Shown: positions 1 to 64,000 of the stretch, piece by piece
Position numbering within the stretch: position 1 is the first letter of the stretch
Layout: every line of letters starts with the position of its first letter
IMG/VR virus record: IMGVR_UViG_3300027708_003081
Strand: one strand, 5' to 3'
DNA from: a virus
Lineage: Duplodnaviria; Heunggongvirae; Uroviricota; Caudoviricetes
Length of the DNA: 64,000 bases
Notes under the pieces: generated by a model
Seen by the model: only the letters and a program-made list of their open reading frames with translations
What the model was told of the DNA's origin: nothing
Databases searched by the model: none
Position numbers and translations under genes: made by a program

Positions 1-368
1 ACTTGATAGTTCTCATCATCAAATTGTGAATAATCAATTCGTGTATCAAAAAATATGTGAGATTGAATTCTTGCGTCCGTTACTTTAATACCATAAAAAT
101 TTGAGAAATAAAAACCAATTAAGGCAAGTGCCTGATGTCCACTTATTGAAAAGAAAGTTTCTATTATATTATATAATCTATCATCATCAATCCACAATCT
201 ACCTGACCAGTTTCTGTGATATGGTGGCACGGGTCCCGAAGAATAGAAATTAATATACCCACTACTATTTTCTTTCATAGTTAATTGTTTCCCGTATATA
301 TGGATGATAAATTTACGAATAATTCTCATTAATTCATCATCACTAAAATTGTCTACAACGTATTTCAT
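1..368 (-). CDS. Hypothetical protein, partial (runs off the left edge); begins MKYVVDNFSDDELMRIIRKF
   Basis: ATG at 368 on the minus strand, open to the window edge; same 'tatttcatattaa' junction as the three genes to its right. Confidence 0.7.
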   Translation of the reverse strand, partial: MKYVVDNFSDDELMRIIRKFIIHIYGKQLTMKENSSGYINFYSSGPVPPYHRNWSGRLWIDDDRLYNIIETFFSISGHQALALIGFYFSNFYGIKVTDARIQSHIFFDTRIDYSQFDDENYQ

Positions 369-369
369 A

Positions 370-645
370 TTAATCGCATCTATTTTTATAAAAATTTTTT
401 AATTCCTTATAGAACATCGTGTTAATAACATCAAACACATAATCAATATTATTTGATGTTACCCAATCAAGTTCTCCATCCTCCTGCATACCCAAATATA
501 ATCCGTCATATAAGAAATCATCAAATGAGCTATAATCACAAATATAGTTATAAGCATCCGAAGATTTGATATACTCCCTTAATTCTTTTATTCTTCTCAT
601 AACTTGCAATCTTTCTGCTTGTGTTTCCGTTATAATGTATTTCAT
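370..645 (-). CDS. Hypothetical protein with MKYIITETQAE leader (tandem paralog array)
   Basis: ORF track; first 11 aa identical to the two neighbouring ORFs. Confidence 0.8.
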   Translation of the reverse strand: MKYIITETQAERLQVMRRIKELREYIKSSDAYNYICDYSSFDDFLYDGLYLGMQEDGELDWVTSNNIDYVFDVINTMFYKELKNFYKNRCD

Positions 646-646
646 A

Positions 647-970
647 TTAATCTTCGCAATCGTTTATTAAATCTTCATAATGGTTAATTATATCATCACC
701 CATTCTTTTTTTAATTAATGCAATCATATAATTATAAAGTTGGAAAAATGTATCTGAACGTTTCCCAAAATCAAAATAGTTTAATAGATAAGCATTAGCA
801 CAACTTCTTGCAACAGAATCCATATAATCTTCTTTGCTTTCATAATGGCAGGGGTTATATAAATCAATTCCTTCCTCAACTATTTCACTTATCCAATCCC
901 AATCCTCGCCATTAATCCTACGAAGAAGTTTAATCCTTTCAGCCTGTGTTTCCGTTATAATGTATTTCAT
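647..970 (-). CDS. Hypothetical protein with MKYIITETQAE leader (paralog of 972..1295)
   Basis: Aligns end-to-end with 972..1295 (EDW.WIS.IV, NPC.YES.EDY.DSV, SDTF, RMGDDI, DLINDCE). Confidence 0.85.
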   Translation of the reverse strand: MKYIITETQAERIKLLRRINGEDWDWISEIVEEGIDLYNPCHYESKEDYMDSVARSCANAYLLNYFDFGKRSDTFFQLYNYMIALIKKRMGDDIINHYEDLINDCED

Positions 971-971
971 A

Positions 972-1295
972 TTAATTTTCGCAATCGTTTATTAAGTCTC
1001 CATAATACTCCATTATATCATCACCCATTCTTTGTTTAATTAACAATTTAATATAATCAGAAAGACTCAAAAAAGTATCTGAACCTTCCTCAGAACCAAG
1101 ATAGCTAACTAGATAAGTATTTGCAGTAGTTCTTGATACTGAATCCAAATAATCTTCTTCGCTTTCATAATTGCAGGGGTTAAACATATTAACCAAATCA
1201 TCAACTATTTGACTTATCCAATTCCAATCCTCACTATAAATCCTACGAAGAATTTTAATTTTTTCTGCTTGTGTTTCCGTTATAATGTATTTCAT
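972..1295 (-). CDS. Hypothetical protein with MKYIITETQAE leader (paralog of 647..970)
   Basis: ORF track; TATTTATA on the coding strand at 1301-1308. Confidence 0.85.
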   Translation of the reverse strand: MKYIITETQAEKIKILRRIYSEDWNWISQIVDDLVNMFNPCNYESEEDYLDSVSRTTANTYLVSYLGSEEGSDTFLSLSDYIKLLIKQRMGDDIMEYYGDLINDCEN

Positions 1296-1300
1296 ATCAT

Positions 1301-1323
1301 TATAAATATACGAGATATTTATA
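1301..1323. promoter_or_regulatory. Back-to-back TATTTATA late-type promoters for divergent genes
   Basis: TATAAATA at 1301-1308 (TATTTATA on minus, 5 nt before ATG 1295) and TATTTATA at 1316-1323 (5 nt before ATG 1329). Confidence 0.6.
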
Positions 1324-1328
1324 TCATT

Positions 1329-1856
1329 ATGAACTTACAAGAGAATATAAATAGAATTAAGGAGGTGATGGGACTAAATGAGCAGTCCTTTCTCCAAAAT
1401 TTAGTGGACAGGGCTGACCAAAAAAGAAAAGAACAAAATCCATACAGGGGGAAAGAATATAATCCCGAGAATACGGGTGATTTTTCCAATAGCAAAGTTA
1501 AGGAAATTGTCTGGAGAGCAGGAGAAATGAAACTTGACCCAAGAGGTGGAGGAATATGGTTTGCAGAAACAAAAAAAGGTGTGGAGGACTTCTCATATTC
1601 AGTTAGAAATGAAAAGAGGGAAGGAAAACCATATCATATTAACTTACAGAACCCAAAGTATTATGATAATTTTTGGCGTGGTTATTTGGATGATGCGGTT
1701 AGTCAAGGAAGAGAACAACTTATGGATATGTTGGCGGCAGATGGACACGACGGAATAATAATAGGTGAAGATACTTGGAATGATACGGGTGATGAATATG
1801 CCGTAACATCAAAACAATATGTTGTATTTAACCCTGAAAATATAAAACCCGCATAA
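1329..1856 (+). CDS. ADP-ribosyltransferase-like protein (ART-PolyVal type) with MNLQENINRIKEVMGLNE leader
   Basis: Motifs VWRAG, GIWFAE, YHINLQNP, GHDGIII, QYVVFNPENIK match phage polyvalent-protein ART domains; start revised to ATG 1329. Confidence 0.6.
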   Translation: MNLQENINRIKEVMGLNEQSFLQNLVDRADQKRKEQNPYRGKEYNPENTGDFSNSKVKEIVWRAGEMKLDPRGGGIWFAETKKGVEDFSYSVRNEKREGKPYHINLQNPKYYDNFWRGYLDDAVSQGREQLMDMLAADGHDGIIIGEDTWNDTGDEYAVTSKQYVVFNPENIKPA

Positions 1857-2272
1857 TGAACTTACAAGAAACAATAAGAAGAGTATTAATTGAAATGGAT
1901 GTAAATAAATCCAAAGATTGGGGAGATTCCAAAGAAAAATTGGAAAGAACTTTTAAATTCAAAGATTTTAATGACTCAATTGATTTTGTTAATAAGGTTG
2001 CAAAGATAGCTGAAAAACAAAACCATCATCCCGACATCACAATAAATTATAATAAGGTTACAATATCAATAACAGACCACGAAAAAGGTGGAGTCTCCGA
2101 TAAATGTCGTAAACTTGTTAAATCTATTAACGAATTAGAAAACCCTCACAAAGAAGAACAAAATGAATATGCAAGAACCTTGAAAAATGCAAGAAGACAG
2201 GGAGTTGGAACAAGATTCTCCAAAACAGCAATAAACGTTAATCCTATGAGATTTAGACCATATAATAGATAA
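1856..2272 (+). CDS. phhB: Pterin-4a-carbinolamine dehydratase-like protein with MNLQETIRRVLIE leader and basic tail
   Basis: LERTFKFKDF...FVNKVA.IAE.QNHHPDI.I.YNKV.I...DH..GG is the PCD/PhhB signature. Confidence 0.8.
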   Translation: MNLQETIRRVLIEMDVNKSKDWGDSKEKLERTFKFKDFNDSIDFVNKVAKIAEKQNHHPDITINYNKVTISITDHEKGGVSDKCRKLVKSINELENPHKEEQNEYARTLKNARRQGVGTRFSKTAINVNPMRFRPYNR

Positions 2273-2276
2273 CACT

Positions 2277-3116
2277 ATGAACTTACAAGAAACAATAAGA
2301 AAAGTATTAAGAGAAGAGCACGAAGATATGCATAGAAAGTTTAATATGTTTATGAGAAGAAGAGATTCCCAAATTAAGGATTCAATTAAAGGTTCTATGA
2401 AGATAATTTTAGCGGCAGTAAATGCAAATGGTATTGATAAATCAAAGGATTTTGTTATAGATGCAATATGTAATTCGGCGGTTATATTATTTTTTAATGA
2501 AAATAATTTGGATTTGGGTGGGGAAGAGTATTATGAATTGGCGAAGATATATCTAAAGAAATATTATAGTGATTATATTATAGAAAAATTAAAATCCGAT
2601 AAAGAAGAAATGAGAGAACAAATAGACAGAGTAAAGAATTGGATACAATTTTTGAATGAAAACATATCTAACACAGAATTCATAATTGATGATAATCAAT
2701 TTAAACTTTTGGTTGATAACGAATTGGTTAGTTCTTGTTATTTTACTATATTAGATAATTATGTTGGTTTACATGGTATGATTACTTACGAAAAGTTTTT
2801 AAAAATGGGATATGGTAAAATTTTAATGAAAAATATTTTTAATCATGTTAAAAATAAATTACATATGAATTTGATAAAATTATCAGTAATGAATGATAAT
2901 CATAGAGCGATAGATTTCTATAAAACGTTAGGATTTATAAGTGAAAAGGACAATAAAAATAAAATGAATCATACTATGTATAAAGAATTGGGTTCAGATA
3001 AAGAAGAAATGAAAGAGGCGGAACTAACAGAAAAGTGTTGGAAGGGATATACTCAAAAAGGAATGAAAACTATGTTTGGGAAGAGATATCCAAATTGTGT
3101 AAAGAAGAAGAAATAA
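2277..3116 (+). CDS. Multi-module protein: leader, hypothetical domain, GNAT acetyltransferase, C-terminal CWKGY..PNCV motif
   Basis: GNAT motifs KMGYGKILM, LSVMNDNHRAIDFYKTLGF; terminal EKCWKGYTQKGMKTMFGKRYPNCVKKKK. Confidence 0.7.
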   Translation: MNLQETIRKVLREEHEDMHRKFNMFMRRRDSQIKDSIKGSMKIILAAVNANGIDKSKDFVIDAICNSAVILFFNENNLDLGGEEYYELAKIYLKKYYSDYIIEKLKSDKEEMREQIDRVKNWIQFLNENISNTEFIIDDNQFKLLVDNELVSSCYFTILDNYVGLHGMITYEKFLKMGYGKILMKNIFNHVKNKLHMNLIKLSVMNDNHRAIDFYKTLGFISEKDNKNKMNHTMYKELGSDKEEMKEAELTEKCWKGYTQKGMKTMFGKRYPNCVKKKK

Positions 3117-3413
3117 CTACTTATTACATCTATCAGTAAAGAAGTCCATAATAGTTTTCTTGTGTACTGAATTAATATACTTCTCCATAACATCAAATAT
3201 TTCCGTCCACTCATCAGAGCTATCATCAATATCTCCGAAGTAATTATAATACATTTGTTCTATAACCCATCCACTAACAACAGCATAAAAATAATTTTTA
3301 TCCTCATCACATAATCCATACTCCATATATATTTTATCATAATCCTCCAATCTATATTTAACTAAATTATCAATTGCCCAAAGTCTTCTGAGTGCTCTAA
3401 TGTAATTATTCAT
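3117..3413 (-). CDS. Hypothetical protein, related to the RR..C..YF..C family at 370-1295 but without leader
   Basis: RRL..CD..Y..V..YYNYFGD.DD.SD..C.K pattern. Confidence 0.7.
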   Translation of the reverse strand: MNNYIRALRRLWAIDNLVKYRLEDYDKIYMEYGLCDEDKNYFYAVVSGWVIEQMYYNYFGDIDDSSDEWTEIFDVMEKYINSVHKKTIMDFFTDRCNK

Positions 3414-3425
3414 AATAGATAAATA

Positions 3426-3746
3426 TTATACTGATGATAATTCATTTTTAATATAGTGGGCGGTTTTCTTATACTCCTCATATAACTTATCAGTATATTT
3501 GGATAGAACATATTGTTTCAATTCGAATTCAACTTTACTATCCCATTCTTTTAAGAAATCTTTAGTTATGAAACTCATTAATGCGTGACGTAAAATAGAA
3601 TTAAGAACAGATTGTCTATAATTATTCCAATCACCATAATTTATGGGGGTTTTACTTACCGGACTGACGGCAGGATAAACTACTGTAATCATAAAAATAA
3701 CAAAATCATCCACATCATTTAATCTTCTTCTTATTCTAATTTCCAT
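3426..3746 (-). CDS. Hypothetical protein
   Basis: ORF track; TATCTTTA promoter-like motif upstream. Confidence 0.65.
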   Translation of the reverse strand: MEIRIRRRLNDVDDFVIFMITVVYPAVSPVSKTPINYGDWNNYRQSVLNSILRHALMSFITKDFLKEWDSKVEFELKQYVLSKYTDKLYEEYKKTAHYIKNELSSV

Positions 3747-3858
3747 AATACATAAAGATAAAAAAATACTATGGAATAAACAATTAACTTATTCACTCGG
3801 ACAACAAATCCCCCATTCCTGCGGATGGGGTTGTCCTCATTCATAAGTTAATTCTTTC

Positions 3859-3928
3859 TTCCCCTCATTCTATTCGGAGAAGTATAATTCCCCTCATTCT
3901 ATTCGGAGAAGTATAATTTCCCCTCATT
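3859..3928 (+). repeat. 29-bp direct tandem repeat TTCCCCTCATTCTATTCGGAGAAGTATAA x2 plus partial third copy (iteron-like)
   Basis: Exact copies at 3859-3887 and 3888-3916; TTCCCCTCATT again at 3918-3928. Confidence 0.9.
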
Positions 3929-4482
3929 AAATTCTCGCGACACTGCCGCGACAATTTACCCCCCATATATTATAACATATCTTATGTGGGTATAATATGA
4001 TAGTTGTAAAATTTAAAGACACCTATCGGAATTTATCCGATATTTTATATAATATCTTACATAGTATGGGAGAACTAAACCATATATGTTTGGGGACGTT
4101 AGTCCCCCATTATCATATGGTAATAATCTCCCACAAAATCCCACAATATAATATGTTTACTAATGGGGAATATTATCGTTCGTTTTATGTGGTGTAATAT
4201 ACACTTTTTCGTTGGAATAAATGGGGACATAAAACAAATTTTCGTTGAAGATATACTATTAAAGGTTCACTACGTTCACCCACCCGCATTTAATTTAAGT
4301 CTTCTATTTTTAGCTGGAAAATGTATATAGTAAAAAAGTGGTCTTCCTGATAGCGTCAGAAGGGAAAAAGTGGGGTTCTACCTATAACCAGCCTAATAAT
4401 GGTGGTAAAAAGTGGGAGGAAATGGTAGAACCTGTAACCCCTAATATGGGGGAAGGGGATTGTCCCCACTCCAACACCAAAC

Positions 4483-4617
4483 TGACAATATGACATTTTC
4501 AAATTTTTTAACAAAAAGTTATCCACATAGACAATATGTCAGTGTGGATAAGTGGGTGTGGATAACTTTATTTTTATATGTTCTTAACCTATATTTAACA
4601 CTATGGACAAATTGACA
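4483..4617. promoter_or_regulatory. DnaA-box cluster 1 (putative replication origin)
   Basis: TTATCCACA 4519-4527, TGTGGATAA 4543-4551 and 4557-4565; TGACA-N3-TGACA type repeats at 4483-4495 and 4605-4617; at the end of a long non-coding stretch. Confidence 0.65.
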
Positions 4618-4854
4618 TACGACATTCAAAGACTAACGGAGGACCGTATATGTGTGGAGGTGGGAATAAGTGGGGTAACATTAGGACTATTATATTTTGA
4701 GAAACCCAAACACATATGGAATAAGAAACCTATTCTCCCCACTAAATGGGGATGTGTGGATGCTAAAGTAGAGGGACTATACGAATATGGGGGTGACAAT
4801 ATCACCCCCAAGCAAATCATTTCACACTGTCAGGTCCTCATAGAGAACCTTTAA
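4603..4854 (+). CDS. Hypothetical protein
   Basis: ORF track. Confidence 0.55.
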   Translation: MDKLTYDIQRLTEDRICVEVGISGVTLGLLYFEKPKHIWNKKPILPTKWGCVDAKVEGLYEYGGDNITPKQIISHCQVLIENL

Positions 4855-5251
4855 TAGACTTCCAACATACTTTATATAACTTTTCATTTGTACGAGCAAC
4901 CACTTCAAAGGGGTTGTTTAGATAACCATACTGTTCATTAAGTTTGTAATACTTGGAACGAATGGGTTGGGTATAATGGGTATATTCGTGGATGGTGGTT
5001 TTAATCAGGTCTTTAATATTCTTATTGTTCTCGGGAAATATATTCAACTTATTTTTAACGCAGTCATAACACCCGAAGTACTTACCATATTTTTTAAGTA
5101 AGCGTTTGGGTTGGGGACCCACATAATAAGTGAACTCATTCTTTCTTCTATGGTTTATACCAAAGAACTGCTGACACCACTTAATGGTTTCCCCCACGAT
5201 ACGCTTATGCTCACGGGGGGATAGATTATATGTCTTTGTTGTTATTTTCAT
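4838..5251 (-). CDS. Putative zinc metallopeptidase (HExxH, SprT-like)
   Basis: TTIHEYTHYTQ and NPFEVVAR; start revised to ATG 5251, directly after a TACCTTTG promoter. Confidence 0.65.
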   Translation of the reverse strand: MKITTKTYNLSPREHKRIVGETIKWCQQFFGINHRRKNEFTYYVGPQPKRLLKKYGKYFGCYDCVKNKLNIFPENNKNIKDLIKTTIHEYTHYTQPIRSKYYKLNEQYGYLNNPFEVVARTNEKLYKVCWKSIKGSL

Positions 5252-5255
5252 AATA

Positions 5256-5286
5256 CAAAGGTACGACAATTAATTGAGACAGCAAA
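5256..5286 (-). promoter_or_regulatory. Bacteroidota sigma70-type promoter (-33 TTTG / -7 TAnnTTTG)
   Basis: TTTG (5286-5283), N19, TACCTTTG (5263-5256), then 4 nt and ATG. Confidence 0.75.
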
Positions 5287-5320
5287 ATCTATTTTTATTA
5301 TATATAATATATTTATATGT

Positions 5321-5779
5321 ATGAATAAACAGGAAGTAGAAAGTAGTCTCCCCTTTAAGGCCGTTAAAAAGATATTAAAAAAAAATTATCCATTTATTGT
5401 TAGATTGGTGGTCCCCGATGATGTGGAGAAATATAGCTCCCTAATATTTTTAGATATATACATAGACATATTCAAGTTAATGGAGATTATGCCAAAGTAT
5501 GAGCTTGATAATTTTTATAAGAAGTATTATTTAAACCACTCTGAACAAAATATATGGGGAGCATCAAGTTTTGCAGCATTTTTTAATGGTGCTAACATAC
5601 ACGAAAGAATTGCTTATTTCAAACCACTTATTGATGATATACTAAAGATACTACATAGTGTAGCTCGGTCCACTGCAATCCCCAAAGAATTAAGATTAGC
5701 AAATGATAGAGTATTTGATATATCAAATTTCTATATTGATAAGGATACACTTAAGAGTGGGTTACCTTCTCAACCTTAA
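5321..5779 (+). CDS. Hypothetical protein (KK.YPFIV family, cf. 8615)
   Basis: ORF track; TATTTATA just upstream. Confidence 0.75.
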   Translation: MNKQEVESSLPFKAVKKILKKNYPFIVRLVVPDDVEKYSSLIFLDIYIDIFKLMEIMPKYELDNFYKKYYLNHSEQNIWGASSFAAFFNGANIHERIAYFKPLIDDILKILHSVARSTAIPKELRLANDRVFDISNFYIDKDTLKSGLPSQP

Positions 5780-6152
5780 CTCTCCATCCATCAATACCAA
5801 AAAAAGATAACATCTCCCTACACTTATATCCAACTTCCCTTCTGATATTATTATTGGTGTTATTTACATCACTTCTATTTATGCGGCGGGGAACATATTC
5901 AAATAGAAGGTCCCCATGCTCATCTCTTGCTCTTGTACTATCCTGATTCCATACAGATGCTTTAACCTTACTCTCCACCACCTTAACATTAAATCTGAAA
6001 TCACCCCACTTACCTTTGGGAGCAATAACAGATGATACCTTAACCTTTATCTGCATTCTATATGTTGTAACTTCTATTACCCTATCCACCATAACCTTCT
6101 TGGTCTGCTTTGCAACATACTTATTAAACTTGATAACTTGTTCGTCCGTCAT
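5751..6152 (-). CDS. Hypothetical protein
   Basis: ORF track; TATCTTTG at 6180-6173 upstream. Confidence 0.75.
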   Translation of the reverse strand: MTDEQVIKFNKYVAKQTKKVMVDRVIEVTTYRMQIKVKVSSVIAPKGKWGDFRFNVKVVESKVKASVWNQDSTRARDEHGDLLFEYVPRRINRSDVNNTNNNIRREVGYKCREMLSFFGIDGWRVKVEKVTHS

Positions 6153-6218
6153 ATGATTTATTTTATTGGGTACAAAGATATGATATAGTCAAGACATATG
6201 GAAATAAAGTTATTAACA

Positions 6219-6361
6219 GACAAGGTGTCATACTGTGGATAACTTATATAGGGAGGGGGATAATAAAAAGTTATCCACATACCCCCGTGGATAAGTCCCC
6301 CCTGGATGGGGATAACTACCCCCCTCCCCCCGTATCCCCCCTTATATAGGACAAAATGACA
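6219..6361. promoter_or_regulatory. DnaA-box cluster 2 with G/C homopolymer runs (putative origin, second half)
   Basis: TGTGGATAA 6234-6242, TTATCCACA 6271-6279, CGTGGATAA 6286-6294, degenerate GGGGATAA copies; GGACA-AAA-TGACA 6349-6361. Confidence 0.6.
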
Positions 6362-6442
6362 GGTTTAGGGGGGACAATCCCCTATGTTAATCAAAAAAAA
6401 TTTTTGGGAAAAATGGGGTATTTATATGTAAACAAATATATT

Positions 6443-6766
6443 ATGGGAAAATTTATAATTACAGAAGAAGAAAAAAAACATATAAAGAGTTTATATGAAC
6501 AACAAACAACGGGTACGACACCAAATTCATTATATATGGCTGCGGGAACAAAGTTTTGTTTTTTTGGAAGTTGTAGGGTGGATATAAAAGTCATAAATAA
6601 AGAAACAAGTCAAATCATAACAAGTAAAGGTGCTGAGGGAAAAGATGTTAATCAATTATATTCTCAAGTAATTAAATTGGTTCAGGATGAATTGGCGACC
6701 CAAAAGATAACGGGTGTTACATTACCAACATTAGAACAACTTCAAGATACAAGTCCAAAGAAATAA
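6443..6766 (+). CDS. Hypothetical protein with MGKFIITEEEKKHI leader
   Basis: Start revised to ATG 6443 after TATTTATA. Confidence 0.75.
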   Translation: MGKFIITEEEKKHIKSLYEQQTTGTTPNSLYMAAGTKFCFFGSCRVDIKVINKETSQIITSKGAEGKDVNQLYSQVIKLVQDELATQKITGVTLPTLEQLQDTSPKK

Positions 6767-6789
6767 TTGTATGTAATAATAAAATTAAT

Positions 6790-6816
6790 CCCCTCTCCTA
6801 ATAAGAGGGGTTTTTT
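6790..6816 (+). terminator. Rho-independent terminator
   Basis: CCCCTCT-loop-AGAGGGG followed by T6. Confidence 0.8.
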
Positions 6817-6989
6817 ATTTCCTAGAACACGACCCCCTTCTCTAAATTAGTACCCTATATATGAAAAAAAATTTTTGGGAAAAATGGGGGTGTTTTAGAT
6901 TTTGTTTTTCTAAAACACGACGGGGTGTTTATAAAAAGGGGCGGCATATTAAAAAAAAATTTTCTGGATTTTTTTGGTATTTATGGAAT

Positions 6990-7343
6990 ATGAAAAAGAT
7001 TATAAGATTAACGGAATCTGATTTGAATAGGATTATTAAAAGAGTTATAAATGAGAGCGATAATAAATTATTTTTTTTAAGGAGACTTAGAAAATATGAT
7101 TCTTTAATTGATTATAAGATGAAAGAATCTTTAAAATCGTATTGTAAGGGAGGGACAAAAAAGGAATATGTTCAGTGGGTTAAGGACTTTATATTGGTAT
7201 CAATTGAAAGAAATGATTTTGATAATATCCATTTTTATTTTGGTGTTGATGAGTTTAGTGAAGATACTAAAAAATTCGAAAAATTTTTTGATTTACTATA
7301 TTCTAAAAAGATAGAATCATATTACGATAATAATTGTAAGTGA
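6990..7343 (+). CDS. Hypothetical protein with MKKIIRLTESDL leader (RR..C..YF..C family)
   Basis: Start revised to ATG 6990 after TATTTAT. Confidence 0.8.
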   Translation: MKKIIRLTESDLNRIIKRVINESDNKLFFLRRLRKYDSLIDYKMKESLKSYCKGGTKKEYVQWVKDFILVSIERNDFDNIHFYFGVDEFSEDTKKFEKFFDLLYSKKIESYYDNNCK

Positions 7344-7425
7344 TATCAGTTACTTTAAAAGAAATAAACCTAGCATTATTGACTAGGTTTTTTTATTTTA
7401 TTATGTTTATGAAAAATTAAACAAT

Positions 7426-7821
7426 ATGAATAAGTTAGAGATTTTAATGGATAGATGTCCTGAACAGGTTGAAGAGTTAGTTAATAAGTTATATAATGAA
7501 AATTTCAAAAAGAAGAATAAGACAATATTTCATTTTGGAGCTATTGGGAAAATATATGACAGTAATAAGTTTGTTGATAACTATATTAATTTCTTAAAGG
7601 ATATATCAAAGATTCATAGTTATGAGTTTTTTCAGTTATGTCTCCCCGCTTATTATATATCAAAGGATTCTGAATCATTTAGTGAATCGCATATTGAAAG
7701 AAACTGTGTTGTTAATATATGTGAGGGTTTTTATGTATCCACATATAGTTCCACCGAAAAGAAGATTGAGCACATAAAGAATATATGTGAGATGCTTGGC
7801 GTTAATATGATTGAGATGTAA
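7426..7821 (+). CDS. Hypothetical protein, possibly a SeqA-C-terminal-like DNA-binding domain
   Basis: ORF is clear; FYVSTYSSTEKKIEHIKNICEMLG only loosely resembles such domains. Confidence 0.6.
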   Translation: MNKLEILMDRCPEQVEELVNKLYNENFKKKNKTIFHFGAIGKIYDSNKFVDNYINFLKDISKIHSYEFFQLCLPAYYISKDSESFSESHIERNCVVNICEGFYVSTYSSTEKKIEHIKNICEMLGVNMIEM

Positions 7822-7854
7822 TGGGTTTTTTATTTATATAAGGTATTTATTATT

Positions 7855-8199
7855 ATGAAAATTATTATAACGGAATCTCAATTTATTCAAATCACAATAG
7901 AACTTCAAAATGAGTTGGATAAATTAAAACGTGAGAATGAATCTGTAATTAATAGGTATGAGGAAATAAAAGATAAGTTAAATAAAATTAATTATCTTGA
8001 GAATCCAAAGTATACATATACGGTTGATTCAAGGGAGAACATAATTGCAAAGGTTAAAGGACCCGACAATAATTGGATTAGTATTCATTTGGGTCCAAAG
8101 AAAAGATTTGATAAATTACCTCCAGGTGAATTTGAGGATAAGATTAAAGATATTCTTATTGATAAGTTTATTAAAAAATTCCCCCCTTATTCAACGTAG
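7855..8199 (+). CDS. Hypothetical coiled-coil protein with MKIIITESQ leader
   Basis: ORF track; TATTTAT upstream. Confidence 0.75.
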   Translation: MKIIITESQFIQITIELQNELDKLKRENESVINRYEEIKDKLNKINYLENPKYTYTVDSRENIIAKVKGPDNNWISIHLGPKKRFDKLPPGEFEDKIKDILIDKFIKKFPPYST

Positions 8200-8241
8200 G
8201 TTTTTTATTATGTGTGGATATTTATAATTAAAAATAATATT

Positions 8242-8550
8242 ATGGCAAGAATAACAAAATTAACGGAAGCAGATTTAAATAGATTGGTTAAAAAGGTAAT
8301 TAAGGAAGATGAGGAATTTTCACCTAAATGGAATGTAACCAACCGCCCTGAAAAAGAAAAATCTTTTGATGAATATAGAAGTGAACTCGGTCGTCATTTG
8401 GAAACCCTCAAACAAACTTATAATGATTTAATTAATATTTCAATGGAGGCTGCAGATAATGATTCATTATCTGATGAAGAAAAAGATGAAATAGAATCCG
8501 CGATTGAAGCGTCACTTGATGACCCTTATGGAATGTTTTTGCAAGACTAA
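8242..8550 (+). CDS. Acidic hypothetical protein with MARITKLTEADL leader
   Basis: Start revised to ATG 8242; followed by terminator 8571-8598. Confidence 0.8.
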   Translation: MARITKLTEADLNRLVKKVIKEDEEFSPKWNVTNRPEKEKSFDEYRSELGRHLETLKQTYNDLINISMEAADNDSLSDEEKDEIESAIEASLDDPYGMFLQD

Positions 8551-8614
8551 TCTTTTTTAAACTTATATAACCCCCATCTTTAATAGTGGGGGTTTTTTAT
8601 TATATTTATATATT

Positions 8615-8908
8615 ATGAAAGATAAAGAATTATTTAACCATATGATTTCCCGTGTAATGAAAAAACAATATCCATTTATTGTGGAAATTGAGGTAAGTTC
8701 AGAAAGGGATATGAATAGTCATTATATTGATAAGGAAAAAAATATGACGTATAATGTTTTTTTTAAAATTAATGATTGGGGAGATTTTGATGATTGGAAA
8801 AAGTTTGAAGATTCCGTTCTTGATATAAGGGACGCCATTGGACTTAATGGTAGGGTTAGGTTTTATTATTTGGAAGCCGGCTCTGAAGATGATTATGGTG
8901 GTGATTGA
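8615..8908 (+). CDS. Hypothetical protein (KK.YPFIV family)
   Basis: ORF track; TATTTATA at 8603-8610. Confidence 0.75.
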   Translation: MKDKELFNHMISRVMKKQYPFIVEIEVSSERDMNSHYIDKEKNMTYNVFFKINDWGDFDDWKKFEDSVLDIRDAIGLNGRVRFYYLEAGSEDDYGGD

Positions 8909-8938
8909 TTATCTGTATTTTTTATTATATTTATTGTT

Positions 8939-9514
8939 ATGAAAATTATTAAATTAACTGAATCTGATTTGGGTAAAATTGTTAGGAGGGTTATAAAGGA
9001 ATCACAGGATGAGACTATTGTATATTTGCACGGATTGGATGCTGTCCCTATTGGGGTTAAAATAAATTTCTTATATTCTCTTGGGTATGATGTATTTGCT
9101 CCCCATCTTAATTATCGTAATGAGGATTCTAATGAAATATTTGATTGGATGGTGGATGAGATATCCAAAAGAAATGTGAAGTTAATTATTGGTTCATCTA
9201 TGGGTGGGTTTTTGGCATATTGTTTATGTAAGAAATTGGGTATTGATGGATTGTTATTTAATCCTGTATTGGACCCAAATATACCTATGGATAGATTTGG
9301 AATATCATTTGATACAAGTGGAAAGTATAATCCTAATATTGAAATTGTTATGGGTGAGATTGATGAACTTCTTCCTCCGCAGTTAACTATGGATTGGATT
9401 GAGTCAAATGTTGGGGACAATAATTATGATAAACATATTGAACCTAATATGGGACATAGGGTTCCTATTGATGTGTTTGTTAAATGGATTGAAAAAAGGT
9501 TATCGTCAAAATAG
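8939..9514 (+). CDS. Alpha/beta hydrolase (YqiA-like esterase) with MKIIKLTESDL leader
   Basis: YLHGL oxyanion motif, IGSSMGG nucleophile elbow, LLFNP, DELL Asp, MGHR His. Confidence 0.85.
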   Translation: MKIIKLTESDLGKIVRRVIKESQDETIVYLHGLDAVPIGVKINFLYSLGYDVFAPHLNYRNEDSNEIFDWMVDEISKRNVKLIIGSSMGGFLAYCLCKKLGIDGLLFNPVLDPNIPMDRFGISFDTSGKYNPNIEIVMGEIDELLPPQLTMDWIESNVGDNNYDKHIEPNMGHRVPIDVFVKWIEKRLSSK

Positions 9515-9617
9515 TATATATCCCCATTCCTAATAAGAGTGAGGTTTTTTTGTGTGTATTCGTAAACCGACGGACTCCGTCCCCTCCCTTCGGTCGGTTT
9601 AATCCCCCGCCCCTTTT

Positions 9618-9649
9618 TTTGGTGGTTTAATTATGTTTCATTATCTTTG
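9618..9649 (+). promoter_or_regulatory. Bacteroidota sigma70-type promoter
   Basis: TTTG 9618-9621, N20, TATCTTTG 9642-9649. Confidence 0.7.
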
Positions 9650-9664
9650 TAAAAAAGATATATT

Positions 9665-10024
9665 ATGGAACAACATTTAAAAAAGGTTATAAACAAATTT
9701 CTTGATGGTTATGTTGGTGATGGGATTAATGTTAAATATATTTTCACCCCTGTTTATGAACTTTATGGACAAACTTGGAAAATAAATAAGGACACATATA
9801 ATCTTTATTCCAATAAAGGTATTTTGATATTATCATTTAAGGTTTGCAAAAATGATTCCATTTCAATATTTCGTGGGCTTGAATTATGTAATATGATTTG
9901 CCGATTCTTTTCCGTTTGTGATGATGATGCTATGAAATATGTTAGAGAATGGTTTGCCGATAAATATGATATGAAAAAGGTTAATGATTTATTGAAATTT
10001 ATTCCTGACCCCATTAGTTCTTAA
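9665..10024 (+). CDS. Hypothetical protein
   Basis: ORF track. Confidence 0.75.
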   Translation: MEQHLKKVINKFLDGYVGDGINVKYIFTPVYELYGQTWKINKDTYNLYSNKGILILSFKVCKNDSISIFRGLELCNMICRFFSVCDDDAMKYVREWFADKYDMKKVNDLLKFIPDPISS

Positions 10025-10048
10025 TTGGGGTTTATTATATTTATTATT

Positions 10049-10360
10049 ATGGCAAATGAATTAACTAATGAGATGATTGATAAAATAATGTTTCGTTATT
10101 TTGATGGGAAATTTAAAGATTCAATTTATCGTCATAATATAAAATTTGAAGGTGGCCAAAAATGGAATGGTATTTTTTCTGCGGAAGATATGCTTGTGGG
10201 ACATCCGTCTAACGATGATAGTTTATGGTTTTCAGACGGGCCAATATTAAGTGACGGAGCTTTAATTCTTGATATAACCCAAAAAGAATATCACCAATCT
10301 ATGGCAAGATATATAAATAAAAGATACCCCGAAGTTAAAAAGATTCACAATATAATGTAA
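10049..10360 (+). CDS. Hypothetical protein
   Basis: Start revised to ATG 10049 after TATTTAT. Confidence 0.7.
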   Translation: MANELTNEMIDKIMFRYFDGKFKDSIYRHNIKFEGGQKWNGIFSAEDMLVGHPSNDDSLWFSDGPILSDGALILDITQKEYHQSMARYINKRYPEVKKIHNIM

Positions 10361-10617
10361 TGACTACAGAACAAAAATATAAAATGTTTAAGAAATTATT
10401 ATCAACTTTTTTACCAAAAAAATTTCCTGAAATTGAAAGCGTTGAGGTTGAAGATGTGAGCGAAAATTACAGGATGAAGGAGGGAATTTTTAATGTGGTA
10501 ATTTATGTTGATGGGACCGAGTACCAACAAGAACAAGATATTCAAGATTATATAAAAGAAATTTTGGACCATACGGGAGAAAAGTTTAATTTAAGTATTG
10601 AATATATTACGCTTTAA
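10360..10617 (+). CDS. Hypothetical protein
   Basis: TAATG coupling to the upstream gene. Confidence 0.75.
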   Translation: MTTEQKYKMFKKLLSTFLPKKFPEIESVEVEDVSENYRMKEGIFNVVIYVDGTEYQQEQDIQDYIKEILDHTGEKFNLSIEYITL

Positions 10618-10632
10618 AAAATACTTATAATT

Positions 10633-11214
10633 ATGCCAAAAGTTTATAATAACTATAATGAAACAGCTCAAATCACTATGTATAATGATGAAAGTGAATT
10701 ACCTAGAAACATCAAAATTTTTATTAAAGAATTGAGAAGTAAATTAGGTGATAATCTAAAATTTGATGAGTATACAGTAAGTAAAAGTTTGTTAAATCCT
10801 GGTGATAAAGATTATGACCCTGATGATAATAATGATGACTTGGATTTAAACTATTTTGTGGATGCTGAAGATTATGCAAAAGGGGAAGTGCCTGGCAACC
10901 GTCGTGATATAAATGATAAATTTGACTACCTCGCAGATGCATTAGGTATTAAAAGTTGGACTGCCTTTACCAAAATTGTAAATAAAAAAGAATTCGCAGA
11001 TAAATTTCTTAAAGAACTAAAAAAATTTATGAAATCAACTGATGTTGGTGATTATATTCATGCAATTAAATTTAATGTAAATAATACTCACGATTTGGAA
11101 CTTGTATTTGTGCTTAAAAGAGATTTTTGGAGTAGGTATAGTAACGTTAGGGATGCTGCAAGATACTATCTTGATTCACTTGGATATAACAAGGTTACTA
11201 TTCACGTTCCGTAA
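10633..11214 (+). CDS. Hypothetical protein, tandem paralog A
   Basis: Aligns with 11227..11799 (ESELPRN.KIF..ELR, DAE.YAKGE, NKKEFA.KFLK.LKK.MKST). Confidence 0.85.
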   Translation: MPKVYNNYNETAQITMYNDESELPRNIKIFIKELRSKLGDNLKFDEYTVSKSLLNPGDKDYDPDDNNDDLDLNYFVDAEDYAKGEVPGNRRDINDKFDYLADALGIKSWTAFTKIVNKKEFADKFLKELKKFMKSTDVGDYIHAIKFNVNNTHDLELVFVLKRDFWSRYSNVRDAARYYLDSLGYNKVTIHVP

Positions 11215-11226
11215 TATTTATTGATT

Positions 11227-11799
11227 ATGCCAAATATTTTTCATACACATAATGATACGGTAGAACATAGAATTTACCAAAATGAATCAGAGCTCCCAAG
11301 AAATGCTAAAATCTTTATGAGGGAACTTAGACGAGAGTTTCCTAATGATGAATTAAAACTTGATAGATATGACGAAAAAATAATCTTGGATGATGACCCA
11401 AATGATAATAATTGGTATAATTTAACTTTAACTATGAATATGGACGCCGAGAGATACGCAAAAGGTGAATATTCTTACATAAAAGACACAGACAATAAAT
11501 TTGATAGACTTTCAGATGCGCTTGGAATAGATAGATGGTTCATTTCCTCCCCATATATAAACAAAAAAGAATTTGCCGAAAAGTTTCTTAAAGACTTAAA
11601 AAAATATATGAAATCAACAGGTGATGGAGATAGTATTCACTCAATTAGATTTGATTTAACTTCAAAATATGAAATGGAAATTAAAATTATATTAAAGAAA
11701 GATTGGGTTAGTCGAAGAAGTGAATACACAATTAAAAATCTTGCGAAAGATTATTTGGCATCTCAAGGTTATAAAAATATTAGAGTTTATATTCCGTAG
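11227..11799 (+). CDS. Hypothetical protein, tandem paralog B
   Basis: Paralog of 10633..11214; start revised to ATG 11227. Confidence 0.85.
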   Translation: MPNIFHTHNDTVEHRIYQNESELPRNAKIFMRELRREFPNDELKLDRYDEKIILDDDPNDNNWYNLTLTMNMDAERYAKGEYSYIKDTDNKFDRLSDALGIDRWFISSPYINKKEFAEKFLKDLKKYMKSTGDGDSIHSIRFDLTSKYEMEIKIILKKDWVSRRSEYTIKNLAKDYLASQGYKNIRVYIP

Positions 11800-11820
11800 T
11801 ATTTATTATAAAATATTACT

Positions 11821-11934
11821 ATGGCAAAAAGAGTTAAAAAACTACACAAATTAAAGAGCAGACGCTCAACACAAAAAACAATTAAAAGAGTAACTGAAAA
11901 TTCAATTATTCTTAATAAATTAAAGGAAAAGTAA
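11821..11934 (+). CDS. Small basic protein, 37 aa (MAKRVKKLHKLKSRRSTQKTIKRV...), not in ORF track
   Basis: Read directly; TATTTATT upstream, stop 2 nt before the next ATG. Confidence 0.6.
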   Translation: MAKRVKKLHKLKSRRSTQKTIKRVTENSIILNKLKEK

Positions 11935-11936
11935 TT

Positions 11937-12461
11937 ATGAAAATTATTATAACGGAAGAGCAGTATAGAAGATTAGTTAATCAAGATGAGATTGATAGAA
12001 TACTTGATAAGATGAATGAGTTGGGTAAAGATTCATTAACACCCGAAGAATTACATATTTTACAAAATCCTGATGAGAAAATTGAACCTGAAGAAGATGA
12101 AGTAGAACTTGATGATGCTGAAAAAATAATTTTTTCAAGTGAGGTGATGTCCAGATTAATAAGTAGTGGATTTATTGATTATAAAGACATTATGATACTT
12201 GGAGATGAAAAAGACGGAGACACCGTATTTCAAATATTTCAAGTAAGTAATATAATTGACGAAGATGGATATGGTTTTGAATATTTTGATGCGGGAAATA
12301 AATTAAGATTAACAACATCACAAGAAAAAGATGAATTACTTGTTGAAGGAATGAATGAAGGAAACACCGGTGATTCTTTAATGAAAGTTATGGAATACAT
12401 AAAAGAAAATTGGGAACCAAATATTGGATTACCTGTTCACGTTGAAGGAATAGATTTTTAA
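11937..12461 (+). CDS. Acidic hypothetical protein with MKIIITEEQ leader and EIDRILDKM..G..SLT.EE motif
   Basis: ORF track. Confidence 0.8.
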   Translation: MKIIITEEQYRRLVNQDEIDRILDKMNELGKDSLTPEELHILQNPDEKIEPEEDEVELDDAEKIIFSSEVMSRLISSGFIDYKDIMILGDEKDGDTVFQIFQVSNIIDEDGYGFEYFDAGNKLRLTTSQEKDELLVEGMNEGNTGDSLMKVMEYIKENWEPNIGLPVHVEGIDF

Positions 12462-12472
12462 AACAAAAACAT

Positions 12473-12718
12473 ATGAAAAAAATAGTAAAACTTACAGAAT
12501 CTGATTTAGAGAGAATAACAAAAAGAATTATTCAAGAGGAAGAAAAAGAAAAAATGTCGTTAGTTAAAAAACTAATGCAAAAACTTAAAGGTGTATCTAA
12601 CGAACAGATAGAATACAACGCCAAACACGGATTACCTTGGGATTGGAGAGGTAGTAAAGAAGGATTCTACGAGAAGATGGAAGGTAAGGTAGGTAGAGGT
12701 AGTACAGGTTCAAACTAA
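12473..12718 (+). CDS. Hypothetical protein with MKKIVKLTESDL leader
   Basis: ORF track. Confidence 0.8.
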   Translation: MKKIVKLTESDLERITKRIIQEEEKEKMSLVKKLMQKLKGVSNEQIEYNAKHGLPWDWRGSKEGFYEKMEGKVGRGSTGSN

Positions 12719-12840
12719 TAATGTAGGGGTAAGAACCCCACTTAGGGCCGGAGCAGTTATGTTCCGCAAACTTTGGGATAAGAATTCGCTACTCTTATCC
12801 CTTTTTTTGATTAATTAAACTATTTATAATAAAAACATAT

Positions 12841-13278
12841 ATGAACAGAAGTTATAGTAAAATAAGACACATCCAAGAAGCCAATTTAAGATTGGAAAGA
12901 AAAGTTATCCTTGAAGGTGAAAGTGAGATGGACGATTCTTCGTTAGAGCCTACACAACAAGAATTATTAACAATTTCAGACGACCCAAATAAAGAGGAGA
13001 AAAGATTGTTAGGTAAAAAGTTATTTGACTTATTTGCGGCTAATAGTCCATCATCATCATTCCCAACTTGGTTAGACCAAAATGGATATAAGAAATTGTA
13101 TAAAAGATTATCAAAACTTAATGTACAGGTTAAACAGTTTGGAGAAGGAGTATTAACTGCCCAAAAATTAACCTGGTTAGGCGGTAAATATATTAATGAT
13201 TCAACATTAAAAAGTAATGTTGATAGAATATATAAAGAGCATATTGAAGATTATAAAAAAATACATCCAAACCCATAA
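12841..13278 (+). CDS. Hypothetical protein with MNRSYSKIRHIQEAN..LE leader
   Basis: ORF track; TATTTATA at 12821. Confidence 0.75.
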   Translation: MNRSYSKIRHIQEANLRLERKVILEGESEMDDSSLEPTQQELLTISDDPNKEEKRLLGKKLFDLFAANSPSSSFPTWLDQNGYKKLYKRLSKLNVQVKQFGEGVLTAQKLTWLGGKYINDSTLKSNVDRIYKEHIEDYKKIHPNP

Positions 13279-13279
13279 T

Positions 13280-13999
13280 ATGAGAAAGAAAAACATATTA
13301 ATTTCTGAACAACAACTTGCTGATTTAATGAATGATTTATTAGGTGGTGTGATTAACCCAACTATGGTAGATAGCGACAAAACTAAAAAAAATAATATTT
13401 CTACTAAATCATCAGGTTCAAGTAATGTAAGTTCAGATTTTGATGAAATGGTTAAAAAAGTAATAGATAATCTTGAAGGAGGGTACTACCACCCTGATAT
13501 GTTAAAAGATGGTAGAGTTAAAGATAGTAGATATGGTAATTCAGGTGAAACTATGTTTGGTATTGATAGGAAGGCGGGTGGAGATATAAATACAACTCCT
13601 GCTGGTGAAAAGTTTTGGGGAATAATAGATGATGCAAATGCTAGGTCTACTTGGAAATGGAATTATATGGGAGGACCACTTGAATCAAAATTAAAGGATA
13701 TTGTCCCTCAAATAATTAAACCACAATTTGATAAAAATTCTAATTTATATTTAACACCCGAATCAAGGGAAATTGTTAATGGTAATCCCGGATTATTATT
13801 TAATTTTATTTATGCTACTTGGAATGGACCAGGATGGTTCAAGAAATTTGCATCACAAATAAATAAAAAAGTTGAATATGGTGTTACAGACCCTGAAGAA
13901 TTATTAAAAGCTGCTATTGATATTAGAAAAAATAGTGGAAATAGTTTAGTTTCACAAGGAGCTTCAAAAATAGAAAGAATTACAAATACATTAGTTTAA
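13280..13999 (+). CDS. GH108-like lysozyme with ILISEQQ leader
   Basis: VIDNLEGGY catalytic motif and GETMFGI; start revised to ATG 13280. Confidence 0.65.
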   Translation: MRKKNILISEQQLADLMNDLLGGVINPTMVDSDKTKKNNISTKSSGSSNVSSDFDEMVKKVIDNLEGGYYHPDMLKDGRVKDSRYGNSGETMFGIDRKAGGDINTTPAGEKFWGIIDDANARSTWKWNYMGGPLESKLKDIVPQIIKPQFDKNSNLYLTPESREIVNGNPGLLFNFIYATWNGPGWFKKFASQINKKVEYGVTDPEELLKAAIDIRKNSGNSLVSQGASKIERITNTLV

Positions 14000-14033
14000 T
14001 AAAAAATCCCACCTTAAAAGTGGGATTTGTTTT

Positions 14034-14408
14034 TTATCTCTTATTATATTTTGATTTCAAAAACTTATCTAATGGTAAATCATCATCTTTGATGGGGCTC
14101 CACTCTTTCTCACTATCTTTATCCCATCTTTTACTATCACCAATTCCAATACTACTTGGCCTATGTTTACTCATATGTGATTTAAACTTCATTTTATTTT
14201 GAAAATCATCATCATCGCTAAATTTATCCTCAATATCAAAGCCATAATCTACAATATCATCATCCTCATTATCAGGGAATTCTGTTGATTTATTAGGAAT
14301 ATCTTCAAAATCATCATCAATCACTTCAAAACCTTCTTCACTTTCTTTAATCATTCTTTTAACCAATCTAACTAATTCAGATTCAGTTAATCTTACTATT
14401 TTACTCAT
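14034..14408 (-). CDS. Acidic hypothetical protein with MSKIVRLTESEL leader
   Basis: ORF track. Confidence 0.8.
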   Translation of the reverse strand: MSKIVRLTESELVRLVKRMIKESEEGFEVIDDDFEDIPNKSTEFPDNEDDDIVDYGFDIEDKFSDDDDFQNKMKFKSHMSKHRPSSIGIGDSKRWDKDSEKEWSPIKDDDLPLDKFLKSKYNKR

Positions 14409-14448
14409 AATTTTTATTTATTAATAAATATCACAATATTTATATATT

Positions 14449-15240
14449 ATGAAATATATTGTTACAGAAGAACAATACAAACTTATATCTGAAATTAGAG
14501 TACAAGAAGGAACTTGGGATATTACCGATAGTTATGTTGATATTTTTAATATTGTTAAAGAAAGAGTTAATGAAAAGAATATAAAAAATGCAGTTAAAGA
14601 TTACATTAAAAATGAACTTGGATATAGTCTGACTAAATTTAAGGGTTCTGACGCCAAAAAATATACCAAACTATTTCCTGATAATATTGAAGGTGATTAT
14701 AATGATATCCCATCAGAATTAAAAACAAAAGATGTTTTATCAAATCTTGCGTATTATCTTGCAAAGAAATTTTTGAGAATTAAAAGATTGAGGGGATTAG
14801 ATTGTTTTATTGAACAACCAAGATGGGGCGGCAAGCAATACTTCTTTTTTGACCCAGAACTTGAACAGTCAATAGGTTCAATTGCGGTTAAAGAAACTTC
14901 AGAATATTTTGGTGATATTAAATTTCCTAAAAATTCTTGGGCAGTTTCAACTTCAGGATTAGATAAAGAGGCTAAAGGAACTGGGTTAGGTAAACAAATG
15001 TATTTGGCGGTAATAGATGACGTTGATGTACTTTTTTCTGATAATTTTTTATATCTTGAATCTTTAAATATTTGGGTTAATGTATTACCTAATTATGTTT
15101 ATGTTGGTGCAGTATTTAATAATGTTCATAAAAAACCAAGAAGATTATCACCAAAAACAAAAATACTTGACCACGAAGAAGTGAAAAGATATTTTGCAAC
15201 TAAAAACCCAGAATTAATTAAGATAAAAACTTCAAAATAA
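14449..15240 (+). CDS. Hypothetical protein with MKYIVTEEQ leader; C-terminal half GNAT-like
   Basis: LDKEAKGTGLGKQMY resembles the acetyl-CoA-binding motif A. Confidence 0.65.
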   Translation: MKYIVTEEQYKLISEIRVQEGTWDITDSYVDIFNIVKERVNEKNIKNAVKDYIKNELGYSLTKFKGSDAKKYTKLFPDNIEGDYNDIPSELKTKDVLSNLAYYLAKKFLRIKRLRGLDCFIEQPRWGGKQYFFFDPELEQSIGSIAVKETSEYFGDIKFPKNSWAVSTSGLDKEAKGTGLGKQMYLAVIDDVDVLFSDNFLYLESLNIWVNVLPNYVYVGAVFNNVHKKPRRLSPKTKILDHEEVKRYFATKNPELIKIKTSK

Positions 15241-15360
15241 AATAAAAAAGAAGTAAAAAATAAATAAATACAAGAGTACCTGTAAGGTAAAATAAGGACT
15301 TTAATAAGTCCTTTTTTCTTTCGAGTAGTAGAAAGAATTTAATTATCATATTTATAAAAG

Positions 15361-15633
15361 ATGCCACGAACAATATTAATAAAAGAATCCGAATTAGTCA
15401 AATTAATTGAAACTGCGATGGATTTGGATAAATACACCCAATTACCTAACTTTTCTTCAAACGACGGAAATAAGGACGCCGAACAGTCTGTAGAAGAGAT
15501 TATAGACAAGTTAAAAGAACTACTTAATATGTTACAATCAGGTAAAGAAGTTGATACGACATTAAAAGGTAGAATATATAGAAATTTAGATGATTTAAAT
15601 AAAACTTTCTCAAGTATAAAATACCAATCATAG
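15361..15633 (+). CDS. Hypothetical protein with ILIKESELVKLIE leader
   Basis: ORF track; TATTTATA upstream. Confidence 0.75.
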   Translation: MPRTILIKESELVKLIETAMDLDKYTQLPNFSSNDGNKDAEQSVEEIIDKLKELLNMLQSGKEVDTTLKGRIYRNLDDLNKTFSSIKYQS

Positions 15634-15666
15634 TTTACTCTTTAATAAGGTAAATTATAATTAATT

Positions 15667-15861
15667 ATGCAAAATTTAACAACCGAACAAAAAGCAACTG
15701 CCTACAACAATTTACTTCATCAATATCAAAGACTTCAAGAAGAAGTTAGATTGATAAGAGCACAAAGTGTTAATATCTCGGAAAGCGACGAAAGAAAAAT
15801 TGTTGAGATTGAAAGAAGAATGAAAATGATTTATAACGAAACTGAAAAGTTATATCGTTAA
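15667..15861 (+). CDS. Hypothetical coiled-coil protein
   Basis: ORF track. Confidence 0.7.
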   Translation: MQNLTTEQKATAYNNLLHQYQRLQEEVRLIRAQSVNISESDERKIVEIERRMKMIYNETEKLYR

Positions 15862-16619
15862 TTAAATTTACATTTATCAAAATGATATTTTTTCGCATTA
15901 CTGGAATCCATAATCTTCCCGCAATGTGGACATTTTAATTTTTGTTTATTCAAGGCTGATTTACTTTGTTTTTCTCTAACTTCAAATTTTCTTGATGGAT
16001 TATTAGTTGATAATTTTTCTTTTACGTCCGGTCTATTTTGCGTTTGAATGTTAAGTAATCTTAAACTCTCCCTTTTTTCTTCCGTCATATTACTCCAATA
16101 TTTTTTTAAACTTTCTTTTCTTTTTTTTACGGTCTCCGGATTATTTTGAGATAATTTTAATTTTTTTATATGTTCGTCGGATAATTTTTTTCCTTTTTGA
16201 GATTCGGAAATTTTTTTAATAGTTTCGTTTGTAGGTTTATTTCTTTTAATTCTTTCTTGATACTCTTCTTTATTTAAATTATTCCAATATTTTTTTATTG
16301 ATTCTGATAATAGAATACAACTATCTTTCGACATTTTACCTTCTCTGCCGTCAATTTTACAACATAAAGATGGTATCTCTAATACTTTATAATGAATTTT
16401 CCAAAAAGTTTCTCGTTCTATTAAACTATCATTATTATCTATAATTTCTATTATCTCAAAAATATGATTTTCCCAACCGTATTTTTTTAATGAATTATAC
16501 AATATTCTTTGTCCTTTGCATTGTAGTTTTTGATATCTTTTAATTCTTTTATCAATATCCCCGCTTTGCCCTATGTAGATTTTACCTGACGGATTAGTTA
16601 TTTTATAAATTCCTCTCAT
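15858..16619 (-). CDS. GIY-YIG homing endonuclease with NUMOD3-like repeats and C-terminal CPHC zinc motif
   Basis: GIYKITNPSGKIYIGQS; ETIKKISESQKGKKLSDEH; CPHCGK. Confidence 0.9.
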   Translation of the reverse strand: MRGIYKITNPSGKIYIGQSGDIDKRIKRYQKLQCKGQRILYNSLKKYGWENHIFEIIEIIDNNDSLIERETFWKIHYKVLEIPSLCCKIDGREGKMSKDSCILLSESIKKYWNNLNKEEYQERIKRNKPTNETIKKISESQKGKKLSDEHIKKLKLSQNNPETVKKRKESLKKYWSNMTEEKRESLRLLNIQTQNRPDVKEKLSTNNPSRKFEVREKQSKSALNKQKLKCPHCGKIMDSSNAKKYHFDKCKFN

Positions 16620-16662
16620 ATATTATAAATATATCTAATCCCCGGAATATAAACAATTATTT

Positions 16663-17301
16663 TTAATAAAACTTAAACCCTGTTAATTTTTCTATATCTT
16701 CTTTTTTAACTTCTAATTTATCCAATTCAAATTTTTCGGATGTATTTGGAAAAATATAAGATTTAAATTGTTTTGTTTTTTTAATGTATATTACTTTCCA
16801 ACATTTTAATGGAACCGCAACATTATTAACACCAAATGTTTTAATTACTCCTACAGCTCCACACCATATGTGAACACTATCATTTTCAAGTGCAGTTTCT
16901 CTAGTTTTAGTTTCCAAAGTTTTCCACGAACCTGCGTTAAGTGTATGTGGTTGGGGAACCATATTAGAAAAATAAAAACATTCATCTTGAACTTCTTGTG
17001 TTTGGCATAAATTATCGGCCGCAGGACACATATGTCCCCTATCCGTACCACTACCAACATAATCAGCGGCAATATCAGTTTCTTTAGGTAATTGGGGGTC
17101 TGGTTTGAAATTATCTTTCCTTTTTAAAGGTGTTGGACAAGTAACCATAGATTTGGTTAACCACCACTCAACTAATACAGGATATCTCTTTGATTTTGAA
17201 AATACTGTAGTATAATTAATATGTTTAATTCTCACAGTATCTTGAGAAAATGTTGTAATTGAAATTAACAACAATAATTTAAATAAAAATAACTTTTTCA
17301 T
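16663..17301 (-). CDS. Secreted DNA/RNA non-specific endonuclease (NucA/EndoG family)
   Basis: Signal peptide; DRGHMCPAAD; FYFSNMVPQ..LN...W..LE. Confidence 0.9.
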   Translation of the reverse strand: MKKLFLFKLLLLISITTFSQDTVRIKHINYTTVFSKSKRYPVLVEWWLTKSMVTCPTPLKRKDNFKPDPQLPKETDIAADYVGSGTDRGHMCPAADNLCQTQEVQDECFYFSNMVPQPHTLNAGSWKTLETKTRETALENDSVHIWCGAVGVIKTFGVNNVAVPLKCWKVIYIKKTKQFKSYIFPNTSEKFELDKLEVKKEDIEKLTGFKFY

Positions 17302-17322
17302 AAATATAAATATTTATAAAGT

Positions 17323-17817
17323 ATGAATAAAAGATTTACACTCACAGAAGAAGAAAGAAAAGAAATAAGAAAGAATTATTTCTTTGAACAAAAAACCTCC
17401 GAAGAAAGAAGGTTTTGCCATAAAGGAAACACCAAGTCATTAGATGAGGTTATGGGGGAAGATGAATATGAGGACTATGTTGATGGAATTAAATTAAGAA
17501 AAAATGGTGTTAGAGGTTTAACCGATGCGTTAGAAACTCTTAGGTCATACCATACTTTAGAAAAAGTTAATGATGGTGGAGTTCATTTGGCTAATAATGT
17601 TATGAATACTTTGAAGGCTTATAAACCATACAATTATTTTGAAGAACAAAGTAAAGAATGTAATAGAGCGATGGATAAAATAATTGAATTATATAAAGAA
17701 GATGAACACGGAGAAGAATTGGTTAGTGATATTGAAAAAATAATGTCTTTTCATCATATCGACCCAAGAGCAAAAGAATTTTTAAAACATTCTTTATCAA
17801 TTATTAAAGGAGATTAA
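17323..17817 (+). CDS. Hypothetical protein with FTLTEEERKEI leader
   Basis: ORF track; TATTTATA at 17311. Confidence 0.8.
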   Translation: MNKRFTLTEEERKEIRKNYFFEQKTSEERRFCHKGNTKSLDEVMGEDEYEDYVDGIKLRKNGVRGLTDALETLRSYHTLEKVNDGGVHLANNVMNTLKAYKPYNYFEEQSKECNRAMDKIIELYKEDEHGEELVSDIEKIMSFHHIDPRAKEFLKHSLSIIKGD

Positions 17818-17861
17818 TTTTTAATAATTTTAATATATTTATTATTTTAGAAAAACTGCCT

Positions 17862-18158
17862 ATGAATCAAGAAACTATTTGGACCGCAATTGTAACAGCT
17901 GTAACAGTATTGGGTTCGTCCTCCGCTTGGAGATTTTATGAAAGAAGAGCTCAAAGAAAAGAAAAAGATGAAGGATATCTTCGTGATGAATGCAGAGAAA
18001 GAATTGCTAAATTGGAAGCTTTGTTGATTGAAAGTAGTAAAGAAAAAGATGAAATGCGTACTACTATTTTAAGATTGACGGAACAAGTTGCGGCGTTAGC
18101 AGTTAAAGTTGAATTTTTACAAAAAGAAAATTCGGAATTACATAAGTTAAAAGATTAA
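17862..18158 (+). CDS. N-terminal membrane anchor plus coiled-coil protein (holin- or lysis-accessory-like)
   Basis: IWTAIVTAVTVLGSSSAW hydrophobic segment followed by heptad repeats. Confidence 0.55.
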   Translation: MNQETIWTAIVTAVTVLGSSSAWRFYERRAQRKEKDEGYLRDECRERIAKLEALLIESSKEKDEMRTTILRLTEQVAALAVKVEFLQKENSELHKLKD

Positions 18159-18439
18159 GCATCCCACCGTACCATAGTTTTAATAGAACATTCAGGATAA
18201 AAATAATCAAGAGCTTCTTGTATTATGATATCTGCAAGTTCCCTATCCATAACTTCTTCAGTTATTATATCTCCAAGATAAATAACCGCCTCAATTAGAA
18301 GTGAGTTTGTTGTAATACTATGATTTATTGTGTGGATTTTAATTTTGGTACCCTTTCCATATATCTCTTCCACTTCATTTTTTCTGTATTCGTTAAGATA
18401 TACCTCTATTAGTCGAAAAAGTCTTTTTTTCGGGTCCAT
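18155..18439 (-). CDS. Hypothetical protein
   Basis: ORF track. Confidence 0.75.
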   Translation of the reverse strand: MDPKKRLFRLIEVYLNEYRKNEVEEIYGKGTKIKIHTINHSITTNSLLIEAVIYLGDIITEEVMDRELADIIIQEALDYFYPECSIKTMVRWDA

Positions 18440-18466
18440 AATAAAAATATAAGATAGAATTAAATA

Positions 18467-18589
18467 TTATCTACCTTGCCCCACGTATTTTTTCGGTCTT
18501 TTATTATGTTTGTTAAAAGATTTTTTAGCAGTACCTTTTTTTCTTTTACCGAAGGTAACTTTTCTTGAGTCATTAGAACCTTTTGCCAT
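18467..18589 (-). CDS. Small basic protein, 40 aa, ending KKYVGQGR
   Basis: Start revised to ATG 18589 (MAKGSNDSRK); very Lys/Arg-rich. Confidence 0.7.
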   Translation of the reverse strand: MAKGSNDSRKVTFGKRKKGTAKKSFNKHNKRPKKYVGQGR

Positions 18590-18625
18590 TTGATTATTTT
18601 TAAAATAAATATTATATTTATCATT

Positions 18626-18916
18626 ATGTTCATTAGCGAAGAAGAAAAAAAACAAATTTTATCAAAATATCAAGATAATACTTCAGATGAGTTCTTAAGA
18701 CATCTTATACGGGCTTATCCTGTTGATTCTCAAAAAATATTGGATAGGGTAATTCATTTCATCACAATTGATGATAAAAGAAAAATATTAACCGGAAATA
18801 AAAAACTTATGGTTAATAAAATTTTTAATTTAGAGGATGGTAAATGGAATGATATTGATAAGAGTACTTTAAGAAGAACAATCAAAAAATATATTGACGG
18901 GAACCTGTTAAATTAA
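18626..18916 (+). CDS. Hypothetical protein with MFISEEEKKQIL leader
   Basis: Start revised to ATG 18626. Confidence 0.75.
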   Translation: MFISEEEKKQILSKYQDNTSDEFLRHLIRAYPVDSQKILDRVIHFITIDDKRKILTGNKKLMVNKIFNLEDGKWNDIDKSTLRRTIKKYIDGNLLN

Positions 18917-18923
18917 AACAATT

Positions 18924-18998
18924 GGTAGTGATAGCTCAGTGGGTTAGAGCAGCGTGCAGAGATGTCGTGTGCCCCAAGTTCGATTCTTGGTCCTACCA
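18924..18998 (+). ncRNA. tRNA-like RNA or pseudo-tRNA lacking a canonical anticodon loop
   Basis: Acceptor GGTAG(T)GA/TCCTACC, D arm GCTC..GAGC, T arm CCAAG-TTCGATT-CTTGG; the anticodon arm does not fold as 5 bp plus 7-nt loop. Confidence 0.7.
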
Positions 18999-19059
18999 CA
19001 AAATATTATAAACTATTTACTTTTAGAAACTATTTATTGGTAAGTAAATTACCAATATT

Positions 19060-19335
19060 ATGAAAGGACTTTTTAATTCTATCAGAAGTTTATTCTCAGA
19101 TGAGCATGGGGTTGTTTCGATGAAACGTCTTTGTGGACTTCTTTGTACAATCACACTTTGTGCTACGTTGTATCAAAATAGTTTCACAGAGGAACACATC
19201 GCACCATCAACCGCTATTGTGGATGCTGTGGCTATGTTGGCTTTCGGATGTTTGGGTTTATCCTCTGTTGATAAAATATGGGGAAAAAAACCAACAAACC
19301 CTGATGACACACCTCCACCTCCTCCAGCTGAGTAA
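19060..19335 (+). CDS. Putative holin or two-TM membrane protein
   Basis: SMKRLCGLLCTITLCATLY and AIVDAVAMLAFGCLGLSSVDK hydrophobic segments. Confidence 0.55.
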   Translation: MKGLFNSIRSLFSDEHGVVSMKRLCGLLCTITLCATLYQNSFTEEHIAPSTAIVDAVAMLAFGCLGLSSVDKIWGKKPTNPDDTPPPPPAE

Positions 19336-19397
19336 AAACATTAAACCCCACTTCAAAAGAGTGGGGTTTTTTATTTTTACATAGTATTTATAGAAAT

Positions 19398-20336
19398 ATG
19401 AAAAAAATTATTAGGTTAAGTGAATCTGAGTTAGTATCTTTGGTGAAAAGAACTATTATGGAAGATAATAATACTGAAAAAAAACCAAATTTAAAGAAAT
19501 TAACCTATAACTCTTTAACTGATTCTCAGAAAGATAAAATTAAAGGTTCGGGTGTGAAAATTTTTAGTGATATTAAAAATTATATTGAACCTAATACTAA
19601 TAGAAAAATAAATTATTGGTTAGAAAAGCATGGTTTACAATTAAAAGTTCCTAGTGCTGAGTTTATTAAAAAAAATATAGAGGATATTAATTTTGTTTTT
19701 GATAATTTAGAATTATCAAATTCAAAAAGAAATGATTTAAAAGAAAATTTAGATTTTTTAGAATTACAATTAGTTAATCCAAATTCAAAATTTATTGTTT
19801 TATTTCACGAAAAAGACGACGAATGGAGTATTGTTAATATGTTTGATAATAATATTATTCTGTGGATTAATTTAATTAACAATAGAATTGATTCTAATAC
19901 AGAAATAAATGTTGATGATTTTTTAGAAGAATATTATAGTGGTGGTTCGGACTCAATGGCTGCTCACGATTTATTAAGAGCGATATTGATTGATAGAGAA
20001 AATTATAAACAAACTATTTTTTCAAAAACTTGGGGTGGAGGACAAGAAGTTGAAAATAAATTTTTTAATCAGTTAAGACAATTAGGTGTGAGTGAAGAAA
20101 ATTTAAGGATTTTTTCAGGCGGTGGTAATTTTGTAGATAGAGCAGGATTTGATGGTGCGATGAAATGTAGAAATATTTGGTTTTCAATACAAGTTAAATC
20201 AAATCAGAATGATGCGTTAAAATCAATACCTTATAAAGGTATTTCAGTATTTCCATCTGAAGGAGAGTTTTATTATTTTCACGATAAAAAGGTACCACCA
20301 AAACCAATTTCATCACTAGTTAAAAAATGTATTTAA
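19398..20336 (+). CDS. Protein with MKKIIRLSESEL leader; C-terminal PD-(D/E)XK nuclease-like domain
   Basis: G.E.E...FVDRAGFDG...SIQVKS pattern. Confidence 0.55.
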   Translation: MKKIIRLSESELVSLVKRTIMEDNNTEKKPNLKKLTYNSLTDSQKDKIKGSGVKIFSDIKNYIEPNTNRKINYWLEKHGLQLKVPSAEFIKKNIEDINFVFDNLELSNSKRNDLKENLDFLELQLVNPNSKFIVLFHEKDDEWSIVNMFDNNIILWINLINNRIDSNTEINVDDFLEEYYSGGSDSMAAHDLLRAILIDRENYKQTIFSKTWGGGQEVENKFFNQLRQLGVSEENLRIFSGGGNFVDRAGFDGAMKCRNIWFSIQVKSNQNDALKSIPYKGISVFPSEGEFYYFHDKKVPPKPISSLVKKCI

Positions 20337-20337
20337 T

Positions 20338-20556
20338 ATGGCAGTATCAATCAACCCAAAAGTAGAGAAACCCACCAAATTTGAACGCATCTATGAAGAT
20401 GACGAATGTACTTCAATTTGGAAATACGACTTAAATAAGAACCCTTATGGACCTATAAACGTGGAATATAAGTGGAAGAGAAGTTTTAATCCTTGGAATC
20501 AGAAAAAGATGACTTTAGGAGACCTTGCAGACCAAAAAAAGAAGTTAAAGTCCTAA
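20338..20556 (+). CDS. Hypothetical protein
   Basis: ORF track. Confidence 0.7.
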   Translation: MAVSINPKVEKPTKFERIYEDDECTSIWKYDLNKNPYGPINVEYKWKRSFNPWNQKKMTLGDLADQKKKLKS

Positions 20557-21168
20557 CTTCTTATCAATTATACTTTTAAGAATAATTAAAGATTTTCTAT
20601 CAAGTGAATCAATCGCATAACTTGTATTTTCAATTACAAGTTTATCAATTCCTGATTGTTTTGTTTCTACAATTTTTTCAACACTTGTGAAAACATCATC
20701 ATAAGATTCAAAATTCTCATAATCTGTATCGTATTCTGCACTCCATTTTTCATAATTTCCATCATTATGTGCCTTATCAATTGCGTATTCAACCCAATCT
20801 TTATCGTATGAATCCCAAGTATCTTTAAAAAATCTTTCATAAGTACAAGAACCTCTCTCTTTCCAGTGTACATTATATTTGTCTACTTTTGGTATTTCCA
20901 ATCTTTCATATAAAGATTTACTTGATTTTGAATTTGAAATCTCAACCGCCAACCCCTCATCGTTTTGAATTAGTTTTGCGAAAAACTCCATATCAATATC
21001 TGATATTGATTCACCAAATGGTTTTACCGCATCCTCAAGAATGTTTATATTATAATCATCCGCGTATGGGTCAGTAAAATCAAAGTTATTATTAATGAGC
21101 TCACTTATAATAAAAGCCAAATGTTTTTTTGAATAGTTGTGAAATAAACTTGCATTCTCCATAAACAA
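20545..21168 (-). CDS. Hypothetical protein
   Basis: ORF track. Confidence 0.75.
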   Translation of the reverse strand: MFMENASLFHNYSKKHLAFIISELINNNFDFTDPYADDYNINILEDAVKPFGESISDIDMEFFAKLIQNDEGLAVEISNSKSSKSLYERLEIPKVDKYNVHWKERGSCTYERFFKDTWDSYDKDWVEYAIDKAHNDGNYEKWSAEYDTDYENFESYDDVFTSVEKIVETKQSGIDKLVIENTSYAIDSLDRKSLIILKSIIDKKLGL

Positions 21169-21191
21169 TAAATATAAAAAAAAGGTGAAAA

Positions 21192-21608
21192 TTACTTCAC
21201 CCTTTTTTCAAACCTTTCAAAGTTTTTAAAAACTCCCAAGATATTATCCCTACCGACAGGATTCATAGAATGCACCAAATATGTTGGAAGTGGAATTCCG
21301 TTTTCAGAACAGTAATTACATAACCATTTGGCGCAGTCATAACCAGTTTTTTCTTTGAATTCATCATACAACTGATTATATAATGAACTATTATCATACA
21401 TCATAGGTGAGTAGTGTTCGTCAGCTAAGTCGTGGTCAAATGAGATTAAATCAGGTACACCGAAATGTTCAATATACCCAACAAAATCATTATAAGTTCT
21501 TACAATATCCCACTGCTCATCCTCATACATATATTTTAAGTCATCAGGACGCATATATTTTGCGCAGTCAAAAGGAACCCTGATGTCGTCCAAGAATAAT
21601 TTTTTCAT
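21192..21608 (-). CDS. Cyclic-phosphate-processing receiver-domain protein
   Basis: LFLDDIR, ISFDHDL, TGYDCAKWL, VHSMNPVG motifs. Confidence 0.75.
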   Translation of the reverse strand: MKKLFLDDIRVPFDCAKYMRPDDLKYMYEDEQWDIVRTYNDFVGYIEHFGVPDLISFDHDLADEHYSPMMYDNSSLYNQLYDEFKEKTGYDCAKWLCNYCSENGIPLPTYLVHSMNPVGRDNILGVFKNFERFEKRVK

Positions 21609-21814
21609 TGTAATTTTTTTACTTTTTCAATTTTTCCGTCTTTCCACTCTTTAACCAACCAACCCTCTTTATCCATATAAATCATAGGAAGTCCTTCTTC
21701 CCAAGTACTCTCTTTTATTCTTTTGAGCATTTCTTGTTGGAACCTCTCTGACTTAAGATATTCCATCAAATCACCTGAGTCTTCCAATTCATCTAAAGAT
21801 TTTTTATTTTCCAT
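21605..21814 (-). CDS. Hypothetical protein
   Basis: ORF track; TATATTTG-TATT-ATG promoter at 21826-21819. Confidence 0.7.
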   Translation of the reverse strand: MENKKSLDELEDSGDLMEYLKSERFQQEMLKRIKESTWEEGLPMIYMDKEGWLVKEWKDGKIEKVKKLQ

Positions 21815-21827
21815 AATACAAATATAG

Positions 21828-22502
21828 TTAATTTTTTAAACATCTAACAGATGCACCGTAGAAATAATTCATACTCCATCTGTATAATTTATTTTGATTA
21901 TAAGGACTATCCGCATACATACTTCTTATTATTCCGCCACCTAAAAAACAATGGTAAGGGGCTCTATAAGTATTCGACCACCAATTACTGTTACTATTTA
22001 AAAACACAAAAGCGCCATCTTCTCCTCTAACACCACCAGATAATGCGTTAAATCCTGTTGAATTTGTTCCAAATTGATTAATTAACCAATGTGCAGTTCC
22101 AATTTCTTTCAACTTTCCTGCCGATATTGTGTCTCCACCTAAATAATTAGTTAGAATTGTCCAATCCGAATCTGATGGTATTTTCCACCCTTGAGGTGCG
22201 AGCCCTCTTGGGTCGGAAACGGCTTCCCAATTATATAACTTTCCATAAATTTCTCCCATCGCCGGGTCATTATTATAATAACACCAAGCACCTGTGGTTA
22301 AATTTCTCCATTCTGTTGGGTCGGTTACTTGTGGGATTGTATCTCCATTTCTGTAGGTTGATACGTCAAGATTTCTTTTAGCCCAAATTTGTGAACCAAT
22401 TTGAACTTGAGGAACATCGTTGCTCGTTTGTCTTGAAATTTCATCATTTTTGGAACAACTTAAAATAGTTGTAACTGTTAATAGTAGTAGTAAATTTTTC
22501 AT
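21828..22502 (-). CDS. Lipoprotein with Fibrobacter succinogenes major paralogous (Fib_succ_major) domain
   Basis: Lipobox ILSC; IGSQIWAKRNL, YGKLYNW.AV.D.RGLAP.GW.IPS..DW, GFNAL.GG.R, G.SVRCLK. Confidence 0.85.
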   Translation of the reverse strand: MKNLLLLLTVTTILSCSKNDEISRQTSNDVPQVQIGSQIWAKRNLDVSTYRNGDTIPQVTDPTEWRNLTTGAWCYYNNDPAMGEIYGKLYNWEAVSDPRGLAPQGWKIPSDSDWTILTNYLGGDTISAGKLKEIGTAHWLINQFGTNSTGFNALSGGVRGEDGAFVFLNSNSNWWSNTYRAPYHCFLGGGIIRSMYADSPYNQNKLYRWSMNYFYGASVRCLKN

Positions 22503-22527
22503 AATACAAAGATAAGGTATTTTTTCA

Positions 22528-22761
22528 TTAATAACAAATTCTCATTCCAGGTCCCGCGTTGTTAAAAGTAAATTGGTCAACGAGGACATCCATAACAAAT
22601 CCATTACACATTCTAACTGGTAGATAATATCTATAACCCCAACTTGTATACTGAACAAATCCCGGTCCAACAACTTCCCCACACTGCGAATAATATGGGG
22701 GTTCAACATAACAAGATGATAATGATACTATTAATGCTAATACAAATAAAATTTTTTTCAT
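22528..22761 (-). CDS. Small lipoprotein
   Basis: MKKILFVLALIVSLSSC lipobox. Confidence 0.7.
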   Translation of the reverse strand: MKKILFVLALIVSLSSCYVEPPYYSQCGEVVGPGFVQYTSWGYRYYLPVRMCNGFVMDVLVDQFTFNNAGPGMRICY

Positions 22762-22766
22762 AACTT

Positions 22767-22961
22767 TTATATTATTTCTTTAAGTTGAGATTTGTGAGTT
22801 ATCCAAGTATTAGGCACCATTTCTTCATCAGTAGTAACGACTAAATATCCATTACCTTTATCACCAATACATTTTACTATTTTACCATTAGGTTGCAAAT
22901 CAGGTCTGTGACTTTCAGATAATCTTGTGTAAAACTTTTTGTCTATATTATTCATTTTCAT
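22767..22961 (-). CDS. Hypothetical protein
   Basis: ORF track. Confidence 0.6.
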   Translation of the reverse strand: MKMNNIDKKFYTRLSESHRPDLQPNGKIVKCIGDKGNGYLVVTTDEEMVPNTWITHKSQLKEII

Positions 22962-23157
22962 ACATTAATTTTATAAGTTGATTTTCTAAATCCTCTCCTT
23001 CATTTTGGAATTTTATCGCCTCTTCAAATCTTTCATTTGTTAATTCATCCAAATTAACTATGTTAAAGTGTTGGGTTGGTATTGTGAATACTCTATACCC
23101 ATATTTTGTTTTGTCAATGGAAATACCATTAATAATGTATTTGTTATCTATATTCAT
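22948..23157 (-). CDS. Hypothetical protein
   Basis: ORF track. Confidence 0.65.
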   Translation of the reverse strand: MNIDNKYIINGISIDKTKYGYRVFTIPTQHFNIVNLDELTNERFEEAIKFQNEGEDLENQLIKLMYENE

Positions 23158-23159
23158 AA

Positions 23160-23597
23160 TTAAATTATTTTAACGCCTCTAATAATGTATGTAACTTCAT
23201 TCATTACTCTATTATCACCAACAAAGGATGCCATTCTCTCCTCAATAACTTGGTAGATATGGGTGTAGTTGTTGTTTATAAAATCCTCCAACTCTTTTTT
23301 TATTTGCAAATTATCCTCAAGATTTGAAAAGTTTTTATCTAATTCGTGAGTTCTTAATAAAGGTGCTTTTCTAATTTGAGATTGATATACACGTCCATTA
23401 TATACAAACACGGGTTGTTCTACTTGAGATGCGTTAATGGTTAATTCATTTAATGGAATGATGTATTTCCACGGGCCATTTCCTTCGCCTATGGGAGATG
23501 TTTTATCCTCAATGAATTTATCAAAACCTTCGGGAAACCCTGGCTGATTCCACATAGATTCATCACCAAGTTTATTCTTTATTATTTCACTATTCAT
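23160..23597 (-). CDS. Hypothetical protein
   Basis: ORF track. Confidence 0.7.
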   Translation of the reverse strand: MNSEIIKNKLGDESMWNQPGFPEGFDKFIEDKTSPIGEGNGPWKYIIPLNELTINASQVEQPVFVYNGRVYQSQIRKAPLLRTHELDKNFSNLEDNLQIKKELEDFINNNYTHIYQVIEERMASFVGDNRVMNEVTYIIRGVKII

Positions 23598-23612
23598 AAC
23601 TTTCTATTTTGT

Positions 23613-23762
23613 TTAATGTTTTATCTGATTAACTACGCTTACTATACTCTTCATCCAAGCACCCATAATATCTCTTCTTCCGAACAATACATTCCATATT
23701 GACATATCAGCATCCCAGATTTCTTTTGGCACTTCTACTTTAATAACTTGTCTATTCTTCAT
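23613..23762 (-). CDS. Small hypothetical protein, 49 aa (MKNRQVIKVEVPKEIW...), not in ORF track
   Basis: Read directly; fills a gap in a co-directional run. Confidence 0.45.
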   Translation of the reverse strand: MKNRQVIKVEVPKEIWDADMSIWNVLFGRRDIMGAWMKSIVSVVNQIKH

Positions 23763-23821
23763 ATTTTTTATTCATAACTTTCTATTGTTATAGTTTTTTT
23801 AACCCTTATAAGTTTTGGTAA

Positions 23822-23953
23822 TTAACCCATGAGTGTACTAGTAGACTTAATTCCTACGCTTGCAAGTGCTTTCTCAATATCAGTCTTAATCTGACAGTCA
23901 ATTTGTGCTGCCATATATCCTTTCAACCAATAAATAAATTGTTCGTTTGTCAT
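23822..23953 (-). CDS. Small hypothetical protein, 43 aa (MTNEQFIYWLKGY...), not in ORF track
   Basis: Read directly; starts 6 nt after the upstream stop. Confidence 0.55.
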   Translation of the reverse strand: MTNEQFIYWLKGYMAAQIDCQIKTDIEKALASVGIKSTSTLMG

Positions 23954-23959
23954 AACTTT

Positions 23960-24220
23960 CTATTGTTTTTGTGTTATTGTTATTGGGTTATTTTTCCAAA
24001 ATTCTCTACCTTCCTTACTATTATTAAAGAACATAAAAAATTCTCCATACTTACTTTTTACGTTTTCCATTTTTTGAATGTTGATTTCATCGCTATCTTT
24101 AAAACTAATATGAATACTAGCAAATGGATGTAACACGCCTTCAAAATCTTTGTATGTGTATCTTAATAGTGCGACCGGTAATTCACATTCGCTCTTAATT
24201 TGTTGATAAAGTTCATTCAT
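23960..24220 (-). CDS. Hypothetical protein
   Basis: ORF track. Confidence 0.65.
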   Translation of the reverse strand: MNELYQQIKSECELPVALLRYTYKDFEGVLHPFASIHISFKDSDEINIQKMENVKSKYGEFFMFFNNSKEGREFWKNNPITITQKQ

Positions 24221-24224
24221 AATC

Positions 24225-24431
24225 TTATTTTTTTAACTCTTCTCTACATCCATTACCCCACCGCTCATTAAACTTATCATCAGTTAATATCTTATCCTTG
24301 AACTCCTCAAAATTAAACTCCTCATAGTCAATCCAACTCTTCTTGAGATTATGTTTAATAAAATCAGAAGTCCAAGTTTCTGTATCTCTACAATATCTGT
24401 AATAGTTTTTATACGCCTCCTGTGGTGTCAT
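24225..24431 (-). CDS. Hypothetical protein
   Basis: ORF track. Confidence 0.65.
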   Translation of the reverse strand: MTPQEAYKNYYRYCRDTETWTSDFIKHNLKKSWIDYEEFNFEEFKDKILTDDKFNERWGNGCREELKK

Positions 24432-24433
24432 TT

Positions 24434-24622
24434 TTAATTATTTAATCCAACCTTTGTATCAAAAAAACCAATACCTAATAATAACCAAATTATTAGTGAA
24501 ACGACTAATATTGTTATTACTCCAATTTTAATATTATTCCACAAGTCTTCAATTCTTCTGGCTTCTTTTGGGTGTAATCTATAGCCCTTAATCCAGTGTT
24601 TTAACGCTTTTAATGTTTTCAT
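24434..24622 (-). CDS. Small membrane protein
   Basis: One long hydrophobic segment. Confidence 0.65.
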   Translation of the reverse strand: MKTLKALKHWIKGYRLHPKEARRIEDLWNNIKIGVITILVVSLIIWLLLGIGFFDTKVGLNN

Positions 24623-24633
24623 TTTAATTTTTT

Positions 24634-25311
24634 TTAAATGTAATCAAATAATTTGGTGTTTTCATCAAAATTAACAACAATAGGTTTGTTTTCGTGTTCA
24701 TATCTTTCATTAAGAACGGAAGCATTTATAAAATCAACATCATTAAAACTCTTTTGTCCGTAAGCCCAATGGATGTGCCCGCACGCGTGAATTTTTGGTT
24801 GAATTTCCATAATTCTGTTAAATAAATCTTCATCCCCAACCATTTGCCCACTTATGGTGTGGTCTAACATTCTAAATGATGGTCCGTGAGTTATAAGAAT
24901 ATCAGTATTACCCGGTATTTTAGCCCACTTTTCAGCAAGTTTTTCTCCTCTTGGAAGATTAAACGCCCAATCATAAAATTCAGGTTGCCAAGGACTACCA
25001 TAAAATTTTATCCCATCAATTTCAACACTACTATCAAAAAGGTAATGAACACCTTTCTCAATATATTCAGGTGCAATTGTATCTGCATATTGGAATCCAA
25101 AATCGTGGTTTCCTGCGATAAATACCTTGTGAGTAAATGGAGTATTACTAAACCAATCTAAAAATTCCTTGATTTCGTGACTTCTTCCCATATTAGTTAC
25201 ATCTCCGCAGTGAATTAAAATATCGCCACTACCTAAAATGTTTCCCATACCCTTACTTGTGAGATATTCGTGTTTTCCGTGAGTATCACTTATGAATTTT
25301 ATAGTCTTCAT
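24634..25311 (-). CDS. Calcineurin-like metallophosphoesterase (MPPED-like)
   Basis: ISDTHG, HCGDVT, IAGNHD, LITHGP, CGHIH. Confidence 0.9.
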   Translation of the reverse strand: MKTIKFISDTHGKHEYLTSKGMGNILGSGDILIHCGDVTNMGRSHEIKEFLDWFSNTPFTHKVFIAGNHDFGFQYADTIAPEYIEKGVHYLFDSSVEIDGIKFYGSPWQPEFYDWAFNLPRGEKLAEKWAKIPGNTDILITHGPSFRMLDHTISGQMVGDEDLFNRIMEIQPKIHACGHIHWAYGQKSFNDVDFINASVLNERYEHENKPIVVNFDENTKLFDYI

Positions 25312-25441
25312 CTTCTTCAAAATTTAAAAAGTCATCACCCTTATAGTCAGGGTGTTTATCCTTCATTTTATCAATCCCTATTGTCCAAAGATAGGAAATA
25401 ATTGCTGTAATAACAAATATTACTAAATATATTTTCCACAT
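25286..25441 (-). CDS. Small membrane protein
   Basis: Start revised to ATG 25441; N-terminal TM segment. Confidence 0.65.
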   Translation of the reverse strand: MWKIYLVIFVITAIISYLWTIGIDKMKDKHPDYKGDDFLNFEEDEDYKIHK

Positions 25442-25460
25442 ATTATAAATTTTTTTAATA

Positions 25461-25973
25461 TTAATCCCACCATCCGCGGGCTCCCGTCCCGTCAAACCAA
25501 TCATTCCAATCTTGTTTTTTAGGTTTATATTTGGAATTATCTTGTCCTTTGAATATCTCCCAAAGTTCCGTCCACTCTTGTTCTTCTATTTCACGAGCTC
25601 TTGCATAAACTTTATTATTATGTTCTTTTTGTTCAGGTTTTTTATTATCAACTAATTCAAATGAACCGGGATGCGATTCAGATGGTTTAAATTGAAATGG
25701 TTCAATATGTAATTCACCAAGTTCTTTTTCTGCCATTTCAATATGTTGAACACCCTTCATATTATTCATAATCTCAATTGCTCTTCTCATTTTGGCAACT
25801 TTTTTAATTCTCGGTTCATCAACTTCAATACCCTTTGTTTCAAGATTGTCGGACATCTCTTTCAAACACACTTTTAATACATCCAAAGTGAAATAGTAAT
25901 CCCACCACCTGAAATTCCAAATTACTTTTCTAAAAGTCCAAAAATTCGTTAAAGATTTTATAAATTTTCTCAT
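25461..25973 (-). CDS. Hypothetical protein ending GWWD
   Basis: ORF track. Confidence 0.8.
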   Translation of the reverse strand: MRKFIKSLTNFWTFRKVIWNFRWWDYYFTLDVLKVCLKEMSDNLETKGIEVDEPRIKKVAKMRRAIEIMNNMKGVQHIEMAEKELGELHIEPFQFKPSESHPGSFELVDNKKPEQKEHNNKVYARAREIEEQEWTELWEIFKGQDNSKYKPKKQDWNDWFDGTGARGWWD

Positions 25974-25977
25974 AAGT

Positions 25978-26868
25978 TTAATTATTTAATTGTTGATATT
26001 CTTTTTCCCAATCACTTGAAATTTGAGTAGTATCTATTTTAATTGTGTCTATTTTATTAAGTGAATCAAGATAATATGGTTGATAATTAATATTAAATGT
26101 TTCGGTTACAGGTGTGTCCTGATTATAATCTTTTATTGTATAAGTAGGGTTATATTTTTTATCTCTTCCTGTCCATTTATCATACGTATCAACAAAAAAA
26201 TTAAAAGTCCTATCAATAAGTGTTACTTTTTTTCCTGTATTTTTATAATCAACCTTAAAGTAATAACCTGAAATAATAAGTCCCGCAATTAATAAAATAA
26301 TAAGTACTGGTTTAAAATTATCCATAAATTTCTCATATCTTCTAAAATCAGATGGGTCCATATCAATACCGAATAATCCATTAAAAAAAACTTTAGAAAA
26401 ACTCATTCTACTTCTTTTCTTATTCCACCCTTCAGGTTTTTCAAAATTAAAGGTAATCGGCTTTTCCGTTTGTTTTGGAGTTTCAACCTTAACTTCTTCT
26501 TTAACAGGTTCAGGTTCAATTACTTCCTCTTCTTTTACAGGTTCAATAGTTGGGGTTACAGAGGGAGTTGAATTTACAGGTATAGAGGGCGTGACTTTCA
26601 TCGTAAATTCCAAATTAAATTCTTTCGCAAATTTTTTCATAAATTCTAACTTTTCATCATATGAAAGTTCATCAATAGTTGGTTCCACAACCTTTTCGGG
26701 TTCCGTAAATTCTTGTGTTTTATCTTGTTTTAATGTTTCCTCGACAACTTTCTCACCAAGTTCTGTCTTAAACATATCCTCAAACTCATTCATCCAAGAA
26801 TCTTTTGCTCCTCCAGTATTTTGTTCACCCGTGTGGTAAATGTTGGTTGGTTTTTGTAATAATGGCAT
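25978..26868 (-). CDS. Membrane-anchored hypothetical protein
   Basis: PVLIILLIAGLIISGYYF TM; promoter TTTG-N19-TATCTTTG at 26917-26887. Confidence 0.8.
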   Translation of the reverse strand: MPLLQKPTNIYHTGEQNTGGAKDSWMNEFEDMFKTELGEKVVEETLKQDKTQEFTEPEKVVEPTIDELSYDEKLEFMKKFAKEFNLEFTMKVTPSIPVNSTPSVTPTIEPVKEEEVIEPEPVKEEVKVETPKQTEKPITFNFEKPEGWNKKRSRMSFSKVFFNGLFGIDMDPSDFRRYEKFMDNFKPVLIILLIAGLIISGYYFKVDYKNTGKKVTLIDRTFNFFVDTYDKWTGRDKKYNPTYTIKDYNQDTPVTETFNINYQPYYLDSLNKIDTIKIDTTQISSDWEKEYQQLNN

Positions 26869-26896
26869 ATAAAATTTATTTTACAACAAAGATAAG

Positions 26897-26990
26897 AAAA
26901 AAAAAAGACTCGTCAAAATTATTTTTTTGCGAGTCTTTTAGGATTGATATATGAGACACTCTCAAAAAGGAGTGATGTAAGAAATAAATA
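26897..26990 (-). ncRNA. Putative small late RNA with its own promoter and terminator and no ORF
   Basis: TATTTAT at 26990-26984; hairpin CACTC/GAGTG; terminator AAAAGACTCG/CGAGTCTTTT plus U-run. Confidence 0.4.
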
Positions 26991-27017
26991 TCACATTTTT
27001 TTTATAAAATCAAGTTT

Positions 27018-27833
27018 TTACTTTAAAAGGAAGTAAAATTGGTTAAAATATTCAAGTCTATCATCCAAACCATTAGTTCCACCGTTTACACATTTTGTTA
27101 CACCAATAACAGCATCTTTTGTTGCTCCTACATCACATTTTGTTAAACATCTTTGAAAGAACCAAGCAGCTGAAAGTAATGGATATTTTGAGGCAACTAA
27201 ATCCGGATTAGAAATAATATCCTCATTTATAGATTGCCCAAATGATTTATAATTATCTTTACCAGTTAATTGTATATAACCTCGGCCACGGAATTTATAC
27301 CCTTCTTTTGTAGTTTCATCACCATTTCCCATTCTTGCACCATAAACTTTTGATGCAATTTTTTCAGGTTGTTTTGCGTATGATTCTGCGAGAGTACCAG
27401 GAAAATATTTTGTAAAAGTTTTTCTTAAACCATCAGCAGAATAGTTAAGATTTTCCTCTGTAATTTTAAATTTACCTGATTCGTGAGCACACTGTGATAA
27501 AAAGTGTGCAAGTCTTAAAGGTGTGTTAATTTGAAATTTTGTAATTGTATCGGGAATTTGTGCCAATACATTTGCAGGTATGTAATCTCTTAAATTTTCG
27601 AATTTTAATGTTCCAGATGATACTGGTGCAGGTGCGGGTGGGGCAACTACCTTTGGAAACATCTTGTCCCAAGTGTTTACACCAATAACACCATCATTAA
27701 TCAATCCGTTTTGTGATTGCCAAGTTTTTACCGCTTGCTCGGTTCCTGCGCCGAATATTCCATCGGCAACCAAACCCAACTTTTGTTGAATTTTTTTAAC
27801 TTCTTCGCCTTGTGAGCCTTTTTTTAATAACAT
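27018..27833 (-). CDS. Endolysin: peptidoglycan-binding domain plus GH19 lysozyme/chitinase
   Basis: LKKGS.GEEVK.IQ..LG..ADGIFG..TE.AVK.WQ; RLAHFL.QC.HESG, ENLNYS, FRGRGYIQLTGK.NY, VNGG.NGL.DR. Confidence 0.92.
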   Translation of the reverse strand: MLLKKGSQGEEVKKIQQKLGLVADGIFGAGTEQAVKTWQSQNGLINDGVIGVNTWDKMFPKVVAPPAPAPVSSGTLKFENLRDYIPANVLAQIPDTITKFQINTPLRLAHFLSQCAHESGKFKITEENLNYSADGLRKTFTKYFPGTLAESYAKQPEKIASKVYGARMGNGDETTKEGYKFRGRGYIQLTGKDNYKSFGQSINEDIISNPDLVASKYPLLSAAWFFQRCLTKCDVGATKDAVIGVTKCVNGGTNGLDDRLEYFNQFYFLLK

Positions 27834-27891
27834 TTTCGTATATTTGCTTTGTTTATTTACTAATAAGTATTTAAGTTATTAAAAGGAGATA

Positions 27892-28089
27892 CTAATTTTT
27901 TTTTATTCTCTCAATTTCAACAGATTGTCCCCCAATCCATATATCAAATATCAAAAGGACAACATATACATCAATTTCACTAATATTGTGTAGTTCGGGT
28001 GCGGAAAATTTTAAGAATACCCACCACATTATTCTCGCACCTAAATAAATTTTACCAATTAGGACTAATAAGACAAAAAATGATTTCAT
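27892..28089 (-). CDS. Small membrane protein
   Basis: Two hydrophobic segments. Confidence 0.6.
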   Translation of the reverse strand: MKSFFVLLVLIGKIYLGARIMWWVFLKFSAPELHNISEIDVYVVLLIFDIWIGGQSVEIERIKKN

Positions 28090-28129
28090 ATTGTGAAATA
28101 TAGAAGTATTTATTTAGAAAATACACTAT

Positions 28130-28522
28130 ATGGAGAATTTAAAGTTTATTATTAGAGAAGCGTTAAATAATATAATTAAAGAAAGAGAAAATATCATATA
28201 TGAAGATGAGTATGGTTCTGTGGAAATAACAGATTTTATCGCTGATGATAATAATTTGAATGAGGCGGAATATAAAGGTAGAAAAGTTCAGTTGGGTAAG
28301 GTTATGCAGGGCGATGTTAAAAAATCGAAAGTGTATGTTAAGAACGACAAAGGAAATGTAGTCAAAGTTAATTTCGGGTTTGGTGGTAAATCAGCACACG
28401 GAAAAAGAATGACTATTAAAAAGAACAATCCTGCAAGAAGAAAGTCATTTAGGGCGAGAATGAATTGTGATAACCCCGGACCTCGCTGGAAAGCAAGATA
28501 TTGGGCTTGTAGAACTTGGTAA
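28130..28522 (+). CDS. Conserved T4-like phage protein (RRKSFRARMNCD..ARYWAC; DUF6321-like) with Glu-rich leader
   Basis: Motif recognised from marine and freshwater myoviruses; LNEAEY junction. Confidence 0.7.
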   Translation: MENLKFIIREALNNIIKERENIIYEDEYGSVEITDFIADDNNLNEAEYKGRKVQLGKVMQGDVKKSKVYVKNDKGNVVKVNFGFGGKSAHGKRMTIKKNNPARRKSFRARMNCDNPGPRWKARYWACRTW

Positions 28523-28524
28523 TT

Positions 28525-28824
28525 ATGGAAATTAGTAAATTAAAAAAATATTTGAAAATTTATTTGGATACTGTGATTACTCCAAAAGTTAATAGACATT
28601 TTGCGTCACAAGAAGGGTACGAACCAGTCACTATTTCAATATACGATATAAAACCAAAAGAACATTTACCAATGGAGATGTCTATATTTTTAGATATTGA
28701 CCCCGATTTACCTAGTGGTTATTATGTTTCTAAAACTATTAGTAAAGATATTAAAGACTTTATTAATAGTTTAGGTGTTAAAAAACTTATTAGTATTCAA
28801 TTTAACAGTCGTCCGCTATATTAA
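28525..28824 (+). CDS. Hypothetical protein
   Basis: Start revised to ATG 28525. Confidence 0.7.
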   Translation: MEISKLKKYLKIYLDTVITPKVNRHFASQEGYEPVTISIYDIKPKEHLPMEMSIFLDIDPDLPSGYYVSKTISKDIKDFINSLGVKKLISIQFNSRPLY

Positions 28825-29038
28825 GCCAATTAATAAAAACAAATATTGATTGGCTTGGAAAATAAAATAAAAAATATAGGTTATTACAAATACTACCCCA
28901 CCAATCCTAATATTGCCGATTGCATTAGGGAATATCCAATTACAGAGGAGATTTTAAAATACATTAAAAAAACGGGACAATATAAATTGGAATATCAAAA
29001 TTCCAAACCAAAAACTATTAACGGAAAATTTGATTGGA

Positions 29039-29806
29039 TTAATATAACTTATCCAATCCAAACTTTTTGGCGAAAGCACCGAATGAATCTTTATAAGATG
29101 TTTGAGTTTCATCAGTAACTTTACTTGTGTATTGCCAATTCCAATAAAACTTATCGTTAGGTTTGAAACCATAAAAAGAATGAACTTTTCTTTGAGTTTC
29201 AACAACATCTAACCCGTGCCAGTTTTGTCCTGTGCAGATAAAACCACTCTCAATATCTTTAATTATATTTGATTCACCAAGAGTGTCGTGTCTATTTTCA
29301 ATCCAAGTTAATCTCTCAATAAGTTTTTGGTAGAACATACTTGCTTGTCCCCATCTTACGGAAGTAAAAAATATAACTGCGTTTGATTCAAATAATTCTT
29401 TTGAAATTCTCCAAAGTTCGTCATCGCTATTATTAAGACTAGCCCAACATCTGTGAAATCCCGATGGATTTTTTTTATCATCTTTAAGTAACGCTTTTTT
29501 CAATCCACAGGAGTTACCATCTTTTCTTGAAACATTTCCTTCACAAGGGTGAATGGTTAATTCAGGAACATCTATTAGAGTTGCTTTATCTCCAAGAGCT
29601 TCCTGAATTATCATAGCGAGAATTGTTGATTTTGGTATATCAACGTCATCCTTATTCCAATTATATCTGTTGGAGCAGGCGAGTAATAACACCTTGTCTA
29701 ACTTATCTAATTCAGTTATTGTTTTTTCAAGTCGGGATAAATTACCTGTTGATATGTTTTTTTCCGTTACTTGGTATTTGTCGTATAGCTCTTGCAGATT
29801 TTGCAT
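29039..29806 (-). CDS. Flavodoxin-fold protein (NADPH-dependent FMN reductase / iron-sulfur flavoprotein-like)
   Basis: LLLACSNR, IHPCEG, DDEL..I...L.ESNAVIFFTSVRWG..S....KLIERL. Confidence 0.65.
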   Translation of the reverse strand: MQNLQELYDKYQVTEKNISTGNLSRLEKTITELDKLDKVLLLACSNRYNWNKDDVDIPKSTILAMIIQEALGDKATLIDVPELTIHPCEGNVSRKDGNSCGLKKALLKDDKKNPSGFHRCWASLNNSDDELWRISKELFESNAVIFFTSVRWGQASMFYQKLIERLTWIENRHDTLGESNIIKDIESGFICTGQNWHGLDVVETQRKVHSFYGFKPNDKFYWNWQYTSKVTDETQTSYKDSFGAFAKKFGLDKLY

Positions 29807-29835
29807 ATGAAATAAATATCTGGTAAAATTAAAAC

Positions 29836-30924
29836 TTATGCACTTGTTAATTGAACTTCGCCATTATCTGTCCTTGTTATTCTAAATTGATTTGGGTTAC
29901 CGTATACTATGTAATCACCTGCTGGTCGTATAAGAGTTGCCGTCGATACTTCAACGTCTCCAACAACCTCCTCATATTCGTAATCATCGGGATAAGGGGG
30001 ATGATTAATTGTTAGAGTATTATTAGCATTATTGGCATATCTCATAGTAATACCCGCCACCGGTTGCATAGGCCCTTCTGCCAAATCTATTCCTTCCACC
30101 AAACTGCTTTTGTATAAAAAATATTTACAATCAACTAAAACTTTATCTAAATCATCAGGATGCAACATCTCACTATTCTTTATCTTACAAGTCGCCAAGT
30201 TTTTAATAATTGGTAATAGATATGAGTCAATATCTAATTGTAAAAAATCAACTCTTGTGTCTTCAGCGTTCCAAAATGAAATTTCATTATCTATATCATA
30301 AACTTCGCTATATAATGCGAATTTATAACCTGTAATTTTATTGATAAAATAAACCAACACACCTCTTGAAAAATATTTTGCAAAATATTCTTTTTCTTTT
30401 TTGTATGTGGTGCACCATTTGGTGGATGCCCCGTATTTTGCAGACGCTTCAAATGAAAGTGGCCTAACCGCAATCCAAGTATCATCTTCAAACTCTTTAT
30501 GAATTTGATTTTGAAGTTCTTTTGAGTATAATTTTAAGGTTGCGGATGATACTGCGGCTCTAACATCTTCCATATTTTTATATGTTAAAATATCCTTATT
30601 ATCAATAACCCCCCTTTCCATATACTCCATAAATTCTCTCATAATATCCCAATCTCTTGAAGTAACATAATCTAATATGAGATATGAGACAATAATTTCA
30701 TACTCATTCAGTCCCTTATAATCAAATCCATATTCCTCACATCTTGATTTTACAGAATCTAACTCACTTCTGTGCTCAACCCTTTTTTTTAATGATTCAT
30801 TAACCATATGTGATATTACTGGCATATATTTACCTGATTTTGAAATATCTAACCTCCTGAAAATATCAAAATAATTTATGTTAAATTGTGGGTGTTGTTT
30901 TTTTAATTCATCTATTCTCGACAT
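29836..30924 (-). CDS. Hypothetical protein with PLS..AS.KYG..TKWCTT domain
   Basis: Domain shared with 47304..48767. Confidence 0.8.
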   Translation of the reverse strand: MSRIDELKKQHPQFNINYFDIFRRLDISKSGKYMPVISHMVNESLKKRVEHRSELDSVKSRCEEYGFDYKGLNEYEIIVSYLILDYVTSRDWDIMREFMEYMERGVIDNKDILTYKNMEDVRAAVSSATLKLYSKELQNQIHKEFEDDTWIAVRPLSFEASAKYGASTKWCTTYKKEKEYFAKYFSRGVLVYFINKITGYKFALYSEVYDIDNEISFWNAEDTRVDFLQLDIDSYLLPIIKNLATCKIKNSEMLHPDDLDKVLVDCKYFLYKSSLVEGIDLAEGPMQPVAGITMRYANNANNTLTINHPPYPDDYEYEEVVGDVEVSTATLIRPAGDYIVYGNPNQFRITRTDNGEVQLTSA

Positions 30925-31007
30925 ACAATATATTTTTTAAAAAAGTAAGAAAATTAAAAATCTCAATCAACTAAAACACTTATTATTTTTTCGGTATTTA
31001 TAGTGAT

Positions 31008-32003
31008 ATGGAAAATGAATTTTCACAAGATAAGTTATTGGCAAGAGTTAATAAATTCCTTAAAACTCACACATTTAGTGTTAATTATCCTTTGATTGAT
31101 AATTTTTATCCAATAACAATCAAAATTGAATTAACAGATTTTAGGAGTTTAATTAGGAGGGGGGAATATGTTAAATATCTTATGTATACAATCTACATAG
31201 TTCCATCGGGAGATGCGGATACTGATAAAGTTATGAAAAATCTAATACCCGGTGAAAAAGTTATTAACAATCCAAGCTCAATTAACCAATCCACTTTTTA
31301 TTTGAGATTATCTAATGATGTTGATGTAATTTTAGAAAATTTTTTACAATATTGGGGGCAAGATTATTTGGTATTTTGTAATAAAGTTGTAAATTTGTAC
31401 CCTGAACAAGAAACTATGAACGAAAATTTAATTGTTGAAGGTAAATTAGACAGCGTTGTTAGAAAAATAACCGCAGATATTATACAATTTTTAAAGTTTG
31501 GACAAGAAGGAGAATTTTCCTTACCCGAAGATGTAAGTGGTGGAGATATGTTATATAGTTTTACGCAATTAGATACAGAATTTTCAGTTGAATTAAATAT
31601 TATTGAAGATGAATCTATTTCGGGATATGAATTGGACGCAGATTATTATAGAGATGAAGATATTATTAAAATTACAATAACAATCAATCCAAATGAAGGC
31701 AGAGAATACCTACAAGATTTAACAGGTGAATTAAATGAAACCCTTACTCACGAATTAACACATATGGTTCAACACGAAAGTGGTTATGAATTTCCTGAAG
31801 ACCCAGAAAAACCATATGATTATTATACTCAACAACACGAATTAGAAGCTCAATACAACGGATTTATGAGAAGAGCAAGAGCAGAAAAAAGAAGTTTGGA
31901 ATCTGTGATGGATGAATGGTTTAGAAAAAATAAAAAAAATCACAGATTAAAACAAAAACATATTGATAAGTTAAAAAAGAAAATTGCCAATTTTGGAAAT
32001 TAA
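31008..32003 (+). CDS. Two-domain protein with C-terminal HExxH metallopeptidase
   Basis: LTHELTHMVQ, YY.Q.HELEA; internal MNENLIVEG linker. Confidence 0.7.
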   Translation: MENEFSQDKLLARVNKFLKTHTFSVNYPLIDNFYPITIKIELTDFRSLIRRGEYVKYLMYTIYIVPSGDADTDKVMKNLIPGEKVINNPSSINQSTFYLRLSNDVDVILENFLQYWGQDYLVFCNKVVNLYPEQETMNENLIVEGKLDSVVRKITADIIQFLKFGQEGEFSLPEDVSGGDMLYSFTQLDTEFSVELNIIEDESISGYELDADYYRDEDIIKITITINPNEGREYLQDLTGELNETLTHELTHMVQHESGYEFPEDPEKPYDYYTQQHELEAQYNGFMRRARAEKRSLESVMDEWFRKNKKNHRLKQKHIDKLKKKIANFGN

Positions 32004-32620
32004 GATAATCTTTTTAATATTTTATTCAATATCGATATAAGGGCGGCAGAACTAATCAAAATCAAACCCGAAGCACCCATTCTTTCACCAATTAAAGTTG
32101 CCGTTTTAGTTAAGTCAGCACTTCTTGCAATCATACTTTGAATATCAGGAATAATTGGTAATAAAAATGCGTAAGATAATATTTCAGATGCACTATTGAT
32201 TGTAACATTTAAAGATTCAATAAATGTTGTGAAAGCATATTTCAAATCCTTTCCTTTACGTAAAACCGCTTTAAAAGCGTCCTCAATACCCTCTTCTTTA
32301 ATTTTTTTAACCAATTCCCTCATTAAAGGTTTATTATCAAAAAATAATGTGGCAGCCGCTCCACATAATATTAATGCAATTTGATTATCATCCAAATTAA
32401 ATTCACCCGTTCTAATAAAATTATCAAGTGGCATAACAAGTCCACCAACCGCCGGACCCCAAGTAGTTAATAATCTTAAATTAAGTCCGTATTTTTTCCC
32501 AACCTTATTAACCATTCTATTTGTGAATGAATTCATCTTTCTCAAAGATTCAACGACCCTTGGACTTGAAATTCCTTCAACTAAAAATTTTAATTGTGTT
32601 TCTGTTATTAAAAAGTTCAT
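32000..32620 (-). CDS. Hydrophobic hypothetical protein with MNFLITETQ leader
   Basis: ORF track. Confidence 0.8.
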   Translation of the reverse strand: MNFLITETQLKFLVEGISSPRVVESLRKMNSFTNRMVNKVGKKYGLNLRLLTTWGPAVGGLVMPLDNFIRTGEFNLDDNQIALILCGAAATLFFDNKPLMRELVKKIKEEGIEDAFKAVLRKGKDLKYAFTTFIESLNVTINSASEILSYAFLLPIIPDIQSMIARSADLTKTATLIGERMGASGLILISSAALISILNKILKRLS

Positions 32621-32653
32621 ATTTATATAAATATAATTATAATATTTATTGTT

Positions 32654-33241
32654 ATGAAAAGTGCAAAAAATCCTGAATTAAACCTTGGAGATAGAATTAT
32701 TCTATACCATATGGAAGGCGAGACAACTGTTAACCCCGGTACAGAAGGAACTGTTACACATATCGCAAATGACCCATTTGAGGATGGTAATAAAATTCTC
32801 ACCGTAAAATGGGACAACGGAAGTAGTTTATCTATCTTATCAAACTACGATGTTTGGAAACACGTAAAAAAAAAGAACATAGATGAGTCCGCAGAAGATT
32901 GGTTAAGGGATAATGGAGATTTATTAAAATATTTTAAACATAGAGATGTAAGAGATTTTCTTATGAAAGTTAGAGAAAGTGGAATTACTAATATGTTTGC
33001 GGCGTCTCCATTACTTTATGCAGGTAGGGAACATATTGATAGATACTACGGCGAAAATCCACCCGATAAAGAAGCGTTTGAACAAGTTTTAGATATGGCT
33101 GACAGTGTTAAAAGTATGATGATTAGAGGCACTATGAAATATCTGGAATCGAAGGGAAAAGAAGTTTCAGTTGATAATGTTAATTCTAATATTAGAAAAT
33201 TGGCAATTAAAATGTGGGATTTTTACGGAAATTTCATCTAA
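32654..33241 (+). CDS. Hypothetical protein (N-terminal SH3-like, DUF4314-like domain)
   Basis: GDRI.L..M......GTEGTV....D......V.WDNGS.L. Confidence 0.65.
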   Translation: MKSAKNPELNLGDRIILYHMEGETTVNPGTEGTVTHIANDPFEDGNKILTVKWDNGSSLSILSNYDVWKHVKKKNIDESAEDWLRDNGDLLKYFKHRDVRDFLMKVRESGITNMFAASPLLYAGREHIDRYYGENPPDKEAFEQVLDMADSVKSMMIRGTMKYLESKGKEVSVDNVNSNIRKLAIKMWDFYGNFI

Positions 33242-33420
33242 TATAATTCCTTAATTATTTTTTCTTTTAATTCTGCGGAAATATCAAAAGAAAGAAGGGA
33301 TTCTAAAGCCTCTACTTTACCAATTTCATATGAAATTTTGAGAGCTTTTAAAATCCCATCTCTATCAAGAATCATACTGTGAGAGATATTCTCATTCAAT
33401 ATTTTTTCAAAGTTCGGCAT
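33238..33420 (-). CDS. Hypothetical protein
   Basis: ORF track; TAATG-coupled to 33420..33650. Confidence 0.65.
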   Translation of the reverse strand: MPNFEKILNENISHSMILDRDGILKALKISYEIGKVEALESLLSFDISAELKEKIIKELY

Positions 33421-33650
33421 TATTTTTCAATAAGCATATTTGTATTAGCGATAGGGAATCTTGCGATTGGAAGACTTCTTTCTTCGGAAGTCATCATATC
33501 AATACCTTTTTGAATAACTTCATAATACTGTCCTTCTTCTTTTACTTTTACTGTTGGAATGTTACCAAATTGATAAAGAATTTTTGATTCTGTATCCGTC
33601 TCATAGACTTTAACTGTCTTTAATGTTGTGTCAAATACTAATGTTTGCAT
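33420..33650 (-). CDS. Hypothetical protein
   Basis: ORF track; TATCTTTG promoter at 33769-33762. Confidence 0.7.
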   Translation of the reverse strand: MQTLVFDTTLKTVKVYETDTESKILYQFGNIPTVKVKEEGQYYEVIQKGIDMMTSEERSLPIARFPIANTNMLIEK

Positions 33651-33835
33651 CGTTTTGTAATTTTGTTAATGTTTAAATTTAAAAAAACAAGTGAATTCAA
33701 ATTAGTTCTCTAGTAAACTACCAATAAACTATCAGAAAAAAAAGAATTCAACTTGTTTCCACAAAGATAAAAGAAATAAAATCAATAATCAATAATTTCT
33801 CAAATAAGAATGTATTTATTATAAAATAATATATT

Positions 33836-34606
33836 ATGAGATTTTATACTTTAGGACAATTATCAAATGATGAGAAGTCAGACATTTTAGGTAAACACAG
33901 AGAAGTTTATAACGGATACAAAAGAATGCAGAACGAAGTTCAAAACGAACAACCACTTTACGTTCAAGATTTTGCAAACGATAAAGAAGGCATTACCGTT
34001 AATGGTTCAGGCGAAGTTAGTTCATATAACAATAAAATTTATATGAAAGAATCAAAAGAAGTATGTTCTGAATGTGGTTCACCATTAATGGAAGGAGAAT
34101 GTATGGAATGTGGAAGAGGATATATGGAAGAAGATATGGAAGAAGAAGGGATTTATGATGTTGCAAAACCATTTAATAAATCAAAAAATAAATTTGATTA
34201 CACAGACGAAGAAGTTGAATACGAACAAATGGAATCTGCATTTTCTGATGAGTTAGATGAAATTTCAGGACCAAGTCCATTATATTCTGATATTGATTTT
34301 GAGGCGTATGATTTTAAATCTGATGGGCCTAATCAAGCTCAAGGACCATATACTCGTAATGAGCAAGAAATGGAAGAAGGTTTTTATGATACAAATGATT
34401 ATGATGATTTTACAGATTATAGCGATAAATTTTATGATTTAGTAGATTACGGAGAAAGAGACACAGCACCAAAAAGAATGAAAAGAAAAATGGGTGATGT
34501 TGAAGATATTGATTGGGAAGAAATTGATGAAGATATTAAAGAATCATTTATCACACAAAAAACAAAGATAAATGAGATGTTCAACCGAATGAATAGATAT
34601 AATTAA
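33836..34606 (+). CDS. Acidic protein with CxECG repeats, probable head core or internal protein
   Basis: CSECG, CMECG, many (I/L/M)xE sites; C-terminal KINEMFNRMNRYN. Confidence 0.7.
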   Translation: MRFYTLGQLSNDEKSDILGKHREVYNGYKRMQNEVQNEQPLYVQDFANDKEGITVNGSGEVSSYNNKIYMKESKEVCSECGSPLMEGECMECGRGYMEEDMEEEGIYDVAKPFNKSKNKFDYTDEEVEYEQMESAFSDELDEISGPSPLYSDIDFEAYDFKSDGPNQAQGPYTRNEQEMEEGFYDTNDYDDFTDYSDKFYDLVDYGERDTAPKRMKRKMGDVEDIDWEEIDEDIKESFITQKTKINEMFNRMNRYN

Positions 34607-34692
34607 AAAATTAACCCTCCAAAACGGAGGGTTTTTTTATGCAAATATAGATTTTCATATATTTTGTGATATTTCTTTATAAAACAAACCAT

Positions 34693-34989
34693 ATGGAAAT
34701 TAAAGAAATAATATCTTACTTCCTCAATACAGATTCAAATATATTAGAAGTAAGTTTCAGAACAATAGATGATAACGAGGATGTTTTAAGAAACGACCAA
34801 ATTGACTACACATTAGCAGAAGAATACGGATATGAATTAGAGACAGAATCATTTGATTTTTTTGAAGACGATGACGAAGATGAACCTACTACAGATGAAA
34901 CTGAATTAGATGAAGACATATTAATATCTTTCTTAAATGAATATTATACAATAAATTCTAAATCAATACCGAAATCCGAATTTTACTGA
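34693..34989 (+). CDS. Acidic hypothetical protein
   Basis: Start revised to ATG 34693. Confidence 0.75.
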   Translation: MEIKEIISYFLNTDSNILEVSFRTIDDNEDVLRNDQIDYTLAEEYGYELETESFDFFEDDDEDEPTTDETELDEDILISFLNEYYTINSKSIPKSEFY

Positions 34990-35001
34990 TATTTATAAGT
35001 T

Positions 35002-35244
35002 ATGAATTTAGACGTAGATTTTTTAATCAAATTTTATAAAAATAATACTAAATCTGAAAGTAAAGAAGAATTTACTGAACAGGATGCGGCGGCTGCCGGA
35101 GCTTCGGCACCAAGCGGAGGAAGTGGAAAAACACCTAAAAAGTGGGAATCAGGAAGAAAATTTGGTAAAACATATATGAATGATGTTAAATACGTTTGGA
35201 ATTCTGACGTTCAAAGAGGTCACGCAAATTCACTGTTTTATTAA
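35002..35244 (+). CDS. Hypothetical protein
   Basis: ORF track. Confidence 0.75.
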   Translation: MNLDVDFLIKFYKNNTKSESKEEFTEQDAAAAGASAPSGGSGKTPKKWESGRKFGKTYMNDVKYVWNSDVQRGHANSLFY

Positions 35245-35293
35245 CAATTGATATATTTATAAATAAAAAAACTTAAGAAGAGTTAAAATACTA

Positions 35294-36577
35294 ATGGGAA
35301 AATTTTTTATAACTGAAGGAGAAAAAAGAAATATACAACAAATGTATGGTGTACAAAAACATCATGCAGTTTTGGAAACCATTACTGATGAAACTTCTGA
35401 TTTTGTTATTAAAGAATGGCTTTCACCTGATGAAAATTTTTGTATTTTTTTAGATGAATTATATGATATTAGAAATAAAACCAAATTAGGTAATATTTTT
35501 GAAAATTTTGAAAACTTTAAGTTTTTTTTAAAACATTCTTTTGAATCTGTATCAGGCATTTCGAAACAAATAAAAGAAAGTGTTTTAAATGATTTGGATA
35601 AGTTAATAATAACTGAATCAATTCAAGATATTTCTTTTCTTAAGGAATCCGTAAGAGAAATTATAAAAGAAAATTGGTTAGGAGATGCTTGGGATGCAAC
35701 AAAAAACGCTGTAAAGGGTTTTGGTGATTGGACAGTTAAAAAAGGTGAGGAAGCGGTTAGTGGAGTTAAAACTTTTGTATCAAAAGCGTATTCAGGTGGA
35801 AAACAATTAGTTTCCGCAATTTCTAATGGAGAATGGACTAAAATACTTGATATAATAGGTAAAGGTGTTATATATCTTGCTCGTAGTATCAGAAGTGCTA
35901 TGTATCACCCTGTCGGTATGATTTTAGATGGTATTTTGGTTGCGTCGGGAATTGGTAAAGCGGTTCAGTGGATACCTTGGGCAATAATTGTGGCTCTTGA
36001 TATCTACGAAATTGCAACTAATAATTACGAAGAAGAAATGCCGTTATGGTTAAGAATACTTATGGTTGGTTGTGATGCTTTAGGTTTAGTTGTTGCAGGT
36101 GTTACCGCAGTTGGTGCTAGAAAAGCTATTCAAGCGGGAACTGCAGGTTTAAAAAGTACCGAGCAATTAGCCGCAGCGATGGCGAAAAATCCTGAGTTGA
36201 AATCAACTATTATAACGATGGAGAAAAATATAGATAAAGTTCCTGGATTCCTTCAAAAAGCAATTGATTATCTTAAACCAAGATTTCCAAGTGGTGCAAA
36301 ATTTATTGAGGGAATAATGGGAAATGTATCTTCTTTTATACAAAAAGTCAAATCTTCATTACCAACGGTCGCAGGAACAAAACAATTTGCAAAAGTTGCA
36401 GGAAAAGAAACTTTAAAAACTGCTGGTATTGTTTATGGTTTGGAAACAGGAATAAAAAAAGGTGCTCAGATGTATTATGGTATTGGTGATGATGAAATGA
36501 AACTAGCGGAACTATCACAACCATCAATAAAAAATTATGAAGAAAAATACGGTAGTTTTGCAGATGGATGGGGTTAA
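35294..36577 (+). CDS. Probable virion or membrane-active protein with MGKFFITEGEK leader and hydrophobic helices
   Basis: Amphipathic W-repeat region and several Gly/Ala-rich hydrophobic segments. Confidence 0.7.
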   Translation: MGKFFITEGEKRNIQQMYGVQKHHAVLETITDETSDFVIKEWLSPDENFCIFLDELYDIRNKTKLGNIFENFENFKFFLKHSFESVSGISKQIKESVLNDLDKLIITESIQDISFLKESVREIIKENWLGDAWDATKNAVKGFGDWTVKKGEEAVSGVKTFVSKAYSGGKQLVSAISNGEWTKILDIIGKGVIYLARSIRSAMYHPVGMILDGILVASGIGKAVQWIPWAIIVALDIYEIATNNYEEEMPLWLRILMVGCDALGLVVAGVTAVGARKAIQAGTAGLKSTEQLAAAMAKNPELKSTIITMEKNIDKVPGFLQKAIDYLKPRFPSGAKFIEGIMGNVSSFIQKVKSSLPTVAGTKQFAKVAGKETLKTAGIVYGLETGIKKGAQMYYGIGDDEMKLAELSQPSIKNYEEKYGSFADGWG

Positions 36578-36600
36578 AAATTAAATAAAATAAACACAAT

Positions 36601-37566
36601 ATGAAACAAACATTAAAAGAACAACTGGAAAGATATTTAACTCTTTCAAGTTATAATACAAAATTAACATTATCTGAAAATTTAAAAAATGTTGAAAATA
36701 GTTTAAATGAGGCGGGTCCTTCTCCAGCCGCAACATTAAGAGATGTTGAGGCAGCATTCAAATCCGTTGAATCATTAAGAAATGAGATGAAGATTACAAA
36801 AGAAATTGATGAAATTGCAAAATTACTTAAGATGGATGCTAAAAGTTTTGAAAAACAATTAGCAAAGGCTTTTGAGGAAGATATAAAAAATGGGTTTCCT
36901 AAAGGAACACTTGGTCCTGCAGCTAAAGATGTGTCTAAAGTAGATGCATTAAGAAAAATTGCTGCGGATAGTAAAATAAAGGGAGGTCCTTTAACTGCGG
37001 ATGAAGTTAAGGTAATTAAAGATGATATCACCGCAACAAATAAATTAAAAGCTGCTAAATTTGAACCAAAAGCACCACGAACGCAAAAAGATATTGATGA
37101 CGGAGGAAAAGGAATTAAACAATTGCCACCTGAAGGTAAAAACTGGAATTGGAAAAAAATGTTAAAATGGGGCGCAGGAATAGGACTATCTATCGCGGCT
37201 GTTTCTTGGATTTGGACTAAACTACACGGAGAAGAACCACCACCACCTCCACCAGATGTTACACCAGTACCTCAGCCAAGTCAATATAAATCTTGTCCTG
37301 ATACTTTCCCAATTGCTATGTATTGTAAAAATGAAACAATTAGAAAAGTTCAAGGATGTTTAGGTGTTGCATCAGATAGTGCGTTTGGACCTAAAACACA
37401 AGCAGCTTTAGAAGCCAAAGGACTTACAGGAACAGAAATTACACAAGATACTGTAGATAAAGTTTGTGGTGGTGGAACAACACCATCTCCATTTCAAGAT
37501 GATAATGAGGAAGATACTACTTCAAATCAATCAACACAATCGGCGGATGATGCTGATGAGGCTTAA
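36601..37566 (+). CDS. Protein with LKEQLER leader, TM segment, poly-Pro linker and peptidoglycan-binding-like domain
   Basis: WGAGIGLSIAAVSWIW; IRKVQGCLGV.SDSAFGPKTQAAL. Confidence 0.7.
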   Translation: MKQTLKEQLERYLTLSSYNTKLTLSENLKNVENSLNEAGPSPAATLRDVEAAFKSVESLRNEMKITKEIDEIAKLLKMDAKSFEKQLAKAFEEDIKNGFPKGTLGPAAKDVSKVDALRKIAADSKIKGGPLTADEVKVIKDDITATNKLKAAKFEPKAPRTQKDIDDGGKGIKQLPPEGKNWNWKKMLKWGAGIGLSIAAVSWIWTKLHGEEPPPPPPDVTPVPQPSQYKSCPDTFPIAMYCKNETIRKVQGCLGVASDSAFGPKTQAALEAKGLTGTEITQDTVDKVCGGGTTPSPFQDDNEEDTTSNQSTQSADDADEA

Positions 37567-37580
37567 AATATAAGAAAAAA

Positions 37581-38720
37581 ATGAAAAAATTTATAATTTC
37601 AGAAACAGAAAAAAAAGAAATATTAGATAAACATAAAAGTTTTAAATCTATTTTAGAAAATAGATTAAAAAATAAATTAGTTTTATCCGAGCAGATAACC
37701 GCACCAACAGGTGACGACCTTATCAAAAAAGCCAAAAATGTTTGTCCCACATTAAAAAATGGTGCTTTTGTTAGAGTAAGTGGAAGTCGTGCAATTAAGA
37801 TTACCGCAGCCAAAGACGGCCCGTTAAGTGCTGTTACCAACAAACCAAAATATGTTACAGGTGATGTTCTTGTATATAAAAGTGATATGACTTATGATGT
37901 ATATGATGGAACAAAGGCAGCAAATAATAATTGGGTTAAAAAAGGAACATATAAGTGGAAATGTGCGGGATTAACTGCACAGGCGGATGATTTTAGTGCG
38001 ACTGCAGGTAAACAAGAAGTTGACGCAGGTGGTTGGATGACGTATGATGAGGCCAAAGCTGCGGGTATAAACCTTACTGACCCTAAATTCTACGAGCAAA
38101 AGACAATTAATGGTGTACAATATTTCAAAAAGAAAGGAATTACTGTAGGTGGTGCTGGCTCACAAGAACAAACTGAGGTTATTGATTTTTTAACCAATAG
38201 ATACGGAGCAAGATTCCAAAGAAAATTAAAACAACCATCACAAGGTTTTTGTTGGGCATTCCAAGGAGAAGAGCCTTTGAGTGAGCCGAAATGGTCTTTA
38301 GAAAATGTTGTTGGAGGTGCAGAATATGGTGTGACAGAAGGGTTAAAAATATTTGTTAGTCCTGAATGTTTAAGTAAAATTAGACAAGCATCAAAAGATG
38401 TTGTTAGTACTGAATCAGGATATAGAAAAATTGATAATGACACCTGTAAAGACTTTTTAAAGAATTATATGGAAGCATATGAAAATGGTGTAGACGCAAC
38501 AACAACCGCATTTACTCAAATGAAAAAAGACGTTCAATCTTGTAAGAGAAAATTCTGTTCTAAAAACATTTCAAAAACTCAAGGAAAATGTCAAGGTAGT
38601 TGGAAATTAGGTCTTATGGGTGGTTCAAGAAAAATGGACGACATTATTGATTTCTTCTCAGGGGAAAATAATTCAATCGGTACTTCACCTGAAAGAACTA
38701 ATCCATATAGAATAACATAA
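37581..38720 (+). CDS. Cys-containing hypothetical protein with MKKFIISETEKKEIL leader
   Basis: ORF track; LVLSEQ junction. Confidence 0.8.
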   Translation: MKKFIISETEKKEILDKHKSFKSILENRLKNKLVLSEQITAPTGDDLIKKAKNVCPTLKNGAFVRVSGSRAIKITAAKDGPLSAVTNKPKYVTGDVLVYKSDMTYDVYDGTKAANNNWVKKGTYKWKCAGLTAQADDFSATAGKQEVDAGGWMTYDEAKAAGINLTDPKFYEQKTINGVQYFKKKGITVGGAGSQEQTEVIDFLTNRYGARFQRKLKQPSQGFCWAFQGEEPLSEPKWSLENVVGGAEYGVTEGLKIFVSPECLSKIRQASKDVVSTESGYRKIDNDTCKDFLKNYMEAYENGVDATTTAFTQMKKDVQSCKRKFCSKNISKTQGKCQGSWKLGLMGGSRKMDDIIDFFSGENNSIGTSPERTNPYRIT

Positions 38721-38730
38721 CAATATTTTT

Positions 38731-39414
38731 ATGAAAAAACAAATTAGAAAAGCAATAATTGAGGCTAAAGAAAAAAAAGACACTCTTTTAATTGAAGAAA
38801 AAATAATTAAAAGTAGATTATTGGTAATATTTGAAAATACCGATAATATTAAAAACTTTAATTCACTTTCAGAGAAAAAGAAACTCAATATGAGTTTCAG
38901 ATTGATGAATGAAATAAACTATTTACAACAAACTGGTTTAATTAAAGAAGATTTTGATTTAACAGGAATGTTTAAAGGTTTATTTGGTAATATAATTGGT
39001 GGGGGTGTTGAAACTTTTGTGGAACCTTTTGTTAATTCTTTTTTAAGTTCAATTGGTTTATCTGGATATTGGAAAAATGTTATTATTTCATTTGTTACAA
39101 GAAACCCTGCAAGAATTGTTAAAGCTTTCAGTAATTGTAAAGAAATGACAAAAATTTTGGCAGAAGCTCTTGTTGAGGGAGTAGTTATGACTTTCCAAAA
39201 AGAAAAGGGTTTAGGTGGTTTTGGTTTTGATTTAATTAGAAATACTTTATTAGACACAATAAATGAAAGTCCTTTAGCTCAAAAACTTGAAGGGGGTTTG
39301 GCTGAGACTGTTTGTGGTTTATTTGGTAAAATTGGTGATAACGCTAAAAAAGTTTCTGCAAGTTTGGGTGGACTCAAAAATGCTGAGCCTCAACCCGCAG
39401 TTGCAACAAGTTAA
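38731..39414 (+). CDS. Hypothetical protein
   Basis: ORF track; LIKE junction before an amphipathic domain. Confidence 0.8.
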   Translation: MKKQIRKAIIEAKEKKDTLLIEEKIIKSRLLVIFENTDNIKNFNSLSEKKKLNMSFRLMNEINYLQQTGLIKEDFDLTGMFKGLFGNIIGGGVETFVEPFVNSFLSSIGLSGYWKNVIISFVTRNPARIVKAFSNCKEMTKILAEALVEGVVMTFQKEKGLGGFGFDLIRNTLLDTINESPLAQKLEGGLAETVCGLFGKIGDNAKKVSASLGGLKNAEPQPAVATS

Positions 39415-39487
39415 TCTATAGAGGTAAAACTCTTTAGTATAAACGGTGATTCTTAAAAAAAAGGGGGTGTTCCAAAATCTAAAAGGA

Positions 39488-39513
39488 GGGTGTCGAAAGA
39501 CACCCTTTTTTTT
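39488..39513. terminator. Terminator between convergent genes
   Basis: GGGTGTC-GAAA-GACACCC-T8. Confidence 0.75.
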
Positions 39514-39514
39514 G

Positions 39515-40189
39515 TTACTTCTTTTTGGTTTTAACAATTTCATCAATAATACCATAATCTAAAGATTCCTGACTATCTAACCATAAATCCCTTGAGGCAT
39601 CTTTCATAACTTGTTTTGCGGGTTTACCACAATATTCACCAAGAAGTTCAAAAAGAGTATTGTTAATTTTGTACCACTCCTTCATATCAATCTCGGCATC
39701 CTGAATATTTCCGTGGAAACCACCTGATGATTGGTGAAGCATCGTTCTTGAAAATCTTAAAGAACTTCTCTTACCTTTTGTACCCGCACCTAGCAATACT
39801 GAACCCATAGAAGCCGCCATTCCTGTGTTTACTGTCCTGATATCGCATCCGATGTAATTCATCACATCAACCATAGAAAGACCTGATTTAACCGAGCCTC
39901 CACCGGAGTCAATATGCATAGTAATATCAGTTTTATCCGTATTATCCAAGAACATAAGTTGTGCCTGAACAATAGTAGACATTCTATCATCAACAGGACC
40001 GGCAACCCATAGTATCCTATCGCGCATAAGCCTCGAAAAAATATCAATTTGTGTTGCCCTCATTTCCCGTTCTTCAAGGATATAAGGAGTCATAGATGAT
40101 TCAATTTGATTACCATAGTTGTGTAAATCTAATGAACCTTTACCCAAATGTTTGGTGTAATAACTTGTAAATTCTTGTCCGATATTCAT
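39515..40189 (-). CDS. clpP: ATP-dependent Clp protease proteolytic subunit
   Basis: DIFSRLMRDRI, AQLMFL, IDSGGGSV, GMAASMGS (Ser), MLHQ (His), RDLWL....DYGIID (Asp). Confidence 0.97.
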   Translation of the reverse strand: MNIGQEFTSYYTKHLGKGSLDLHNYGNQIESSMTPYILEEREMRATQIDIFSRLMRDRILWVAGPVDDRMSTIVQAQLMFLDNTDKTDITMHIDSGGGSVKSGLSMVDVMNYIGCDIRTVNTGMAASMGSVLLGAGTKGKRSSLRFSRTMLHQSSGGFHGNIQDAEIDMKEWYKINNTLFELLGEYCGKPAKQVMKDASRDLWLDSQESLDYGIIDEIVKTKKK

Positions 40190-40199
40190 ATATTATATT

Positions 40200-40511
40200 T
40201 TATTCTGTGTAGTGTCCTAAATAGTATTCATATTCTTGTCCAACTTTTGGGTTTTTTAAAAATACTTCTTGTCTCGTCATTTCGTGTCTGTATAATTCCA
40301 TTTCCATAATGATGTTATCACTAACTAAACTATCATTAATCATTTTTAAGCTATCTGATTCTTTTCTTAATTGTTTGTTTTCAATTGATTGAAGATGATA
40401 TAGTTTTTTCTCACTACTTTGTGTGATGGTATTAATGAATAAAAGCAAAGATAAGGAAACAATTAGAATTTCACGACTAAAATAAGTCAAATGTTTAATA
40501 ATTTTTTTCAT
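40200..40511 (-). CDS. Membrane-anchored coiled-coil protein
   Basis: N-terminal TM; TTTG-N20-TATGTTTG promoter at 40559-40528. Confidence 0.7.
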   Translation of the reverse strand: MKKIIKHLTYFSREILIVSLSLLLFINTITQSSEKKLYHLQSIENKQLRKESDSLKMINDSLVSDNIIMEMELYRHEMTRQEVFLKNPKVGQEYEYYLGHYTE

Positions 40512-40543
40512 AGTATTTTATTTTGTTCAAACATACTAAAAAT

Positions 40544-40684
40544 AAAAATGGGAGTCAAATGACTCCCGATTTCCTCTATAAATTGATTTTAGAATTTTAT
40601 GGTTTGAGATATATCACGTCTCGTACTAACCAATTTCTCATATATTATCCCAAAAGACATTCTTTTGAAGATATACTATAAATA
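40544..40684 (-). ncRNA. Putative small late transcript (sRNA or 14/23-aa peptide mRNA)
   Basis: TATTTATA at 40684-40677; terminator GGGAGTC/GACTCCC plus U-run; mini-ORFs at 40589..40660 and 40597..40641. Confidence 0.4.
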
Positions 40685-40730
40685 TCAAAAAAAAGTTTGT
40701 AATATCAAATATTTTTACTAATTTTATTTT

Positions 40731-41069
40731 ATGAATAACTTATTTTTTGGTGTGTTATATGGATTGTTTGGACAGATAGGTAGTTTTTTGCAGTTACAGG
40801 GTAATGTAAAATATGGTTGGTATGAGAAACATCCGTATATATTATTATTGGTGAGTATACCAATAAGTTGGTTATATATTCAATCTGTAAAAAGTTTAGT
40901 TTTATATTTTGGAGGTGAAATTTGGCAATCAAGATTTATAGGTTTTGGAATAGGTATTATTGTTTTTAGTATAATGAGTTCACTTTTATTTAAAGAACCA
41001 TTTACAATTAAAACATTAATTTCAATACTTTTGGCTATAATAATAATTTTAATACAAATAATTAAATAA
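40731..41069 (+). CDS. Four-TM membrane protein (SMR/DMT-like)
   Basis: Four hydrophobic helices; FKEPFT.K motif before the last helix. Confidence 0.65.
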   Translation: MNNLFFGVLYGLFGQIGSFLQLQGNVKYGWYEKHPYILLLVSIPISWLYIQSVKSLVLYFGGEIWQSRFIGFGIGIIVFSIMSSLLFKEPFTIKTLISILLAIIIILIQIIK

Positions 41070-41070
41070 T

Positions 41071-41250
41071 ATGTGGATAATAATTAAAAAAATGGAATTA
41101 ACCGAAAAGGGTGTTAAAGTACCTGTAGTAATAATAGATACACACGGAGAGGTGTTAGATTTTGAAGATTACGCCGAAGCTGAAAAAACAAGATTGTTGT
41201 TTCAATCAAACTCCGATTCTGCTCACGAATACATACTTAAAGAAATATAA
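41071..41250 (+). CDS. Hypothetical protein, 59 aa (MWIIIKKMELTEKG...), not in ORF track
   Basis: Read directly; fits between the flanking genes. Confidence 0.6.
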   Translation: MWIIIKKMELTEKGVKVPVVIIDTHGEVLDFEDYAEAEKTRLLFQSNSDSAHEYILKEI

Positions 41251-41251
41251 T

Positions 41252-41605
41252 ATGGCTCATCCAAATTTACACGCGAAGAGTTCCGCCAAGAAATTTGGTG
41301 GGAAATGGGAAGATTATATTCATCTGCACGAATGGCTTGATGAAACCAAAGGATGGTTTGGAGATTCTTTACATAGAATGTTTAGACATCACAGCGAAGG
41401 TATATTTGAAATGGAACAGAGGTTTGGTACGGAATTTAAAAACTCTGATGGGAAAACGGTATATACAAGATATGTTGGGGAACAACACGTCAAGGAAGAT
41501 TGTAATGGATATATTCCTTCTGCCAAAGAGTGGGTTAATAACATTTCATCAAATGAAAGACCTCTTTGGATGATAAAAGTTTTAAAATTAGAATTTGAAG
41601 ATTAA
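41252..41605 (+). CDS. DUF6915-like His-rich protein
   Basis: MAHP..HA.SSA.KFGG, IH.W.D.TK, HR..RHH.EGIF, VGEQHV.ED; start revised to ATG 41252. Confidence 0.75.
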   Translation: MAHPNLHAKSSAKKFGGKWEDYIHLHEWLDETKGWFGDSLHRMFRHHSEGIFEMEQRFGTEFKNSDGKTVYTRYVGEQHVKEDCNGYIPSAKEWVNNISSNERPLWMIKVLKLEFED

Positions 41606-41622
41606 AGAGATATTTATAGTTT

Positions 41623-42342
41623 ATGGAACAAAGTATATCAATTTTAACACCCGAAGATAAAAAATACCTTAGAAAAGTTTCAAGATATTTGCAATCATAT
41701 GGATTACAACGAGGAGATATTGAACTTCTTGAACTTGAAGATGGTTATGAAATTTATGAAATTTCTGATATTAGATTCGATAGAGTTACAAATTTTTCAA
41801 ATAATTATTCTGTTGAAGTACCTGAAGGATTAATACCAATTCTTGAGAAGATTATGGTTGCAGGACAAAAAAGACAAGATGATATAGATTTTCCCGATTA
41901 TGTTAATTATGGTAGAATTGAAATTGAAATTGATTGTGTAAGTAATGAAATTACGTTAATTCATTATATTACATATATTGAAGCAGGTAATGGAAGAAAT
42001 TTAGAATTCTCCGCAGAAAATGATGAAATTGGTATGGAGGTATTTAATTCAATTAGAGAATACTGTACTGAAGTTGAACCTATTATGGAATTAAAATATA
42101 ATGGTTCAGGTGATAGCGGTTATTTGGAAGATAGATTTGAAAATGGTGAACCAGTACCAGGTCCTGTTGAAAATTGGTGTGAAATACAATTATCAAGAAA
42201 TTTTGGAAGTTGGGGAGATAACGAAGGGTCTGAAGGTAATTTTATATTTAATATGGAAAATAACACGGCAGAATTAAATCATACGTGGAATGAACAAAAT
42301 AGTACAACAACAACACTATTTGAAGGGGAATTTGGAAAATAA
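41623..42342 (+). CDS. DUF6878-like protein
   Basis: Y.GSGDSG and W..NEG..G.F motifs. Confidence 0.6.
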   Translation: MEQSISILTPEDKKYLRKVSRYLQSYGLQRGDIELLELEDGYEIYEISDIRFDRVTNFSNNYSVEVPEGLIPILEKIMVAGQKRQDDIDFPDYVNYGRIEIEIDCVSNEITLIHYITYIEAGNGRNLEFSAENDEIGMEVFNSIREYCTEVEPIMELKYNGSGDSGYLEDRFENGEPVPGPVENWCEIQLSRNFGSWGDNEGSEGNFIFNMENNTAELNHTWNEQNSTTTTLFEGEFGK

Positions 42343-42421
42343 AATAATTTGAAAAAAGATTAACCCGGACTTTGGTAGTTCGGGTTTTTTATTTATATTT
42401 GTTTATTAACATTAAAACAAT

Positions 42422-42802
42422 ATGAAAAAAGTAACACTCATAGTAGTCAGTCTACTCCTAACTTTATTTAGTTATTCACAAGATTTTAATAGAGTTATTG
42501 TTGCCAGTAAAAGTGAATGGAATGGTACCGAATGGAAGGTAACATCATCAAGTAAACCCACAGATATGTTTGTAATTATGAAAGATTGGGACATTACAAT
42601 TGGAACATATAAGTTTAAAACTTATGATGACCCTGAAAAAACAACATATGAAAGTCACGTATGTTATACTTGGAAGTGTGTAAACGGAAATGGTGATAAA
42701 TGCGTTTTTATGATGAAAAAATTTAAACCCGAAGTATCAAGTCATATGTTATACTCAATTCTTTATGATACGGGTGTTATGTACGAATACGAATGTGAAT
42801 AA
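42422..42802 (+). CDS. Secreted hypothetical protein
   Basis: Signal peptide ending SYSQ; TTTG-N19-TATATTTG promoter at 42371-42401. Confidence 0.8.
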   Translation: MKKVTLIVVSLLLTLFSYSQDFNRVIVASKSEWNGTEWKVTSSSKPTDMFVIMKDWDITIGTYKFKTYDDPEKTTYESHVCYTWKCVNGNGDKCVFMMKKFKPEVSSHMLYSILYDTGVMYEYECE

Positions 42803-42914
42803 ATAATAGGTTGATTGGGAAACCCGAAAGGGTGAGGAGGGGAGAAATCTCAAGTAAAGCCAATTGTAAAAACAGATGTCCACTCGCCCATCTTCTGTTT
42901 TCCTTAAAATATTT

Positions 42915-42945
42915 TTTGGTAATTAAAAAAAGTTTCGTATCTTTG
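42915..42945 (+). promoter_or_regulatory. Bacteroidota sigma70-type promoter of the phosphoesterase-kinase-tRNA operon
   Basis: TTTG 42915-42918, N19, TATCTTTG 42938-42945, ATG at 42950. Confidence 0.75.
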
Positions 42946-42949
42946 TCCT

Positions 42950-43606
42950 ATGATAAAAATAGATACAAATACAAATGTTTGGGTGACAAGTGATTCTCAC
43001 TTCTCTCACAAAAATATATGTCGTGGTGTGACTAATTGGAGACTACCTAATGGTGAAATTCCTGTGGGACAAACAAGGGATTTTACAACTATTGAAAAGA
43101 TGAATACCGCAATTGTTAATAACATTAACGAAGTTGTGGGACAGGATGATATTCTTATTCACCTTGGGGATTGGAGTTTTGGTGGTTACGAACAAATCAG
43201 AGAATTTTGGGATAGATTAGTTTGTAAAAACATTCACCTTATACTTGGAAATCACGACCACCACATAGATAGAAATAGAGATGGTTCACAAGGATTGTTC
43301 CAAAGTGTTTCTCACTACAATACAGTTGAAATAGGAGATTATAAATTCCAATTGATGCACTATCCCATTTCGAGCTGGGATGGGTTAAATAAGGGTGTAA
43401 TGCACTTACACGGACACTGTCACCTTCCTACTAATAGAAGATTTGGTGTGGGTAAAAGAATGGATGTTGGAATGGACGGACATCCTGAGTTCAGACCTTA
43501 TAACTTAATAAGAGAAGTTGTTCCATTATTAAAGAAAAGACCGATTAAATCGGAAATTGGTGAAGACCACCACACAGATGATATTGTAAATAAAGATAAA
43601 GGATAA
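42950..43606 (+). CDS. Calcineurin-like metallophosphoesterase (phage type)
   Basis: TSDSHF.H, HLGDW, ILGNHD, MHYP, HLHGHCH, DVGMD. Confidence 0.9.
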   Translation: MIKIDTNTNVWVTSDSHFSHKNICRGVTNWRLPNGEIPVGQTRDFTTIEKMNTAIVNNINEVVGQDDILIHLGDWSFGGYEQIREFWDRLVCKNIHLILGNHDHHIDRNRDGSQGLFQSVSHYNTVEIGDYKFQLMHYPISSWDGLNKGVMHLHGHCHLPTNRRFGVGKRMDVGMDGHPEFRPYNLIREVVPLLKKRPIKSEIGEDHHTDDIVNKDKG

Positions 43607-43611
43607 AATAT

Positions 43612-43821
43612 ATGAAAAATAAAGTTTGGATTAAAACAGAGATTACAACACACACAGAACAAGATATAAGGATTCAGCCAACACCTGAATTTGATGGAAT
43701 TACGTTGGAGTTTAAAGATGTTGATGATGCGGATTATAAAACTAGATTGTATTTGAACACAGAAAGTTTGGAGGCGTTAATAGCCAAATTGAGAGAGACA
43801 ATGGATTACGTTAAACAATAA
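43612..43821 (+). CDS. Hypothetical protein
   Basis: ORF track. Confidence 0.7.
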   Translation: MKNKVWIKTEITTHTEQDIRIQPTPEFDGITLEFKDVDDADYKTRLYLNTESLEALIAKLRETMDYVKQ

Positions 43822-43824
43822 ATT

Positions 43825-44208
43825 ATGAAAGAATTAATACTATTAAGAGGATTACCCGGAAGTGGTAAATCAACATTAGCAAAAACATTAGGTGGACCAG
43901 TATTTGAAGCCGACAATTTTTTTATGTTTGAGGGTGAATACAAGTTTAATCCGTCATTATTAAGTAATGCCCATAGTCATTGTCAAAACCAAACACAAAT
44001 TGCGATGTTGGATGAACACGAAAAAATAATTGTTTCCAATACATTCACTCAAGAGTGGGAGATGAAATCGTACTATGAATTAGCCAAAAAATACGGGTAT
44101 AGAGTTCATTCTATCATAGTGGAGAATAGACACGGAGGAGTAAACGAACACGGAGTTCCTGAAGATAAGTTAGTATTTATGAAAAATAGATTTGAAGTTA
44201 AATTGTAA
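43825..44208 (+). CDS. P-loop polynucleotide kinase-like protein (AAA_33 / N4BP2-like)
   Basis: LILLRGLPGSGKSTLA, EADNFF, AH..CQ, IVSNTF, N.HGVP. Confidence 0.85.
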   Translation: MKELILLRGLPGSGKSTLAKTLGGPVFEADNFFMFEGEYKFNPSLLSNAHSHCQNQTQIAMLDEHEKIIVSNTFTQEWEMKSYYELAKKYGYRVHSIIVENRHGGVNEHGVPEDKLVFMKNRFEVKL

Positions 44209-44215
44209 ATAAAAT

Positions 44216-44288
44216 GCGTGCGTAGTTCAATTGGTAGAACATCGGTCTCCAAAACCGAAGATGGTAGGTTCGAGTCCTCACGTGCGTG
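44216..44288 (+). tRNA. tRNA-Trp(CCA)
   Basis: Cloverleaf with TCGGT-CTCCAAA-ACCGA anticodon arm and GTTCGAG T loop; imperfect T stem; 3' CCA not encoded. Confidence 0.85.
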
Positions 44289-44294
44289 CAGAAT

Positions 44295-44366
44295 GCCGCG
44301 GTGGTCAAGGGGTTAAGACGCTTCCCTTTCACGGAAGAGTCACGGGTTCAATTCCCGTCCGGGGTA
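44295..44366 (+). tRNA. tRNA-Glu(TTC)
   Basis: CTTCC-CTTTCAC-GGAAG anticodon arm, ACGGG-TTCAATT-CCCGT T arm; one G-G mismatch in the acceptor stem. Confidence 0.88.
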
Positions 44367-44375
44367 CAATTTTTT

Positions 44376-44515
44376 AGTTGGGCAGTGGGAGGTTCCCTCA
44401 TAGCAATCATCGGTGCTTTAGGTATGGAAGAGGCCGAATAGATACATCCGATAGAGTATCAAATAAGGTTGATTCCTGATTCAAATCCTAACAGGTTCGA
44501 TTCCTGTACCAACTA
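44376..44515 (+). ncRNA. 140-nt tRNA-like structured RNA (acceptor stem and T arm with a large internal domain)
   Basis: AGTTGG/CCAACT closure, ACAGG-TTCGATT-CCTGT T arm, four internal hairpins. Confidence 0.7.
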
Positions 44516-44523
44516 AACAATTA

Positions 44524-44658
44524 AACCGAGTAGAAATGCGTAGATGAGTTATCTGGGAGAACAGAGACGCAAGGGTACACACTTAGTAATTCTCTTATGG
44601 TGTGTGAAGTGGTTAAACGTGAGCCGACGGGATACCTGATAAAACTTATCACTCGGTT
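44524..44658 (+). ncRNA. 135-nt multibranch structured RNA
   Basis: AACCGAGT/ACTCGGTT closing stem; GCGT/ACGC, GGTA/TACC, CACAC/GTGTG, GATAA/TTATC stems; followed by a terminator. Confidence 0.55.
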
Positions 44659-44660
44659 AT

Positions 44661-44690
44661 AAAAAAAGGTCAGATTAATCTGACCTTTTT
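44661..44690. terminator. Bidirectional terminator ending the tRNA/ncRNA operon
   Basis: AAAAAGGTCAGA-TTAA-TCTGACCTTTTT. Confidence 0.85.
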
Positions 44691-44711
44691 CTTTTTTAGA
44701 ACTATTAAAAC

Positions 44712-44882
44712 TTAAGCAGTTTTCTTTGATAAGATTGACCAAATTGAGCCAACCAATGTCATTACACCACCGATAATATCAACAGATACTGATTCAGTGA
44801 TGAGTCCTTTAGCGATTAGAAGACCACCAGCAAATGTTAGTGCGTGTCTAATCAAACCTAAAACTTGTTCTTTTACAATCAT
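44712..44882 (-). CDS. Putative small two-TM holin, 56 aa (MIVKEQVLGLIRHALTFAGG...), not in ORF track
   Basis: Read directly; EQVLG.IRH.LTF.GG motif, two TM segments, basic C-terminus; TATTTAT upstream. Confidence 0.65.
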   Translation of the reverse strand: MIVKEQVLGLIRHALTFAGGLLIAKGLITESVSVDIIGGVMTLVGSIWSILSKKTA

Positions 44883-45008
44883 TTTTAAAAAATTTTAAAA
44901 GTTTATTTATTAATAAATATCTTTTTTTTAAAAAAAATTCCAAATCATTTGACACTTGTCCAATATTTGTGTATATTTATGTACAGAAATAAATTAAAAA
45001 ACACAATT

Positions 45009-45197
45009 ATGAAAAAAGTAATCGCAATTCTTTCTATCGTAGCATTAGCATCTTGCGGCGGTGGACAATCAACTGAGACCCCAACTACAGACTCAACTAA
45101 AGTATGTATGGACTCTACTTCTTGTGACTCAACTAAAGTTGTTGTAGATACTACAACTACTCCTGTTGATACCACAAAAGCTGTAGAAATGAAATAA
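45009..45197 (+). CDS. Small Thr/Asp-rich lipoprotein
   Basis: MKKVIAILSIVALASC lipobox; DST repeats. Confidence 0.75.
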   Translation: MKKVIAILSIVALASCGGGQSTETPTTDSTKVCMDSTSCDSTKVVVDTTTTPVDTTKAVEMK

Positions 45198-45242
45198 TTT
45201 TTCTACCGAAAAAGAAGAACCCACCTTTTTAGGTGGGTTTTT

Positions 45243-46472
45243 TTATTTAAGTAATTTTTTTATTCTTTCTATATTCTCGTTAATTTTTTCATCTTCTTTA
45301 TCCACCTCTTTTTCTTTATATGTGGGACTCATTTTTGTTAACCAATTAGGTGTTGGTTGTTCTTTGTCAGTTGCTCTTGCCCATCTTTTTTCAATCCTTT
45401 CACCTGTTTTTTTATCGTATTTGTCTTTAAATGGATTTAATAACTTGAAAGGCGCTTGTATTAATGCAGCCATTAATGGGTCTTTGTATGTTTTAGATTT
45501 TTTATATTCTTTTTCTTTATCGTCATCTTTGTCTTTATCATCGTCTGTATCTACGTTAAGATATTTTGTTATTGATACCTTATCATAAGTAGAGTTGTAA
45601 AGTGAAATAATAACATCATCATTTGTTTCACCTATTATTTTTCCTTTACGTACTTTTTCACCATCAGAAACGTAAGGTTTGGTTATATTGCAAAATTCTA
45701 AATAATATTTTTTCTCTTTAATAAGATGTTGAATTACAATTTTATTAACACAAGACGTACTAGAATCTTTTTTATTATTTACAATACCATCGACAGGACT
45801 TTTAATTTGTGAATTACTATTTTTTGGTAATTTAATTGTGCCCGAACTTAAAACTTTATCTTTACCGAATTCTGAATATATTTTTTCTTCTTTTAAACCA
45901 AATGAAGCACCTATAGATTTTATAAAATTTCTTTCTATATCATCTGTAGGAGTACTTCCTGATTGTGATGTTGCAAAGTCTTTTGAAGGTGAGAGAGGTT
46001 CTGAAATTGGGGTATCTTGTTTTTCTGTTGGGGTACCTGTTGTATTTGAAACGTGAACGTGATTATCGTGACCGGGAAATCCAAAAGTTAATACTGCTTT
46101 AGGGTTACCAGATTCTCTATTTTTAGTATAACCCATTTTTATCAATTCACCTACAAGTTTGTCGGCGTCTCCTCTATTTGAGTTACTAACTGCTTTACCA
46201 TTAATTATTGCAATATCAACCGCATTACCTGTTGTATGTCTTGATTTACCTGTTTTGTGTCCTGAAACTGCTGTCGTGACATCAACCTTTACATTAGCTC
46301 TTTCAGCTGCAGTTTGAACATCCTTTAAAAGTGCGACATTAATATTATCTTTAGATGGTGTACTACTACCTACGACTCTATCTTTAAAATCAACATTTGC
46401 GTATACATCATCCGCCTCTGAAATATTCATAAGTGTTTTTAACCTAGTAATATTTTCATTTAATTTTTTCAT
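45243..46472 (-). CDS. Cell-wall peptidase: leader, M15-like zinc peptidase, degenerate M23-like domain
   Basis: SRHTTGNAVDI...HDNHVHVS; SPVDG.V...V..G.KV.KG..IG. Confidence 0.7.
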   Translation of the reverse strand: MKKLNENITRLKTLMNISEADDVYANVDFKDRVVGSSTPSKDNINVALLKDVQTAAERANVKVDVTTAVSGHKTGKSRHTTGNAVDIAIINGKAVSNSNRGDADKLVGELIKMGYTKNRESGNPKAVLTFGFPGHDNHVHVSNTTGTPTEKQDTPISEPLSPSKDFATSQSGSTPTDDIERNFIKSIGASFGLKEEKIYSEFGKDKVLSSGTIKLPKNSNSQIKSPVDGIVNNKKDSSTSCVNKIVIQHLIKEKKYYLEFCNITKPYVSDGEKVRKGKIIGETNDDVIISLYNSTYDKVSITKYLNVDTDDDKDKDDDKEKEYKKSKTYKDPLMAALIQAPFKLLNPFKDKYDKKTGERIEKRWARATDKEQPTPNWLTKMSPTYKEKEVDKEDEKINENIERIKKLLK

Positions 46473-46484
46473 ACTAATAAATAC

Positions 46485-46676
46485 TTAAATTTCAGGAAAA
46501 TTCCTGTTGTTAAGTTCTTTAATTGATAATGTGTTATTTTTCCATTCTTTCCAAGTATCAAAGACTTTAAGTTCTTCTAATGCGCCTTCAGTAATCAATA
46601 TAAATCCATCAGGGGCGATGCCATCATACTTTTTCATCGGGCCTCCTTCTTCTAAAATTTTTTTAATATCTATCAT
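46485..46676 (-). CDS. Hypothetical protein
   Basis: ORF track. Confidence 0.6.
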   Translation of the reverse strand: MIDIKKILEEGGPMKKYDGIAPDGFILITEGALEELKVFDTWKEWKNNTLSIKELNNRNFPEI

Positions 46677-46748
46677 ATTCTAATATTTATTTAAATATAA
46701 TAAAATTTAGTCATTAAGACATAAATTTAAAATTTAACCCTATGGCTG

Positions 46749-46973
46749 ATGCAGATAAACAGAAAAACTTGGAGAGCCACGTTTCAAGACAATCTCTCCC
46801 AAATATTTTTAATGTTGGCATTATTTTTCAATCCTTTTGGGTTCGATGCCGTTCAGTATTCTCTGATGTTATGGACAGGAAGTTTATGGAAAGCCAACTT
46901 CGTTATGTATTGTATTGCGGGAGTATTCTTTGGATTATATATCTACTTTCGCAGGCTTTCTAAGAAAAACTAA
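46749..46973 (+). CDS. Small two-TM membrane protein
   Basis: FLMLALFFNPFGFD and FVMYCIAGVFFGLYIYF. Confidence 0.65.
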   Translation: MQINRKTWRATFQDNLSQIFLMLALFFNPFGFDAVQYSLMLWTGSLWKANFVMYCIAGVFFGLYIYFRRLSKKN

Positions 46974-47302
46974 TATAGAATATCTACAAACTTATTTTCA
47001 TAAGAAAATTTCTTACCTGGCATTATTTTGGGTAATTCAATGTATGCCCAATCAGTTAAAAAATCATATAATTGGTATACATCCATACCAAGAGCTTCCA
47101 TCATAGTTTGATATAATGCGGGATATATTCTTATTTCTTCTTCATCAACAAGAACCATCGCACCATCATACTTATCATTTTTTGTAATATCAAAAAAACC
47201 CTGATGATATTCCCAACTACGAAATCTTCCACGCCCCAATTCTTTATTAAGTAAATTGAAAACTAATTTTTTAAATCTTTCGTTTGAGAGTTTATATTTC
47301 AT
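46970..47302 (-). CDS. Hypothetical protein (MKYKLSNERFKKLV leader-like start)
   Basis: ORF track. Confidence 0.75.
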   Translation of the reverse strand: MKYKLSNERFKKLVFNLLNKELGRGRFRSWEYHQGFFDITKNDKYDGAMVLVDEEEIRIYPALYQTMMEALGMDVYQLYDFLTDWAYIELPKIMPGKKFSYENKFVDILY

Positions 47303-47303
47303 A

Positions 47304-48767
47304 TTAAAGCGGGACTAAATTACCTTCTTTGAAATCATCAAAGTTAGGGCCTTTTGTTAAAATATTTTTTTTATTTTTTCTTTCGTAATTTAATATTCCG
47401 GCGTTTCTTGCAGATGCGAAAAACGCACTAAAATATCCTTTTGGTTGTATATGACCTCTTTTTCCAATATATTTTTTTGTTCCGTCAGGGTTGACTAAAA
47501 TTCTAACAACTTTTGCGTCTTCCAAGAAATCTATTGCATTTCCTTCTTTTCCACTATCTATATAATCAACTAATTTATTGATTAAACCACCCTTTCTTTC
47601 AAAGGTAAATCCATAACTACTTCTATTTGGACTCCAACTTTTTTTACCACCTAAAACAAATTTTTGTAAGTTTTTATCATATTCAAGCCTTCTCCAAATT
47701 TGAGAATTCAATATATTACAAACTTGTTTAAATGGGGGAATAGTGCTTTGCGTTAGGTTTAATCCAAAATTGGCATCCATATGCCACAAAGTAGTAAGTT
47801 CGGCAGGCGGTTCAAAGTTATCATCGGGTTCATAACCAACATCAAAAGAATATGAATCATTTCCAGGTAGTTTATTATAAGAAATTTTTAAAGTTCCCTG
47901 TTCAATTATCTGTTCATTATCTTCCCAACCTAAATAAACAATTAAATCCATTTCCGCAAATCCTGCACCTTCATTAGATATTTGAGGATTTTTAAATTCA
48001 AGTGTTAATGGTTTTTTTGAATTAAAGAGGTCATAGGTGGCAACTACGTGGTCGTGATTTTTTGGATTAAAAAGTTCTTTAATTATTTTGTTTTTGTTCT
48101 CATTAAAATCATCATCAATTGCCTTTGTTGCTTTTTTTCCTAATCCCACTTTTAATACATCAACTTCTCTTGGAGGCATCGGTGTATCTTTTGCATCATA
48201 CCAAGTATCTTGATTATTATCTCTATGTAATGCGATTTTATAAAACTTATTGCTAATATCAAACTCTTTCATTATTATATAATAAAGTCCCTGATTACCT
48301 GATGTATGTTTGTCGTAATATCCTGGTGAAGTTTCTGTTGTGCACCATTTGGTTCCGGCACCATATTTACAAGACGCTTTATGAGATAAAGGTTTCACAA
48401 TAAGAACTCTACCATCCTCATATATTTTTTTTGCGTCAGAGTCAATCTTTTTTTCTTGAGATTTTGAACTATAAGATTGTATAACGCCCATTAGTTCTGC
48501 AACATCAGGATATTGATTGATGTCTTTTTTTTCTAAATTCTTACCTATCCTATCAAAGTCTTTAACTAATTGTAAAACTTCTAATGCGTGTGTGGTGGAA
48601 GCAAAATCTAAATGATTAAAAATCCAATCAACATATTTGTAATTTGTTGCTTTTGTAAATTCATCATTTAAAATCGCATCTAAGGTTTGCATATCATACT
48701 CACCCATATACTTTTTAAGTAATGTTTCTCTTCTACCTTCAGATAGGACAAATTCAGAAAATTTCAT
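47304..48767 (-). CDS. Hypothetical protein with PLS..AS.KYG.GTKWCTT domain; MKFSEFVLSEG start
   Basis: Domain shared with 29836..30924; TATTTAT upstream. Confidence 0.8.
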   Translation of the reverse strand: MKFSEFVLSEGRRETLLKKYMGEYDMQTLDAILNDEFTKATNYKYVDWIFNHLDFASTTHALEVLQLVKDFDRIGKNLEKKDINQYPDVAELMGVIQSYSSKSQEKKIDSDAKKIYEDGRVLIVKPLSHKASCKYGAGTKWCTTETSPGYYDKHTSGNQGLYYIIMKEFDISNKFYKIALHRDNNQDTWYDAKDTPMPPREVDVLKVGLGKKATKAIDDDFNENKNKIIKELFNPKNHDHVVATYDLFNSKKPLTLEFKNPQISNEGAGFAEMDLIVYLGWEDNEQIIEQGTLKISYNKLPGNDSYSFDVGYEPDDNFEPPAELTTLWHMDANFGLNLTQSTIPPFKQVCNILNSQIWRRLEYDKNLQKFVLGGKKSWSPNRSSYGFTFERKGGLINKLVDYIDSGKEGNAIDFLEDAKVVRILVNPDGTKKYIGKRGHIQPKGYFSAFFASARNAGILNYERKNKKNILTKGPNFDDFKEGNLVPL

Positions 48768-48790
48768 AATGATAAATATACTATAAATTA

Positions 48791-48816
48791 AAAAACCCTC
48801 CTTTATGGGGAGGGTT
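48791..48816 (-). terminator. Terminator downstream of tmRNA
   Basis: AACCCTCC/GGAGGGTT hairpin with a U-run on the minus strand. Confidence 0.75.
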
Positions 48817-48820
48817 AATT

Positions 48821-49214
48821 TGGTGGAGGTGTCGGCGTCGAAGCCGAGTCTTGTTCGCCATAAAATCAGATGACTACACGTTTAGTACAACATTAATTCT
48901 CAACGTTACGAAATATCAGGTTTGATGTATGTGAGAAACCTACCTGCAAACAACTTGGTCTCAGAATTATTTTAAACGAGCTCTGACCTGTGACCCGTAC
49001 AACGGACTTCTGTTGCAAGGTGTATGTCCTAACCGACCCCAATGTCGTACTCTACTAATTAAGCAGCTACAACGCTTTCTTCTCTGATAAGACCAAGAGT
49101 AGAAAGTTTAGAAATGGTTTTGCCATTTACGTTTTAAATCAGTTTTTAAGGAGTTAATTCAGCTCCTACGTGCCATCTAACCCTATAAACGCCAATCAAT
49201 TCCATTTCACCCCC
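48821..49214 (-). ncRNA. ssrA: tmRNA; tag (A)GKTISKLSTLGLIREESVVAA at 49124..49059
   Basis: 5' GGGGGTGAAATGGAATTGA; 3' TCGGC-TTCGAC-GCCGA-CACCTCCACCA; G3.U70 pair; TAAAT-GGC resume context; tag ends AA-stop. Confidence 0.95.
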
Positions 49215-49294
49215 ATAATTTCAAATAACTTTTGTAAAGGTAAGAATAAATATTCAATATTCAAAACAAAAGAATATTTATTAATAAAATTTCT

Positions 49295-50413
49295 GTGAGA
49301 TTTATATTAGAAGAAGATGATGAAGACATAACCCTATATAAAGCGTTAAGATTATATACAAGGGGTAAAATTGATGAGGATGAACTTGATGGTGCCGATA
49401 AAGACATCTATAGAATCTCCCGTGCAAGTAATCCTGCACAATCAGAAATCACATTTGAATTTAGTGATGATGAAAAAATATTTGAATTATTGGGATTAGA
49501 TGAAGATGACGGATGGTTTGCGAGAAGGGTTATGGATTCATACTCAAATATTGATATTGAAGCTTATGATAGTATGTATGATGATTTTATTCAGGGGTAC
49601 GGCTCACTTTTTTATAACTTTAATAAAGAGAATTTGAAAAAACTACAAGAAATTTCACAAATGATTATTGGAAAAAAAATTGAATTAAGTATCGAATCGG
49701 ACAACTCTCTTTTGGCGAAAACATTAGATGAACTTTTTAGAAATGAAGCGAGTAATATGATTGATTATTTTCATACATATCTTAATGAAGAAATTAGAAT
49801 AACCGCCAAAGAGTCAATCAGTACAGAATTAAACGACTTTTTAAATAAAATTGGTTTTAAATTATACAGGAATTTTGATATGCTCATATCAACCCCCGCA
49901 AATCTTTTAATGTGGTATTTGAGACTTAATGAGAAAGATTTAGATTTTGAAGATTTATTTACCAAAATTTGTGAATTTACAATGAGTGATTCAAGAGGAA
50001 GAGAAAGACTTGGTGGATGGAATGAAAACCAATATGAGTTTAGAGACTCCGACAATTTTGATGATGTTGCATTTAATAGAGGAATTGAAACCCAACTTGA
50101 TAGAATAATTGAAAAACTTGAGGAAGATGAAGATACTCTTAGAGTTAGTCAGATTTATAAGCAAATATTTGAGATGGGGTATGATTTACAAAGGTGGGAA
50201 GAACTACCGAAAGATAATAAATATAAATTTAGAATTGAAAGCGTTGATAGAGACACATTAAAAATAAGAGTTAAGTTGTCTCAAACTCCTTATGATTGGA
50301 ATGATGAGGGAACACTTAGGAGCGTTGATATTGAAGGATTAAAATTACTATTAAATCACCCCGAATTATTCAAATTGCAAGAAAATATAATTAAAAAATT
50401 AAGAAAGTTTTAA
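49295..50413 (+). CDS. Acidic hypothetical protein
   Basis: ORF track (GTG start after TATTTAT); C-terminal LQENIIKKLRKF resembles the leader motif. Confidence 0.8.
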   Translation: MRFILEEDDEDITLYKALRLYTRGKIDEDELDGADKDIYRISRASNPAQSEITFEFSDDEKIFELLGLDEDDGWFARRVMDSYSNIDIEAYDSMYDDFIQGYGSLFYNFNKENLKKLQEISQMIIGKKIELSIESDNSLLAKTLDELFRNEASNMIDYFHTYLNEEIRITAKESISTELNDFLNKIGFKLYRNFDMLISTPANLLMWYLRLNEKDLDFEDLFTKICEFTMSDSRGRERLGGWNENQYEFRDSDNFDDVAFNRGIETQLDRIIEKLEEDEDTLRVSQIYKQIFEMGYDLQRWEELPKDNKYKFRIESVDRDTLKIRVKLSQTPYDWNDEGTLRSVDIEGLKLLLNHPELFKLQENIIKKLRKF

Positions 50414-50456
50414 TTATTCACATTTTTTACCTATCTTTGTATCAAACAAATATTAA

Positions 50457-51296
50457 ATGATACAAAATTTAGAATTATTAAAAGAGGTTCTTTCAGTTCC
50501 CACCAAAACATATAAAGAAGAAAAGATGATTATCTATCTGTTAAATTGGTTAACGGAAAATAACATCAACCATTATATGGATGATTATGGTAATGTTTAT
50601 GCGACCAAGAAGGAACAAGAAGTTTCAGATGACTTTTATTTTCCTTGTGTAATTTCCCACACAGATACTGTTCACAATCTTGATACAATAAATGTTAGAG
50701 AAGAGATGTTAAAAAATGCTCAAGGTGAATTAAAACCATCTTTTAAGGCGTATAATGATAATAATGTTCCAACAGGAATTGGTGGTGATGATAAATGTGG
50801 TGTATTTGCCTGTCTAACACTTTTACAAGAATTACCATATGTGAAAGCAGCGTTTTTTGTTTCAGAAGAAACGGGATGTCACGGCTCACGAATGGCAGAC
50901 CCAACTTTTTTTGAAAATGTTGGATATGGTATTCAATTTGATGCACCTGAAAATTGGATGATTACTGAACAGTGTTTTGGAAATGTCCTTTTTGATAGAG
51001 ATTCTGACTTTTTTGAGAAATGTGATAAGGTATTAACCGAAGGAATGGATAATGATAGAATGAGATATATGGTTCATCCTTATACTGATGTTTATGCTTT
51101 ATCAGACAAATTTGATTTTGCTTGTATCAACTTCTCAATTGGATATTATGACTATCATACAAGAAATGAATATGTGGTGATTGAGGATGTTTATAACGGA
51201 ATTGAGATAGGTAAACAGATGATTGAATCTCTCGGATATGTTAAACACAAAAAACGACAGGACGAGAAGAAAAGAACTTACAGTTCAATATTTTAA
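50457..51296 (+). CDS. M20/M28-family zinc peptidase
   Basis: GNVYA.K, SHTDTV, GGDDKCG, SEETG, FD, YHT..E; TATCTTTG at 50432-50439. Confidence 0.85.
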   Translation: MIQNLELLKEVLSVPTKTYKEEKMIIYLLNWLTENNINHYMDDYGNVYATKKEQEVSDDFYFPCVISHTDTVHNLDTINVREEMLKNAQGELKPSFKAYNDNNVPTGIGGDDKCGVFACLTLLQELPYVKAAFFVSEETGCHGSRMADPTFFENVGYGIQFDAPENWMITEQCFGNVLFDRDSDFFEKCDKVLTEGMDNDRMRYMVHPYTDVYALSDKFDFACINFSIGYYDYHTRNEYVVIEDVYNGIEIGKQMIESLGYVKHKKRQDEKKRTYSSIF

Positions 51297-51314
51297 TTTA
51301 AATCCCCACTCTTA

Positions 51315-51731
51315 TTAGAAGGTGGGGTTTTTTATTTCTTTCAAAAGATTTAAAAGATTATCGTCACCATATTTTATTATTAATTTTTTAAAAAGCTTGT
51401 AAGATTTAGTATTTATTATCTTTTTTTTAGATAAATTATCAAATTTAGTCACCCATTCTAAATTTTCTAATCTATTGTCGGCAACATTCCAGTTAATATG
51501 ATTAACCTCCATATTTTTAATATCTTCAATTTCATTAAAACAGGATAATACTAATCTGTGTAACTCAAAATAATACATATTTTTTTTATATGTTATTGTT
51601 ATTCTCATATAACCTGTTTTTTTATGTAGTCTTGGTTTTAAAATTCTACCGGTTTTATTATTTTTAACTCTGCCCAAATTTGATACCGAATAGAGATTAT
51701 CTAATTTTTTTATTTCAATCCATTTTTCCAT
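51315..51731 (-). CDS. NUMOD4-HNH homing endonuclease
   Basis: E.W..I....Y.VSNLGRVK; HRLV...F; VNHI.....DNRLENLEWVT. Confidence 0.9.
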   Translation of the reverse strand: MEKWIEIKKLDNLYSVSNLGRVKNNKTGRILKPRLHKKTGYMRITITYKKNMYYFELHRLVLSCFNEIEDIKNMEVNHINWNVADNRLENLEWVTKFDNLSKKKIINTKSYKLFKKLIIKYGDDNLLNLLKEIKNPTF

Positions 51732-51789
51732 ATTTATAAATATCTTAAAATATAAAAAAAGGGGAACATTTGTTCCCCTGATAAAAAAA

Positions 51790-53847
51790 TTAATCTACTT
51801 TCTTTTTTCTACTAACTCTTTTTGGTTTTTCCTCAACAACCAACTCTTCATTTATATTGACTTGTTCTTCTGAAACACTCAACATATAAGTTTTGTCCTC
51901 AAATACTTTACCAAGTAACACCTCCTCTGATAAGAAATCCTCAACTTTGTCTTGGATTGCTCTTTTGAGTGGTCTTGCACCAAATGCCTCATCATAACCA
52001 ACCTTGGTGAGATAATCAACAAGCGTATCGTCATATTTGATAACATATTTCATATCCAACAAACGAGTCATCAGTTTATCCAACTCAATTCGGGTGATTT
52101 TCTTAATGTCGTCAGGAGACAACGTGTTGAAGACAATCGTGTCATCAATCCTGTTGATAAATTCAGGTGCGAAAAACGCTTTCATTTCTTTCATCAACAT
52201 TTGTTTTTTGGCTTCTTCGTTGCTATAAGCATTTGAACTAAAACCAATACCTGTTCCGAAGTCCTGAAGTTTTTTAACCCCAAGGTTTGATGTAAGGATA
52301 ATCAAGGTGTTTTTGAAGTTGATTTTTCTACCCAAACTATCTGTTACGTGTCCATCATCAAGTATTTGAAGTAGAACCGTAAACACGTCCTTATGAGCTT
52401 TCTCAACTTCATCAAACAAGATTACCGAATATGGTTTATTTTTAACTTTTTCGGTTAAAAGTCCACCTTCTTCATATCCAACATAACCCGGAGGTGCTCC
52501 TACTAATTTAGATACAGTATGTTTCTCTTGGTATTCAGACATATCAACTCTGATAAGTGAATCCTCACTACCAAAAATCTCTTTTGCCAGTTGCTTTGCC
52601 AGATAGGTCTTACCAACACCTGTTGAACCAAGAAATACAAATGAACCAATTGGACGATTTGGGTCTTTGATACCTAATCTGTTTCTTTTGATAGATTTCG
52701 CAATCTTAATAACCGCATTATTCTGTCCAATAACCTTATCAATTAAGGATTTATCAAGATTTATAAGTGCCTTGTTATCGTCAACATTCATTTTACTCAC
52801 AGGAATATTAGTCATAGTCGATACAACAGAATAGACATCTTCAACAGATATTTTTTGTTTATCTTTTTGCATTTGTTCTTCAAACTTCTTTTTTTCGGCG
52901 TCTAACTTGGTTATAAGTTTTTTCTCTTTGTCTCTTAACTCTGCAGCTTTCTCGTATTGTTGTCTTTTAACAACGTCAACTTTTAATTGTTTCAATTCCG
53001 CAGCTTGTTTTTTCAATACCTCAATTTCTTCAGGAACTTTTAGTTCGGTTTGCATTCTCGCCCCAACTTCATCCAAAATATCAAATGCTTTATCAGGAAA
53101 ACCTCTATCCGTGATATATCTATCGGCAAGTTTAACACAAGCTTCAATTACTTCATCACTATAATTCACCTTGTGATAGGTTTCATATTTTTCTCTTATG
53201 TTTTTGAGAATCTCAATTGTTTCCTTAACTGATGAAGGTTCAACAATTATTTTTTGGAATCTGCGCTCTAATGCACCATCTTTTTCAATATTCTTTCTGA
53301 ACTCATTTAATGTGGTTGCACCGATGCATTGGAGCTCACCACGAGCAAGAGCAGGTTTAAAGATGTTGGAGCCGTCCATAGAACCTGAAGAGTTTCCAGA
53401 ACCAACCAAAGTATGAATCTCGTCAATAAAGACAATAATGTTTGGATTGTTGTGGAGTTCTTCCATAATAACTTTCAATCTTTCCTCAAATTGTCCTCTG
53501 TATTTTGTACCAGCAACAACGGAAGTCAAATCAAGTTCAACAATTCTTTTATCAACCAAATTTCTCGGGCAATCACCATTATAGATTTTAATTGCCAATC
53601 CCTCAACAATTGCAGTCTTACCACAACCTGGGTCACCAATAATAATCGGGTTATTTTTCTTTCTGCGAGATAAAATCTGTGCGATACGTAGGATTTCTTT
53701 TTCTCTACCAATAACAGGGTCTAATTTACCTTGTTCGGCAAGTTTAATTAAATCTCTACTGAAATTATCTAACACAGGTGTATCACTTTCTGATGAGGTT
53801 TTTTTCTTACTCATCATTTTTTCGTCATCATCCATTAGTTCATTCAT
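51790..53847 (-). CDS. clpC: ClpC-type AAA+ unfoldase lacking the N-terminal domain
   Basis: [24 protein letters not shown] coil ([11 protein letters not shown]), [20 protein letters not shown] ClpP-docking loop, GARPLKR. Confidence 0.93.
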
Positions 53848-53899
53848 AATTTATAATTTTTACAAAGGTTCATCAAATTTTGGACATTACCAAACTTTT

Positions 53900-53970
53900 T
53901 GTCAAATTGTCCTGAAAATTTTCTATGTATGTCATTTTGTCATAATATGTTCTGTTGGCACATAACTTGA
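53900..53970 (+). promoter_or_regulatory. Putative sigma54-type promoter of hsp20 with upstream TGTCA-N3-TGTC(A/C) repeats
   Basis: TGGCAC-ATAAC-TTGA at 53956-53970 (GG-N10-GA); repeats at 53900-53912 and 53930-53942. Confidence 0.5.
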
Positions 53971-54017
53971 CTAATCAAAGATAATTAAATAAATTTAAAA
54001 AACAAAACAAAAAAATT

Positions 54018-54404
54018 ATGATTTACTTGAATTCACATTTCGACAAATTTTTTGATGGGTTTTTCGCACAACCTACTTATAGTAATATGGTTGTTAAAAA
54101 TTCAGATAAAGAACCTTATGAGGTAAACTACACCAAAGACGGAGCTTACTTATTCTTTGATGTTCCTGGCTTTAATAAGTCAAATTTAAAAGTAGAAATG
54201 GAAGGGGGAGTTCTTTACCTTGATGGTAAAAGAACATATAAATTAAATGGTGAAGACACAGAAAAAGTTATTTCACAAAAATTTAGAATCGGACAAGAAT
54301 ATAACCCCGACAACATCGAAGCAACAATTGAAGATGGTATACTTACCGTATTTGTTGCAAACTACAAGAAAACGGAAAAGAAAAAAAGAATAAGTTTGTT
54401 GTAA
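54018..54404 (+). CDS. Small heat-shock protein (Hsp20 / alpha-crystallin domain)
   Basis: DVPGFNK..L.V......L...G.R; I.AT.EDGILTV. Confidence 0.88.
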   Translation: MIYLNSHFDKFFDGFFAQPTYSNMVVKNSDKEPYEVNYTKDGAYLFFDVPGFNKSNLKVEMEGGVLYLDGKRTYKLNGEDTEKVISQKFRIGQEYNPDNIEATIEDGILTVFVANYKKTEKKKRISLL

Positions 54405-54464
54405 TCATTAACCCCCTTAAATGGGGGTTTTTAATTTTATGGGGTATTTATTATAAAAAATGTT

Positions 54465-54968
54465 ATGGCAAGGATAATAAGAATAACAGAAAATGATTTA
54501 GTAAAAATTGTTAAAAGAGTAATAAAAGAACAACCTGGTCTTTTTGATGTTGCTTCAGACCCAGCTTTAGCGGGTGTTATCTTTACTCCAGGAATAGAGA
54601 AAGGAGGATGTAAAAAAGAAAATCCTGCAAAAAATAAATTAAGTCAACTTCTTACTTATTGCGGTAAAATTCAACCTGATTCAAATACTACTAAAATAAA
54701 GGCGTGGAATGACAGATTATACAAGTCTATGAAAGGGAGAGGAACAAATGAAGATTTTATTAAAGTATTAGATGAAATTAAAACGGTTAATGAATTATCA
54801 GCAATTTGGAAAACATTTAAATATGATAATCAAAATCTTTGGCGATGGATGGAAGGTGAGATGAAGTATAATTGGGATGACACTTGGAATCGATTAAAAA
54901 AATTCCAAACAATTGCTAAAATACCAACTTGTTTAGAATATAATAAAAATACGACAACAAACTCATAA
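54465..54968 (+). CDS. Annexin-repeat-like protein with MARIIRITENDL leader
   Basis: LYKSMKGRGTNE..I.VL......EL..I...F....L...M.GE resembles the annexin MKG.GT.E repeat. Confidence 0.55.
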   Translation: MARIIRITENDLVKIVKRVIKEQPGLFDVASDPALAGVIFTPGIEKGGCKKENPAKNKLSQLLTYCGKIQPDSNTTKIKAWNDRLYKSMKGRGTNEDFIKVLDEIKTVNELSAIWKTFKYDNQNLWRWMEGEMKYNWDDTWNRLKKFQTIAKIPTCLEYNKNTTTNS

Positions 54969-54977
54969 TATAGTAAG

Positions 54978-55313
54978 ATGAAACTAAAACCATTTGAGAA
55001 ATTTTTAAAGTATAGTGATTTTGATAAAAAATTCCTCTCAATTTACAAAGAGTTAAGGGAATTATTTCAAAGATACGAATGGAGTGAAAAAGATTTGGAG
55101 AAACCTCCATTTTATACAGAAGAATTGATGAGGTTGCATCACACTATGCAAAATGAAAAATTGACTTTATTTAACGACTTAAAATCTTATTTTGATATTA
55201 CTTGGGAAGAATTTGAAGAATATATGATTCCAAAGTTAAAACAAATAAACGAATTAACACCTTTAAAAGATGGCAGTAAAAAGAGAGATGATAGATGGGA
55301 CGAAGATTATTAA
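54978..55313 (+). CDS. Hypothetical protein
   Basis: ORF track. Confidence 0.75.
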   Translation: MKLKPFEKFLKYSDFDKKFLSIYKELRELFQRYEWSEKDLEKPPFYTEELMRLHHTMQNEKLTLFNDLKSYFDITWEEFEEYMIPKLKQINELTPLKDGSKKRDDRWDEDY

Positions 55314-55512
55314 TGAAATTGAGTCCTCAAACATTAAAAAAACAACATTTGATACAGAGACAAAATCACTTATTACAGAATTTAATAACGGGTTAGTTTA
55401 TGAGTATGAAAATGTCCCCCACCAAATCTACACAAAATTTAGAACCGCAGAATCTCAAGGAAAATTTTTTATGGCTGAAATAGCAAAAAAATACAAATAT
55501 AAAAAACTCTAA
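55270..55512 (+). CDS. KTSC-domain protein
   Basis: ESSNI....FD.....L..EF.NG.VYEY.NVP..IY..F..AES.GKFF. Confidence 0.9.
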   Translation: MAVKREMIDGTKIINEIESSNIKKTTFDTETKSLITEFNNGLVYEYENVPHQIYTKFRTAESQGKFFMAEIAKKYKYKKL

Positions 55513-55533
55513 TTATCCAACTATTTATTATTA

Positions 55534-56274
55534 ATGAAAGATTTTCAAAAAATATTGAATAGTTTTGAAGTTAGGGATACTCTAAATCCCAAAGTTTGGG
55601 AAAATTCCGCAGAACCAAAAAAAGCAAAACTTAAAAATAATATTAGAACAAAATTATTAAAAATTGCTGATGAATTTTCTGATGAATTGGGTGAAGATGT
55701 ATTCATAGTAGATATTCATTTAATGGGTTCATTAGCCAATTTTAATTGGTCGGAATATTCAGATTTTGACTTACACCTTTTAGTTGATTTTGAAGGTTTA
55801 GATAATCCTGAGCTTTATAAAGAAATGTTTGATTTGAAAAAAGATGCATTTAATGATAAACATGATATAAAAATTTATGGTTTTGATGTTGAGGTTTACG
55901 CCCAAGATGCAAAAGATGAAAAATTTAGTGAAGGTATATATTCTGTAATGTATGATGAGTGGGTTAATGTTCCGCCAAAAAAACATAAGAATATTGATAT
56001 GGAATTATTAAAAACCAAAATTAAAACTTGGACATCAAAGATAGATAAGGCTCTTGAAGAAGCCAAAGAGGGAAATGATGGGAAAAAATTAAAAGACTTA
56101 AAAGAAAAGATTAAAGAATATAGACAATCAGGTTTAGAAAAAGAAGGGGAACTTTCTTATGAAAATTTGGTTTTTAAGTATTTGAGACGTTCAGGGTATA
56201 TCGGTAGGTTATTTGAACTTAAAACAAAACTTAAAGATAAAGAATTATCTATTGAAAGAAAAACGATAGAATAA
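55534..56274 (+). CDS. Pol-beta superfamily nucleotidyltransferase
   Basis: LMGSLANFNWSEYSDFDLH (GS..DxD) and VEVYAQD third acidic residue. Confidence 0.8.
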   Translation: MKDFQKILNSFEVRDTLNPKVWENSAEPKKAKLKNNIRTKLLKIADEFSDELGEDVFIVDIHLMGSLANFNWSEYSDFDLHLLVDFEGLDNPELYKEMFDLKKDAFNDKHDIKIYGFDVEVYAQDAKDEKFSEGIYSVMYDEWVNVPPKKHKNIDMELLKTKIKTWTSKIDKALEEAKEGNDGKKLKDLKEKIKEYRQSGLEKEGELSYENLVFKYLRRSGYIGRLFELKTKLKDKELSIERKTIE

Positions 56275-56335
56275 AATATTTACTATTTATTGTATATTTA
56301 TAAAGAAAAATTAAAATAATTTAAAAACTCAAAAT

Positions 56336-57565
56336 ATGGGAGACTTAAAACCGCTCGGAAGTGAAAAATTGGAAGGGCAAGAAAAAATCAAGAGAATAAT
56401 TGAACTCTCAAGATATAATGAAAATAGACCATCCAACATCAACGAAACATCTAGGTCAGAATATGGGATTAGTTTAGCAGATGGAAATAACTATGAAATT
56501 GTAAAAGAAAAACAGGGTTATATCATCAAAAAAACAATTTCTGAATCTGCGACTGATTATATTGAACCTATGAAAAACAGAAAGTATTATTCTTCGTATT
56601 CTCAGGCTCTAAAAAGATTAAATCTTTTAACAAAAGAAGTTAATAGATTGACTGAGAATGAAGAAGGTACTTCTTTATTTGGAGAACAAAAAAAGTTTGT
56701 TTTAAAAACTCCAAAATCTGCTCCGGCAGGAGATGAACCTATTGCGGAACTTCCTCCACCATCAGAACCACCAGCAGTACCAACACCTGAATTACCAGCT
56801 TCACCTGATGCAACACCTCCTTCACCTGAAGGGGCTGAAATACCAACAGGAGATATGGAAGGAGGAGATATGCCTGATATGGGTGATATGGGAGGCGATG
56901 AAGGAATGCCTGATATGGGTGAAAAAGAAGAAGAAGTTACATTCAAATCAATTCAAAAACTTACAGGTAAATTAACCCAGAAAATGAGAGAATTTGATAA
57001 TGAAAAAGGATTAACATCTGAGAATATTAAGTACGTTATTAATATGGTTTTATCTGCCGCTGATTTGAAAAATTTATCAGAAGAAGATAAGGAAGATATT
57101 ATTTCAAAATTTGACGAAGAAGAAGGGATGGAAGATATGGGCGGAGAAGAAGAAATACCTGATATTCCTGATATGGGCGGAGAAGATACGGGAGGTGAAA
57201 TGCCTGATATGGGTACAGAACCTGAAGGAGAGATGGGTGAAATGTATCATTCAATAATTGATAGCATTTTTGGTGAGTCAAAAATTGATAAAGTTATTTC
57301 AAAATATTTCCAAGTTTCAGATAAAGAACAAAGAATGATTAAAGAAAGTCAACAAAAAAGAAAATTAGTTACTAAATCTGATGCAAAAAGAAAAATGAAA
57401 GACGTTATCAAATTAAGTGAAACTATTGAACAAGAACTTGCATCACAAAAATTTTTAGAAGAAAATCGTACCTTTGTTTTTGTTGGTAAAACAAATAAGA
57501 AAAATTTGGTTTTTGAAAATAAAGATAAACAAATTAAAATTTCACCTGAAGGACTTGTTCTATGA
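56336..57565 (+). CDS. Acidic Pro/Gly/Met-rich protein, probable prohead core or scaffold-type protein
   Basis: PDMG/DMGG repeats, many (I/L)xE sites; lies upstream of terminase and portal. Confidence 0.6.
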   Translation: MGDLKPLGSEKLEGQEKIKRIIELSRYNENRPSNINETSRSEYGISLADGNNYEIVKEKQGYIIKKTISESATDYIEPMKNRKYYSSYSQALKRLNLLTKEVNRLTENEEGTSLFGEQKKFVLKTPKSAPAGDEPIAELPPPSEPPAVPTPELPASPDATPPSPEGAEIPTGDMEGGDMPDMGDMGGDEGMPDMGEKEEEVTFKSIQKLTGKLTQKMREFDNEKGLTSENIKYVINMVLSAADLKNLSEEDKEDIISKFDEEEGMEDMGGEEEIPDIPDMGGEDTGGEMPDMGTEPEGEMGEMYHSIIDSIFGESKIDKVISKYFQVSDKEQRMIKESQQKRKLVTKSDAKRKMKDVIKLSETIEQELASQKFLEENRTFVFVGKTNKKNLVFENKDKQIKISPEGLVL

Positions 57566-57957
57566 GTTATCTAATTTATGTTAATGGTTTGGGACCAAAC
57601 TTTAAAGGTGATAACATTTATGAATTTATTTTTTCGGATGAACAAGAAGTTTGGGGAGATGGATGGGATAGTAAACCTTGTAATGGTTACCCTTTACCAC
57701 CTGAACTAAAATATATTACAAAAGTAGGAGTTTTGAGGGACACTAACATAAAGTTGGAGTTAATTCAAAACTCCGATTATTTTTCGATGATTGATGCTGT
57801 TGATGGGGTTGTCGCTTTAGCGTGGGAAGAGGATGATACGGTTAAACAACCGAGAATGGTTTTTAGGTTTAATGATACAGAACAAAAAATAAAAGATTTA
57901 TTATACGAAAAGGATTTAATCCTTGAGTTTGAAAAAAAAGTTGTATATGAAAAATAA
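57562..57957 (+). CDS. Hypothetical protein
   Basis: ORF track. Confidence 0.8.
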   Translation: MSYLIYVNGLGPNFKGDNIYEFIFSDEQEVWGDGWDSKPCNGYPLPPELKYITKVGVLRDTNIKLELIQNSDYFSMIDAVDGVVALAWEEDDTVKQPRMVFRFNDTEQKIKDLLYEKDLILEFEKKVVYEK

Positions 57958-58720
57958 TATAAAGGCACTTCAACTGATAAAATCAGGATTATCATCCAAG
58001 ACTGTTTCAAAGTTAACAGAATCTCAAATTGATGAGTTACATAGTAAAATGATTGGTGAACAAATTACCACATTACCATCTCAACCGTCTTATAAAGTTG
58101 GAGATAAAGGGGGGACACTACCTGCTAGTGATAAAGGTTACGCAATTAAAAAAAATCCTTTAGATAACTCCATAACCGCAACAAAAATGGAAGGAGAAAT
58201 GGAGGAGGGTAAAAATAAAGTTAAAAAATCTGAACCTAATCCTTGGGCAATATGTCACTCTCAAGTTGGACCTAAAAAAACAAGAAAATTTGAAAGATGC
58301 GTTCAAGCAGTAAAAAAAAGTTTGAAAGAAGGAAAAAATCCTGTATCTTTGTTTTTAGAAAACGAAATTATGAGAATAGTAGAAAAACATATACCACCAA
58401 GAATCAGTAAAGGTGATTTATTACAATATCTTTCAGAAGATACAACAACCGCACCTACAAAACCGGTGACAAAACCTACAACTAGACCAAGACCAATAAG
58501 TCCCGGTCAAAATCCAAATCCTGGTGAGAAAGAAGCTCCAAGGGCGAATACAACAACTGCACCAACAAAACCAATAACAAAACCTACAACTAGACCAAGA
58601 CCAATAAGTCCCGGTCAAAATCCAAATCCTGGTGAGAAAGAAGCTCCAAGAGCAATTTCACCTGAAAGAGCAAAAACTGAAGTAATTAACGCAATAATGA
58701 AAATTTTAGACAATGAATAA
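57947..58720 (+). CDS. Hypothetical protein with NPWAIC motif and internal 36-aa duplication
   Basis: Start revised to ATG 57947. Confidence 0.8.
   Translation: MKNNIKALQLIKSGLSSKTVSKLTESQIDELHSKMIGEQITTLPSQPSYKVGDKGGTLPASDKGYAIKKNPLDNSITATKMEGEMEEGKNKVKKSEPNPWAICHSQVGPKKTRKFERCVQAVKKSLKEGKNPVSLFLENEIMRIVEKHIPPRISKGDLLQYLSEDTTTAPTKPVTKPTTRPRPISPGQNPNPGEKEAPRANTTTAPTKPITKPTTRPRPISPGQNPNPGEKEAPRAISPERAKTEVINAIMKILDNE
58441..58653 (+). repeat. 108-bp in-frame tandem duplication (TTTAPTKP.TKPTTRPRPISPGQNPNPGEKEAPRA x2)
   Basis: Units start at 58441 and 58549, near-identical. Confidence 0.92.
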
Positions 58721-60053
58721 AAAAAGAATAAAAGAACAGATTGATTACGGCGGTAGACCTGAAAGAATGGACCCAAATTTGGAAAGAAAATTGGGTGACC
58801 CCGAAAGTTTATACGCTAAAAATCCGGCTTTAAAAGGTGGAGTACAAGACGTACAAAAACTTGTTTCATCAAGATTTGGAAAAGTTGTTGATAAACTAAA
58901 AGAAGTTACAGGTATTCAAGATTTAAGTGCTGGACAAGTTAAGCAAATGCTTATGGGTGAAATGATGAGAAAAGCCCAAGAAGTTATGAATTTAGAATCA
59001 AGAGTAAAAGAACCTCTTAAAGATTTGGCTGTTGAAATTTGTTTAGATGAAACTGAAGCTGACCCAAGTTGGTATATTATTGACCCTCGTTTAGGGGAAC
59101 AAATCGACGTTTCAAATTTTAGATACTCTCCCGAAGAACCAAAAGATGATGATGAAGAGGATGAAGAAGAAGGCGATAAAAAACCAAAGTTAGAAATACC
59201 ATCTTTTGATATTGAAGATTTAACACCTGAAGAAGAATTTGAGTTAGAAAAACACAAAAGAAATATTATAAACGCACTTATTCAAGGTGCCGCAAAAAAA
59301 GGACACTACGTATTTCAAAAACCTGAAGTTAAAAGAAGATTAGACGCAATCAATCCAAGATTATATCCTAATTATTTAACAATAATGGCTATTAATGATT
59401 TCTTCTATTTTAGTATGGAACAAATGATTGAAATGATGTCTGAAACAGGACAAGGTGTTGCCGGTAAAGTAGAATTAGACGAACCTGACGAGGAAGATTT
59501 AGATAATTTTGAAGAACAAGGTGGAGATAGAGAAGAGGCACCCGATACAAAAATTGTTGCTACAGGAGCATTTTTCCCAATCTTATGTCACGAAATTATT
59601 AAAGGAATTGAAGCGTCTAAAGGTAGGCACGGATTACCAAAAGAACCAAGTATGAGAGCAAATGTGATGGGACAAACTGATACTTTGGCAAATGAGCCGA
59701 TGCAATTGAGAATTGGACCTGAAATTTATGAAAAATTAAGATTTACATTACCTGATGAAATGTTTGATGAAGACAATAAAGGTTTAATAAATTGGTTCCA
59801 TATTCAACTTTACCAAATTCCAGCTCAAGAGTTTTTGCAGATAATGGGTGATGTAATTTCAACTGATGAGAAAAAAAATAAGAAAGCAACCTCAAGATTT
59901 GAAGAAATTATGCGTGAAGCTCAAGATTTAAAATCTGAATATGATAATTGGAAAAAAGAAGAAAAAGGTGAAGAACCTTCTAATGATGGTGAAGATGACG
60001 ACGATGATTTGGATGATTTTTTAAGTGGTTTAGGTATATCGATGCCAAAATAA
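58713..60053 (+). CDS. Conserved acidic hypothetical protein of the head module
   Basis: ORF track; KR.IINALIQGAAKKGH, FP.L.HE.IKG motifs. Confidence 0.8.
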   Translation: MNKKRIKEQIDYGGRPERMDPNLERKLGDPESLYAKNPALKGGVQDVQKLVSSRFGKVVDKLKEVTGIQDLSAGQVKQMLMGEMMRKAQEVMNLESRVKEPLKDLAVEICLDETEADPSWYIIDPRLGEQIDVSNFRYSPEEPKDDDEEDEEEGDKKPKLEIPSFDIEDLTPEEEFELEKHKRNIINALIQGAAKKGHYVFQKPEVKRRLDAINPRLYPNYLTIMAINDFFYFSMEQMIEMMSETGQGVAGKVELDEPDEEDLDNFEEQGGDREEAPDTKIVATGAFFPILCHEIIKGIEASKGRHGLPKEPSMRANVMGQTDTLANEPMQLRIGPEIYEKLRFTLPDEMFDEDNKGLINWFHIQLYQIPAQEFLQIMGDVISTDEKKNKKATSRFEEIMREAQDLKSEYDNWKKEEKGEEPSNDGEDDDDDLDDFLSGLGISMPK

Positions 60054-60120
60054 AATAACATAATAATATTAAAACCCTCCCTTAGGCGACTATTGGAGGG
60101 TTTTTACTATTTATAATAAT

Positions 60121-61884
60121 ATGACGAAAGAACAATTAATAATTGAAGTTACAAAGTGTATGAGAGATACTCCATATGCGTTAAGAACGTATTTACAAAC
60201 TTTTGATAATACAAAATCAAAGTATGTACCATTAGACCTATTTCCAGACCAAATTAGTCTTATTGAGGACTACGAAAAATACAACGAGAATATCGCCCTA
60301 AAATACAGGCAGGCGGGTGTTTCTACGGTAACTGCGGCGTGGGCCTCAAAAAAACTTGCGTTTGCTAAAAAAAGCAAACCTGAAAAAGTTTTGATTATTG
60401 CAAACAAACTTGATACGTCAGTTGAGATGGCAAATAAAATAAGAGCCTTTACAGAACAATGGCCGTCTTGGGTTGGTATTGGATTTTCGGCCGAAAAGAA
60501 CGCCGCAAGACATTTTAAGTTAAATAATGATTGTGAGGTAAAGGCGGTTGCAACATCAAAAGATGCTCTTCGTGGTTATACACCTACTATCCTTATTTTT
60601 GATGAAGCGGCGTTTATTGATGCGGATTCAGACTTTTGGGCGGCTTGTATGGCATCACTATCTACGGGTGGTAAGGTTATTGTAGTATCAACACCAAACG
60701 GACAGGACCCGATTTATTACGAGATTTACGACCAAGCATTAAGAAGTATGAATGACTTCAAGATTTCTGAAATGTTTTGGTATAAAGACCCGAGATATAC
60801 AAAAGATTTGTATATGGTTAAAACAACCGATTTGGTTCATTTCTTACTTAATATAGAAGAATATCCAAAAGATGCAATTGTTGATTTAAGTGTTGATAAT
60901 CCATATGAAAGAGACCACGAAATTACAAAAGATTATATTGAACAGGGATATAAACCTTGTTCTGATTGGTTTGAGAAAATGGTTAAAAAACTTAAATTTG
61001 ATAGGAGAAAAGTGGCTCAGGAGTTGGAATGTAACTTTTTAAGTTCGGGTGATAACGTGTTTGACTCCGAAACATTACAAAGAATTAAAAATAATACAAT
61101 ACAGGAGCCTAAGGCAAAACTTATGGGTAATGCTTTATGGATTTTTGATGAACCTGAAGCGGGACATAAATATGTTATGGGTATTGACGTTTCAAGGGGA
61201 GATTCTGAAGATTTCTCTTGTATTCAAATAATTGATTTTGATGAAAGAAAACAGGTATTAGAATATGTTGGAAAAGTACCACCCGATATTGTTGCAGAAA
61301 TAGCCTATAAATGGGGTACGATGTATAATGCTTACTGTGTTACGGATTTAACAGGAGGAATGGGTGTTGCAACTGCAAGGAAGTTACAGGAGATGAATTA
61401 TAAGGGTGGTATGTACGTAGATAACGTGGATACTCAAAATAAATGGAAATGGGACCCAAAAATGGCTGAAAAAATACCAGGAATTAATTTTAACTCCAAA
61501 AGAGTTCAAATTATTGCCTCTTTTGAAGAAGCAATTAGACATAATTTTGCGGTTCGTTCAAACCGACTCCATAATGAAATGAATGGGTTTGTTTATATTA
61601 ATGGAAGACCTGACCACCAAAAAAACGGACACGATGATTGTATTATGTCTATTTCTATGGCAATCTATGTTGGCGAAAAATCATTTCAACAATTAGAGAA
61701 AAATGTTAACCAAACAAAGGCTATGATTAATTCGTGGGCAACATCAGTTAATGAAGATAGAAACTCTTCAAACTTCTTTAACCCTTTAGTACCTCAAGCA
61801 GCACCAAAAATGGGACATTTCCCAAGTCAAGGACCTGGTATGGAAGACTATAAAAAATATGGTTGGTTATTTGGTGGTAGATAA
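60121..61884 (+). CDS. terL: Terminase large subunit (T4 gp17-like)
   Basis: KYRQAGVST Walker A, LIFDEAAFI Walker B, VSTPNG coupling motif, QELEC.F, MGIDVS.G..ED nuclease, HDDCIMS. Confidence 0.95.
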   Translation: MTKEQLIIEVTKCMRDTPYALRTYLQTFDNTKSKYVPLDLFPDQISLIEDYEKYNENIALKYRQAGVSTVTAAWASKKLAFAKKSKPEKVLIIANKLDTSVEMANKIRAFTEQWPSWVGIGFSAEKNAARHFKLNNDCEVKAVATSKDALRGYTPTILIFDEAAFIDADSDFWAACMASLSTGGKVIVVSTPNGQDPIYYEIYDQALRSMNDFKISEMFWYKDPRYTKDLYMVKTTDLVHFLLNIEEYPKDAIVDLSVDNPYERDHEITKDYIEQGYKPCSDWFEKMVKKLKFDRRKVAQELECNFLSSGDNVFDSETLQRIKNNTIQEPKAKLMGNALWIFDEPEAGHKYVMGIDVSRGDSEDFSCIQIIDFDERKQVLEYVGKVPPDIVAEIAYKWGTMYNAYCVTDLTGGMGVATARKLQEMNYKGGMYVDNVDTQNKWKWDPKMAEKIPGINFNSKRVQIIASFEEAIRHNFAVRSNRLHNEMNGFVYINGRPDHQKNGHDDCIMSISMAIYVGEKSFQQLEKNVNQTKAMINSWATSVNEDRNSSNFFNPLVPQAAPKMGHFPSQGPGMEDYKKYGWLFGGR

Positions 61885-61922
61885 GTATTTATAATATTGA
61901 TTACTTCAATTAAATTTATTAT

Positions 61923-63779
61923 ATGGCTGAAAATAACAATTTAACGGTATGGCAGAGGCTCGGTAAGACATTCGGACCCAATTCTTTGCTAGGACAAGAC
62001 TACCCCCAATTTAAACTTGATAAAACAGAATTATTAAGAACTAAAGATAAGGGAGAATACGAAAGAGAAAAACTACAGGCTCAACAAACATTTTATTTAG
62101 CACAACAGTGGGCTAAAGTAGAGAATAATTTATACTCTCAAGCAATTTATTACGAACCAACAAGATTATCTTCTGTTTATGATTATGAATCTATGGAGTA
62201 CACTCCCGAAATTTCCGCAGCGTTAGACATATATGCAGAAGAATCTACAACAGTTAATGAAGATGGATTTATGTTACAGATTTATTCCGAATCAAAAAGG
62301 ATTAAGTCTGTATTGGCGGATTTGTTTAATAATGTTTTAGATATTAATACAAACTTACCGATGTGGACAAGAAATACTTGTAAATTTGGTGATAATTTTG
62401 TTTACTTAAAATTAGACCCTGAAAAGGGTGTTGTTGGTTGCCAACAGTTACCTAATATTGAAATTGAAAGACACGAAGTTGGTATGGGTGATAAACACCC
62501 TGTAGATTTAGGTAAGACTGAAGCTAAAAAGGCGTTAACTTTTACTTGGAAACAAAAAGCAATTACATTCCAATCTTGGGAAATTGCTCACTTTAGATTA
62601 TTAGGTGACGATAGAAAACTTCCTTATGGTACTTCTATGTTGGAAAAGGCTAGAAGAATTTGGAAACAATTATTATTATCTGAAGATGCGATGTTAATTT
62701 ATCGTACCTCAAGAGCACCTGAAAGAAGAATTTTTAAAGTGTTTGTTGGTAATATGAATGATGAAGATGTTGAACCTTACGTAAACCGTGTTGCCGATAA
62801 GTTTAAAAGACAACAAGTGGTGGATAAAAATACAGGTAATGTGGATATGAGATTTAATCAAATGGCGGTTGACCAAGATTATTTTGTACCTGTTCGTGAC
62901 CCAGCCTCACCGAGTCCAATTGAGACATTACCGGGAGCAACAAACCTATCAGAAATTGCGGATATCGAATATATCCAAAAGAAATTATTAACGGCTCTTC
63001 GTGTTCCTAAAGCATTTTTGGGTTTTGAGGAAGTTGTAGGTGACGGTAAAAATTTATCATTACAGGATATTCGTTTTGCAAGAACAATCAATAGAATTCA
63101 AAAAAGTATGATTCAAGAGTTAAATAAAGTTGCAATTGTGCATTTATTTTTACTTGGATTTGAAGATGAATTATCAAATTTCACTTTAGGTTTAACTAAC
63201 CCGTCTACTCAGGCGGACTTGCTTAAAATTGATGTTTATAAAGAAAAAATTCTTTTATATAAAGATTTGGTTTCAGACCCAGGAAATGGTATTCAAGCAG
63301 TTTCTTCCACTTGGGCTAAAAAACATATTTTTGGTTTTTCAGATGAAGAAATTAGAGTTGATTTATTACAACAAAGATTTGAGAAGGCAGTGGGAGAAGA
63401 ACTTAAATCAACAGCAACAGTTATTACTAAAACAGGTTTATTTGATACTATCGATAAGCTTTATGGTAACAACGCAAGTGGTGGAACATCTACTGCAGGT
63501 GCTGAACCTGCGGGTGAAGAAACTTCAGCACCACCTGATTTAGGGGGAGGGGGAGCTCCACCACCTGAAGGAGGCGATTTAGGGGCACCGCCACCACCTC
63601 CACCAGGAGGAGAAGCACCACCTGAAGGAGGGGGAATAACTCCTGAATCAAGAAAGAATAACTTAAATATTTTAGTTGAAAAAAGGTTTATAGAGGGTTC
63701 GGTAATACTAGATGTTGAAACCGGTATAGATTCACTTAATGAAATGGATATAGAATTAGATAAGTTATTAAATTCGTAA
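61923..63779 (+). CDS. Portal protein (T4 gp20-like) with Pro/Gly-rich C-terminal tail
   Basis: PEI.AALDIYA.E, L.EDAMLIYR..RAPERRIF...VGN, DYFVP.R, I.TLPG..NL..I.DIEY..KKL..AL.VP. Confidence 0.93.
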   Translation: MAENNNLTVWQRLGKTFGPNSLLGQDYPQFKLDKTELLRTKDKGEYEREKLQAQQTFYLAQQWAKVENNLYSQAIYYEPTRLSSVYDYESMEYTPEISAALDIYAEESTTVNEDGFMLQIYSESKRIKSVLADLFNNVLDINTNLPMWTRNTCKFGDNFVYLKLDPEKGVVGCQQLPNIEIERHEVGMGDKHPVDLGKTEAKKALTFTWKQKAITFQSWEIAHFRLLGDDRKLPYGTSMLEKARRIWKQLLLSEDAMLIYRTSRAPERRIFKVFVGNMNDEDVEPYVNRVADKFKRQQVVDKNTGNVDMRFNQMAVDQDYFVPVRDPASPSPIETLPGATNLSEIADIEYIQKKLLTALRVPKAFLGFEEVVGDGKNLSLQDIRFARTINRIQKSMIQELNKVAIVHLFLLGFEDELSNFTLGLTNPSTQADLLKIDVYKEKILLYKDLVSDPGNGIQAVSSTWAKKHIFGFSDEEIRVDLLQQRFEKAVGEELKSTATVITKTGLFDTIDKLYGNNASGGTSTAGAEPAGEETSAPPDLGGGGAPPPEGGDLGAPPPPPPGGEAPPEGGGITPESRKNNLNILVEKRFIEGSVILDVETGIDSLNEMDIELDKLLNS

Positions 63780-63802
63780 TATTTATTATAAAATATATTA
63801 AA

Positions 63803-64000
63803 ATGACTTTTGGACAAATTAAAACATACGTAGATAATCAATTACTTGAATCTTATTCAGATAAGAAAAGTTTCAAAAAATCTTTACTTGGATTTAAAGA
63901 AGATGTTTTGGAAAATAAAAGTATCGCAAAGTTGTATTCTCTGTATGAGGAGTTATCTACACCTCAAGGATTATCAGAACGTGATGCGGTTGAATTTGTA
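63803..64000 (+). CDS. Hypothetical head-module protein, partial (MTFGQIKTYVDNQLLESY...)
   Basis: ATG 63803 after TATTTATT; open to the window end. Confidence 0.7.
   Translation, partial: MTFGQIKTYVDNQLLESYSDKKSFKKSLLGFKEDVLENKSIAKLYSLYEELSTPQGLSERDAVEFV

Follow-up and report, generated by a model that had tools for sequence, protein, structure and literature searches.

In phage T4, a capsid targeting sequence of 10 residues is enough for packaging, the prohead protease gp21 cuts after L/I-x-E, the Alt protein is trimmed at both ends, and the targeting sequence has been suggested as an evolutionary route of varied proteins into the capsid (PMC9026906); the targeting sequence and the L/I-x-E rule had been stated in the same terms in an earlier reading of this DNA from sequence only. 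The heads of phages phiKZ, 201phi2-1 and SPN3US contain dozens of proteins, many of them with N-terminal propeptides that a distant homologue of gp21 cleaves behind Glu (PMC9026906). The phage described here is T4-type, unlike these jumbo phages, which are phiKZ-type. To our knowledge, the propeptides of phiKZ, 201phi2-1 and SPN3US show no common sequence, and their cut motif is different. Encapsulins and microcompartments use peptides on unrelated enzymes, formed by a short amphipathic helix and a flexible linker, as the address label for a protein shell; these peptides are not clipped off by proteolysis and the shells are different.

The window, which is the whole stretch of 64,000 nucleotides that was analysed, lies on an 87.9-kb contig from an uncultured T4-type phage of about 300 kb with Bacteroidota as host group, probably of the moraphage lineage. 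Short peptide tags of four classes (A-D) are present at the N-terminus of 29 genes on the whole 88-kb contig, about one in five of its genes. As in the targeting sequence of T4 IPI, IPII and IPIII and the short propeptides of Alt, a short N-terminal peptide with L/I-x-E is common to otherwise different proteins, and it is accompanied in the genome by a gp21-family protease and a head module of T4 type. Three differences from T4 were found: the tags fall into four interchangeable classes, 9-23 residues long, where T4 has a single one of 10; tagged genes number about 29 on 88 kb, and a complete relative has about 40, in contrast to a handful in T4; and ordinary enzymes are among the cargo, the function of the tags being predicted here from their sequence. 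The tags show no similarity to T4 MKTYQEFIAE: compared by eye with the N-termini of ipII and ipIII in NC_000866, only Met-Lys and one I-x-E are in common. The likeness to encapsulation peptides would be one of analogy, not membership, and lies in the tag helix and low-pLDDT linker of one structural model and in the polar stretch after the tag.

Tag classes and their distribution

All 26 ATG positions and N-termini given by the sequence-only reading were found as described, and 25 of the 26 ORFs were retained as tag carriers. The exception is the ORF at 36601..37566 (+), which had been placed in class D and is supported by no model.

Class A includes three genes on the minus strand at one end of the window: 972..1295, which opens a tandem array and has a TATTTAT motif 13 nt ahead of its ATG, 647..970, and 370..645, which starts with MKYIITETQ. 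The other class A genes are 7855..8199 (+), 11937..12461 (+), with a DUF6576 match at residues 11-43, 14449..15240 (+), and 32000..32620 (-), whose homologue in the complete relative G008 is also class A. The gene at 13280..13999 (+) shows a variant of class A, NILISEQQ, and its G008 homologue has a tandem class D tag. Class B contains 6990..7343 (+), 8242..8550 (+), 8939..9514 (+), 12473..12718 (+), which encodes 81 aa, 14034..14408 (-), 19398..20336 (+) and 54465..54968 (+); the gene at 15361..15633 (+) has a divergent class B-like start and is a weak member (E 0.2). Class C contains 6443..6766 (+), 17323..17817 (+), 18626..18916 (+), 35294..36577 (+) and 37581..38720 (+), the last two encoding 427 and 379 aa, respectively. 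Class D contains 1856..2272 (+) and 2277..3116 (+), and a sub-type, D', is found at 1329..1856 (+), which starts with MNLQENINRIK, and at 45243..46472 (-). The product of this last gene, an M23 peptidase, begins with a D'-type sequence, MKKLNENITRLK, and carries a D'-like tail at the C-terminus, INENIERIKKLLK, so that motifs are located at both ends, a likeness to T4 Alt. A class D-like motif is also located at 50375..50407 (+), at the C-terminus of the ORF 49532-50413. Beyond the window, the contig has three further class A genes upstream and a further class B pair, L004:1238-1849 and L004:1852-2319, which adjoin baseplate genes.

A six-frame regular-expression scan of the whole 87.9-kb contig, in which Met was not required, gave 31 motif matches; 30 of them sit 2-6 residues past the Met of a long ORF, and the sole internal match is at window position -28 on the minus strand. 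Hidden Markov models of the classes, the check that had been proposed, score the members at E 1e-5 to 1e-15 and the next best ORF at E 0.02 or more, a separation which is partly circular. A class D model built only from orthologues elsewhere, and thus independent of the contig, still recovers 1329, 1856 and 2277, gives E 0.001 for the C-terminal motif at 50375..50407, and misses the D' gene starting at 46472.

Neither Pfam nor PHROGs assigned a family to the tags, and a protein atlas gave only unnamed clusters, all under the reliable score. Recognition of the tag as a leader by a modifying enzyme is most improbable: Radical_SAM (PF04055) is missing from the contig and from three of four complete genomes with tags, and every control genome scores for it. 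For a tag recognised by a radical-SAM enzyme, this absence amounts to a near-complete refutation.

Tag boundaries, selection and spread

In 141 metagenomic proteins, class B similarity ends directly after V-I-(K/N)-E, with I-(K/N)-E closing the tag in 138 of them, and a polar stretch follows. Class A similarity ends at about residue 10 and class D similarity at L-x-E13. The (I/L)xE motif that had been noted in the tags, a putative cut site, is borne out by the counts: it occurs within the first 12 residues of 28 of the 29 tags and of 19 of 111 other genes. The candidate cut positions are E7 in class A, E9 or E22 in class B, and E5 or E13 in class D. In T4, exchange of the P1 Glu for Asp prevents processing and leaves targeting intact.

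The four classes may be variants of one N-terminal module, which would contain, in order, an optional hydrophobic strand (MKxII.L), Thr-Glu, an amphipathic helix of 10-14 residues ending in (I/L)xE, and a polar linker. AlphaFold2 models the tag of the PhhB protein as a separate helix (residues 3-16), and the linker to the fold has pLDDT < 50. These features also suit a helix that docks to another widely shared partner, such as a hub protein, a chaperone or a compartment for replication or assembly, with no removal and no role in the capsid. The amphipathic helix has a single hydrophobic face, and the motif is also found internally, twice per protein or at the C-terminus, as would be the case for a binding module. 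As a helix N-cap would account for the invariant Thr-Glu, (I/L)xE is perhaps partly incidental, and the conserved Thr-Glu could be such a cap instead of a cut site. No candidate partner was found, and a docking helix leaves unexplained the sharp loss of conservation after (I/L)xE, the promoter motif of head genes ahead of tagged genes and the universal gp21-type protease; we consider this explanation unlikely.

Class B synonymous differences at conserved residues (0.42, with 0.47 expected from codon usage) are near saturation, which indicates selection on the peptide and not on the DNA. This argues against conservation at the nucleic-acid level, as a recombination linker, a translational-repressor operator or a requirement of leaderless mRNA. 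Two observations agree with such conservation: the class A tandem array is low in synonymous changes (0.24 vs 0.43 expected), and TATTTAT begins 11-13 nt ahead of many ATGs, so that the mRNAs may be leaderless. However, untagged genes including the terminase have the same promoter spacing, and some tagged genes lie within operons. Conservation of nucleic acid is therefore disfavoured and retains hardly any probability.

In metagenomes, the class B tag is present in 7,122 protein clusters, nearly always at residues 1-28. The complete relative G008 (296 kb) shows 42 model matches in 377 ORFs, 40 of which are N-terminal. The closest isolates are without the tag: a tblastn search of isolated phages with a 23-residue tag gave no match, a search that is insensitive for so short a query, and the class B model found no tag in Flavobacterium phage immuto, Microcystis phage Mel-JY01, Rhodothermus phage RM378 or LR756508. 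No paper containing LTESDL was found in a full-text literature search, and the paper on moraphages does not mention N-terminal tags (PMC12619734).

Cargo and modularity

The bodies behind the tags had been described as unrelated. BLASTP agrees with this except for one pair, but iterative profiles unite several of them: one small family, with the motif RRL..D, comprises five class A genes (370..645 and 647..970 among them), the class B gene 6990..7343, and the leaderless paralogues 3117..3413 (-) and 3426..3746 (-). This body is thus found with tag A, with tag B or untagged. Among the homologues of the gene at 17323, the tag is class C on the contig and class B-like in G008, and the orthologues of the gene at 72824 (70% identity) differ solely in the strand part, which is B in one and D-like in the other. 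The tags are modules at the peptide level, which can be swapped or dropped between genes.

Of the cargo that had been proposed, the following was recovered: Pterin_4a (PhhB) at 1856..2272, whose tag is kept in 120 orthologues, GNAT at 2277..3116, the UPF0227 esterase at 8939..9514, from residue 27, the M23 peptidase at 45243..46472, and, as a weak ART-PolyVal match, ART at 1329..1856. GH108, M15, annexin and PD-(D/E)XK were not, with no Pfam match to any of them in the tagged ORFs. The tagged cargo has a homologue in G008 for 8 of 29 genes, in comparison to 51 of 114 other genes (P=0.14), which is no excess of variability, and it shows no pI bias. In both respects, variability and unremarkable pI, it differs from the picture of the T4 internal proteins. 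The use of enzymes such as PhhB within a capsid is not obvious, and this counts against a capsid function.

Promoter motif

The link between leaders and TATTTAT, for which an enrichment test had been suggested, was found in two genomes. On the contig, the motif is present within 40 nt upstream of 17 of 29 tagged genes and 33 of 114 other genes (P=0.004); in G008, it lies upstream of 28 of 40 tagged genes and 67 of 337 others (P=3e-10). Tagged genes without a TATTTAT of their own are on the same strand as a motif-bearing gene and downstream of it. TATTTAT is also found ahead of the terminase, portal, protease and scaffold genes, and ahead of many untagged genes too; we infer that it is a late promoter. 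The exclusion of tags from genes with host-type TAnnTTTG promoters, also claimed from the sequence, did not reach significance (0 of 29 tagged genes and 11 of 114 others, P=0.12).

Proposed function and head machinery

Capsid targeting with release by a protease, the function proposed by the sequence-only reading, is supported in part: by the gp21-type protease, the head module, (I/L)xE, the modular tags and the shared TATTTAT. We give about even chances to a T4-style capsid-targeting sequence expanded roughly ten-fold, by which proteins are loaded into the head and then clipped. The tagged proteins would be expressed from the promoter type of the head genes and docked by their tag in the scaffold core of the prohead; cleavage by the gp21-type protease behind the Glu of (I/L)xE would then release the cargo, which would remain in the head and enter the host with the DNA. 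This docking, cleavage, packaging and injection we infer from the features given above. If true, abundant uncultured jumbo phages of freshwater and marine environments deliver dozens of proteins, enzymes included, with their DNA; a simple sequence rule serves to predict from metagenomes which proteins are injected, class B alone accounting for thousands of clusters; phage engineering gains a natural library of packaging tags; and genes can be viewed as joining or leaving the virion by gain, swap or loss of a tag of 9-23 residues.

A combinatorial address code in this lineage appears quite unlikely. In such a code, roughly one in ten of the phage proteins would be directed into the capsid by interchangeable labels, and the class of the label would determine location, copy number or order of release; from proteins with two tags, the prohead protease would produce several cargoes. 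The labels may be strand plus helix or helix alone, and N-terminal, C-terminal or internal.

A gene encoding a ClpB/ClpC-type double AAA+ protein is located in the window at 51790-53847, and a ClpA-type ATPase is among the core genes of moraphages (PMC12619734). Both are compatible with a tag that is recognised, as a degron or unfolding handle, by the Clp machinery of the phage and controls the lifetime of the proteins. Such a tag is without known precedent, its link to Clp is co-presence in one genome and nothing more specific, and it would have to be explained why about 10% of the genes, enzymes included, share a degron, all of which makes this function very unlikely.

As regards capsid targeting, a protease of the gp21 family, a portal of T4 type, an acidic scaffold and gp23 are all encoded on the contig. 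The T4-type large terminase gene (60121..61884, +) and the T4 gp20-type portal gene (61923..63779, +) are located in the window, and the genes for the gp21-type protease (L004:8735-9448), scaffold and gp23 lie directly past its end (L004). The protease matches the T4 gp21 structure 5JBL with E 2e-11, and PF03420, the gp21-type protease family, was found in five of five complete tag-bearing genomes tested. A model of the tag helix alone, compared with all contig proteins, gave no significant match: the scaffold segment EEINQLVKESLSEQ did not score and LKVIKED of the capsid protein had E 4. A co-fold of a class B tag with the scaffold, the protease and a core-like protein of 230 aa had a score of 0.00, which counts neither way. 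The capsid protein has five (I/L)xE sites within its N-terminal 60 residues, and its FLINE/AS is similar to FLTE/AE of T4. The ORF after the portal shows 11 (I/L)xE sites. As for HK97-fold shells, the phage capsid protein is the only one seen.

Source contig and its relatives

The window is taken from an 87,914-base IMG/VR contig (minus strand, bases 22676-86675) with about 30% GC and an estimated completeness of 29% (CheckV). Two bases of the window, 16761 and 40566, are not those of the stored contig. Genes in the window include those for a T4-type large terminase and a gp20 portal. Shortly past the window end come a prohead protease of the gp21 family, a scaffold-like protein of 492 residues that is highly acidic, and a gp23 capsid protein. 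Pfam assigns the protease to Peptidase_S77, and its E value against the T4 gp21 structure 5JBL is 2e-11. The capsid protein is found at about 80% identity on more than 598 IMG/VR contigs, the nearest isolate, Flavobacterium phage immuto, shows only 38% identity, and complete relatives range from 294 to 412 kb. In size, Bacteroidota-type host signal, T4-type core and ClpA/ClpC-type ATPase, the contig fits the 'moraphage' lineage (PMC12619734). A ClpB/ClpC-type double AAA+ ATPase is encoded at window 51790-53847.

Membership of the tag classes

All the ATG positions at which the sequence-only reading placed short N-terminal leaders of four classes (A-D), here called tags, yield the N-termini it described. 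A six-frame regular-expression scan of the whole contig, with no Met required, gives 31 motif matches, 30 of which sit 2-6 residues past the Met of a long ORF. The sole internal class-A motif is in a 231-residue ORF on the minus strand (window -327..368, partly outside the window), where it follows an acidic run; a B-like helix is also present close to the start of this ORF. N-terminal class models split the members from all other ORFs by many orders of magnitude, and a class-D model built solely from orthologues in other samples recovers ORFs 1329, 1856 and 2277. ORF 36601 was removed from the membership, 15361 is a weak member and 46472 is tagged with a sub-type of class D, named D'. Tagged genes are 29 of the 143 contig ORFs, and the 47 ORFs that lie no further than window position 20336 include 22 of them.

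Architecture and modularity

All classes share a common plan in which hydrophobic residues are followed by Thr/Gln-Glu and an amphipathic helix. Contrary to what had been proposed, the bodies behind the tags are not all unrelated, since iterative profiles reveal a family of small proteins (about 100 residues) marked by an RRL..D motif, which carries tag A in five genes (the window 370-1295 region among them), tag B in 6990-7343, and no tag in 3117-3413, 3426-3746 and several ORFs of the complete 296-kb relative genome G008. Homology within this family starts at about residue 10 behind tag A, at residue 24 behind tag B and at residue 1 in untagged members, so the case for modularity is stronger. 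The tags also differ in class between homologues: the G008 orthologue (70% identity) of 72824, a class-B tagged gene on the contig outside the window, is without the MKTIKLTE strand and begins as a class-D-like helix; 17323 is of class C and its homologue is class-B-like; and the homologue of 13280 bears a tandem class-D tag. Because of these differences, class D looks like class B minus its strand. AlphaFold2 models the tag of the PhhB protein (1856-2272), kept in 120 orthologues, as a separate helix (residues 3-16) followed by a low-confidence linker and the pterin-dehydratase fold. These comparisons show the tags to be modules. Outside its Pterin_4a domain, the PhhB protein also ends in a basic, conserved tail (about residues 100-138), and a portion of this tail reappears in a tagged G008 protein of 430 residues.

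Spread and selection

At E <= 0.001, the class-B profile matches 7,122 clusters among 1.84 billion representatives of 50%-identity clusters, with few exceptions within residues 1 to about 28. The consensus MKKI(I/V)RLTESDLxR(L/I)VKRVI(K/N)E is present in 141 of the best 150 matches, in which conservation collapses directly after V-I-(K/N)-E into a polar stretch. A few metagenomic proteins (P0001, P0002, P0005 and P0019) show the motif twice, at the N-terminus and either internally or at the very C-terminus; since shorter cluster members start at the second copy, this suggests fusions of two tagged genes. A Tara marine contig with 38% GC (L101) contains a run of large cysteine-rich proteins headed by B-like and C-like tags; none of these proteins has a Pfam match. 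In G008, models trained on our contig only match 42 of 377 ORFs, 40 of them N-terminally. This genome also contains about 10 scattered paralogues (loci L228-L242, e.g. 238754-242671) of a 149-residue class-A protein (MKIIITENQYKLIKEN...).

Among class-B tags, 42% of the codon pairs differ at identical residues, against 47% for random draws from the contig codon usage. The corresponding values for class A are 24% and 43%, because its genes form a young tandem array. Selection acts on the peptide, and an element conserved at the nucleic-acid level is disfavoured by this synonymous saturation. A tag recognised by a radical-SAM enzyme was rejected, since that enzyme family is missing from the contig and from three of four complete tag-bearing genomes.

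Association with the TATTTAT motif

The proposed enrichment of TATTTAT ahead of tagged genes holds: the motif stands no more than 40 nt ahead of 17 of 29 tagged and 33 of 114 other genes (P=0.004), and in G008 it precedes 28 of 40 tagged and 67 of 337 other genes (P=3e-10). On our contig, all tagged genes without their own motif are downstream of a motif-bearing gene on the same strand. TATTTAT also precedes the terminase, portal, protease, scaffold and baseplate genes. The proposed lack of tags on genes with host-type TAnnTTTG promoters is not significant, neither here nor in G008. In both genomes the motif mostly starts 11-13 nt ahead of the ATG (e.g. 8928-8934 before ATG 8939), so many of the mRNAs concerned may be leaderless.

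Comparison with T4 prohead processing

In T4, gp21 cleaves after L/I-x-E, ten residues of IPIII are enough for packaging, and the targeting sequence has been proposed as an evolutionary route for new proteins into the capsid (PMC9026906). One gp21-type protease is encoded in each of the five complete genomes with class-B tags. The capsid protein shows five (I/L)xE sites within its first 60 residues, of which FLINE|AS resembles T4 FLTE|AE and aligns near the T4 maturation site. The ORF that follows the portal, of 230 residues (window 63803-64000, continuing past the window end; L004:10181-10873:-), contains 11 sites, the highest density among proteins over 200 residues, and is a candidate prohead core protein. 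The tags do not resemble the T4 targeting sequence, MKTYQEFIAE, and their likeness to segments of the scaffold and capsid proteins is not significant. Thr-Glu, which is conserved, is compatible with helix N-capping, so the first (I/L)xE may have a structural role and not be a cut site. The tag could instead be a docking helix for another partner, which we regard as unlikely, or a handle for the Clp machinery of the phage, which seems highly improbable. The most likely reading, held with middling confidence, is that the tags would be a multi-class and greatly enlarged variant of the system by which T4 targets proteins to the capsid and releases them by protease. The observation behind the sequence-only reading is confirmed, and its interpretation is partly supported.

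The M23 peptidase has a D'-like C-terminal motif in both phages, INENIERIKKLLK (window 45243-46472) and QENINRIKNLLK (G008 142136-142915), which is reminiscent of T4 Alt, from which both termini are removed (PMC9026906).
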